Assembly (NCBI GenBank): GCA_051362555.1
Contig: CM120640.1
Span: 21,576,001 to 21,640,000, forward strand
Reading direction: 5' to 3'
DNA from: Lingula anatina
Taxonomy: Eukaryota > Animalia > Brachiopoda
Length of the DNA: 64,000 bases
The position numbers and the translations under genes are program-made. The notes beneath the pieces are model-generated. The model searched no databases, was not told the origin of the DNA, and was given only the letters and a program-made list of their open reading frames with translations. Shown piece by piece: positions 1 through 64,000 of this stretch (positions within the stretch are counted from its first letter, which is position 1; each line of letters begins with the position of its first letter).

Positions 1-219
1 GAATAATAGGTGATTCCTTGGAATACTTCACAGGTTTTAACAATCACGGTTGCCTATACGCAATTGTAAGTGACAGGATGCTCAGAAAGTTTAGTTTCTT
101 CACAGTTCATCCCATAGATTACCTGTCAGATCACTGCTTGCTAGATCTTGCAATTAAATGTTTGGGTTATCAAGAGAAAGATAATGCTAAAATAGTGAAA
201 AACCTTAATGATAGGTCTG
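1..219 (+). mobile_element. Degenerate LINE (non-LTR retrotransposon) ORF2 fragment, C-terminal part of the APE-type endonuclease domain
   Basis: The frame from nt 3 reads IIGDSLEYFTGFNNHGC-LYAIVSDRMLRKFSFFTVHPIDYLSDHCLLDLAIK. This fits the recalled invertebrate LINE endonuclease pattern GD.LG.FT....G.S.(V)DY.IVS ... LSDHC, with the SxxD part apparently deleted. The frame is cut by the satellite at 220. Confidence 0.7.
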
Positions 220-3200
220 GTTAGTAAATTTCATTTTTTAGGGTGGTGGGATGGGTAAATTGAAAAAATCTAATCTGGTTTTTCATTTCTTTTTACAGGA
301 AAAAGAAGATGATGAGCGACCCCACCCGGACATGGACTTCACTGTTGGATTCAAGCAAAGGTTAGTAAATTTCATTTTTTTTTTTGGGTGGTGGGATGGG
401 TAAATTGAAAATAAATCTAATCTCATTTTTCATTTCTTTTTACAGGACAAAGAAGATGATGAGCGACCCCAGCCGGACATGGACTTCAATCTTGGATCCA
501 AGCTAAGGTGAGTAAATTTCATTTTTTTAGGGTGGTAGGATGGGTAAATTGAAACGAAATCTAATCTCGTTTTACATTTCTTTTTACAGGACCAAGTAGA
601 TGATGAGTGACCCCAGCTGGACATGGACTTCACTCTTGGATCCAAGCAAAGGTTAGTAAATTTCATTTTATGGTGTGGTGGGATGGGTAAATTGACAAAA
701 TCTAATCTTGTTTTTCATTTCTTTTTACAGGACAAAGAAGATGATGAGCGACCCCAGCCGGACATGGACTTCACTCTTGGAACCAAGCTAAGGTTAGTAA
801 ATTTCATTTTTTTTAGTGTGGTAGGATGGGTAAATTGAAGCAATCTAATCTGGTTTTTCATTTCTTTTTACAGGACCAAAAAGATGATGAGTGACCCCAG
901 CTGGACATGGACTTCACTCTTGGATCCAAGCAAAGGTTAGTAAATTTCATTTTTTTGGGGTGGTGGGATGGGTAAATTGACAAAATCTAATCTCGTTTTT
1001 CATTTCTTTTTACAGGACCAAGAAGATGATGAGTGACCCCAGCTGGACATGGACTTCACTCTTGGATCCAAGCAAAGGTTAGTAAATTTCATTTTTTTAG
1101 GGTGGTGGGATGGGTAAATTGAAAAAATCTTATCCGGTTTTTCATTTCTTTTTACAGGACAAAGTAGATGATGAGCGACCCCACCCAGACATGGACTTCA
1201 CTCTTGGATCCAAGCTAAGGTTAGTAAATTTCATTTTTTTGGGATAGTGGGAAGGGTAAATTGAAAAAATCTAATCTCGTTTTTCATTTCTTTTTACAGG
1301 ACAAAGAAGATGAGCGACCCCTACTAGACATGGACTTCACTCTTGGATCTAAGGTAAGAAGGTAAGAAAATTTCATTTTTTTGTGGTGGTGGAATGGGTA
1401 AATTGAAAAAATCTAATCTGGTTTTTCATTTGTTTTTACAGGACAAAGAAGATGATGAGCGACCCCACCCGGACATGGACTTCACTCTTGGATTCAAGCA
1501 AAGGTTAGTAAATTTCATTATTTTTTGGGTGGTGGGATGGGTAAATTGAAAATAAATCAAATCTCATTTTTTATTTCTTTTTACAGGACAAAGAAGATGA
1601 TGAGCGACCCCAGCCGGACATGGACTTCACTCTTGGATCTAAGCTAAGGTTAGTAAATTTCATTTTTTAGGGTGGTGGGATGGGTAAATTGAAAAGATCT
1701 AATCTCGTTTTTCATTTCTTTTTACAGGACAAAGAAGATGATGAGCGAACCCCACCCGGACATGGACTTCACTGTTGGATTCAAGCAAAGGTTAGTAAAT
1801 TTCAATTTTTTGGGGGGTGGAGGGATGGGTAAATTGAAAATATATCTAATCTCATTTTTCATTTCTTTTTACAGGACAAAGAAGATGATGAGCGACCCCA
1901 GCCGGACATGGACTTCAATCTTGGATCCAAGCTAAGGTTAGTAAATTTCATTTTTTTAGGGTGGTGGGATGGGTAAATTGAAAAAATCTAATCTAATTTT
2001 TAATTTCTTTTTACAGGACAAAGAAGATGAACGACCCCACCCAGACATGGACTTCACACTTCCATCCAAGCAAAGGTTAGTAAATTTCATTTTTTTGGGG
2101 TGGTGGGATGGGTAAATTGAAAAGATCTAATCTCGTTTTTCATTTCTTTTTACAGGACAAAGAAGATGATGAGCGACCCCACCCGGACATGGACTTCACT
2201 GTTGGATTCAAGCAAAGGTTAGTAAATTTCATTTTTTAGAGTGGTGGGATGGGTAAATTGAAAAAATCTAATCGCGTTTTTAATTTTTTTTACAGTACAA
2301 AGAAGATGAGCGACCCCACCCAGACATGGACTTCACTCTTGGATCCAAGCAAAGGTTAGTAAATTTCATTTTTTTGGGGTGGTGGGATGGGTAAATTGAA
2401 AAGATCTAATTTCATTTTCCATTTCTTTTTACAGGACCAAGAAGATGATGAGCAACCCCAGCCGGACATGGACTTCACTTTTGGATCCAAGCTAAGGTTA
2501 GTAAATTTCATGTTTTTCAGGGTGGTGGGATGGGTAAATTGACAAAATCTAATCTTGTTTTTCATTTCTTTTTACAGGACAAAGAAGATGATGAGCGACC
2601 CCAGCCTGACATGGACTTCACTCTTGGATCCAAGCTAAGGTTAGTAAATTTCATTTTTTTAGGGTGGTGGGATGGGTAAATTGAAAAAATCTAATCTAAT
2701 TTTTTATTTCTTTTTACAGGACAAAGAAGATGAACGACCCCACCCAGACATGGCCTTCACACTTCCATCCAAGCTAAGGTTAGTAAATTTCATTTTTTAG
2801 AGTGGTGGGATGGGTAAATTGAAAAAATCTAATCGCGTTTTTAATTTTTTTTTTTACAGGACAAAGAAGATGAGCGACCCCACCCAGACATGGACTTCAC
2901 TCTTGGATCCAAGCAAAGGTTAGTAAATTTCATTTTTTTAGTGTGGTAGGATGGGTAAATTGAAACAATCTAATCTGGTTTTTCATTTCTTTTTACAGGA
3001 CAAAGAAGATGAGCGACCCCACCTAGACATGGACTTCACTCTTGGATCCAAGCAAAGGTTAGTAAATTTCATTTTTTGGGGGTGCTGAGATGGGTAAATT
3101 GAAAAAATCTTATTTCATTTTTTATTTCTTTTTACAGGTCCAAGAAGATAATGAGCAATCCCAGTCGGACATGGACTTCACTCTTGGATACAAGCAAAGG

Positions 3201-6200
3201 TTAGTAAATTTCACATTTTTTAGGGTGGTGGGATGGATAAATTGTTAAAATCTAATCTGGTTTTTCATTTCTGTTTACAAGACAAAGAAGATGATGAGCG
3301 ACCCCACCCAGACATGGACTTTACTCTTGGATCCAAGCAAAAGTAAGTAAATTTCATTTTATGGGGTGGTGGGATGGGTAAATTGACAAAATTTAATCTC
3401 ATTTTTCATTTCTTTTTACAGGACAAAGAAGATGATGAGCGACCCCACTCGGACATGGACTTCACTTTTGGATCCAAGCTAAGGTTAGTAAATTTCATTT
3501 TTTTAGTGTGGTAGGATGGGTAAATTGAAAAGATCTAATTTCATTTTCCATTTCTTTTTACAGGACCAAGAAGATGATGAGCGACCCCAGCCGGACATGG
3601 ACTTCAATCTTGGATCCAAGCAAAGGTAAGTGAATTTCATTCTTTTAGGGTTGTGGGTTGGGTAAATAGGAAAAATCTAATGTCGTTTTTAATTTCTTTT
3701 TACAGGACAAAGAAGTTGATGAGCGACCCTAGCCTGACATGGACTTCACTCTTGGATCCAAGCTAAGGTTAGTAAATTTCATTTTTTTAGAGTGGTGGGT
3801 TGGGTAAATAGGAAAAATCTAATGTCGTTTTTAATTTCTTTTTACAGGACAAAGAAGATGATGAGCGACCCCACCCAGACATGGACTTCACTCTTGGATC
3901 CAATTTAAGGTTAGTAAATTTAATTTTTTGGGTTGGTGGGATAAGTAAATTGTAAAAATCTAATCTCGTTTTTTATTTCTTTTTACAGGACCAAGAAGAT
4001 GATGAGCGACCCCAGCCGGACATGGACTTCACTCTTGGATCCAAGCAAAGGTTAGTAAATTTCATTTTATGGGGTGGTGGGATGGGTAAAATGACAAAAT
4101 CTAATCTCATTTTTCATTTCTTTTTACAGGACAAAGAAGATGATGAGCGACTCCAGCCGGACATGGACTTCACTCTTGGATCCAAGCAAAGGTTAGTAAA
4201 TTTCATGTTTTTCAGGGTGGTGGGATGGGTAAATTGAAAAAATCTAATCTGGTTTTTCATTTGTTTTTACAGGACAAAGAAGATGATGAGCGAACCCCAC
4301 CCGGACATGGACTTCACTGTTGGATTCAAGCAAAGGTTAGTAAATTTCATTTTTTTGGGGGGTGGTGGGATGGGTAAATTGAAAATATATCTAATCTCAT
4401 TTTTCATTTCTTTTTACAGGACAAAGAAGATGATGAGCGACCCCAGCCGGACATGGGCTTCAATCTTGGATCCAAGCTAAGGTTAGTAAATTTCATTTTT
4501 TTAGGGTGGTAGGATGGGTAAATTGAAACGAAATCTAATCTCGTTTTTCATTTCTTTTTACAGGACAAAGAAGATGATGAGCGACCCCAGCCTGACATGG
4601 ACTTCACTCTTGGATCAAAGCTAAGGTTAGTAAATTTCATTTTTTTAGGGTGGTGGGATGGGTAAATTGAAAAAATCTAATCTAATTTTTAATTTCTTTT
4701 TACAGGACAAAGAAGATGAACGACCCCACCCAGACATGGACTTCACTGTTGGATTCAAGCAAAGGTTAGTAAATTTCATTTTTTTTTGGGTGGTGGGATG
4801 GGTAAATTGAAAATAAATCTAATCTCGTTTTTCATTTCTTTTTACAGGACAAAGAAGATGATGAGTGACCCCACCCTGACATGGACTTCACTCTTGGATC
4901 TAAGCTAAGGTTAGTAAATTTCATTTTTTAGAGTGGTGGGATGGGTAAATTGAAAAAATCTGATCGCGTTTTTAATTTTTTTTACAGGACAAAGAAGATG
5001 AGCGACCCCACCCGGACATGGACTTCACTGTTGGATTCAAGCAAAGGTTAGTAAATTTCATTTTTTTTTGGGTGGTGGGATGGGTAAATTGAAAATAAAT
5101 CTAATCTCGTTTTTCATTTCTTTTTACAGGACAAAGAAGATGATGAGTGACCCCACCCTGACATGGACTTCACTCTTGGATCTAAGCTAAGGTTAGTAAA
5201 TTTCATTTTTTAGAGTGGTGGGATGGGTAAATTGAAAAAATCTGATCGCGTTTTTAATTTTTTTTACAGGACAAAGAAGATGAGCGACCCCACGCAGACA
5301 TGGACTTCACTCTTGGATCCAAGCAAAGGTTAGTAAATTTCATTTTTTTGGGGTGGTGGGATGGGTAAATTGAAAAGATCTAATTTCATTTTCCATTTCT
5401 TTTTACAGGACCAAGAAGATGATGAGCAACCCCAGCCGGACATGGACTTCACTTTTGGATCCAAGCTAAGGTTAGTAAATTTCATGTTTTTCAGGGTGGT
5501 GGGATGGGTAAATTGACAAAATTTAATCTTGTTTTTCATTTCTTTTTACAGGACAAAGAAGATGATGAGTGACCCCACCCGGACATGGACTTCACTGTTG
5601 GATTCAAGCAAAGGTTAGTAAATTTCATTTTTTTTTGGGTGGTGGGATGGGTAAATTGAAAATAAATCTAATCTCATTTTTCATTTCTTTTTACAGGACA
5701 AAGAAGATGATGAGCGACCCCAGCCGGACATGGAGTTCAATCTTGGATCCAAGCAAAGGTTAGTAAATTTCATTTTTTTGGGGTGGTGGGATGGGTAAAT
5801 TGAAAAGATCTTATTTCATTTTTCATGTCTTTTTACAGGACCAAGAAGATGATGAGCGACCCCAGCCAGACATGGACTTCACTCTTGGATCCAAGCAAAG
5901 GTAAGTGAATTTCATTTTTTTAGGGTTGTGGGTTGGGTAAATAGGAAAAATCTAATGTCGTTTTTAATTTCTTTTTACAGGACAAAGAAGATGATGAGCG
6001 ACCCCACCCAGACATAGACTTCACTTTTGGATTCAAGCAAAGGTTAGTAAATTTCATTTTTTTTTTTTTTGGGTGGTGGGATGGGTAAATTGAAAATAAA
6101 TCTAATCTCATTTTTCATTTCTTTTTACAGGACAAAGAAGATGATGAGCGACCCCAGCCGGACATGGACTTCAATCTTGGATCCAAGCTAAGGTTAGTAA

Positions 6201-9200
6201 ATTTCATTTTTTTAGGGTGGTAGGATGGGTAAATTGAAACGAAATCTAATCTCGTTTTTCATTTCTTTTTACAGGACCAAGAAGATGATGAATGACCCCA
6301 GCTGGACATGGTCTTCATTCTTGGATCCAAGCAAAGGTTAGTAAATTTCATTTTATGGAGTGGTGGGATGGGTAAATTGACAAAATCTAATCTTGTTTTT
6401 CATTTCTTTTTACAGGACAAAGAAGATGATGAGCGACCCCAGCCGGACATGGACTTCACTCTTGGAACCAAGCTAAGGTTAGTAAATTTCATTTTTTTTA
6501 GTGTGGTAGGATGGGTAAATTGAAACAATTTAATCTGGTTTTTCATTTCTTTTTACAGGACCAAAAAGATGATGAGTGACCCCAGCTGGACATGGACTTC
6601 ACTCTTGGATCCAAGCAAAGGTTAGTAAATTTCATTTTTTTGGGGTGGTGGGATGGGTAAATTGACAAAATCTAATCTTGTTTTTCATTTCTTTTTACAG
6701 GACCAAGAAGATGATGAGTGACCCCAGCTGGACATGGACTTCACTCTTGGATCCAAGCAAAGGTTAGTAAATTTCATTTTTTGGGTTGGTGGGATGAGTA
6801 AATTGTAAAAATCTAATCTCGTTTTTCATTTCTTTTTACAGGACAAAGAAGATGATGAGCGACCCCAGCTAGACATGGACTTCACTCTTGGATCCAATCT
6901 AAGGTAAGTAAATTTTATTTTTTGGGTTGGTGGGATGGGTAAATTGAAAATAAATCTAATCTCATTTTTCATTTCTTTTTACAGGACAAAGAAGATGAGC
7001 GACCCCAGCCGGACATGGAGTTCAATCTTGGATCCAAGCAAAGGTTAGTAAATTTCATTTTTTTGGGGTGGTGGGATGGGTAAATTGAAAAGATCTAATT
7101 TCATTTTTCATTTCTTTTTACAGGACCAAGAAGATGATGAGCGATCCCAGCCAGACATGGACTTCACTCTTGGATCCAAGCAAAGGTTAGTAAATTTCAT
7201 TTTTTTAGAGAGGTGGGTTGGGTAAATAGGAAAAATCTAATGTCGTTTTTAATTTCTTTTTATAGGACAAAGAAGATGATGAGCGACCCCACCCAGACAT
7301 GGACTTCACTCTTGGATCCAATTTTAAGGTTAGTAAATTTCATTTTTTGGGTTGGTGGGATAAGTAAATTGTAAAAATCTAATCTTGTTTTTCATTTCTT
7401 TTTACAGGACAAAGAAGATGATGAGCGACCCCAGCTAGACATGGACTTCACTCTTGGATCCAATCTAAGGTAAGTAAATTTTATTTTTTGGGTTGGTGGG
7501 ATAAGTAAATTGTAAAAATCTAATCTCCTTTTTCTTTCTTTTTACAGGACAAAAAAGATGATGAGCGACCCCACCCGGACATGGACTTCACTCTTGGATT
7601 CAAGCAAAGGTTAGTAAATTTCATTTTTTAGGGTGGTGGGATGGGTAAATTGAAAAAATCTTATCTGGTTTTTCATTTCTTTTTACAGGACAAAGTAGAT
7701 GATGAGCGACCCCACCCAGACATAGACTTCACTCTTGGATCCAAGCTAAGGTTAGTAAATTTCATTTTTTTAGGATAGTGGGAAGGGTAAATTGAAAAAA
7801 ATCTAATCTCGTTTTTCATTTCTTTTTACAGGACAAAGAAGATAAGCGACCCCACCTATATATGGACTTCACTCTTGGATCCAAGCTAAGGTTAGTAAAT
7901 TTCATTTTTTTAGTGTGGTAGGATGGGTAAATTGAAACAATCTAATCTGGTTTTTCATTTTTTTTTACAGGACAAAGAAGATAAGCGACCCCACCTAGAC
8001 ATGGACTTCACTCTTGGATCCAAGCAAAGGTTAGTAAATTTCAATTTTTTGGGGGTGCTGAGATGGGTAAATTGAAAAAATCTTATTTCATTTTTTATTT
8101 CTTTTTACAGGACCAAGAAGATAATGAGCAATCCCAGTCGGACATGGACTTCACTCTTGGATACAAGCAAAGGTTAGTAAATTTCACATTTTTTAGGGTG
8201 GTGGGATGGGTAAATTGTTAAAATCTAATCTGGTTTTTCATTTCTGTTTACAGGACAAAGAAGATGATGAGCGACCCCACCCAGACATGGACTTTACTCT
8301 TGGATCCAAGCAAAAGTAAGTAAATTTCATTTTATGGGGTGGTGTGATGGGTAAATTGACAAAATTTAATCTCATTTTTCATTTCTTTTTACAGGACAAA
8401 GAAGATGATGAGCGACCCCACTCGGACATGGACTTCACTTTTGGATCCAAGCTAAGGTTAGTAAATTTCATTTTTTTAGTGTGGTAGGATGGGTAAATTG
8501 AAACAATCTAATCTGGTTTTTCATTTCTTTTTACAGGACCAAGAAGATGATGAGCGACTCCAGCCGGACATGGACTTCACTCTTGGATCCAAGCAAAGGT
8601 AAGTGAATTTCATTCTTTTAGGGTTGTGGGTTGGGTAAATAGGAAAAATCTAATGTCGTTTTTAATTTCTTTTTACAGGACAAAGAAGTTGATGAGCGAC
8701 CCTAGCCTGACATGGACTTCACTCTTGGATCCAAGCTAAGGTTAGTAAATTTCATTTTTTTAGAGTGGTGGGTTGGGTAAATAGGAAAAATCTAATGTCG
8801 TTTTTAATTTCTTTTTACAGGACAAAGAAGATGATGAGCGACCCCACCCAGACATGGACTTCATTCTTGGATCCAATTTAAGGTTAGTAAATTTAATTTT
8901 ATGGGGTGGTGGGATGGGTAAAATGACAAAATCTAATCTCATTTTTCATTTCTTTTTACAGGACAAAGAAGATGATGAGCGACTCCAGCCGGACATGGAC
9001 TTCACTCTTGGATCCAAGCTAAGGTTAGTAAATTTCATGTTTTTCAGGGTGGTGGGATGGGTAAATTGAACAAATCTAATCTGGTTTTTCATTTCTTTTT
9101 ACAGGACAAAGAAGATGATGAGCGACCCTACCCGGACATGGACTTCACTGTTCGATTCAAGCAAAGGTTAGTAAATTTCATTTTTTTGGGTGGTGGGATG

Positions 9201-9814
9201 GGTAAATTGAAACAATCTAATCTGGTTTTTCATTTCTTTTTACACGACCAAGAAGATGATGAGTGACCCCAGCCGGACATGGACTTTACTCTTGGATCCA
9301 ATCTAAGGTTAGTAAATTTCATTTTTTGGGTTGGTGGGATAAGTAAATTGTAAAAATCTAATCACGTTTTTCATTTCTTTTTACAAGACAAAGAAGATGA
9401 TGAGCTACCCCAGCCGGACATGGACTTCACTCTTGGATCCAAGCAAAGGTTAGTAAATTTCATTTTATGGGGTGGTGGGATGGGTAAATTGACAAAATCT
9501 AATCTAATTTTTCATTTCTTTTTACAGGACCAAGAAGATGATGAGTGACCCCTCCCAGACATGGACTTCACTCTTGGATCCAAGCTAAGGTTAGTATATT
9601 TCATTTTTTTGAAATAGTGGGAAGGGTAAATTGAAAAAATCTAATCTCGTTTTTCATTTCTTTTTAGAGGACAAAGAAGAAGAGCGACCCCATCCAGACA
9701 TGGACTTCACTCTTGGATCCAATCTAAGGTTAGTAAATTTCATTTTTTGGGTTGGTGGGATAAGTAAATTGTAAAAATCCAATCTCATTTTTCATTTCTT
9801 TTTACAGGACCAAG

Positions 9815-12800
9815 AAGATGATGAGCGACCCCAGCCGGACATGGACTTCACTCTTGGATCCAAGCAAAGGTAAGTGAATTTCATTCTTTTAGGGTTGTGG
9901 GTTGGGTAAATAGGAAAAATCTAATGTCGTTTTTAATTTCTTTTTACAGGACAAAGAAGATGATGAGCGACCCTAGCCTGACATGGACTTCACTCTTGGA
10001 TCCAAGCTAAGGTTAGTAAATTTCATTTTTTTAGAGTGGTGGGTTGGGTAAATAGGAAAAATCTAATGTCGTTTTTAATTTCTTTTTACAGGACAAAGAA
10101 GATGAACGACCCCACCCAGACATGGACTTCACACTTCCATCCAAGCAAAGGTTAGTAAATTTCATTTTTTTTAGGGTGGTGGGTTGGGTAAATTGAAACA
10201 ATCTAATCTGGTTTTACATTTCTTTTTACAGGACCAAGAAGATGATGAGCGACCCCAGCCGGACATGGACTTCACTCTTGGATCCAAGCAAAGGTAAGTA
10301 AATTTCATTTTTTTAGAGTGGTGGGTTGGATATATAGGAAAAATCTAATGTCGTTTTTAATTTCTTTTTACAGGACAAAGAAGATGATGAGCGACCCCAC
10401 CCAGACATGGACTTCACTCTTGGATCCAAGCAAAGGTTAGTAAATTTCATTTCATGGGGTGGTGGGATGGGTAAATTGACAAAATCTAATCTTATTTTTC
10501 ATTTCTTTTTACAGGACAAAGAAGATGATGAGCGACTCCAGCCCGACATGGACTTCACTCTTGGATCCAAGCAAAGGTTAGTAAATTTCATTTTTTCAGG
10601 GTGGTGGGATGGGAAAATTGAAAAAATCTAATCTGGTTTTTCATTTCTCTTTACAGGACCAAGAAGATGATGAGCAACCTCAGCCGGACATGGACTTCAC
10701 TCTTGGATCCAATCTAAGGTTAGTAAATTTCATTTTTTGGGTTGGTGGGAAAAGTAAATTGTAAAAATCTAATCACGTTTTTCTTTCTTTTTACAGGACA
10801 AAAAAGATGATGAGGGACCCCAGCCGGACATGGACTTCACTCTTGGATCCAATCTAAGGTTAGTAAATTTCATTTTTTGGGTTGGTGGGATAAGTACATT
10901 ATAAAAATCTAATCTCGTTTTTCATTTCTTTTTACAGGACAAAGAAGATGATGAGCGACCCCAGTCGAACATGGACTTCACACTTCCATCCAAGCAAAGG
11001 TTAGTAAATTTCATTTTTTTAGGGTGGTGGGTTGGGTAAATTGAAACAATCTAATCTGGTTTTACATTTCTTTTTACAGGACCAAGAAGATGATAAGCGA
11101 CCCCAGCCGGACATGGACTTCACTCTTGGATCCAAGCAAAGGTAAGTAAATTTCATTTTTTTAGAGTGGTGGGTTGGGTATATAGGAAAAATCTAATGTC
11201 GTTTTTAATTTCTTTTTACAGGACAAAGAAGATGATGAGCGACCCCAGCCGGACATGGACTTCACTCTTGGATCCAAGCAAAGGTAAGTGAATTTCATTC
11301 TTTTAGGGTTGTGGGTTGGGTAAATAGGAAAAATCTAATGTCGTTTTTAATTTCTTTTTACAGGACAAAGAAGATGATGAGCGACCCTAGCCTGACATGG
11401 ACTTCACTCTTGGATCCAAGCTAAGGTTAGTAAATTTCATTTTTTTAGAGTGGTGGGTTGGGTAAATAGGAAAAATCTAATGTCGTTTTTAATTTCTTTT
11501 TACAGGACAAAGAAGATGAACGACCCCACCCAGACATGGACTTCACACTTCCATCCAAGCAAAGGTTAGTAAATTTCATTTTTTTTAGGGTGGTGGGTTG
11601 GGTAAATTGAAACAATCTAATCTGGTTTTACATTTCTTTTTACAGGACCAAGAAGATGATGAGCGACCCCAGCCGGACATGGACTTCACTCTTGGATCCA
11701 AGCAAAGGTAAGTAAATTTCATTTTTTTAGAGTGGTGGGTTGGATATATAGGAAAAATCTAATGTCGTTTTTAATTTCTTTTTACAGGACAAAGAAGATG
11801 ATGAGCGACCCCACCCAGACATGGACTTCACTCTTGGATCCAAGCAAAGGTTAGTAAATTTCATTTCATGGGGTGGTGGGATGGGTAAATTGACAAAATC
11901 TAATCTTATTTTTCATTTCTTTTTACAGGACAAAGAAGATGATGAGCGACTCCAGCCCGACATGGACTTCACTCTTGGATCCAAGCAAAGGTTAGTAAAT
12001 TTCATTTTTTCAGGGTGGTGGGATGGGAAAATTGAAAAAATCTAATTTGGTTTTTCATTTCTCTTTACAGGACCAAGAAGATGATGAGCAACCCCAGCCG
12101 GACATGGACTTCACTCTTGGATCCAATCTAAGGTTAGTAAATTTCATTTTTTGGGTTGGTGGGAAAAGTAAATTGTAAAAATCTAATCACGTTTTTCTTT
12201 CTTTTTACAGGACAAAAAAGATGATGAGGGACCCCAGCCGGACATGGACTTCACTCTTGGATCCAATCTAAGGTTAGTAAATTTCATTTTTTGGGTTGGT
12301 GGGATAAGTACATTATAAAAATCTAATCTCGTTTTTCATTTCTTTTTACAGGACAAAGAAGATGATGAGCGACCCCAGTCGAACATGGACTTCACACTTC
12401 CATCCAAGCAAAGGTTAGTAAATTTCATTTTTTTAGGGTGGTGGGTTGGGTAAATTGAAACAATCTAATCTGGTTTTACATTTCTTTTTACAGGACCAAG
12501 AAGATGATAAGCGACCCCAGCCGGACATGGACTTCACTCTTGGATCCAAGCAAAGGTAAGTAAATTTCATTTTTTTAGAGTGGTGGGTTGGGTATATAGG
12601 AAAAATCTAATGTCGTTTTTAATTTCTTTTTACAGGACAAAGAAGATGATGAGCGACCCCAGCCGGACATGGACTTCACTCTTGGATCCAAGCAAAGGTA
12701 AGTGAATTTCATTCTTTTAGGGTTGTGGGTTGGGTAAATAGGAAAAATCTAATGTCGTTTTTAATTTCTTTTTACAGGACAAAGAAGATGATGAGCGACC

Positions 12801-14070
12801 CTAGCCTGACATGGACTTCACTCTTGGATCCAAGCTAAGGTTAGTAAATTTCATTTTTTTAGAGTGGTGGGTTGGGTAAATAGGAAAAATCTAATGTCGT
12901 TTTTAATTTCTTTTTACAGGACAAAGAAGATGAACGACCCCACCCAGACATGGACTTCACACTTCCATCCAAGCAAAGGTTAGTAAATTTCATTTTTTTT
13001 AGGGTGGTGGGTTGGGTAAATTGAAACAATCTAATCTGGTTTTACATTTCTTTTTACAGGACCAAGAAGATGATGAGCGACCCCAGCCGGACATGGACTT
13101 CACTCTTGGATCCAAGCAAAGGTAAGTAAATTTCATTTTTTTAGAGTGGTGGGTTGGATATATAGGAAAAATCTAATGTCGTTTTTAATTTCTTTTTACA
13201 GGACAAAGAAGATGATGAGCGACCCCACCCAGACATGGACTTCACTCTTGGATCCAAGCAAAGGTTAGTAAATTTCATTTCATGGGGTGGTGGGATGGGT
13301 AAATTGACAAAATCTAATCTTATTTTTCATTTCTTTTTACAGGACAAAGAAGATGATGAGCGACTCCAGCCCGACATGGACTTCACTCTTGGATCCAAGC
13401 AAAGGTTAGTAAATTTCATTTTTTCAGGGTGGTGGGATGGGAAAATTGAAAAAATCTAATCTGGTTTTTCATTTCTCTTTACAGGACCAAGAAGATGATG
13501 AGCAACCCCAGCCGGACATGGACTTCACTCTTGGATCCAATCTAAGGTTAGTAAATTTCATTTTTTGGGTTGGTGGGAAAAGTAAATTGTAAAAATCTAA
13601 TCACGTTTTTCTTTCTTTTTACAGGACAAAAAAGATGATGAGGGACCCCAGCCGGACATGGACTTCACTCTTGGATCCAATCTAAGGTTAGTAAATTTCA
13701 TTTTTTGGGTTGGTGGGATAAGTACATTATAAAAATCTAATCTCGTTTTTCATTTCTTTTTACAGGACAAAGAAGATGATGAGCGACCCCAGTCGAACAT
13801 GGACTTCACACTTCCATCCAAGCAAAGGTTAGTAAATTTCATTTTTTTAGGGTGGTGGGTTGGGTAAATTGAAACAATCTAATCTGGTTTTACATTTCTT
13901 TTTACAGGACCAAGAAGATGATAAGCGACCCCAGCCGGACATGGACTTCACTCTTGGATCCAAGCAAAGGTAAGTAAATTTCATTTTTTTAGAGTGGTGG
14001 GTTGGGTATATAGGAAAAATCTAATGTCGTTTTTAATTTCTTTTTACAGGACAAAGAAGATGATGAGCGA
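9815..14070 (+). repeat. Higher-order repeat, 10 monomers (1414 bp) x3
   Basis: Identical ORFs at 10407, 11821 and 13235, and identical variant monomers at 9841, 11255 and 12669, give a period of exactly 1414 bp. Boundaries are approximate. Confidence 0.9.
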
Positions 14071-14082
14071 CCCCACCCAGAC

Positions 14083-17000
14083 ATGGACTTCACTCTTGGA
14101 TCCAAGCAAAGGTTAGTAAATTTCATTTCATGGGGTGGTGGGATGGGTAAATTGACAAAATCTAATCTTATTTTTCATTTCTTTTTACAGGACAAAGAAG
14201 ATGATGAGCGACTCCAGCCCGACATGGACTTCACTCTTGGATCTAAGCTAAGGTTAGTAAATTTCATTTTTTAGGGTGGTGGGATGGGTAAATTGAAAAG
14301 ATCTAATCTCTTTTTTCATTTCTTTTTACAGGACAAAGAAGATGATGAGGGAACCCCACCCGGACATGGACTTCACTGTTGGATTCAAGCAAAGGTTAGT
14401 AAATTTCATTTTTTTGGGGGGTGGTGGGATGGGTAAATTGAAAATATATCTAATCTCATTTTTCATTTCTTTTTACAGGACAAAGAAGATGATGAGCGAC
14501 CCCAGCCGGACATGGGCTTCAATCTTGGATCCAAGCTAAGGTTAGTAAATTTCATTGTTTTAGGGTGGTAGGATGGGTAAATTGAAACGAAATCTAATCT
14601 CGTTTTTCATTTCTTTTTACAGGACAAAGAAGATGATGAGCGACCCCAGCCTGACATGGACTTCACTCTTGGATCAAAGCTAAGGTTAGTAAATTTCATT
14701 TTTTTAGGGTGGTGGGATGGGTAAATTGAAAAAATCTAATCTAATATTTAATTTCTTTTTACAGGACAAAGAAGATGAACGACCCCACCCAGACATGGAC
14801 TTCACACTTCCATCCAAGCAAAGGTTAGTAAATTTCATTTTTTTGGGGTGGTGGGATGGGTAAATTGAAAAGATCTAATCTCGTTTTTCATTTCTTTTTA
14901 CAGGACAAAGAAGATGATGAGCGACCCCACCCGGACATGGACTTCACTGTTGGATTCAAGCAAAGGTTAGTAAATTTCATTTTTTTTTGGGGTGGTGGGA
15001 TGGGTTAATTGAAAATAAATCTTATCTCGTTTTTCATTTCTTTTTACAGGACAAAGAAGATGATGAGTGACCCCACCCTGACATGGACTTCACTCTTGGA
15101 TCTAAGCTAAGGTTAGTAAATTTCATTTTTTAGAGTGGTGGGATGGGTAAATTGAAAAAATCTGATCGCGTTTTTAATTTTTTTTACAGGACAAAGAAGA
15201 TGAGCGACCCCACCCAGACATGGACTTCACTCTTGGATCCAAGCAAAGGTTAGTAAATTTAATTTTTTTGGGGTGGTGGGATGGGTAAATTGAAAAAATC
15301 TTATTTCATTTTTTATTTCTTTTTACAGGACCAAGAAGATAATGAGCAATCCCAGTCGGACATGGACTTCACTCTTGGATACAAGCAAAGGTTAGTAAAT
15401 TTCACATTTTTTAGGGTGGTGGGATGGGTAAATTGTTAAAATCTAATCTGGTTTTTCATTTCTGTTTACAGGACAAAGAAGATGATGAGCGACCCCACCC
15501 AGACATGGACTTTACTCTTGGATCCAAGCAAAAGTAAGTAAATTTCATTTTATGGGGTGGTGTGATGGGTAAATTGACAAAATTTAATCTCATTTTTCAT
15601 TTCTTTTTACAGGACAAAGAAGATGATGAGCGACCGCACTCGGACATGGACTTCACTTTTGGATCCAAGCTAAGGTTAGTAAATTTCATTTTTTTAGTGT
15701 GGTAGGATGGGTAAATTGAAACAATCTAATCTGGTTTTTCATTTCTTTTTACAGGACCAAGAAGATGATGAGCGACCCCAGCCGGACATGGACTTCACTC
15801 TTGGATCCAAGCAAAGGTAAGTGAATTTCATTCTTTTAGGGTTGTGGGTTGGGTAAATAGGAAAAATCTAATGTCGTTTTTAATTTCTTTTTACAGGACA
15901 AAGAAGTTGATGAGCGACCCTAGCCTGACATGGACTTCACTCTTGGATCCAAGCTAAGGTTAGTAAATTTCATTTTTTTAGAGTGGTGGGTTGGGTAAAT
16001 AGGAAAAATCTAATGTCGTTTTTAATTTCTTTTTACAGGACAAAGAAGATGATGAGCGACCCCACCCAGACATGGACTTCATTCTTGGATCCAATTTAAG
16101 GTTAGTAAATTTAATTTTTTGGGTTGGTGGGATAAGTAAATTGTAAAAATCTAATCTCGTTTTTCATTTCTTTTTACAGGACCAAGAAGATGATGAGCGA
16201 CCCCAGTCGGACATGGACTTCACTCTTGGATCCAAGCAAAGGTTAGTAAATTTCATTTTATGGGGTGGTGGGATGGGTAAAATGACAAAATCTAATCTCA
16301 TTTTTCATTTCTTTTTAAAGGACAAAGAAGATGATGAGCGACTCCAGCCGGACATGGACTTCACTCTTGGATCCAAGCTAAGGTTAGTAAATTTCATGTT
16401 TTTCAGGGTGGTGGGATGGGTAAATTGAAAAAATCTAATCTGGTTTTTCATTTCTTTTTACAGGACAAAGAAGATGATGAGCGACCCTACCCGGACATGG
16501 ACTTCACTGTTCGATTCAAGCAAAGGTTAGTAAATTTCATTTTTTTGGGTGGTGGGATGGGTAAATTGAAACAATCTAATCTGGTTTTTCATTTCTTTTT
16601 ACACGACCAAGAAGATGATGAGTGACCCCTGCCGGACATGGACTTTACTCTTGGATCCAATCTAAGGTTAGTAAATTTCATTTTTTGGGTTGGTGGGATA
16701 AGTAAATTGTAAAAATCTAATCACGTTTTTCATTTCTTTTTACAAGACAAAGAAGATGATGAGCTACCCCAGCCGGACATGGACTTCCCTCTTGGATCCA
16801 AGCAAAGGTTAGTAAATTTCATTTTATGGGGTGGTGGGATGGGTAAATTGACAAAATCTAATCTAATTTTTCATTTCTTTTTACAGGACCAAGAAGATGA
16901 TGAGTGACCCCTCCCAGACATGGACTTCACTCTTGGATCCAAGCTAAGGTTAGTATATTTCATTTTTTTGAAATAGTGGGAAGGGTAAATTGAAAAAATC

Positions 17001-20000
17001 TAATCTCGTTTTTCATTTCTTTTTAGAGGACAAAGAAGAAGAGCGACCCCATCCAGACATGGACTTCACTCTTGGATCCAATCTAAGGTTAGTAAATTTC
17101 ATTTTTTGGGTTGGTGGGATAAGTAAATTGTAAAAATCCAATCTCATTTTTCATTTCTTTTTACAGGACCAAGAAGATGATGAGCGACCCCAGCCGGACA
17201 TGGACTTCACTCTTGGATCCAAGCAAAGGTAAGTGAATTTCATTCTTTTAGGGTTGTGGGTTGGGTAAATAGGAAAAATCTAATGTCGTTTTTAATTTCT
17301 TTTTACAGGACAAAGAAGATGATGAGCGACCCTAGCCTGACATGGACTTCACTCTTGGATCCAAGCTAAGGTTAGTAAATTTCATTTTTTTAGAGTGGTG
17401 GGTTGGGTAAAGAGGAAAAATCTAATGTCGTTTTTAATTTCTTTTTACAGGACAAAGAAGATGAACGACCCCACCCAGACATGGACTTCACACTTCCATC
17501 CAAGCAAAGGTTAGTAAATTTCATTTTTTTAGGGTGGTGGGTTGGGTAAATTGAAACAATCTAATCTGGTTTTACATTTCTTTTTACAGGACCAAGAAGA
17601 TGATGAGCGACCCCAGCCGGACATGGACTTCACTCTTGGATCCAAGCAAAGGTAAGTAAATTTCATTTTTTTAGGGTGGTGGGTTGGGTAAATTGAAACA
17701 ATCTAATGTGGTTTTACATTTCTTTTTACAGGACCAAGAAGATGATGAGCGACCCCAGCCGGACATGGACTTCACTCTTGGATCCAAGCAAAGGTTAGTA
17801 AATTTCATTTCATGGGGTGGTGGGATGGGTAAATTGACAAAATCTAATCTTATTTTTCATTTCTTTTTACAGGACAAAGAAGATGATAAGCGACTCCAGC
17901 CCGACATGGACTTCACTCTTGGATCCAAGCAAAGGTTAGTAAATTTCATTTTTTCAGGGTGGTGGGATGGGAAAATTGAAAAAATCTAATCTGGTTTTTC
18001 ATTTCTCTTTACAGGACCAAGAAGATGATGAGCAACCCCAGCCGGACATGGACTTCACTCTTGGATCCAATCTAAGGTTAGTAAATTTCATTTTTTGGGT
18101 TGGTGGGATAAGTACATTATAAAAATCTAATCTCGTTTTTCATTTCTTTTTACAGGACAAAGAAGATGATGAGCGACCCCACCCGGACATGGACTTCACT
18201 GTTGGATTCAAGCAAAGGTTAGTAAATTTCATTTTTTTAGGGTGGTGGGTTGGGTAAATTGAAACAATCTAATCTGGTTTTACATTTCTTTTTACAGGAC
18301 CAAGAAGATGATAAGCGACCCCAGTCGAACATGGACTTCACACTTCCATCCAAGCAAAGGTTAGTAAATTTCATTTTTTTAGGGTGGTGGGTTGGGTAAA
18401 TTGAAACAATCTAATCTGGTTTTACATTTCTTTTTACAGGACCAAGAAGATGATAAGCGACCCCAGCCGGACATGGACTTCACTCTTGGATCCAAGCAAA
18501 GGTAAGTAAATTTCATTTTTTTAGAGTGGTGGGTTGGGTATATAGGAAAAATCTAATGTCGTTTTTAATTTCTTTTTACAGGACAAAGAAGATGATGAGC
18601 GACCCCACCCAGACATGGACTTCACTCTTGGATTCAAGCAAAGGTTAGTAAATTTCATTTCATGGGGTGGTGGGATGGGTAAATTGACAAAATCTAATCT
18701 TATTTTTCATTTCTTTTTACAGGACAAAGAAGATGATGAGCGACTCCAGCCCGACATGGACTTCACTCTTGGATCTAAGCTAAGGTTAGTAAATTTCATT
18801 TTTTAGGGTGGTGGGATGGGTAAATTGAAAAGATCTAATCTCTTTTTTCATTTCTTTTTACAGGACAAAGAAGATGATGAGCAAACCCCACCCGGACATG
18901 GACTTCACTGTTGGATTCAAGCAAAGGTTAGTAAATTTCATTTTTTTGGGGGGTGGTGGGATGGGTAAATTGAAAATATATCTAATCTCATTTTTCATTT
19001 CTTTTTACAGGACAAAGAAGATGATGAGCGACCCCAGCCGGACATGGGCTTCAATCTTGGATCCAAGCTAAGGTTAGTAAATTTCATTGTTTTAGGGTGG
19101 TAGGATGGGTAAATTGAAACGAAATCTAATCTCGTTTTTCATTTCTTTTTACAGGACAAAGAAGATGATGAGCGACCCCAGCCTGACATGGACTTCACTC
19201 TTGGATCAAAGCTAAGGTTAGTAAATTTCATTTTTTTAGGGTGGTGGGATGGGTAAATTGAAAAAATCTAATCTAATTTTTAATTTCTTTTTACAGGACA
19301 AAGAAGATGAATGACCCCACCCAGACATGGACTTCACACTTCCATCCAAGCAAAGGTTAGTAAATTTCATTTTTTTGGGGTGGTGGGATGGGTAAATTGA
19401 AAAGATCTAATCTCGTTTTTCATTTCTTTTTACAGGACAAAGAAGATGATGAGCGACCCCACCCGGACATGGACTTCACTGTTGGATTCAAGCAAAGGTT
19501 AGTAAATTTCATTTTTTTTTGGGTGGTGGGATGGGTTAATTGAAAATAAATCTTATCTCGTTTTTCATTTCTTTTTACAGGACAAAGAAGATGATGAGTG
19601 ACCCCACCCTGACATGGACTTCACTCTTGGATCTAAGCTAAGGTTAGTAAATTCCATTTTTTAGAGTGGTGGGATGGGTAAATTGAAAAAATCTGATCGC
19701 GTTTTTAATTTTTTTTACAGGACAAAGAAGATGAGCGACCCCACCCAGACATGGACTTCACTCTTGGATCCAAGCAAAGGTTAGTAAATTTAATTTTTTT
19801 GGGGTGGTGGGATGGGTAAATTGAAAAAATCTTATTTCATTTTTTATTTCTTTTTACAGGACCAAGAAGATAATGAGCAATCCCAGTCGGACATGGACTT
19901 CACTCTTGGATACAAGCAAAGGTTAGTAAATTTCACATTTTTTAGGGTGGTGGGATGGGTAAATTGTTAAAATCTAATCTGGTTTTTCATTTCTGTTTAC

Positions 20001-23000
20001 AGGACAAAGAAGATGATGAGCGACCCCACCCAGACATGGACTTTACTCTTGGATCCAAGCAAAAGTAAGTAAATTTCATTTTATGGGGTGGTGTGATGGG
20101 TAAATTGACAAAATTTAATCTCATTTTTCATTTCTTTTTACAGGACAAAGAAGATGATGAGCGACCCCACTCGGACATGGACTTCACTTTTGGATCCAAG
20201 CTAAGGTTAGTAAATTTCATTTTTTTAGTGTGGTAGGATGGGTAAATTGAAACAATCTAATCTGGTTTTTCATTTCTTTTTACAGGACCAAGAAGATGAT
20301 GAGCGACCCCAGCCGGACATGGACTTCACTCTTGGATCCAAGCAAAGGTAAGTGAATTTCATTCTTTTAGGGTTGTGGGTTGGGTAAATAGGAAAAATCT
20401 AATGTCGTTTTTAATTTCTTTTTACAGGACAAAGAAGTTGATGAGCGACCCTAGCCTGACATGGACTTCACTCTTGGATCCAAGCTAAGGTTAGTAAATT
20501 TCATTTTTTTAGAGTGGTGGGTTGGGTAAATAGGAAAAATCTAATGTCGTTTTTAATTTCTTTTTACAGGACAAAGAAGATGATGAGCGACCCCACCCAG
20601 ACATGGACTTCATTCTTGGATCCAATTTAAGGTTAGTAAATTTAATTTTTTGGGTTGGTGGGATAAGTAAATTGTAAAAATCTAATCTCGTTTTTCATTT
20701 CTTTTTACAGGACCAAGAAGATGATGAGCGACCCCAGTCAGACATGGACTTCACTCTTGGATCCAAGCAAAGGTTAGTAAATTTCATTTTATGGGGTGGT
20801 GGGATGGGTAAAATGACAAAATCTAATCTCATTTTTCATTTCTTTTTACAGGACAAAGAAGATGATGAGCGACTCCAGCCGGACATGGACTTCACTCTTG
20901 GATCCAAGCTAAGGTTAGTAAATTTCATGTTTTTCAGGGTGGTGGGATGGGTAAATTGAAAAAATCTAATCTGGTTTTTCATTTCTTTTTACAGGACAAA
21001 GAAGATGATGAGCGACCCTACCCGGACATGGACTTCACTGTTCGATTCAAGCAAAGGTTAGTAAATTTCATTTTTTTGGGTGGTGGGATGGGTAAATTGA
21101 AACAATCTAATCTGGTTTTTCATTTCTTTTTACACGACCAAGAAGATGATGAGTGACCCCAACCGGACATGGACTTTACTCTTGGATCCAATCTAAGGTT
21201 AGTAAATTTCATTTTTTGGGTTGGTGGGATAAGTAAATTGTAAAAATCTAATCACGTTTTTCATTTCTTTTTACAAGACAAAGAAGATGATGAGCTACCC
21301 CAGCCGGACATGGACTTCCCTCTTGGATCCAAGCAAAGGTTAGTAAATTTCATTTTATGGGGTGGTGGGATGGGTAAATTGACAAAATCTAATCTAATTT
21401 TTCATTTCTTTTTACAGGACCAAGAAGATGATGAGTGACCCCTCCCAGACATGGACTTCACTCTTGGATCCAAGCTAAGGTTAGTATATTTCATTTTTTT
21501 GAAATAGTGGGAAGGGTAAATTGAAAAAATCTAATCTCGTTTTTCATTTCTTTTTAGAGGACAAAGAAGAAGAGCGACCCCATCCAGACATGGACTTCAC
21601 TCTTGGATCCAATCTAAGGTTAGTAAATTTCATTTTTTGGGTTGGTGGGATAAGTAAATTGTAAAAATCCAATCTCATTTTTCATTTCTTTTTACAGGAC
21701 CAAGAAGATGATGAGCGACCCCAGCTGGACATGGACTTCACTCTTGGATCCAAGCAAAGGTAAGTGAATTTCATTCTTTTAGGGTTGTGGGTTGGGTAAA
21801 TAGGAAAAATCTAATGTCGTTTTTAATTTCTTTTTACAGGACAAAGAAGATGATGAGCGACCCTAGCCTGACATGGACTTCACTCTTGGATCCAAGCTAA
21901 GGTTAGTAAATTTCATTTTTTTAGAGTGGTGGGTTGGGTAAATAGGAAAAATCTAATGTCGTTTTTAATTTCTTTTTACAGGACAAAGAAGATGAACGAC
22001 CCCACCCAGACATGGACTTCACACTTCCATCCAAGCAAAGGTTAGTAAATTTCATTTTTTTAGGGTGGTGGGTTGGGTAAATTGAAACAATCTAATCTGG
22101 TTTTACATTTCTTTTTACAGGACCAAGAAGATGATGAGCGACCCCAGCCGGACATGGACTTCACTCTTGGATCCAAGCAAAGGTAAGTAAATTTCATTTT
22201 TTTAGAGTGGTGGGTTGGATATATAGGAAAAATCTAATGTCGTTTTTAATTTCTTTTTACAGGACAAAGAAGATGATGAGCGACCCCACCCAGACATGGA
22301 CTTCACTCTTGGATCCAAGCAAAGGTTAGTAAATTTCATTTCATGGGGTGGTGGGATGGGTAAATTGACAAAATCTAATCTTATTTTTCATTTCTTTTTA
22401 CAGGACAAAGAAGATGATGAGCGACTCCAGCCCGACATGGACTTCACTCTTGGATCCAAGCAAAGGTTAGTAAATTTCATTTTTTCAGGGTGGTGGGATG
22501 GGAAAATTGAAAAAATCTAATCTGGTTTTTCATTTCTCTTTACAGGACCAAGAAGATGATGAGCAACCCCAGCCGGACATGGACTTCACTCTTGGATCCA
22601 ATCTAAGGTTAGTAAATTTCATTTTTTGGGTTGGTGGGAAAAGTAAATTGTAAAAATCTAATCACGTTTTTCTTTCTTTTTACAGGACAAAAAAGATGAT
22701 GAGGGACCCCACCCGGACATGGACTTCACTCTTGGATCCAATCTAAGGTAAGTAAATTTCATTTTTTGGGTTGGTGGGATAAGTACATTATAAAAATCTA
22801 ATCTCGTTTTTCATTTCTTTTTACAGGACAAAGAAGATGATGAGCGACCCCAGTCGAACATGGACTTCACACTTCCATCCAAGCAAAGGTTAGTAAATTT
22901 CATTTTTTTAGGGTGGTGGGTTGGGTAAATTGAAACAATCTAATCTGGTTTTACATTTCTTTTTACAGGACCAAGAAGATGATAAGCGACCCCAGCCGGA

Positions 23001-24350
23001 CATGGACTTCACTCTTGGATCCAAGCAAAGGTAAGTAAATTTCATTTTTTTAGAGTGGTGGGTTGGATATATAGGAAAAATCTAATGTCGTTTTTAATTT
23101 CTTTTTACAGGACAAAGAAGATGATGAGCGACCCCACCCAGACATGGACTTCACTCTTGGATCCAAGCAAAGGTTAGTAAATTTCATTTCATGGGGTGGT
23201 GGGATGGGTAAATTGACAAAATCTAATCTTATTTTTCATTTCTTTTTACAGGACAAAGAAGATGATGAGCGACTCCAGCCCGACATGGACTTCACTCTTG
23301 GATCTAAGCTAAGGTTAGTAAATTTCATTTTTTAGGGTGGTGGGATGGGTAAATTGAAAAGATCTAATCTCTTTTTTCATTTCTTTTTACAGGACAAAGA
23401 AGATGATGAGCGAACCCCACCCGAACATGGACTTCACTGTTGGATTCAAGCAAAGGTTAGTAAATTTCATTTTTTTGGGGGGTGGTGGGATGGGTAAATT
23501 GAAAATATATCTAATCTCATTTTTCATTTCTTTTTACAGGACAAAGAAGATGATGAGCGACCCCAGCCGGACATGGGCTTCAATCTTGGATCCAAGCTAA
23601 GGTTAGTAAATTTCATTGTGTTAGGGTGGTAGGATGGCTAAATTGAAACGAAATCTAATCTCGTTTTTCATTTCTTTTTACAGGACAAAGAAGATGATGA
23701 GCGACCCCAGCCTGACATGGACTTCACTCTTGGATCAAAGCTAAGGTTAGTAAATTTCATTTTTTTAGGGTGGTGGGATGGGTAAATTGAAAAAATCTAA
23801 TCTAATTTTTAATTTCTTTTTACAGGACAAAGAAGATGAACGACCCCACCCAAACATGGACTTCACACTTCCATCCAAGCAAAGGTTAGTAAATTTCATT
23901 TTTTTGGGGTGGTGGGATGGGTAAATTGAAAAGATCTAATCTCGTTTTTCATTTCTTTTTACAGGACAAAGAAGATGATGAGCGACCCCACCCGGACATG
24001 GACTTCACTGTTGGATTCAAGCAAAGGTTAGTAAATTTCATTTTTTTTTGGGTGGTGGGATGGGTTAATTGAAAATAAATCTTATCTCGTTTTTCATTTC
24101 TTTTTACAGGACAAAGAAGATGATGAGTGACCCCACCCTGACATGGACTTCACTCTTGGATCTAAGCTAAGGTTAGTAAATTTCATTTTTTAGAGAGGTG
24201 GGATGGGTAAATTGAAAAAATCTGATCGCGTTTTTAATTTTTTTTACAGGACAAAGAAGATGAGCGACCCCACCCAGACATGGACTTCACTCTTGGATCC
24301 AAGCAAAGGTTAGTAAATTTAATTTTTTTGGGGTGGTGGGATGGGTAAAT
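14083..24350 (+). repeat. Higher-order repeat, ~32 monomers (~4.53 kb) x ~2.3
   Basis: Matching variant ORFs at 14083/18615/23144, 14342/18874/23403, 16213/20744 and 16416/20947 (offsets 4529-4532). Confidence 0.85.
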
Positions 24351-27300
24351 TGAAAAGATCTAATTTCATTTTCCATTTCTTTTTACAGGACCAAGAAGAT
24401 GATGAGCAACCCCAGCCGGACATGGACTTCACTTTTGGATCCAAGCTAAGGTTAGTAAATTTCATGTTTTTCAGGGTGGTGGGATGGGTAAATTGACAAA
24501 ATTTAATCTTGTTTTTCATTTCTTTTTACAGGACAAAGAAGATGATGAGTGACCCCACCCGGACATGGACTTCACTGTTGGATTCAAGCAAAGGTTAGTA
24601 AATTTCATTTTTTTTTGGGTGGTGGGATGGGTAAATTGAAAATAAATCTAATCTCATTTTTCATTTCTTTTTACAGGACAAAGAAGATGATGAGCGACCC
24701 CAGCCGGACATGGAGTTCAATCTTGGATCCAAGCAAAGGTTAGTAAATTTCATTTTTTTGGGGTGGTGGGATGGGTAAATTGAAAAGATCTTATTTCATT
24801 TTTCATGTCTTTTTACAGGACCAACAAGATGATGAGCGACCCCAGCCAGACATGGACTTCACTCTTGGATCCAAGCAAAGGTAAGTGAATTTCATTTTTT
24901 TAGGGTTGTGGGTTGGGTAAATAGGAAAAATCTAATGTCGTTTTTAATTTCTTTTTACAGGACAAAGAAGATGATGAGCGACCCCACCCAGACATAGACT
25001 TCACTGTTGGATTCAAGCAAAGGTTAGTAAATTTCATTTTTTTTTTTGGGTGGTGGGATGGGTAAATTGAAAATAAATCTAATCTTATTTTTCATTTCTT
25101 TTTACAGGACAAAGAAGATGATGAGCGACCCCAGCCGGACATGGACTTCAATCTTGGATCCAAGCTAAGGTTAGTAAATTTCATTTTTTTAGGGTGGTAG
25201 GATGGGTAAATTGAAACGAAATCTAATCTCGTTTTTCATTTCTTTTTACAGGACCAAGAAGATGATGAGTGACCCCAGCTGGACATGGACTTCACTCTTG
25301 GATCCAAGCAAAGGTTAGTAAATTTCATTTTATGGAGTGGTGGGATGGGTACATTGACAAAATCTAATCTTGTTTTTCATTTCTTTTTACAGGACAAAGA
25401 AGATGATGAGCGACCCCAGCCAGACATGGACTTCACTCTTGGATCCAAGCAAAGGTTAGTAAATTTCATTTTTTGGGTTAGTGGGATAAGTAAATTGTAA
25501 AAATCTAATCTCATTTTTCATTTCTTTTTACAGGACAAAGAAGATGATGAGCGACCCCAGCTAGACATGGACTTCACTCTTGGATCCAATCTAAGGTAAG
25601 TAAATTTTATTTTTTGGGTTGGTGGGATGGGTAAATTGAAAATAAATCTAATCTCATTTTTCATTTCTTTTTACAGGACAAAGAAGATGAGCGACCCCAG
25701 CCGGACATGGAGTTCAATCTTGGATCCAAGCAAAGGTTAGTAAATTTCATTTTTTTGGGGTGGTGGGATGGGTAAATTGAAAAGATCTAATTTCATTTTT
25801 CATTTCTTTTTACAGGACCAAGAAGATGATGAGCGATCCCAGCCAGACATGGACTTCACTCTTGGATCCAAGCAAAGGTTAGTAAATTTCATTTTTTTAG
25901 AGTGGTGGGTTGGGTAAATAGGAAAAATCTAATGTCGTTTTTAATTTCTTTTTATAGGACAAAGAAGATGATGAGTGACCCCACCCAGACATGGACTTCA
26001 CTCTTGGATCCAATTTTAAGGTTAGTAAATTTCATTTTTTGGGTTGGTGGGATAAGTAAATTGTAAAAATCTAATCATGTTTTTCATTTCTTTTTACAGG
26101 ACAAAGAAGATGATGAGCGACACCAGCTAGACATGGACTTCACTCTTGGATCCAATCTAAGGTAAGTAAATTTTATTTTTTGGGTTGGTGGGATAAGTAA
26201 ATTGTAAAAATCTAATCTCCTTTTTCTTTCTTTTTACAGGACAAAAAAGATGATGAGCGACCCCACCCGGACATGGACTTCACTCTTGGATTCAAGCAAA
26301 GGTTAGTAAATTTCATTTTTTTAGGGTGGTGGGATGGGTAAATTGAAAAAATCTTATCTGGTTTTTCATTTCTTTTTACAGGACAAAGTAGATGATGAGC
26401 GACCCCACCCAGACATAGACTTCACTCTTGGATCCAAGCTAAGGTTAGTAAATTTCATTTTTTTGGGATAGTGGGAAGGGTAAATTGAAAAAAATCTAAT
26501 CTCGTTTTTCATTTCTTTTTACAGGACAAAGAAGATAAGCGACCCCACCTATATATGGACTTCACTCTTGGATCCAAGCTAAGGTTAGTAAATTTCATTT
26601 TTTTAGTGTGGTAGGATGGGTAAATTGAAACAATCTAATCTGGTTTTTCATTTCTTTTTACAGGACAAAGAAGATAAGCGACCCCACCTAGACATGGACT
26701 TCACTCTTGGATCCAAGCAAAGGTTAGTAAATTTCATTTTTTGGGGGTGCTGAGATGGGTAAATTGAAAAAATCTTATTTCATTTTTTATTTCTTTTTAC
26801 AGGACCAAGAAGATAATGAGCAATCCCAGTCGGACATGGACTTCACTCTTGGATACAAGCAAAGGTTAGTAAATTTCACATTTTTTAGGGTGGTGGGATG
26901 GGTAAATTGTTAAAATCTAATCTGGTTTTTCATTTCTGTTTACAGGACAAAGAAGATGATGAGCGACCCCACCCAGACATGGACTTTACTCTTGGATCCA
27001 AGCAAAAGTAAGTAAATTTCATTTTATGGGGTGGTGTGATGGGTAAATTGACAAAATTTAATCTCATTTTTCATTTCTTTTTACAGGACAAAGAAGATGA
27101 TGAGCGACCCCACTCGGACATGGACTTCACTTTTGGATCCAAGCTAAGGTTAGTAAATTTCATTTTTTTAGTGTGGTAGGATGGGTAAATTGAAACAATC
27201 TAATCTGGTTTTTCATTTCTTTTTACAGGACCAAGAAGATGATGAGCGACCCCAGCCGGACATGGACTTCACTCTTGGATCCAAGCAAAGGTAAGTGAAT

Positions 27301-30300
27301 TTCATTCTTTTAGGGTTGTGGGTTGGGTAAATAGGAAAAATCTAATGTCGTTTTTAATTTCTTTTTACAGGACAAAGAAGTTGATGAGCGACCCTAGCCT
27401 GACATGGACTTCATTCTTGGATCCAATTTAAGGTTAGTAAATTTAATTTTTTGGGTTGGTGGGATAAGTAAATTGTAAAAATCTAATCTCGTTTTTCATT
27501 TCTTTTTACAGGACCAAGAAGATGATGAGCGACCCCAGTCGGACATGGACTTCACTCTTGGATACAAGCAAAGGTTAGTAAATTTCATTTTATGGGGTGG
27601 TGGGATGGGTAAAATGACAAAATCTAATCTCATTTTTCATTTCTTTTTACAGGACAAAGAAGATGATGAGCGACTCCAGCCGGACATGGACTTCACTCTT
27701 GGATCCAAGCTAAGGTTAGTAAATTTCATGTTTTTCAGGGTGGTGGGATGGGTAAATTGAAAAAATCAAATCTGGTTTTTCATTTCTTTTTACACGACCA
27801 AGAAGATGATGAGCGACCCTACCCGGACATGGACTTCACTGTTCGATTCAAGCAAAGGTTAGTAAATTTCATTTTTTTGGGTGGTGGGATGGGTAAATTG
27901 AAACAATCTAATCTGGTTTTTCATTTCTTTTTACACGACCAAGAAGATGATGAGTGACCCCAGCCGGACATGGACTTTAATCTAAGGTTAGTAAATTTCA
28001 TTTTTTGGGTTGGTGGGATAAGTAAATTGTAAAAATGTAATCACGTTTTTCATTTCTTTTTACAAGACAAAGAAGATGATGAGCTACCCCAGCCGGACAT
28101 GGACTTCCCTCTTGGATCCAAGCAAAGGTTAGTAAATTTCATTTTATGCGGTGGTGGGATGGGTAAATTGACAAAATCTAATCTAATTTTTCATTTCTTT
28201 TTACAGGACCAAGAAGATGACGAGTGACCCCTCCCAGACATGGACTTCACTCTTGGATCCAAGCTAAGGTTAGTATATTTCATTTTTTTGAAATAGTGGG
28301 AAGGGTAAATTGAAAAAATCTAATCTCGTTTTTCATTTCTTTTTAGAGGACAAAGAAGAAGAGCGACCCCATCCAGACATGGACTTCACTCTTGGATCCA
28401 ATCTAAGGTTAGTAAATTTCATTTTTTGGGTTGGTGGGATAAGTAAATTGTAAAAATCCAACCTCATTTTTCATTTCTTTTTACAGGACCAAGAAGTTGA
28501 TGAGCGACCCTAGCCTGACATGGACTTCACTCTTGGATCCAAGCTAAGGTTAGTAAATTTCATTTTTTTAGAGTGGTGGGTTGGGTAAATAGGAAAAATC
28601 TAATGTCGTTTTTAATTTCTTTTTACAGGACAAAGAAGATGAACGACCCCACCCAGACATGGACTTCACACTTCGATCCAAGCAAAGGTTAGTAAATTTC
28701 ATTTTTTTAGGGTGGTGGGTTGGGTAAATTGAAACAATCTAATCTGGTTTTACATTTCTTTTTACAGGACCAAGAAGATGATGAGCGACCCCAGCCGGAC
28801 ATGGACTTCACTCTTGGATCCAAGCAAAGGTAAGTAAATTTCATTTTTTTAGAGTGGTGGGTTGGATATATAGGAAAAATCTAATGTCGTTTTTAATTTC
28901 TTTTTACAGGACAAAGAAGATGATGAGCGACCCCACCCAGACATGGACTTCACTCTTGGATCCAAGCAAAGGTTAGTAAATTTCATTTCATGGGGTGGTG
29001 GGATGGGTAAATTGACAAAATCTAATCTTATTTTTCATTTCTTTTTACAGGACAAAGAAGATGATGAGCGACTCCAGCCCGACATGGACTTCACTCTTGG
29101 ATCCAAGCAAAGGTTAGTAAATTTCATTTTTTCAGGGTGGTGGGATGGGAAAATTGAAAAAATCTAATCTGGTTTTTCATTTCTCTTTACAGGACCAAGA
29201 AGATGATGAGCGACCCCAGCCGGACATGGACTTCACTCTTGGATCCAATCTAAGGTTAGTAAATTTCATTTTTTGGGTTGGTGGGAAAAGTAAATTGTAA
29301 AAATCTAATCACGTTTTTCTTTCTTTTTACAGGACAAAAAAGATGATGAGGGACCCCAGCCGGACATGGACTTCACTCTTGGATCCAATCTAAGGTTAGT
29401 AAATTTCATTTTTTGGGTTGGTGGGATAAGTAAATTATAAAAATCTAATCTCGTTTTTCATTTCTTTTTACAGGACAAAGAAGATGATGAGCGACCCCAG
29501 TCGAACATGGACTTCACACTTCGATCCAAGCAAAGGTTAGTAAATTTCATTTTTTTAGGGTGGTGGGTTGGGTAAATTGAAACATTCTAATCTGGTTTTA
29601 CATTTCTTTTTACAGGACCAAGAAGATGATAAGCGACCCCAGCCGGACATGGACTTCACTCTTGGATCCAAGCAAAGGTTAGTAAATTTCATTTTTTCAG
29701 GGTGGTGGGATGGGTAAATTGACAAAATCTTATCTCGTTTTTCATTTCTTTTTACAGGACAAAGAAGATGAGCGACCCCACCTAGACATGGACTTCACTC
29801 TTGGATCCAAGCTAAGGTTATTAAATTTCATTTTTTTAGTGTGGTAGGATGGGTATATAGGAAAAATCTAATGTCGTTTTTAATTTCTTTTTACAGGACA
29901 AAGAAGATGATGAGCGACTCCAGCCCGACATGGACTTCACTCTTGGATCCAAGCAAAGGTTAGTAAATTTCATTTTTTCAGGGTGGTGGGATGGGAAAAT
30001 TGAAAAAATCTAATCTGGTTTTTCATTTCTCTTTACAGGACCAAGAAGATGATGAGCGACCCCAGCCGGACATGGACTTCACTCTTGGATCCAATCTAAG
30101 GTTAGTAAATTTCATTTTTTGGGTTGGTGGGAAAAGTAAATTGTAAAAATCTAATCACGTTTTTCTTTCTTTTTACAGGACAAAAAAGATGATGAGGGAC
30201 CCCAGCCGGACATGGACTTCACTCTTGGATCCAATCTAAGGTTAGTAAATTTCATTTTTTGGGTTGGTGGGATAAGTAAATTGTAAAAATCTAATCTCGT

Positions 30301-32829
30301 TTTTCTTTCTTTTTACAGGACAAAAAAGATGATGAGCGACCCCACCCGGACATGGACTTCACTCTTGGATCCAATCTAAGGTTAGTAAATTTCATTTTTT
30401 GGGTTGGTGGGATAAGTAAATTATAAAAATCTAATCTCGTTTTTCATTTCTTTTTACAGGACAAAGAAGATGATGAGCGACCCCAGTCGGACATGGACTT
30501 CCCTCTTGGATCCAAGCAAAGGTTAGTAAATTTCATTTTATGGGGTGGTGGGATGGGTAAATTGACAAAATCTTATCTCGTTTTTCATTTCTTTTTACAG
30601 GACAAAGAAGATGAGCGACCCCACCTAGACATGGACTTCACTCTTGGATCCAAGCTAAGGTTAGTAAATTTCATTTTTTTAGTGTGGTAGGATGGGTATA
30701 TAGGAAAAATCTAATGTCGTTTTTAATTTCTTTTTACAGGACCAAGAAGATGATGAGCGACCCCAGCCGGACATGGACTTCACTCTTGGATCCAAGCAAA
30801 GGTAAGTAAATTTCATTTTTTTAGAGTGGTGGGTTGGGTATATAGGAAAAATCTAATGTCGTTTTTAATTTCTTTTTACAGGACAAAGAAGATGATGAGC
30901 AACCCCACCCAGACATGGACTTCACTCTTGGATCCAAGCAAAGGTTAGTAAATTTCATTTCATGGGGTGGTGGGATGGGTAAATTGACAAAATCTAATCT
31001 CATTTTTCATTACTTTTTACAGGACAAAGAAGATGATGAGCGACTCCAGCCGGACATGGACTTCACTCTTGGATCCAAGCTAAGGTTAGTAAATTTCATT
31101 TTTTTTCAGGGTGGTGGGATGGGAAAATTGAAAAAATCTAATCTGGTTTTTCATTTCTCTTTACAGGACCAAGAAGATGATGAGCGACCCCAGCCGGACA
31201 TGGACTTCACTCTTGGATCCAATCTAAGGTTAGTAAATTTCATTTTTTGGGTTGGTGGGAAAAGTAAATTGTAAAAATCTAATCTCGTTTTTCTTTCTTT
31301 TTACAGGACAAAAAAGATGATGAGCGACCCCACCCGGACATGGACTTCACTCTTGGATCCAATCTAAGGTTAGTAAATTTCATTTTTTGGGTTGGTGGGA
31401 TAAGTAAATTATAAAAATCTAATCTCGTTTTTCATTTCTTTTTACAGGACAAAGAAGATGATGAGCGACCCCAGTCGGACATGGACTTCCCTCTTGGATC
31501 CAAGCAAAGGTTAGTAAATTTCATTTTATGTGGTGGTGGGATGGGTAAATTGACAAAATCTTATCTCATTTTTCATTTCTTTTTACAGGACAAAGAAGAT
31601 GATGAGCGACCCCTCCCAGACATGGACTTCACTCTTGGATCCAAGCTAAGGTTAGTATTTTTTTGGAATAGTGGGAAGGGTAAATTGAAAGAAACTATTC
31701 TCGTTTTTCATTTCTTTTTAGAGGACAAAGAAGAAGAAGAGCGACCCCACCCAGACATGGACTTCACTCTTGGATCCAATCTAAGGTTAGTAAATTTCAT
31801 TTTTTGGGTTGGTGGGATAAGTAAATTGTAAAAATCCAATCTCATTTTTCATTTCTTTTTACATGACCAAGAAGATGATGAGCGACCCCAGCCGGACATG
31901 GACTTCACTCTTGGATCCAATCTAAGGTTAGTAAATTTCATTTTTTGGGTTGGTGGGATAAGTAAATTGTAAAAATCTAATCTTATTTTTCATTTCTTTT
32001 TACAGGACAAAGAAGATGATGAGCGACTCCAGCCCGACATGGACTTCACTCTTGGATCCAAGCAAAGGTTAGTAAATTTCATTTTTTCAGGGTGGTGGGA
32101 TGGGAAAATTGAAAAAATCTAATCTGGTTTTTCATTTCTCTTTACAGGACCAAGAAGATGATGAGCGACCCCAGCCGGACATGGACTTCACTCTTGGATC
32201 CAATCTAAGGTTAGTAAATTTCATTTTTTGGGTTGGTGGGAAAAGTAAATTGTAAAAATCTAATCACGTTTTTCTTTCTTTTTACAGGACAAAAAAGATG
32301 ATGAGGGACCCCACCCGGACATGGACTTCACTCTTGGATCCAATCTAAGGTTAGTAAATTTCATTTTTTGGGTTGGTGGGATAAGTAAATTGTAAAAATC
32401 TAATCTCGTTTTTCTTTCTTTTTACAGGACAAAAAAGATGATGAGCGACCCCACCCGGACATGGACTTCACTCTTGGATCCAATCTAAGGTTAGTAAATT
32501 TCATTTTTTGGGTTGGTGGGATAAGTAAATTATAAAAATCTAATCTCGTTTTTCATTTCTTTTTACAGGACAAAGAAGATGATGAGCGACCCCAGTCGGA
32601 CATGGACTTCCCTCTTGGATCCAAGCAAAGGTTAGTAAATTTCATTTTATGGGGTGGTGGGATGGGTAAATTGACAAAATCTTATCTCGTTTTTCATTTC
32701 TTTTTACAGGACAAAGAAGATGAGCGACCCCACCTAGACATGGACTTCACTCTTGGATCCAAGCTAAGGTTAGTAAATTTCATTTTTTTAGTGTGGTAGG
32801 ATGGGTAAATTGAAACAATCTAATCTGGT

Positions 32830-34240
32830 TTTTCATTTCTTTTTACAGGACAAAGAAGATGAGCGACCCCACCTAGACATGGACTTCACTCTTGGATCCA
32901 ATCTAAGGTTAGTAAATTTCATTTTTTGGGTTGGTGGGATAAGTACAATGTAAATTGTAAAAATCCAATCTCATTTTTCATTTCTTTTTACAGGACAAAG
33001 AAGATGATCAGCGACCCCACCCGGACATGGACTTCACTTTTGGATCCAAGCTAAGGTTAGTAAATTTCATTTTTTTAGTGTGGTAGGATGGGTAAATTGA
33101 AACAATCTAATCTGGTTATTCATTTCTTTTTACAGGACAAAGAAGATGATGAGCGACCCCACCCGGACATGGACCTCACTGTTGGATCCAAGCAAAGGTT
33201 AGTAAATTTAATTTTATGGGGTGGTGGGATGGGTAAATTGATAAAATCTAATCTCATTTTTCATTTCTTTTTACAGGACCAAGAAGATAATGAGCTATCC
33301 CAGTCGGACATGGACTTCACTCTTGGATCCAAGCAAAGGTTAGTAAATTTCATGTTTTTTAGGGTGGTGGGATGGGTAAATTGAAAAAATCTAATCTGGT
33401 TTTTCATTTCTTTTTACAGGACAAAGAAGATGATGAGCGACCCCACCCAGACATGGACTTCACTCTTGGATCCAAGCTAAGGTTAGTAAATTTCATTTTA
33501 TGGGGTGGTGGGATGGGTAAATTGACAAAATCTTATCTCGTTTTTCATTTCTTTTTACAGGACAAAGAAGATGAGCGACCCCACCTAGACATGGACTTCA
33601 CTCTTGGATCCAATCTAAGGTTAGTAAATTTCATTTTTTGGGTTGGTGGGATAAGTACAATGTAAATTGTAAAAATCCAATCTCATTTTTCATTTCTTTT
33701 TACAGGACAAAGAAGATGATCAGCGACCCCACCCGGACATGGACTTCACTTTTGGATCCAAGCTAAGGTTAGTAAATTTCATTTTTTTAGTGTGGTAGGA
33801 TGGGTAAATTGAAACAATCTAATCTGGTTATTCATTTCTTTTTACAGGACAAAGAAGATGATGAGCGACCCCACCCGGACATGGACCTCACTGTTGGATC
33901 CAAGCAAAGGTTAGTAAATTTAATTTTATGGGGTGGTGGGATGGGTAAATTGATAAAATCTAATCTCATTTTTCATTTCTTTTTACAGGACCAAGAAGAT
34001 AATGAGCTATCCCAGTCGGACATGGACTTCACTCTTGGATCCAAGCAAAGGTTAGTAAATTTCATGTTTTTTAGGGTGGTGGGATGGGTAAATTGAAAAA
34101 ATCTAATCTGGTTTTTCATTTCTTTTTACAGGACAAAGAAGATGATGAGCGACCCCACCCAGACATGGACTTCACTCTTGGATCCAAGCTAAGGTTAGTA
34201 AATTTCATTTTATGGGGTGGTGGGATGGGTAAATTGACAA
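32830..34240 (+). repeat. Higher-order repeat, 5 monomers (712 bp) x2
   Basis: A diagnostic insertion AAGTACAATGTAAATT occurs at 32941 and 33653, and identical ORFs start at 33088 and 33800. Confidence 0.9.
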
Positions 34241-34751
34241 AATCTAATCTCATTTTTCATTTCTTTTTACAGGACAAAGAAGATGATGAGCGACCCCACC
34301 CGGACATGGTCTTTACTTTTGGATCCAAGCTAAGGTTAGTAAATTTCATTTTTTTAGTGTGGTAGGATGGGTAAATTGAAACAATCTAATCTGGTTTTTC
34401 ATTTCTTTTTACAGGACCAAGAAGATGATGAGCGACCCCACGTAGACATGGACTTCACCCCTGGATCCAAGCTAATGTAAGTAAATGTCATTTTTTTAGG
34501 GTGGTGGGATGGGTAAATAGGAAAAATCTTATCTCGTTTTTCATTTCTTTTTACAGGACAAAGAAGATGATGAGCGACCCCACCCAGACATGGACTTCAC
34601 TCTTGGATCCAAGCTTAGGTTAGTAAATTTCATTTCTTTTGGGGTGGTGGGATGGGTAAATAGAAAAAATCTAATTTCGTTTTTCATTTCTTTTTACAGG
34701 TTAAAGAAGATGATGAGTGACCCCACCTGGACATGGACTTTTTGATGCAAT

Positions 34752-34757
34752 AATAAA
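34752..34757 (+). promoter_or_regulatory. Candidate polyadenylation signal AATAAA directly after the last, donor-less satellite exon
   Basis: The last acceptor AG is at 34698-34699 and the truncated exon spans 34700-34740, followed by AATAAA. The hexamer is common in AT-rich DNA, so this is weak on its own. Confidence 0.3.
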
Positions 34758-36478
34758 TAATGCTGTTAATCAACACTGAATTGTAATCATGAACAACAGA
34801 TAACATGGTCAATAACAGGAGGGAACAGGAGAGATATTTTCTGACAATATTCCAAATTATCTTTGTTGATCTATCCTCTGTTTTTGATGGTTTTCCAACA
34901 GAAAAAAATAGTTACCCGTCAATGTAAAATCTGACCGTCTTCCAGAAGGCTCAATCTGCCCCTGCAATAAGATTACAGTTTCAGGGCCATGAGAGTTCAA
35001 ATTCACATAATGAAAATCACAATATTAAAAAATGATGACAGTGCATAAAATAATACTACATAATGTTTAAAGACATAAATACCAATACAATTGCTCATGT
35101 GGAAATACAGAAAATGTGCAGAGGTTCAAATGGATGGGTGTTAAAAGTGACATCTTGAAAATGCCAGTGTTTAAAAATAAATAAATAAAAAAAACAAGAA
35201 AAATATTCCAACATTTATTCAAACTTTCAATCTTGCTGTATTAACATGATATGAATAACCCCATTGTGTTTGAGGATAGATAAGGTACTGTTATTCATCT
35301 ATAGCATTAATGTTGGCATTACACAAAATAATTTTCTTTGAAAACTTATTTGCAATATTAAACAATATTTACCTGCATTATTATCACCGCTTCCTTATAA
35401 TGGACACTTATCTGGCAGAGAACTCAACCTATGGGAGTTTACAGTATCAACAAATGTGTTTTACGTAATCTCATTTAATGGCCACTTGAATCTTAAAGCA
35501 ATAATAACTCTTCCTTTGAGATTCAAAATTCCGCAAGAAATACATTATAAATAACGCATGGAAATATATTCTATTGCATTTTACCACTAAAATGGCTGTT
35601 ATTGTAGTAAAACTAAAATCTGTGCTTGTCAATAGGCTTTTGATGCCTTTCTTCATGGTCGTCAAGGCATCCGTTGCTAATGACGTTAGGGTGTCACACA
35701 GATTCTCGCGTTCATTCGAGACCAAACTAACATTTGGCGCCAAACGGTTGATGCAATCCGCAGACGTAAGTAGCGAGTTTTTGTACAGTGCGTCGGATAA
35801 CGAAAAGCCCAGAATTGGACACATTGTAGATATAAATGCATTTTGAGTAATAAGACGTATATATCTTATGCATCTTATGTTATTGTTATATAGTGTTGTT
35901 GTTATCTGCTTTTCCTGCGGTTCTAGGTAGGTCACCAGAAAATATCGCTCGATATCGCGTGACTATGCAATGTCAGAGAGAGCTCTTAAGAGATTTTAAC
36001 AAAAAACCAAACGTTTAGGAAAAAAAACCTGGACTAACTTTGAATGCAGGAATGGGGTCACTGACCATTGGTTAGTACGGGAAAATTGCCCTTTACTCCA
36101 GGAAAATCCAATTTTTGGCCAAAACAAAGAGTTATTATGACTTTAATTTACTTTATAGCTCTGAACTTGTACTCAAGGGAAAATTACAAATGTGACTAGT
36201 AAAGGTCTTCAGGCCCATAAGTCACACCTTAAAAATATGCAAAAAAATAGGTCATTTTGTCAATTTTGATACAATAATAAATAATGTTTATAACAGCACA
36301 ATCAACACTTAATTTAAAGGGATAATAACTCTTTGTATGAGATCTATATTCCACAATAAGACATTGTAAACAACTCATAGAAATATATTCTGTTTTACCA
36401 CAAAAATGGCAGTTATAGCTATTATTCTGATATCTGAGCTTTTCGTCGGACCACGAGACCTCCATAGATGGCTATACT

Positions 36479-36656
36479 GATGACTAGTTGCGTTTTGATG
36501 ACTAGTTGCGTTTTGATGATGACTAGTTGCGTTTTGATGACTAGTTGCGTTTTGACAACTACTAGTCGTATTTTGCCTTCTGATCTGATAACAACGACGA
36601 CTAATCGTGTTTTCATTTCGACTGTTCTGATAACGATGACGACTAATCGTGTTTTG
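36479..36656. repeat. Minisatellite, 18-bp unit GATGACTAGTTGCGTTTT (4 near-perfect copies then 3 degenerate copies)
   Basis: Directly visible. It explains the repetitive ORFs 36375-36659, 36422-36736 and 36468-36821. Confidence 0.9.
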
Positions 36657-36691
36657 CATTTTTGTATAAACCGCCGCCCATATTTACTGTC

Positions 36692-37960
36692 ATTTTTATG
36701 TACAGACACAGATGTGTCTGTACATATTGCCATCACCTGCGTCTGTCGTCGCCGTTGCTGTCGCCGTCCCTGTCGCCGTCGATGTCGCCGTCACCGTGCA
36801 CTTTCATCGTTAACACGATAAGTGGAAGACTGTTTTACTTTTTGACTTTATATTTACAGAGCTGATAAATATTCATAAAACGCAGGTCAAGTTCGAAAAT
36901 CAGCATGTTTGGGCAATTATTGTAGAAGTTATGCTGTTTTTTTCACTTTTTAGCTTATATGCAACACTGTTAACACATTTCAAGGAAAACCGATAGGCCT
37001 GTTGTCATGAAACTCACAGGAGTAATCAATATCACTAAAACGCAGGTCAAGTTCGAAAATCAGCATTATCGGGCCATTATTTTAGAAGTTATGCTGTTTT
37101 TTCACATTTCCTCAGATCCAATTGTTAGGCATGTTAACAGTCTCATTTTTTAACTAATAAGATACGTAAAGGTGTTTGTTTCACATTTCCTGCATCTGTA
37201 CAACATTGTTAGTTGATTGTGTAAAAATGATGGTAAACTAATCATCATTTATTATGTAATAGAGTTTCAAATATGGAAATAAAACTCATATCATTGCAGT
37301 TTGTCAGATTCAATCATTCACGATGTTCAGCTTCTCAGAATGGAGGAAATTGGACATTTAACACTGTTCTATTGATATTTTCCCCATCTCATCAATTTTC
37401 TTTGTAGATCATATAAAAATGGCAGTAAACTGTTAATTTTGTTTCATGTAAAAAAATTGTTAAAAATGGGAAAAAAAAACATTTCAGAAGAGTGCTGTCT
37501 TGTTTACATTTTGGCATTTTCAAGGTGTGACTTTGAAGTTCCATAGACCTGAAGAATTTTGCTAGTCACATTTTCTGAATATCCATGATACTAATATTTT
37601 ATTCTTAAAAATTGATGGTCATCATGCTGTTAAACATTATGTAATATTGCATCAAAATTTGAAAAAACCCCTATTTTGGGCACTGCTCCCATGATGGCCA
37701 TTTAAGGAAAACCATGTCACTTATTTCAAGGCTTGAAACTTACAGAACTGATGAATATTCATAAAACGCAGGTCAAGTTCGAAAATCAGGATGATCAGGC
37801 CATTATTGTAGAAGTTATGCTTTTTTCTTTCACTTTTCAACATATATGCAACACTGTAAACACATTTCAAGGAAAACCGATAGGCCTGTTGTCGTGAAAC
37901 TCTCAGGAGTAATCGATCTTACTAAAACGGAGGTCAAGTTCGAAAATCGGCATGCAGCCT
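36692..37960 (+). mobile_element. Non-autonomous Helentron-associated/DINE-1-like element (left copy)
   Basis: T-run, then palindrome ATGTACAGACACA-GA-TGTGTCTGTACAT (36698-36725), then a (GTCGCC)n-type microsatellite (~36740-36795), then ~160-bp core repeats (AAAACGCAGGTCAAGTTCGAAAATC near 36877, 37037, 37763, 37923). This is the known HINE/DINE-1 layout. The right boundary is uncertain. Confidence 0.6.
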
Positions 37961-38239
37961 GAGTTGGAAAAGCAGTCTAATTGGCTTCTTTTTCTGGAAG
38001 TTATACATTTTCAAAGTGTGAACTTGAAATCTCATGGGCCTGAAGCCTTATGCTTGTTACACATTTTACTTTCATTGGTATTTCCTGTTGAGCATAATTA
38101 AAATTTGATGTTGAATTTACAGTTTAACATAATGTACTTTTGCATCAGAATTGACAGTAGCCTATTTTGTGCATAGTTATTTCCTGCTTTTTGTCTGTAC
38201 ATTTGACAGCTTTGCTGCCTTGTTAAATGATCAACTAAA

Positions 38240-39241
38240 AAAATTGTTGACATTAGAAAAATATCAATGGAACAATTTTTAAAGTCCAATTTGCTCCATT
38301 CTGAGATTCTGAACATAGTGAATGATTGAATCTGACAAACTGTAAAGATCTCATTTTTGACACTTTATTACACAATACACAATAACAGGTTTACCATCAT
38401 TTTTAAATAATCAACTAACAATATTGTTAAGATGCAGAAAATGTCAAAAGAACAACTTTGCATATCTAATTAGTTCAAAAATGAGACTGTTAACATGCCT
38501 GAGAATAAAATTTGAGGAAAACAACAACTATATACAAAGAAAGGCATATAACTTCACCAAAACTTAACTGATCAACCTTATTTTCAAAACTATCTGTATT
38601 TCAGTAACATTGATCACTCCTGTGAATTTCAAGATAATTGTCCAATCGTTTTTCCTTAAAATGCGTTATAGGTGTTGCATATATGCTGAAGTGAAAAGTG
38701 AAAGTGAAAAACACAGCAAACTTTTATAAATATGGCAAGATCATGCCAATTTTCTAACTTAACCTGCATATTATGGATATTCATCAGTTCTGTAAGTTTC
38801 AAGCCAAAAGGAAAAACAGTTTTCCACTTATCTTGTTATCGGTGTTGCATAAATACAGAAAAAAAAAGAAAAAACAGCATAACTTTTATAAAAATGGCCC
38901 GATCATCCTGATTTTAGAACTTGGCCTGCATATTATGAATATTTAACAGGTCTGTAAGTTTCAAGCCAAAAAGTAAAGCGGTTTTTCACTTATCATGTTA
39001 ACAGGGTTGCACATATGATCAAAAAAGTGAAAAAAGAGTATAACTTCCATAAGAATGGCCCGATCATGCTGATTTTCGAAATTGACCTGCATGTTATGAA
39101 TATTCATCAGTTCTGTAAGTTTAAGCCAAAAGAAAAACTTTTTTCCACTAATTATGTTATCGGTAAAGGTGCTCGGCGACGGCGACGACAGACGCAGGTG
39201 ACTGCTATATGTACAGACACATCTGTGTCTGTACAAAAAAA
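38240..39241 (-). mobile_element. Second copy of the same Helentron/DINE-1-like element, inverted
   Basis: Same palindrome TGTACAGACACA-TC-TGTGTCTGTACA at 39210-39235 next to an A-run, with GGCGAC repeats (39175-39195), reverse-complement core repeats (~38520-39160), and a reverse-complement match of ~37125-37385 at ~38250-38500. Confidence 0.6.
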
Positions 39242-40246
39242 TACTTGTGAGAACATATTTTATGCATAATTACTCTTGAAGCACAATGAACATGTCTTAA
39301 TGAATTATTTTAGATGCTTATATTTATTCTGTCTGCATTTTATTTATTGGCCTGTTGGACAATTAGATAATAATCTGTAAAAACCCAGATGATACATCAT
39401 ACTACAGCACAGCTCATAAACCATATTTTTTAAAAATTAAAGCCAAAAAATAGTTATTCACAAATCGCGTTATATTTGAAAAAAGTATAAAAGTATTTGT
39501 ATAAAAGTGCTATATCTGTTCTCCATAACCCTTTCAATAACAAAATTTGGACAACAAAAATTAGTGGTACAATGTCTCACCTGATTTTTTTTCATTTTTG
39601 CATGATGTATCATAAACGATACATACAAACTTTGACCTTAGAGTGAGATCATCAGCATGTGTGAATTAGTAAAGGTCATGACCTAAGGCAGAACAGCGTG
39701 TCCAATCGTTAATAGTGTTACATGTTGTGATCGAATTCAATAATGCTGTTCTTATCTTAAATTTATTTCGGTTGGTTTTTTTATCAATATGAATCATTTT
39801 CATCTGGAGTCACATAAATTTATCAAAAAAAATCAAAATACACTTAATTCTGTCTATTTATATCAATTGCAGTGTTAGAAAATTAGGATAATCAAGGAAA
39901 TTCATGTAAAGCTTGTTAATCAACGGAGGGAGTAAAAGAGTTTGATTCAACAGCAGGCACCTGAGCCAGCCATGTTCAATGTTATGTCTACGGCGTGAGC
40001 GTGAACACCGGTGAGGCAGGAACACCGAGGACTGCTGGCTTACCATCACACTACCCCGCACCTAAACCCTGGCCAGGAATTAACCCAGCGGAAATACATA
40101 AGCAGTGAGAATAGTGAAAACCGGTTCATATTAGCATGAGATGACCCTGCTCTAAAAGCCGCGTTTGACCTTACTCTACCACACAAGCAAGCTCAGTTAG
40201 AGGATTGCCTCTCCCTCTTCTTAACGGGATGTAATTCGTATTAACC

Positions 40247-40382
40247 ATGGCGGAATATTACCCTGGGTACCTGAGCGGATACGAAGATGACAGAAGCTTC
40301 CACGCAGAGCTCAGGGACCTCCAGCTCCCCCTCAGTATATTGCAGCTGGACCCTGCAGACAGAGCAGTCCTCAGAATTGCAG
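40247..40382 (+). CDS. shot: Spectraplakin alternative first coding exon A (MAEYY...[12 protein letters not shown], phase 1)
   Basis: Strong context ACCATGG with an in-frame upstream TAA. 45 codons +1 nt, donor CAG|[18 protein letters not shown] matches the plectin-1c/dystonin-isoform-2 motif LDPAERAV(I/L)RIA that precedes DERD. Confidence 0.9.
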
Positions 40383-43300
40383 GTACATTTCACTTTCAAT
40401 TTTATTTCTGTTTTACTTTCGTGAGATAAATATAATGTTTATGAAACGATATCGCCCCCCCCCCCCCCTGTTGGCAGGAGTGTTGTCAGGTAGCGTGGTC
40501 CTAACAGGTCCGTCAGTATTTCTGTCTATCTGAGCCTTCAGATGATCAGCTGATCTCTGTCTGGGTGTTTTCTCAGCAGTGGAGCCAACAGCTTGTTTTC
40601 ATTAGAGACCTGCAACACAAAACAAACAGTTATTATAGAGACCAAATGGGAAATAATATTTACAGAATGTTTCTCTCACAAGGAAACATGCAAATTTTTT
40701 TATAGGGTATAGTTGATCATATTAATTTCTCCTTCACAGCAGATAAAGCATACCAAAGAACCAAAATATACCAGCCTTGAATATATTTGAGCATTTCGAT
40801 TTTCATTTTCACTTCATACTGTGCAATAAATAACTTAGTCAAGAAAATAGAAAATATACATGCAAGAAGAAAGCGTTCATTTGATAACCTGTAATTAATA
40901 TTCTCATTCCACTTATTTTTCACATCCCATAGAAGCTGATGTATAATCTATAATCCATTCACCTTGAAGCAGTCATATTCTCCATATTATACATCATATC
41001 TGTCATACTGCTGACAACCCAGTTACTCTCTCTTTTATATTCACTAATGTTCTCAATAAGAAATAGGTTATAGACAGAAGCAGCCCTGCTGGGATTCTGG
41101 GTGGGCAATGATACCTATCAACAGAAACAGTATTCTTATATAACTATATGTTGTAACACAATTTTATCTCAGCCTGGTAAACAATATGTAATATATGTAC
41201 AGGCATTGAGAATATTTAGAGTTCAATATAATCTATATTTGATGGCAGCTATTTCCTGCAATCTTGGTAACCTTGATTCATTCCCTAGCCATTTCCCAAT
41301 ATTCCCAGAAATGCCTACTGTGAACAAATAGGGTGATTCAATTTTTATCTTGGATATTCATATATACTAGCACATCCAGTCGTTATAATATTATTGTTGG
41401 TATGCTATAACCTTTTGACAGCAGAGAGCTGGAGGGAAGGAAATAGCCATGAAAATATAGCCACCACATTCACTTTTTGTTGACCTGATATGGATTGTAT
41501 GTGCAACAACATTAAAAGTCATTACAGGTTACTAGTGGTTGTGATATACGTATATACCAGCATATATTTCATATTTTAAAGATTGCTGTATCTAGACTTC
41601 TTTGAACCATTAACTATGACCAAAAGAGCAGGGAATGGGGGTAACTGTAGTTAATTGTACATTAATATTATAGATAGCTGAAAAGGGTTTGTATTTTAAG
41701 TGAAGATTACTAGTATAACATTGACTTCGGCTAGATAATAACCTAGAATGAATATTTTACAAAATTTGGCAGGGGTACAATGACATATGTCATATACTAC
41801 TTGTGATATATATAGGAGGTTCATTTCAATGCTGTGGTAATAATGCAAACATATTTTACCTCAAACTACATAATATATGTTAGCTGGCTTTTATGATTCG
41901 CATAGTAAAAGATTAGAAGCTGTGCGACTGCATAACCCTATTATTCCCATTTCAATTATAAGTTCATAATTCTCTGAAAGGTATAATAACATAACACGTG
42001 GAGCAGGCAATTTTCAACTGAATTGATAGGAATTGTGCCATAAAATCATCTGTATGGGTCTGTACTCTCCAGGCTTTGTTATAGAGTAGCGTTCTGGGCA
42101 GAAGGAGAACAAAAGTTCCAACAGGCAGTCGTCATGAGCCAAGCATGATAGAGGATTATGAACCATGGAGCCATGTTTAATATCCCTTCAGTGAAAATGT
42201 CTTCTAAACCAGTTTTGGCACAGAGTGTAGGTGGAGGGGATAGCCACTTCCTTTCAAACATCTACCTTATCGTGAAAAATAGATTCTCCTCTCCTACGGC
42301 ATTTACCTTGAGGTTAAAACGAAGAAGCAGGTGCACTGTTAAAGATTGGATCATGTTAAACTGGCATGTGGAAAGTCAGACACTAGCACATTACACTTAC
42401 TGCTGTCTGGGCAAATTATGTTTGTCAATAATCCCAGACTGGTGATTAAAGGAAATAAGACAAAAATCTACTCTTTTTGGTCTCGGCTCACATGCCTCAC
42501 ACTAAAGTTGTATACACTTGTGTGTATGCTAATTGCTTCTTGGTGAATAATAAAGGCAGTATGCCAGTATTATGGAAATACAACATTATAACTATATTAA
42601 GGGCTCTATTATATTGTAGATTTATAGCATTATGGTAATACCTTTAGCATTGGCTTTTTTTTTTTTTTTTTTTGAGATTATCATATTTTGATGTATTCTT
42701 ATGATAATCTGATTGTATTTTGTGGATTTTTGATAATTAATTTTGTTACTATGTACTTTTTTTTTGTAGAAAGCCAGCTTACTACCTATAATAACCTACA
42801 TATGATAAGATCTCCAAGCACATGCCGAATGTCATACGTGGCTCTTACACCAAGAGTTATAGGCATCCTGAGTAGGGCACTGATACCTTGTTATGATTGC
42901 CATACCATTGGGCCTGCTACACATTGAACATTTATGTTGCAAAACTCTCTGGAATGTTGCTCTTCCACGCTATATATATTTTAGTTAATGTTAAGGCAAG
43001 ATCATTATTATATCTGTGGGCATCTTGGGATATTTTAAGGCTAGTTTCTGATGATCTATTGAACCTATAGAACATGATAGAAGCATTGTTTACTGTTCAG
43101 CTTATCCAGTGGGAAGTGCCAACTGAGAGAATTCGTGTTGAATGACTCACTGTTTACTGCGACAGCTTCTCTACATTTTATAGAATGATTTGCTGCTTAT
43201 TATTGACTATATTCAGTAAAATGCTGATTGCTTGTCAAATATACTCCCATGCTCATTGTTCTGTTTGTTTTATATGGACATAAATTAGTGGACATGTTAC

Positions 43301-46300
43301 ACAGCAAGCTCCAGCTTAATGTTGATTTTACTCTTTGCAAAGTAACATTATTTATTTTTCTTCCATTCCAGAATCATGCACAAATTACTCTTTAGGTAGG
43401 CATATATTTGATAAAACAATTAACCTATTTGAAAGGTTTCAGATAACTCTGTTGACATAGTTACATTGGAATCAACATCTAATACTGATGGTATATTTGA
43501 TTCATTACTTTCATTACCTGTATAATGATGAAAATGATAAAAAGGTGGAAAAACACATTACAAACAAGAATTTATCCATGAGATATCCCACTCGAATATA
43601 TATGTATTACATGTGTCTGTGTTAACAGTAAGCCACACATTTAAATTGAAATTCTTCATTAAAAATGTGTGTTCGGGTTTTAATGTGGCACCTTAAACTG
43701 GATTTGTCACCTAGTTTAGGTCACCACAATGGATTTATTGCTATAAGACACCATTTAAGTAATTGGAAAAGGGTGATTAAAAGGTGAGAAATATGAGGAT
43801 TTACTATTGAAAGTTCTATTTGCAACCTTAGCATAATGGAAAGCAGCATAGTTGACCTGACAGGTAGATAACACAGGGGGTGCCATTGTGGGAGAGCATT
43901 AACCCGACTCTTGACTCCTGTGAAAATAATAATCTATCATAGCTTCAATAAGAAAAGACATCCACCTGTTTATAACTTCAAAAGGAACATCACAATGAGT
44001 TGTTAAAAATGAAGGGTGATTTTATCCTTTATGAAGTGTCTGTACGTGCAGTGTGTTGATCAAGTTAGCAGGTTGACAACATAATACATGTACATTGATG
44101 GATCACCAATGACAAGTGGAGTAGCACAGTCCTGCTTTATCACTTCCATGTTGTTTCACAGCACTCAACAGAGAGACATAATTATGTATGCAGTCATGCA
44201 ATAGTGCACTGATCATTCAGTAAAACAGAAAACCTTCCAACATCTCTTATACAATATAGATTTGCTGCAGGGCATTTGCCATGGTAAAGGCTAGTTTAGT
44301 CAAGGTCTCAATGTGGAATATGATTCGAGTCCAAACTGCTTCCATGAATTGGGCATATACAAGTAAATGTCTGTGGTTCTTTAGGCTTCTGTGCAATGGA
44401 CAGGACAATAAAAATATCTCAATGCACCCCAGACATCATAAACTAGTTAATAAATGTAGTTATCTGATGACACACAGTGTATGCTCATTTAATTTATATA
44501 CATATAATTAAAGCCCATTGCTGCAGGGCATTTGCCATGGTAAAGGCTAGTTTAGTCAAGGTCACAATGTGGAATATGATTTGAGTCCAAACTGCTTCCA
44601 TGAATTGGGCATGTACAAGTAAATGTCTGTGGTTCTTTAGGCTTCTGTGCAATGGACAGGACAATAAAAATATCTCAATGCACCCCAGACATCATAAACT
44701 AGTTAATAAATGTAGTTATCTGATGACAAACAGTGTATGCTCATTTAATTTATATACATATAATTAAAGCCCATTCTGAACAACCCTTTACGTATTATGT
44801 TGTTGTTTGTATGAAATACACATGACTCATCTGATATATCCACCTATTTCAAGGAGAGGCTTGCCAGCTAAAGCAGCCTGCCTGGACTGAAATGGCAATA
44901 CTACTTGTAATTTCCTGTGGTTAAGTCGGGGGAGTGAACTGGTTGTGTTTTTATTCTGATACCACACTTGAATTCTGACAAACACCGATAACATTTCTCA
45001 AACTCCAGAGACGCCCATGCTGACAATAAAACTATAGTACATTTTGATTATGAATAGGAAACGCCTGTGTGTACACTTTAATACTCACATTAACATAATA
45101 TCATATCCTTTATTTTACCTAAGGGCTATTTTATATACAACATTGAGTGTGTATTGGTTGTAAAATAGATGCTGAGCCATTATTTCAAAAACACCAGCCA
45201 TCTTGCCTGAGCAACACACATTTCATGATTTATTAATGGTTTATAAAATCCCGAATGATAGTTTACGGGTCACCTCAATATGCATCAGCATATTTTATGT
45301 TTTTAATTGATGTTCAACTTGATATCAAAAAATTGACTAAGATAATTCTTTGACTTTCCCAAATATTGGTGTCTTTTCATCAAACATGAACTTTTTCTGC
45401 AGAAAAGTGGAATTTCACTTTTTTTTAAATTCAAATCTAATGGCTCCTGAGATTCGTCAAGGTTACGTGTTGGGTTCTATGATAAATGTTCAGAGTTTTT
45501 TTTTAAACCTAGGCTCATGTTTATTTCATGGATTTAACATCATAGCTCCCCCTGGAACAGTATGCTGTTTCAGATTAATTTTTGGCTCACATATTTCTAC
45601 TTTGTCATTTTTGGATTGATTGATTATATTATAATCTGTATAATATTGTTACTATGCCATGGAAGGCAAACGAGGTGGTGTAGCTGGCACTCTTAATGCA
45701 ATGGTTGAACTGTCTTCTCTGTCACAATTGGTGTTGTTGGACCACAACAAATCTCTTCCTGAAACCAATTAGCAGTGTCAAGCTTTTAAGATGAATAATG
45801 TGATATTTTGCATTAATGGTATCATAACTTATATGATGCATGCTGTCCATTAAGGCCATAAACTTAATAAAAGGTATCCTAACTGGAATTTCTCCTTCAA
45901 ATCAAATTTTCCTTTAAATCAAATTTCTCATTCTCATGGATAATTTTTAAACCCATCCCTGCAATTGAATTTAATTTATTACATCATTACTAATTATTTA
46001 TTTTAGTTCTTAATGACTTGAACCACCATGTCTCCATGTATGTTTCAGAATATTTGCATTAGGTACTTTTATTTGAAAGGTTTAATTATTTTTGAGGTCT
46101 GAATAGGGAAAGATAATTAGCTTTGTATGTTCTGTAAATATAGAAAAAAAAGACATTGGGACATTTTTAAGTGCAGCCAGTATATCTTTCAATATTAAAT
46201 AAAACTTGTTGGTGTAATATCACTAGACACACCATCAATGTATTGATTTTATGTCACTAAATTTGCAGAATATTCAGTTAAATGTTAAAATAATTGGTTC

Positions 46301-49300
46301 AATAAAGGAGCTCACAAATTAATTCAGGTTCAGTAAAGTAAGAGTTTTAATGACATTTTCCTCCTATTAATCATATGTTTTAAGAGCAAAGTGAAATTAT
46401 TTTTGCTGGATGAATCATATCCTCAGTAAGGCTGTATAAAACCTGGCTGATCTGAAGGGATTATTGGGGTCTAAGATGCTACAATTTATATCATCTGAAT
46501 GACTAATTTTTACCTGGATCGGGTTGAAAGTACAAGCTAAGCTAACACTATTTAAGCACCACCATGGCATTCTGTGCAAATGTTATTTTGAGCCTAATTT
46601 TATGGACGTTTGACTTGCTCATTTGATAATGAAAGGTGAAAGGAAAACAGGTCTGGCCCATGTCTTTTATTATGAGAGTAACTCTACATGCTTATGTACA
46701 ATGGGCTAAATTATGCCTATGAATTGTGAGAAAATACAGTCATGTGGTGCAGTGATACTTAGTGTAGTGTTAGGTGTTCCAAGCTGCTATTGATTGACCT
46801 GATTCAGGGCCCAGACTGAGGGTGCTGAGCAAACCACTCCTACGGTATGTGACGAGAATGTCACTGGCTGGCGGTGTTAGTAGTCAGATGTAGATGGTGG
46901 CTCACCCTGCACTGGAGCAGAAGTGTTGTGAGGAGATGAATCGAGGTTTGTGACTGGACAATAACATACTGAGGACATACCACATCTGTGTGCTTTGGGA
47001 CTGATATTTTGCATGGCCACAGCCTCTTGGTGGTTGACCATTTGTTCCCGAGTCCATTTGCGGTGACACAGTCAAGAAGCTTTTGATTTGACACTTGGCG
47101 AGGCATGAAAGTGAAAAAGACAACAGGCAGAATAGGCTCCCAGAAGGTGGATAACATAACTTAGACAGCCATCTGTACACTGAACAGTCATAGGGGAAAT
47201 GGCCCTCAGTCATCTATATCATCACACAGCCAGTGCAGTAGCTAGCTAGGAGGGTGAATCAAGCTTGGAATTTTCATTGCTCAGAGTTACATCAGGAGAG
47301 TGTACTCGTGTCAGTGCACAGTTGGAAGGGAAGGGGGGAGCATGGAGTGGTGGGAGAAACAGGCTCTGTTTGAGTCTTCTTCCTCTACCCTGACATCCAA
47401 CAATCCTCTGGATGCACCCAGCTCTGCTGAGGGATCAAGTGCTTTCCAATTTTACGAAGAGAATCGATTGCGCTACACAGGTATGGGTTGGATCAATAAG
47501 TAATATTTGCAGCTATTTAAGTATATAGAATTCCCAAATTGGACAATGTGGGAGAAGCCTTGCATGTGTTCATTCCATTATGTAAGAGATGCAAGAAAAT
47601 ACACCCTTATTAAATAATGATAGCTGTGTGGGCAAACAAGATCTAAACAGAATGTCCTTGAAAGATACTTTGTCTGGTATTTTGTAAAACTAATGGGTCG
47701 TAATGGTTTTCAACAACTAGAGGGCCAAACATACCTCTCAGTTTTCTGCTTGCCTTTATCTCTCCACTTAATACCCGAGTAGCTGTATATTGACAGATAT
47801 GATTACCATGTACTTATCATTTCTGGAAATACTGGATTAAGATCTACCAAGTTTTTGGTGTTCTAGATATTTTCATTGGTACCTGATATTTCAGTAGTGA
47901 TCAGATACATGATAGATAATGTGAGGATGGCATCATTTGTTACTCTATGCATTTAAAATGAAAATGTTTCAAGATTTTTTCCCGTAGATAAAGTATTTAA
48001 CCTGTGGTTCCATAAAGTACACATGGAATGTAAATGTGATTTCGTTGAGTGATTCTAGTTCAAGAATGCCACTGTTCAAATTACTTAAATACAACAGGTA
48101 GGAAAGAATACGGAAATATATTTACCAAGATGTTTATATAGGAGAAACTAGTTTTGCCAGTTTTGGTGGCGTCATATTTCTATTGTCACATTTGCCCCTC
48201 CTTGGCATTCTTGGCTTCCCTTGCCCATAAAATTTAGTGAAACTAGCAGTTGCCTTAAAGCATATTTGGAAAAGGTATAAAAATGCACAGGTGATGAAAG
48301 TCCATGTTAATCAGCTGGTGAGGTGTGCCAGGATGTTACCCAGAGTTACATAAAGTTACCAATGAATGAACTGTGATAGTGGTCAACTATCATAGACTTC
48401 ATCTGATTCCCAGGGCTGTCTGGGATCTAGAGAGGATAATGAAGATAATGATATGAAGGGGTTGTTTTCTAAATATTGAATACTGTTGCCAATTTAGATG
48501 CTTGTTTAACAGTGTGCTACATCAACTATTCTTCAAGTAAAAAGAAGAAAGCTTCAGAAAATACTTCTACCTTTTGAGGTGCTATATATGAATGTGCTAT
48601 ACTTTTCCAGTCATAATTATATAGAAATGAACTGTAGAAGACTACTTCCTCTCACTAGAACTGTATAATATCATGTCATACTGGCACCAGCATTCTGTAT
48701 TCAGTTGGCCTTCCTCTCTTCCCCACCATCATTTATGATAACACATTACACACACCAGTGAAAAGCATGTTTGTTTATTGATGTTATCATCAGAAGTATT
48801 GTCAGGAAAGATAGATGTCATGTTCAGATTTTATGTATCTGCTTGTGCTTTTGCCAGCTCACTTGATATGTATTGTGATCTGAAATTCTTTGTCTTGGTA
48901 TGATATTGGCAGTCTCAGGGATATTTGTCAAAAAAAAAAAAAAGATTTTCCCGAAATCTAACAGTCAAAATTCCTTCATATTCCTTGTATAGCTCCTGTA
49001 TAGGGTCAGTCACTACATGTGTTCATGAAATATTGATTTTGATCAGAATTCAGTGCCTATTTGAACCAAAACAGCTTTGCAAATATATATTGACAGATGT
49101 TTGAGTGGGTGAATCAAATAGTAAAAATACATGTATGGTTGACCCACAATGGGCTTCATGCATTTTGAAGTAAAAAAATGTCCAGTTGGTGTCATTACTA
49201 ACCATCTGTTACTGTTTTCTGCATCTTATTAATGTGGAAATGCTTATTTGTGTGCTTCATTATAATAACTTCTGACAAAAAAAGAAACTTCATGATTTGT

Positions 49301-52300
49301 ATTTGCAGTTGGTCGGAACTGCTATGGATAAAAACAAATATGTAAAGCTCTTTGATGATTGATTTAATTGCAAAATAAATGAGAGTTGTTAAAAAAACAG
49401 GAATTAACAAATATGTTAAGGAACTTGACTATGATTAAAAAACCAAACTTGTCTTTTCAGATGAAAGGGACGCTGTACAGAAGAAAACTTTCACTAAGTG
49501 GGTGAACAAGCATCTTAAAAGGGTGAGTAATTACTGCTTGTATTTCCCAGAGGAAGCTGCATAAGTGATTCATTTTCTGCTGCTATACTGGTTTTCGTGG
49601 AGAAAGAAGATATGTAAAGAAGAAAATGTGGGAGATGAATAAGCTTCATACTTGAATTCTGAACTGGATAGTCAGAAAGTTGAGGGTGATCGAAATGTTG
49701 TGTAAAGATTCTTTCAATTGATAAGACTCATAGAAATTAACACTTTAGTGCCAGCTAGGGGCATTTTGTTATAGTCCTCTGAGCCTCTTTCCTCCAGCAG
49801 GCTAAAAAAAATATGTGCATTTGCACATACATGCACACAAGCACGTTCATGCATGTAGTCTCTCTCTTATTCACTCACTCACTCACACTCACACACTCAC
49901 ACACACACACACACACACACAAAACTAAGTGGCTAGATGGGAAACAACATTTCTTTTCGAATTCTTACTAGAACATTGAGTACTACACTTGTACTTATAA
50001 AATGGATGGTCACTTGAACCTTTTGACAGATAAATGTCACTTAAATGAGGATGACCAGATCGAGTTATGCAAAGGAGAAACGGCTATCTCTCTATGAGGA
50101 AATTCAGGAAGACTGTATCCTGTGGATGGAGATAAAAGGCCCTATGTTCATACAGTGCCTAATGAGTGCCAAGACTGTGAAAAAAAACTGTTCTGATTGA
50201 GGGGAACTCTTAGAAAATCACACAGATGATTTTTAAGAAAGACATGGTTTTAGATAATTATGATTTTCCATATGTCTGCTTCATTTTTCCAGTTTTTTTT
50301 TCATATCATTACAAACACTGATGTAAACATCATCTCACTTCTTTTTTTTTAATTGTTATCCCTGGGCTTGAGATAAAAAAAGGATATTTGACATATGATT
50401 TACAAAGCCACATGATGGATTATATCACTTGTATTACTTTGGGCAGCAGATGGTATGTTCCCGTCTGATGTGAAAATTTTAACATTTTAAAAAAGAAAAG
50501 ATAAGAAAGAAAATGTTACAACAGAGAAAGAATTGAAATTTAAATATCTTGCTGGGTTATATTTTTTTTCTCTGTGAGGAGAGGTGAAGTCAAAAATAAA
50601 CGATGGTTTTATGACTCCAGGAAATGTGACACACCCCAATAAAAAGGCAGAACACCTGCATTTATTTACTACTGTCACTGCATGAATTCACTGTGTGAAT
50701 ATCAAGTAGCTTCTGATGACCAATTTAAATGATATAAGTTTCATGTAATGACCCCACCAGACAGAACTGACCTTTTGGGTTGGACAACTATAGAACAGAT
50801 CAAGTAAGAGATGTGACCATCTGTATGTATATTGAAAGACTCATTTTCATGAATTGATGCCCATACAGAAAACTACAACTCTGAGTTGTTATTTTCTTGG
50901 CAAATTTGAATACACTCTTGTTAAAGACGAAGATTTAGTAACCAGTAAAAACTTGACAGTCCCTCTGAGGTGTTGAATACATTATGTGTAGTGGAAGGAT
51001 TACTGTCGCCACAGAAGATGTAGGTGATGAATCAGTGTTCTCCTTCTCCCATTCTAGAGGCTACCTGATGCTACCACTCCTATAGAAATTGTAGAAGTAA
51101 TGTAACTGTACATGCTAATTGATATTTTTTTTGCTGAATTGGTTTGTTCTAGAAATTTATAGTATATTATAGAAATATATATTTATAACGCCCAAGGTAT
51201 AATTATTTTTTCTGTTTGTTTAGAGACATGTAAACTTGGAACTTGGGTTCATCCTCACAGGTATTAAAAAACATCAAGATAAAAAATATCACTTTCAAGG
51301 AGACTGAGAAACCATGTCTCGGTAAAATACAGATTCCATGATAAAACATCCAGCACACACTCCTATGACACACTCTTAGCAATATATTTGTATTTCCGGA
51401 AGGACTGAATGTACAAGACCAAGCAAGCCGTCATTAAATGGGTGTAGAAATTGAAGCCTGGAAATGAGAAAGATGAAAGAAAAGGTTGTGAGGTTAATGG
51501 GAAAATGACTGGTGGCGTAATTGCAGGTTGTCAGCATATCGCATATATGATATGAGCACACATCTCAAACCGTCAGCAAGGAGAGATTTGGGGATTTGAC
51601 CCACTTCACTCACATATGTATTTACATCGATTTATCTTTTCCAGTTTGATTTTACTGTTGCAAAACAGAAATCTTTATCTTAATGCCACCACTTATCTTG
51701 ATATTGCTGTATTTTTTAGGGTCGGAGAGAGGATAAGATGCACTCATCTAAAAAAAAAAAAAAGCCTTGCTATCAGGCAGTTGATTGTATTATAACATCC
51801 ACAATCCAAAAATATGCCACTTACATAGAGAGAGCTTGGTATGACAGTTTTAGATGTGTTTAAAACAGGAGACTTACAAAATATAATCCCTGTTAACAGC
51901 TTAAAGGTATATGGAAACAAGTTGTTGAAATGAGAGACAAGGTGTTCATTCGAGGGAAAAAATGCCATGTGACTTAACACAGGCAATAGAACCCTTTGAG
52001 TGGGCCTGAGGCCAAAGTCTCACCTGTCAAAATTGTCAATGATGTATACTGGATTTTCAGAATTCAAACTGAAACATGAACAAGAACACATATGCCTTTG
52101 GAACAATGTTGAGCCGCAGTCCAGTCTTTTTCCAATGTGCACTCCATATAGAGTAATTGATAATTATGTGTCTGGGCAGTTGGTGATATATGCACATTAG
52201 TGGGCCATTAATTAATTAATTATCTGGAAAAGGTAACTATTACTGAAAATTATTAGCATGGAGTTGTAATGAACCCACTAAATGTATGTCTGTAATCAGT

Positions 52301-55300
52301 TGAAGTGAGTCTAACATCTGGACATGTTTTTCAACTTTTGGAGAATTAACAAGACAAAAGGTTTTAGAATATTATATTCTCAAAGTTACCCCAAAGTTAC
52401 TCTCACTGAAATGATGTCAGTCACATACCCCCCAACAGAACTGTCAAGTAAACTAGTTTACTGGGTACAAAGGTCTTTAAGATTACTGTCAAAGGGTGAT
52501 TTAAATTTATTAGCAGCAATGATTTGGAATTTCACTATGTAAAATGCTGTGTGTCAGAAAATAGGCCCTTAGTCACTGACTGGACCAGGTAGGTTATCAG
52601 AAACTGGTGACAGAAATGTCACCAAGTACAGAAACCAGTGGCTTGATGTGAGGCATGGCAGGTAGAACCAGCCTGAGTCAGCCTCACAAGTAAACTATTG
52701 TCAGCGCCTTGGTTATTGGCACTATATGAAGCTGGCATACCTATTTTATCCTGACATTTTATTGGTCAAAGTACTTTTTTACCCTTTCCTCCAGTTTATC
52801 AGGTTTTCTGAAGATTTTTAGCTTTGCTGTTTGAATGCATACACATGGCCTCATTTTACAAATAATTAATAACAAAGAAGATGTCTGTAAAACCAAACGG
52901 TTTGGAAGGGTCAACTTGACTTTGCTGTAAGCACACCTTAATATTCCAAACTGATTAAGTTGATTTTCCCAAATTTTATTTGCTGCTTATCTTTAACAGA
53001 CTGCTATTGCTAAGTTGACTTTATATTGCCAGCATCTGAGTTTAGCTTAGCTAACCCTTTTGACACAAGCTTTGTGAAAGCACCATGTAAAAACATCCTT
53101 TGGACAGAAAAGTGGTGTTGACCAAGGAAGCATGCAAGACCCAAGATATAGAAAATGTGCACACAGGTATTAATGCCTTTTCATGGCTAACGTCACACCA
53201 TCTGTTATACAGACAGAGGAATAATATTGTTGTATATCTATTTACCTTGTCATAGGTCACCAAAGTCTTGTCACTGGATAAGAAATTTGTTCTGTAAAAA
53301 TCTTAAATTTAATATATCTTCCTTTGACACAGTTGAATATGATGTATCACAAGTAACTGCCAGGAATTTTGGACAAAAATGCACTCTTGTCAAACTTGAC
53401 AAATTTGAAATTTGAGTCTGTTTTTTAATGAAGGCAAAGACCGAAAGAAGACAGATCCTCAGGGAGAAAGGATAATACATCTTCAAGTCATTGAACTATA
53501 AGTCCACTTTTGAAAATACTTTGTATAGACCCTAACAGAAAGATGTGATCTTCTGCTGTGCTGAGCCTGACTTTAGATCCTATATATATAATACAACATG
53601 TCATCACTCTGTGCGTCATGCTCTGGCTGCTCCATGCTATAAGTTATTTACTTCCACTGATACCCTTAACAAAGGTCAGGGGGGTTAACTTACAGTTCAC
53701 CTGGGATATTTACCCATTAAGTATGTAGGATAGCTGTGCTAGAGCCTGGATAGTGAACACGCTGGTAGGGAATACCATGGATAACTGATCCAGGCGAGAT
53801 TGACCTTTTTGAGAATCTGTCTGAGATGAGAGATGATATTAGATATCGTAATGTGAAAAAAATTAAATAAGTTGCTCATTTAAAGATTGAATGTTTATTG
53901 ATTGTTCAGAGAGTATGAATAATATGTCTGAGTGAAATCTGTAAATTGCTGGGCAAATATTTGAATGTATAAAATTGTTAATTTTGTAGTCAGTCAGTCA
54001 TCATTGTAATTATAATGGTAATAAAGGCTATAGGTTATAAACTACTTTAGCATGTGGAAGATGTTCATTGATGATGAGTCTTCTTTTTCACCATTTTCAG
54101 CACTGGCGATTGTCAAAGGTCGGTTTTAAATCTTTTGCAATCCAGCACGTTTTTGTATTATTTTTTAGCAAAATTCTTCAATGTGCTGAACTCAAACTTG
54201 TTTTTAGTAAGACTGTCCCCACTTTCCTTTCCAGTATTCAGTTTATTCATTCATTTTCAGTTTGAGTGTACACATGCTAATTTTTTCATCGAAAAATTAA
54301 TTAATATTTCCATATTTTACTCATATTGTTAGTTCCCAATTTATATGTGTCTTAAATTTCTTTTCCTTCTCTGTATATTTTGTTTTTATACCTGCTTGTG
54401 TAAAAATGTTGACTTCTTCATCAGTATTTGTAGCACAATGTTGTGACACATAGCACATCTAACACACTCAGTTCTTATCCAAGTACCAGAAATGTGTCTT
54501 TGTACCATAGTACTTGATATCAGTATATGGTAGATATTGTGTAAAATGAAGTCTTCTTTATCATACAACATTTTGTAATTGCTCAAATGATTTATCATAA
54601 TTCTTTAAATGTAGCAGATTTTTAATGTGATGATCAAATTGTGTTTTTCCTGTTGCTTTTATAGTCAGCCTTGTTAGTCCGTGAGTTGATGTGCTCTTTT
54701 AATCTAGGAGCTTTCAATATTTAAAACTTTATTTTGGTTCACACAGACATTTTTTTCTGTATTATATACATAAACAAATTTTAAATCTGCTTCCAGTCTG
54801 TAAGGCAAGTGGGTGACCTATTTGAAGACCTGAGGGATGGCAACAATTTAATCACACTGCTTGAGGTTCTGTCACAAGAAACTTTAGTAAGTATATTATT
54901 CTTTGGTTTTACTATCAAATTATTGGAATGTTATCATTGCAGAAAACTTTTGTCTATTATAAGCACAATGACTTGACATATTTTATGGATCTCTGTTGTA
55001 TGAATGAAAGGAATATATTTGACATAACTTAATTATACGTACACATATCCACATGAAGTGAAAATTACCTCTCAATTCCAGCCCAGAGAAAGAGGAAGGC
55101 TGAAATTCCACAAACTTAACAATGTGCAGATTGGGTTGGATCTTCTCAAAAACAGAGGGGTAAGTGCTCACAGTTTTCAAACATTGAATCGAAACAGGTT
55201 ATTTCAATGCCTGATCAGTGCATAAGTGATGTTGTTTTTGCTGTAGAGAAGGTAAATTGTCCTCTTTTTCATTTATAGTCAGGAGCAATCGAGTAATTGC

Positions 55301-55552
55301 ATTTGATATAAACCCTGAATGAAGTTACTGTTGATTATTTATTGTCACATTACCTTGACAAGAAAAAAGATTTGAACTTTGCCAATCACACCTGCTCAAA
55401 AAAGGGGAAAAAATGTTTGCCAAGTGTAGGTTCATTTTGAATAATTATTTTTTCTCCAGATTAAACTTGTCAATATCCGAGCGGATGAAATTGTTGATGG
55501 CAACCCCAAACTGACTCTTGGATTGATATGGACCATAATATTGCATTTTCAG
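40247..55552 (+). CDS. shot: Spectraplakin (short stop / dystonin / MACF1 / plectin family), 5' partial, spliced: alternative first exon + exons 49461-49522, [54101-54118], 54797-54886, 55082-55159, 55460-55552; encodes the N-terminal CH1 actin-binding domain
   Basis: Spliced translation ...[11 protein letters not shown]|[21 protein letters not shown]|[30 protein letters not shown]|[26 protein letters not shown]|[31 protein letters not shown]. All introns are GT-AG with compatible phases. Confidence 0.93.
44262..44775. repeat. Intronic tandem duplication, 256 bp x2
   Basis: CTGCAGGGCATTTGCCATGG at 44265 and 44521. I counted 4 substitutions between the copies. Confidence 0.95.
47342..47480 (+). 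CDS. shot: Spectraplakin alternative first coding exon B (MEWWEKQ...[12 protein letters not shown], phase 1)
   Basis: AGCATGG start, 46 codons +1 nt, donor CAG|GTATGG, in frame with exon 49461. YEENRLRYT|DERD resembles plectin-1f YEEVREKYK|DERD and dystonin-isoform-1 YEDVLERYK|DERD (recalled sequences). Confidence 0.8.
49461..49522 (+). CDS. shot: Spectraplakin common exon 2 ([21 protein letters not shown])
   Basis: TTTTCAG acceptor, GTGAGT donor, and the actinin-type actin-binding signature [10 protein letters not shown]. Confidence 0.96.
49871..49921. repeat. (TCAC)n/(CA)n microsatellite
   Basis: Directly visible. Confidence 0.9.
54101..54118 (+). CDS. shot: Candidate 18-nt alternative microexon HWRLSK (plectin exon 2-alpha equivalent)
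   Basis: TTCTTTTTCACCATTTTCAG|CACTGGCGATTGTCAAAG|GTCGGT, phase 0-0. It sits at the same position as plectin 2-alpha (HWRAE). Confidence 0.75.
54797..54886 (+). CDS. shot: Spectraplakin exon 3 ([30 protein letters not shown])
   Basis: TTCCAG acceptor, GTAAGT donor, 30 codons, CH-domain motif DL.EDLRDG..L..LLEVLS. Confidence 0.96.
55082..55159 (+). CDS. shot: Spectraplakin exon 4 ([26 protein letters not shown])
   Basis: TTCCAG acceptor, GTAAGT donor, 26 codons. Resembles PREKGRMRFHKLQNVQIALD of plectin/dystonin. Confidence 0.96.
55460..55552 (+). CDS. shot: Spectraplakin exon 5 ([31 protein letters not shown]), end of CH1
   Basis: TTTTTCTCCAG acceptor, GTAAGA donor, 31 codons, family-diagnostic [19 protein letters not shown]. 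Confidence 0.97.
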
Positions 55553-56724
55553 GTAAGACTACTTTTCATTTAAATAATGGATGGTTTTTAAAAGTGTATC
55601 TCAGGGAGATTTTTTTGTTCATTTGGCCGTCAAGTATCTGTCATTTACCTTGTTCCAGGCAATACAATTATTCCACCAATGCAATTATTTGGAACTTCAA
55701 AGTATTGTCTTTAACAAATAACTAGAGAACTTGTGTACATTTACTTTATTTAATTTTTTCTAGTAAAGTATACCCATATAACAGACACTATCATACTAGT
55801 TGGTGATATTTTTAAATATGTAATGACTTGTTACTGAAAGTATATATTTTGTTAACCTTACATTCCCCTTTAAACAAATTAGGTGATTTATTTCTCTTCA
55901 AGGGTCACATGGTGTGTTAAATTGAAATTCTAGATTTACACAATGTTTTTCATATATTCAAAAAGGAAAGTAATTGTAGCCAGGATTATTATTGGGTTTA
56001 ACAATATTCTCTTCTTGGATAAAGTTAATCTCACCTTTTCTTGACCTGTCAGCCAGGAGGGGTTGGGTTCTCCTTTGTTAAAAGCCATAGGGTATTTCTC
56101 TGTACCCATAGAATAGCTGTTTTCTTGTATCAGATACACAGTTCTTTTTTCACAGTTCTTTTTTTTTTGCAATTATTCAGATATAAAAATGACATGCCAT
56201 ACAAATGAAGTCCTGATGGCTCAGGCTGCAGATGACAGTTACATGATTTATATTGCTGTGTTTGTGCTTTGTGATTGCTCCAACTTTGCTGAAATAACTG
56301 AGACGTGCTTCAGGCATTTGACCCCTGTGTTATCATTCTGACCTACCCCTGTAGAAGAATCTTTTTGAAGTTATTTGAAAGATGATCTGTTATCCACTCC
56401 CAAAAAGCTGTTTATTTGCCCAAACTGAAGTCCTGCTTAGCAGAAAGAATTTTTATGTCTTTTATGTCTTCCACTTAATCCCAATGCAAAAGTGGCATCT
56501 TAGCTGTGTTGAAAAAATAAAGTATAGAGTTCTGGATAGACTCTAGTGTGACTGTGGTCATCTACTTAATATGTGATCAAATCTTTATTGGGGTCGGGAG
56601 ATATGATTACTGACCATACTGATGTCCAGCAACATGCTAGCTCAAAATCTGTTCCACACGAAAGTGAACTTGATGTATACATTTAGCTACAGGTTTGATC
56701 TGTTCTTTGGTCTTGCATGAAGAT

Positions 56725-56917
56725 TTGTCTGAATGAGGACTTCCTGTAATAAGCATTTACCTCCCTATTAGGGGTCACGCTAGCCTCTAATTAGACGGGG
56801 GGGGGGGGGGGGGGGGGGGGTTGTCTGAATGAGGACTTCCTGTAATAAGCATTTACCTCCCTATTAGGGGTCAAGCTAGCCTCTAATTAGACGGGGGGGG
56901 GGGGGGGGGGGGGGGGG
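56725..56917. repeat. Tandem duplication of 96 bp, each copy ending in a G24-25 homopolymer
   Basis: TTGTCTGAATGAGGACTTCC at 56725 and 56821. G-runs at 56797-56820 and 56893-56917. Confidence 0.93.
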
Positions 56918-59900
56918 TTGAGGGGGGGGAGTTGGTGGACACACTAATTTTACTGCCATCAGGTATTTTGATATTTAATTGGGAGCTGACAGGTTACATG
57001 CTGAAGTGAGGAACTGGATTATGTCACCTGGGACAATTTACCACAGGTGTCTTTCACTTAGCCAGATACATTGAGAGACTGGCTTTGGTTACCTTACATG
57101 CACCTTTAATTCTGTATATATATATATACTGTTTTATTACTAGTTTGCACTCACTTCTGTGTCCCTTCAGCATGGCAATGAATAGGAATCCAGTTCATTT
57201 GTAAAACATTTCTTTTCAATATGTGAGATATTGTATAAGAAGACTGACCAAAGCATAAGATTATCTTGGTAATTTTTCCACACACATTTGACAAAAAGGA
57301 AAACAAAATAACTTAGTAAAATCCTTTTGCTGAAATGATTATGGCGTTTGCTCTCTGTAAAATTTACTTAGTCAACTCTGTACCAAGGATATTACATAGA
57401 CAGAAGTGGTTGACTTACCTGCACTAATTAAGCATGCAAGTGGTCAATAGTCCTTTTGAGCTATTATGTAGTAACTGGTGATCCATGTTGAGTTGGCTAT
57501 TATAACTCCGGCTGCATAGCTCTTCTTGGGCTCATTTCCCTGAGTTTACTTTACTATGCTCACACAGCCTGTGGTATTTTGCTGCAGTGGCATGAACTGG
57601 TAAGAATCGAGGCCACTGAATGTGTTTTATGTCAGACTCTGTAAAAAAAGAATACAGGTAGAAGTGGAGTACTCTGCCAGCATGTGTGAATAGGCCTCTG
57701 GTTTCTTCCACATTCTAAAGCCTGACCTGGACTAACATTACCGCCATTGTTTACTTAGCAGTGTAAATTGTTATCGGAAAGGTGTCATGTGCCCTAAGGA
57801 AGAGGACTTACCCAGTACTTTTGGGGATTTAGCCAGTGGACTTGTCATGCTTCTGTGATTTAGGACTTCCCCCAGTGTGCCCCAGTTTCCATATATGGAA
57901 GTAATGAGTATTTAAGTACCTTAATGTATGCAGGGAGTTGCTGGACTTAAAGTCTACCAAACTTAACCGGCAGCTGAGCAGGTCCCTCACTCTAGACATG
58001 TCAAGGTAGTCGTAGATGTCTCTGCCTGAAGAACTGGAATCATCAGCAACCCAGGGACATACCAGACTCACATGTTAGCACCTTTAATGACCCAGGGTTA
58101 GAGGAATAGTTCAGATCGTAGGTTGGAGTTTGCCAATGGAGCTTCCATAGTTGAAAACAACACTGGAGATCTGGAATATACAGTACCTGACTGGATGTGG
58201 CAAGAGTGTAAGACTGAAGTCAGTTTTTAAAGGGATAGATAACTTCTGTGAGTTAAAACTGGAGCAAAATGTTCAGTTGTATAAGTTGTAAGAGCAAGAA
58301 GAGGAAGAGAAAGTACAATGAAATTGTTGTTGAACCAGGCAAGAAGGAGGAGGGAAAGGTAGGCCATATCTCTCTTACTCAACAGTTTTTCGTAACAAAC
58401 TTTTGTTAAAGTAAAGGGTCAGTGGCATAGGTATAATGCTTGAGAGAATACATATATCCAGAAGCACCCCAGGTATAAAATGTTGAATTATGTTGTGTCA
58501 CAGCATCAATGCCCAATGTAAAGATTGCACGAGCAGTTTCTGTCAGAGACTGCAAAGACCCCTACCACACACGCACCCACCTCTGATGACTGTATTTGTG
58601 CACCAGCCATTCTTATTTCATGTATCGATTGCAGGCAACAGTAAGGATTATAGTGTATTGAACAGAGAGAATGAAACCATTGGAGCTTAACTCCAGTCTC
58701 AAGTCAGGTAAATAGGCTGTAATGTGAGCCCGATCGACTTCCAGGCTCTACTAGGACTAGAACACAACATTTTTGTTCTTTGCAGACTTGTTGACATTAA
58801 AAAAATTAAGGAATTTTTGATATTGATGTAAATGCATGCCCCCAAATTAAATATTGATTATCCAGAAAGTATGTTACAAACCTTGTGACTTGACCAGTGT
58901 CATTGATCAAAAATAAGGTTGTTAAGTAATTTTGAAATGACTCAGTACGAAGTTCCTATTGTCCCGAAATGACCATAATTTCTATTATAATAACAATAAT
59001 AGCTGCAAAAATACCAGGTGACCAGGTTGAAGTCTGTGTTCACTTGTGATGACTGAGTTTAGTATCTGTAATAATTGATATTACCCTGAAAACCTCATGA
59101 TTTCCTCAGGTGCATGGTAACCGACAATTATCATTTACAGCACATCCTCTTACTGAGATCGTATCACCCTGTGCAGTGTTAGTTCTCAGTCTTAACAGAT
59201 TGCCCAACTGTCTCCATTGAGACAGATATACTAATATCTTAAGTACATCGCAGACCAGAAGGGTAGTCTAGATTGCTCTCGTCAAGAGTCAGACTGGTAA
59301 AACTATTGGATGAATTATCATTTTAACATAGCCCATGTGCATGTATGGTTTTAGCATGGAAAGCACAGTCAAGGTGCTTGTGGTTACATGAAGGTGTTAG
59401 TCTGACTTGGTGAGAGATGACCCCTGCCAAAATATACATTGCTATCTTCTATACACATTGAGTCATTTGTTTTTACAAGTCCTGAATGTGAACACCATCT
59501 ATGGAATTTGCTCTCAGGGTTAAGATATTTAACTGCGATTTTGGAACACTTTAGTCGGAGCACAAATGTATTATGTAAAACCGGTTTGTTGCTAGAAGGC
59601 TTTATTATCAATCTTGTCTTCACATGCCGTCATTTTAAATCTTCAAAAGATAAAGTTCTCATGACGCTTGAAAAAAATATTTGTAGAAATAACAGATATT
59701 CCAAGGTATGTGAATCAAAAGAATGTGCGAAAAATGCAAACATTTTCATTTTCTGTGGACCGAAACATTGGTTTGTGGTAGTGTACATTGAACTTCTCTA
59801 AACTTTTTCTTAAAAATAAAAATGCAGCTGTTTTGAATTAGGTCTTGGTTTGTCTTCACAGAGCGAAAAGAAATGCAATAAAATACATTAGAAAGCATTC

Positions 59901-62900
59901 CACATTAAAAATAGTGCCCAGTTTCCTGAGGAATGCCCTTAATGTGACTTCCTCTGCATAGAAATGTGGGTAATAATCTTTGCGTTTTATGTCAGGTAGA
60001 TTCAATATTGTCATGGTTATCTGGTGCAGGTTGATACTTTTGTACTGTCACTCTGTGGTAGCTTGGGGACACAGGACAGCTTTGAGTGGTGCCAGATATA
60101 CTGGGGCACAGGGCTCACATAGCCTTTGGTTGATTTAGCAACTGCTTGCTGGGATTAGGATGCTATTTACTTGGTAAACAATGACGTAATGTTGTACTGT
60201 ATGGGTCCTAATGCAGTGCCATGGGAGGAAAATAAGATTTTCACAAGTGAGGAGATTTCAGCAGGATCAAAAAGTTTCTTGTCAGGTTACAAGGATAATA
60301 AAGGATATTTTGTACACAGAGATTTATATTATTTGTATTGTTATGTAAAGCTCTGGTTTCTGTTACATTTCTTTGATATTAAATACTAAGGAGATTAAAA
60401 TCTGAGATACGACCTGTATAGTTTTAGTATTAAGAAGATACCTCCCACACCTTGAATATATACATGCCCCTTTGGTACATATCAACAGAAGCTTCTGCTG
60501 GAACTTTAAGGCAGAGAGGTATCTTATATCATTTTAAGCCAGAGAGGAATTTGTTTTTGTTTTAACCCTGATCTAATTGCAAAGGAAAAAAATCAAAATT
60601 TGACTTTTTTTCTAACAGAAAATATGATATATATATCGAGATGTAAAAAATGTGCAGATACCATCTGGTGAAGTATTTCCATCCTTGTTATGCATAATTG
60701 AGGTGACTGTTCAGCAGACCCTGACTACACCTCTGTTGATGAAGATAGATATCAATGACAGTTTTAGCAACAACACCCTGAAGTGAAGACTGCATCTGTT
60801 TGTATTTTGTCAGATAAATGATATAGAATGTCAGCCTTAGGTAAAATGATGGGGACATTATGATGGAAATGCATGTATTTAGAGTCAGTTAATCTTTTCC
60901 GTGTCATTTGCATTCCTTGTTTCTGTTTACAGGGGCAGGTTGTACACTTGTCAGGCATGTAAACACATATGTTTATGTAAACAGGGTCCCACCTTATTCT
61001 TGTTATTAATTGCCATAATGAGTTTAACTTCCATGTTAATATGGTGGTCTACCTGCCACACCCTCTCACCAAAGGTTTTAAACCAAGGACAGTGAGAGAA
61101 ACCCGATCCGTCCAGGGTGTTTGTGTCTTTTGTGAACTGGTAAACTTGGTACATTGTCAGGAGTGAAACAAGACTCTGTTGCACTGGGGTTCTCTCAGGC
61201 AGGCTGGCTGCTTTTGGCTGTGGCTTTGTGCATATGTACCCTGTACTAGAAAACTGGCTTTGTGAAGGTCCCAGGCTTTTCTGCTGTGTTGATGCACACA
61301 AGTTTTACGTAACATTTTGTCAAAAGGGGTACTTAAAATGCACTTTGGAGTGATCCGTTACCTCTGATGATTGATGAGAGGATGTTTTCTAAAAATCAAA
61401 TGAAGATAGATTATGTCTCAAATAATATTTTTTTGCACCTACTGTAATGAAATTGTGTGATTCATTAGAGGAAAATGCCAAATATTATTGTATGCATCAG
61501 ATGTTATTTAATCAGTTGATAATGCAGTTTGAGCAATTGTTTCATCACCTAGAGCTGGTATTATGTGATGCCAATGACACTCAACATATAAACTGAAAAA
61601 CTTTTATGTAGTTGATGAAAAAAAATTATAGTACATAATAAAGTTGTTTAAGTGACATGTTCTGATTGTTTAATTAAAAAAATATTTTATTCCCCCCCTC
61701 CCAAATTTTTATATTAATACTATTAAGTATGACTGGGTACTAAATAAAAACAGCCTAGATGCTACACTCTCAAGCAGTGACATAATTCAGCAGATGTTTT
61801 AGCTTTGAAAGATTTGATGTTTCTACACTGTACCTATGCTACATGGAGCACTGGCTTTAACATTTTACACATGACATGTCTGGCGAAAGAGCCAAGCATC
61901 TCAGCCACATTACTTTTGTCCTGGTGGTGTATTTGAGCAGAAAACATTTCACCTGGAAATCAACTAGACATGTTGATGTTAGGTTAGAGTAGAGCCTGCT
62001 CCAATCACAATGATAAAAGAACCAGGCCAGCTGGAAAATTTAATGGTGTGTATTTAGAAGAGGTACAAGGGGGTAAAAATCTGAAAGCGAGAGCAATACC
62101 TAACTGTTATGTCATAGCTTTGGGGTTTAGATAAGATCAGAAATGTTGAAAACATCTGATAAAAATCAACTTAATTTAGAGAGATGGGAGTGTAAATGTC
62201 ATTGCTTGTGTTCAGTCGGTGGAATTTAGGCCCCTGTTATTTAGCCTTCCAAGGTGCAGAAGTCTTGATACCCTACTATGGCTGGGTTGAATACTGAGCT
62301 TCTGTTCCACTGCTTCCACCAGGAGGTCCCAAGACATGGGTCATTGAGTCTGTATTGACCTGTGTTTTTAAGAGGGGAAGGGGGTGCACTTCATAAAATG
62401 GACTTTATGCTGCATCTAGATCTTAAATGAAGAGGATATGGTGTTGTCCCACATGTTTGGGCATTTAATTGTATTAGAACATTTGTAGTTAAGGAGGAGG
62501 TGTATAATTGCCTTTACTGAAACAAATAATAAAAAATGATATTTAACTTGATTTTGTCATATTCTGTAGTTTTTATGAAATAATTTAAATTATCTTCGAC
62601 CTGATCTGATATTTCCAAGATGACTATGCAATGACTATTCATATATATTAAAATAGCATTAACAGGAAAACAGAACCCATTACTTATGTATGACAAGTCA
62701 GCAGACTGCAACAGTATATACAGGTTATTATGATCATAAATTCTGTCAGAACCGTTTGAAGTTGGAGATGGACAATTAATCTTTTATGATTATCAAAGAC
62801 GTGCCATCTGAGAGTTGTGACATAGTCTCCATACTAATTGTTGTAGGTGACAGGAATTTCACTGGGCATTTCACCAGAACATAGCAACTGTCAGTCTGGA

Positions 62901-64000
62901 CAGTAGTAATGTTTAAATTAAAAAAAATAATAATAAAGCAGAATATCCATATATATAAATGGGTAACATTGTACTACTGCTTTACCTTGGGTCAAAGTAA
63001 AGTGAAAATCTTAGGGTATAAATAAGTTTCTGCTTTTTAAAGGTTCTGATATGAGAATCTGGCAAACTGTCATCTTCAAACAGACATTGGGTGCAGAAGT
63101 TATTCCTCCATTATCTTTACACTTCATCACCCCTTATCTTTTCTTGGTGTGGTTCTTTTTATTGTACATTTGATAAATCTATGTGCAAACATTTTTTGTT
63201 TGCTTCTGCACTTAGAATTCAATAAAATACAATGAAGAATGCTATTGTTGTACACCGTCCTTCAGTGCAGTGTTTGTTTGAGGTCATGCTAGGGATGAAA
63301 AAAACTTTCTGGACGTTTGCATCTTTTGGAAATTGGGATTACTTAGTGCAAAAGTGAACACTTCAAAGCTTGTGAAAATCTTGAGTATCCTGTAATGTGT
63401 ATGTATTTGTGTGTCATTTCTAAACATGCCACTTTTTTTAAACAAAGACATCAAAAACTCTTATTGGACACAGAAAACACATTTATTAATACTCATAACT
63501 CATTTTTGAAGTATAGTCTCACCAGTAGTTTGAGGCGTTTACTAGTGTTTTCTCTTTTTCCTGTCTCCTGAGGTAGATCAAGTAGTCAAAACCATTGTTC
63601 TGTGAATGATGTTTTTTTAAATGGCTAAATTTATTTTTTAAACCTGGCACCTGTTAGCAGATGTTCTCATAGATAGGGCTGGTTAACCTTGGTATATGAG
63701 GGTGGTTTGTTGGTGGACACTGATGAGGGGTGAGGACATGGTCATTTCTGTCAGTGTACATTTTCCCTGGGGTCATTTTAGGGTCTAGGGTGTCAGAACC
63801 ATTAATAATGGTGCTCGCCATTAAATCTAGTTCAAGCATTCAGGATGTCCAGATAACTGTCAACTAAGAAATCTACAAACATGATATGCATTGATTTTAA
63901 TGAGAGGAAGGAACAATTTAGTATCAATAATATAATCTTGAATACTTAAAATAACTGTTGAAATGTGAAGAATGACTTGTCTTGAAATGGTCTTTCCTTT

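Follow-up and report, generated by a model that had tools for sequence, protein, structure and literature searches.

The 64,000-nucleotide window of Lingula anatina DNA analyzed in this work contains a tandem array of 244 head-to-tail units, each consisting of an intron followed by an exon (Table 1). A repeat scan of this window delimited the array at 219/220-34740, with a period of 142 and 243.9 copies, and no further monomer remnants were detected in the rest of the 64 kb. The 244 units correspond to 161 distinct sequences, and their higher-order blocks are irregular, with lags of 10, 32, 52, 84, and 132 units. Introns are 73-88 nt long (80 nt in 100 of the 244 units) and have a GC content of 28%, as compared to 49% for the exons. 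Exon lengths are 62 nt (n = 200), 59 nt (n = 35), 63 nt (n = 7), and 50 nt (n = 1), and the terminal exon has 41 nt.

The array adjoins a LINE-like fragment at its 5' end, where the window holds 219 nt of upstream sequence, and a dispersed repeat at its 3' end; no host exon was seen at either end within the window. The 5' flank probably holds the terminal part of a LINE endonuclease domain, an assignment to be taken as a lead only. Its nearest named Atlas cluster was Exo_endo_phos_2 (at 0.93), and searches with it returned neither a Pfam match nor a homologue. On the 3' side, read depth in the RNA run X7 reaches hundreds from position 34740, and 1,143 reads run into other sequence before 34740; a 22-nt match is located at 36265-36286. 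The AATAAA motif behind the array was rejected as a poly(A) site, since the motif belongs to the dispersed repeat itself and the reads gave no RNA end at this place. The candidate coding exon 5.5 kb downstream, which is on the same strand, presumably belongs to a spectraplakin/plectin-type gene, as judged from a family motif, and its phase fits a CH1 exon at 49461.

Table 1. Features of the array and its surroundings in the 64-kb window
Feature	Position	Strand	Evidence or remark
5' flank, 72 open codons with SDH motif; candidate LINE endonuclease domain end, cut at the array	3..218	+	
Tandem array, 244 head-to-tail intron+exon units of ~142 bp each	220..34740	+	Repeat and unit analysis
First intron, donor CTG/GTTAGT directly adjoining the 5' flank	220..298	+	
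First exon, 62 nt	299..360	+	
Intron of the medoid (most central) unit, with donor, T-run, G-runs, branch motif, pyrimidine tract, and CAG	33339..33419	+	
62-nt exon of the medoid unit, template for read comparison	33420..33481	+	End-to-start joins in X1, X2, and X3
Last complete exon	34557..34618	+	7 X1 reads with the same end-to-start join
Last intron	34619..34699	+	
Last exon, truncated at 41 nt and fused to the dispersed repeat	34700..34740	+	
3' flank, dispersed repeat entered part-way	34741..35456	.	X7 read depth
Candidate first coding exon, spectraplakin/plectin-type gene	40247..40382	+	
CH1-domain exon of a spectraplakin/plectin-type gene	55460..55552	+	Best matches plectin and MACF1, E ~3e-13

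Splice signals and RNA joins of the repeat family

An earlier note on this DNA had described every monomer as a complete splicing module. The 244 units and their donor GT, which is intact in all of them, agree with that description, but the acceptor AG is intact in 233 units (CAG/G in 224) and broken in 11 (CAA in 5, CAC in 5, and CAT in 1). A branch-type CTRAY motif starts 28-31 nt upstream of the intron end in 206 of the 244 units, and donor, branch, and acceptor occur together in 198. The prevailing donor is AAG/GTTAGT (204/244); the perfect AAG/GTAAGT, said to be frequent, is restricted to 29 units, GTGAGT occurs once, at 508, and the unit at 1354-1362 contains two AAG/GTAAGA donors that are 8 nt apart. 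A rule-based test for the entire module was passed by 0, 2, and 27 of 20,000 dinucleotide shuffles of the consensus at three stringencies, and by none of 1,453 circularised 142-mers from outside the array. Because these rules were set post hoc, with the monomer already seen, and because the array represents a single amplified event, the RNA joins reported below are the stronger proof. Conservation of the signals within the array was borderline after base matching (p 0.047 for tree changes and 0.13 for alleles), which fits the absence of selection and weak selection equally.

The splice sites are real for the repeat family: its RNA is read from the + strand, and its exons are joined to one another where predicted. 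Exact joins at these sites were identified in 7, 2, and 9 reads (3, 2, and 6 distinct starts) of X1, X2, and X3, respectively, which are polyA RNA from three samples of study P1, and their uniform orientation matches + strand RNA. The 7 X1 joins scored on exons 34557..34618 and 33420..33481 stem from the same run and are not independent. In the longest-anchored join reads (X1 and X3), 62 nt lie on the shorter side of reads of at most 151 nt, so that the 80-nt intron cannot fit. Variant joins were found in nine reads, namely, four with a total of 62 nt and three with a total of 59 nt in X1, and two more in X3. Junction-spanning reads, whose lack in RNA-seq the earlier note had named as decisive against its proposals, are thus present, and both an amplified exon-intron unit and a spliced RNA have been borne out at the family level.

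Sense depth in X1 was highest over the exon (34-61, as compared to 12-16 just past the donor in the intron), and depth on the opposite strand, which serves as an internal control, was level over exon and intron (7-8 in X3). Of the sense reads that crossed the donor, about half were spliced and about half retained the intron. A fully spliced RNA of ~15 kb is hypothetical in view of this unspliced half. Reads matched the exon and both intron ends and left the middle of the intron nearly unmatched, with a depth of 0-4 at 33500-33520; constraint on sequence close to the splice sites would give this pattern.

Reads of the repeat family are rare, with 65, 41, and 46 of ~12 million in X1, X2, and X3, i.e., 3-5 reads per million for all copies summed. 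A search of indexed runs listed no RNA or DNA run containing the sequence. Of nine raw-read runs under the same label, seven were examined (X1-X5, X7, and X9); joins were present in three of these, all from study P1, and none were found in X4, X5, X7, and X9 from two other studies. X4, X5, and X9 contained few family reads, and X7 is apparently unstranded, with even depth over exon and intron. Family reads were 80-99% alike to the template and none was at least 99% alike; four read alleles, accounting for 18-24% of the read bases at their positions, occur in none of the 244 units, and four tails derived from reads are absent from the 64-kb window, as is the non-array join partner of reads. The reads may therefore derive from other loci or from diverged populations.

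Coding capacity and RNA structure

The spliced product of the array cannot code for a protein. The longest stop-free stretch in a 15-kb in-silico splice of the array has 81 codons. The reading frame changes with every 62-nt exon, and 239 of the 244 exons close one of the frames, which precludes a long protein; frame 0 is open in 208 exons, and codon-position bias was not detected in the array exons. Searches for a source protein gave 0 of 135 candidates at E 10 (a weak negative, given the short query), a 31-residue query had 0 matches at E 0.001 among 1.84 billion representatives, and an Atlas search for a repeat protein was without match, the latter two being weak negatives as well. A coding tandem-exon gene was rejected on the basis of the 62- and 59-nt exons, the maximum of 81 codons, and the lack of a protein match.

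Rfam returned no match at the gathering score in the 64 kb and only chance-level hits in the segment examined at 1-3000, and the intron folds no better than shuffles, with no stable structure (z of -0.33, 0.62, -1.09, and -0.15). A snoRNA or mirtron host was rejected for lack of an Rfam match and of a stable hairpin. The exon contains a box-C-like ATGATGA without a fixed box D. Pairing between the intron G-run and the exon C-run is predicted, yet not beyond shuffles (24/200), and was discarded. In spliced-leader arrays, a leader exon that has a donor only is abundantly joined to many different mRNAs; such an array was rejected here, as the units carry acceptors, joins are exon to exon, a single non-array partner (4 reads) was observed, and there is no shared molecule-start site.

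Origin of the array and competing explanations

The best reading of these data is that the array is a "complete mirage" (mirages are compared below), in which a whole intron-exon unit was amplified by block duplication and is transcribed and partly spliced. We give about an even chance to the full statement that the 244 copies each comprise a real intron and a 62-base exon of a family whose RNA is spliced, and that the array itself is transcribed at a low level, partly spliced, non-coding, and of unselected copy number. Its formation would have begun, by the same process that generates mirage repeats, with the tandem duplication of a segment containing a whole short intron and the 62-nt exon, so that each copy would bring its own donor and acceptor. 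Block duplications, of which the blocks are visible in the array, would have led to 244 units, likely through unequal crossing-over. RNA polymerase II would read the + strand, the strand observed for the family, from an unseen upstream promoter that may reside in the LINE-like flank or be an upstream spectraplakin promoter. The spliceosome would then remove about half of the introns, as it does in the family; the frame shift computed for each 62-nt exon would prevent a long protein, and the RNA would probably be degraded or retained in the nucleus. The array likely belongs to an exceptionally exon-rich non-coding transcript, and runaway DNA duplication probably produced it as a by-product and not as a protein gene. 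The tolerance of broken acceptors in 11 of the 244 units was counted for the by-product reading.

It is possible, although on balance unlikely, that the array is a silent, recently homogenised offshoot between repeats and that the source of the spliced reads is an older gene at another place, whose repeated exons have diverged and which possibly codes or once coded for an acidic 21-codon repeat. The read alleles and tails that are missing from the array point in this direction. So do 11 reads in X1 and 3 in X2 in which exon tails less than 80% alike are connected to the exon start, 4 reads in X2 that link a donor to sequence outside the array, and 19 reads, spread over three runs, with an exon that departs from the family after 20 nt. 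The repeat-like sequence next to both array ends, the lack of a further monomer remnant in the window, the open frame 0 in 208 of 244 exons, and a tail consensus of low agreement (0.7) that would give a 63-nt in-frame exon also agree with it. However, divergence between the donor animals and the assembled animal would give the same picture, with flanking-repeat reads of X1, X4, and X5 also mostly less than 95% alike; lengths of 62 or 59 nt, as in the array, recur among several of the read variants, and no protein with such a repeat was found, although short queries make these negatives weak. As to whether the joins reflect linear cis-splicing at all, linear unit-to-unit splicing and back-splicing look identical when a single unit serves as the template, both going back 62. 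Single-exon back-spliced circles, or reads of an intron-less (retro-copied) exon DNA array, are nevertheless very unlikely, as the libraries were polyA selected, joins are confined to one strand, the intron is kept in all 244 units of the window, and some reads have ~100 nt of unlike sequence preceding a matching exon start, which implies that successive exons differ.

Exact-site splicing in three samples, the retention of splice-proximal sequence next to a diverged intron middle, the borderline constraint within the array, and the precedents of functional repeat-exon lncRNAs would be compatible with an architectural lncRNA, in which 62-nt repeat exons totalling up to 15 kb and ~240 splicing events would load RNA-binding proteins in a manner similar to FIRRE or 116HG. 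Such a function appears improbable in view of 3-5 reads per million over all copies with about half of them unspliced, the almost complete lack of signal in two other studies, the lack of a stable structure and of an Rfam family, and a truncated last exon without a defined RNA end. Similarly doubtful is that the array forms the body of a functional non-coding gene of ~244 exons, with an intron every 142 bases, that relies on hundreds of splices and on identical 62-nt modules to build a nuclear RNA-protein scaffold or to tune the spectraplakin gene 5.5 kb downstream; if true, its transcript would be among the most densely spliced RNAs known, and satellite and multi-exon gene would be the same object. 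That an ordinary AT-rich satellite resembles splice signals by chance is highly improbable: one amplified monomer is a single draw and T-runs are common in such genomes, but the module test was passed by 0-27 of 20,000 shuffles and by none of the 1,453 non-array 142-mers, and RNA joins falling exactly on the predicted GT and AG contradict this idea unless they are artefacts.

A satellite monomer can thus be a working exon-intron cassette, and a single step of tandem amplification is enough to give rise to introns and exons by the hundred. The 161 natural unit variants, which include broken acceptors, improved donors, and length variants, represent an allelic series with which splice-site choice, exon-size limits, and exon skipping can be studied within one transcript. 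Should the RNA be mere waste, the array would be of evolutionary interest; should the RNA prove to be retained and functional, it would mark, in a non-mammalian animal, a new extreme among repeat-exon lncRNAs.

Comparison with known systems

NBPF/Olduvai, titin, and collagens are coding genes with tandemly amplified exons in which the frame is kept. They share with the array the multiplication of exon-intron units in tandem, whereas the 62- or 59-nt exons of the array close the frame within about three units. A resemblance to 116HG exists in layout only: tandemly repeated non-coding exons and introns are spliced into an lncRNA, which for the array holds at the family level. The 116HG introns are reported to carry C/D snoRNAs, of which human has 29 and 47 copies, and the RNA to gather in a nuclear cloud; the array has 142-bp units with an 80-nt intron that lacks an Rfam match or stable hairpin, and neither Rfam nor folding revealed a snoRNA or miRNA in the introns. 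FIRRE is also alike in layout only; several separate exons of this non-coding RNA consist of copies of a single repeat. The report on FIRRE (PMC4820808) describes this repeat, RRD, as discontinuous and local, accounting for 7 of the 13 exons in human and 11 of the 23 in mouse, binding hnRNPU, and retaining the RNA in the nucleus, whereas the array has 244 contiguous units. Neither a satellite of whole spliced exon-intron units nor this repeat was found described in the titles and abstract starts covered, a scope that excluded most subscription papers.

The closest parallel is provided by the amphioxus "mirage" minisatellites, reported in PMC3087553 and PMC3902484 for Adh3, the globins BflGb6 and BflGb9, troponin C, and PGBD5. 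Mirages and the array have in common head-to-tail copies that span splice sites, concerted evolution, and units of up to 150-160 bp. In the array, the repeat spans the exon-intron boundary with a donor and an acceptor per unit, both of which are used in RNA at the family level. In mirages, one exon-intron border is copied within a coding gene and normal splicing is reportedly undisturbed (PMC3087553), with 3-6 copies for BflGb6, whereas the Lingula array has 244 copies with both borders in each unit, and no host exon was seen at either end within the window. The additional splice signals of mirages are described as skipped, whereas copies of the Lingula family are spliced to each other, with unit-to-unit joins in three of seven runs. 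The array can be regarded as an extreme of the intron-gain-by-duplication model that has been proposed for mirages (PMC3087553).

Anatomy of the array and strength of its splice signals

A single array was identified by Tandem Repeats Finder at 219-34740 (period 142, 243.9 copies, 88% matches), and no further monomer remnants were found elsewhere in the window. It was parsed into 244 units, 161 of them distinct, with introns of 73-88 nt (28% GC) and exons (49% GC) of 62 nt (200 units), 59 nt (35), 63 nt (7), and 50 nt (1), the final exon being cut at 41 nt. This is the exon-intron module architecture described in an earlier note made from the sequence alone, but its statements that every monomer is intact and that the donor is often perfect went too far: the donor GT is present in all 244 units, the acceptor AG in 233, a CTRAY branch motif 28-31 nt upstream of the intron end in 206, and the three together in 198, whereas AAG/GTAAGT is found in 29. 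In one unit, an 8-nt duplication at 1354-1362 generates two perfect-looking tandem donors (1354 and 1362) and an exon of 54 or 62 nt.

A rule-based module test, with rules of our own built on consensus motifs, was passed at three stringencies by 118, 190, and 196 of 243 real units, by 0, 2, and 27 of 20,000 shuffles, and by none of 1,453 non-array 142-mers. According to our rules, the monomer scores 8/9 for its donor and 15/16 for its pyrimidine tract; in the neighbouring gene, five donors score 6-8 and four acceptors 10-11. Each intron carries a G-triplet run of the GGGTGGTGGGATGGG type some 22-37 nt past the donor, and G-run intronic enhancers act at such positions in short introns; diverged copies in the reads are still G-rich there. 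This run is complementary to a C-run of the exon, and folding of the pair was no better than that of shuffles.

Transcription and splicing of the repeat family

Of nine raw-read RNA runs labelled as the same species, seven were each sampled to 6-30%. The 3' end of the array was examined in X1, X4, X7, and X5, and the single unit 33380-33520 in X1, X2, X3, and X9. At the 3' end, X1 had an exon depth of 42 and 32 versus 7-10 in the intron, in a single orientation, together with exon-end-to-exon-start joins, which are the same data as its joins on the single unit. Records aligned to that unit amounted to 65 of 12,427,783 (X1), 41 of 12,366,745 (X2), 46 of 11,919,429 (X3), and 3 of 11,514,100 (X9). 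The join was placed from 33479 to 33418, which, given three shared letters, equals 33481 to 33420, namely, the predicted GT and AG. It was present in 7, 2, 9, and 0 reads of X1, X2, X3, and X9, with 3, 2, and 6 read starts in the first three. The best join read in X1 and X3 has a shorter side of 62 nt within at most 151 nt, and there is therefore no room for an intron between the exons. Extra joins comprise four in X1 whose tail is diverged (total length 62 nt), three in X1 into the 59-nt exon, and two in X3.

In all joins, the first mate maps to the minus strand, in agreement with the GT-AG orientation; in most stranded libraries, this corresponds to + strand RNA. Opposite-strand depth was even over exon and intron (X2, 4-6; X3, 7-8). 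Sense depth keeping the intron just past the donor was 16, 8, and 9 versus 14, 2, and 11 listed joins (X1, X2, and X3). Family RNA is roughly half spliced, a figure that is an undercount because diverged tails were counted among the loose ends. The unit drew hardly any reads from X4, X5, and X9, and X7, apparently unstranded, had a depth of 6-10 alike on exon and intron with no join listed. The junction-spanning reads that the earlier note had proposed to look for were found at the predicted sites in three of the seven runs, all from one study, and at the level of the repeat family; the exon-intron array is real, beyond chance, and has this support.

Source of the reads, history of the array, and competing explanations

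No read was alike at 99% or more. Four alleles seen in 23/126, 21/96, 21/86, and 17/87 read bases occurred in 0 of 244 units, a comparison based on 13 sites chosen from the read table for their support, and four read-derived tails are absent from the window. At 80%, the intron middle of the reads was mostly unalignable, and the intron ends and exon aligned. Among the loose ends are exon tails of greater divergence that continue into the exon start and, in 4 reads of X2, a donor linked to sequence foreign to the array. A relative that shares the acceptor and the opening 20 bases of the exon before diverging accounts for 4, 5, and 10 reads (19 in X1-X3) and probably for 3 reads of X9; not present in the window, it is possibly a source gene or a sister family. 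The absent alleles, absent tails, and diverged relatives thus indicate a family wider and older than the array, and the spliced reads may derive either from the corresponding locus in diverged animals or from loci elsewhere.

The spliced product is non-coding. A 62-nt exon shifts the frame at every join, the three frames are interrupted by stops in 36, 114, and 239 of the 244 exons, respectively, and in-silico splicing gives about 14,984-14,994 nt with a longest open stretch of 81 codons. Substitution rates among units had no codon-position pattern, and protein searches with the repeat translation gave no match, which is weak evidence because the signal is just 20 residues. The mean difference between units is 16 of 142 positions, and spacings of 10, 32, 52, 84, and 132 units separate recurrent near-identical pairs, the outcome of nested block duplications. 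Tree changes per site were 1.6 in the donor region, 1.2 in the pyrimidine tract, and 1.8 at the acceptor versus 2.9 in mid-intron and 3.4 in the exon body; G and C change more than A and T throughout. After base matching, the reduction at splice signals is borderline (60 changes versus 84 expected, p 0.047; allele count, p 0.13). Among donor changes, +3 T to A is the most frequent (36 units) and leads towards the consensus, and the broken acceptors of 11 units, of three kinds, were copied together with their blocks.

With about even confidence, we infer that tandem duplication of a segment with a whole short intron and 62 nt of exon founded the array and that block duplication then enlarged it. 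Whenever transcribed, presumably from an upstream promoter, the array would itself be handled by the spliceosome as a chain of exons because both splice sites are present in every copy; the by-product would be non-coding, scarce, and half-spliced, and probably degraded or retained. The array may instead be a silent offshoot of a gene located elsewhere, an unlikely yet serious alternative that would agree with the alleles missing from its units. A functional scaffold lncRNA is improbable: the borderline conservation of splice signals would suit it, the few, half-spliced transcripts would not. The boldest reading, in which the whole array is a single functional non-coding gene with about 244 exons, is equally improbable. 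Circles or an intron-less DNA copy could likewise join exon end to exon start, and we consider them quite improbable beside joins of one orientation and the intron kept by all 244 units. Chance likeness to splice signals, seen in a few shuffles under the looser rules, is very improbable for the array.

Genomic surroundings and known systems

On its + strand, the 5' flank reads open for 72 codons, which include an SDH motif, and it ends at the first donor. In the Atlas, the named cluster closest to it is that of an endonuclease-reverse transcriptase domain (0.93, 145 shared features), a lead by which it may be a fragment of that type; Pfam and homologue searches gave no match. On the 3' side, the array runs at exactly 34740 into the interior of a dispersed repeat. 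A short repeat element at 34830-34930 is covered very deeply by reads and is preceded by many different sequences (X1, X4, X5, and X7). Long inverted copies at 36692-37436 and 38203-39242 (72-77% alike), internally repeated, belong to a dispersed element whose subunit is 162 bp and which looks like a non-autonomous transposon. A plectin/MACF1-type (spectraplakin) gene begins 5.5 kb downstream of the array on the same strand; as it has two candidate first exons, the array could sit in an intron of a further-upstream isoform.

Features of the downstream spectraplakin/plectin-type gene (window positions)
Feature	Position	Strand	Remarks
Candidate first coding exon	40247-40382	+	Phase 1 end, fits CH1 exon at 49461
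Alternative candidate first coding exon	~47340-47480	+	Phase 1 end, fits CH1 exon at 49461
CH1 exon	49461-49522	+	
Further exons	54797-54886, 55082-55159, 55460-55552	+	
Tandem duplication in intron	44262-44775		256 bp x 2, 98%, recent
Tandem duplication in intron	56725-56916		96 bp x 2, long G runs, recent

A literature search of partial coverage returned no description of a satellite of whole spliced exon-intron units. In lancelet mirages, one exon-intron border is copied a few times and splicing is reportedly undisturbed (PMC3087553, PMC3902484). The array is probably alike in how it arose, but mirage signals are unused whereas those of the array family are used, and the array is therefore not classed as a mirage. 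The SNORD116/115 host arrays (PMC3792690, PMC4742849) are alike in layout but differ in that no recognisable small RNA was found in the array introns. With the FIRRE repeat exons (PMC4820808), the array shares its layout alone.
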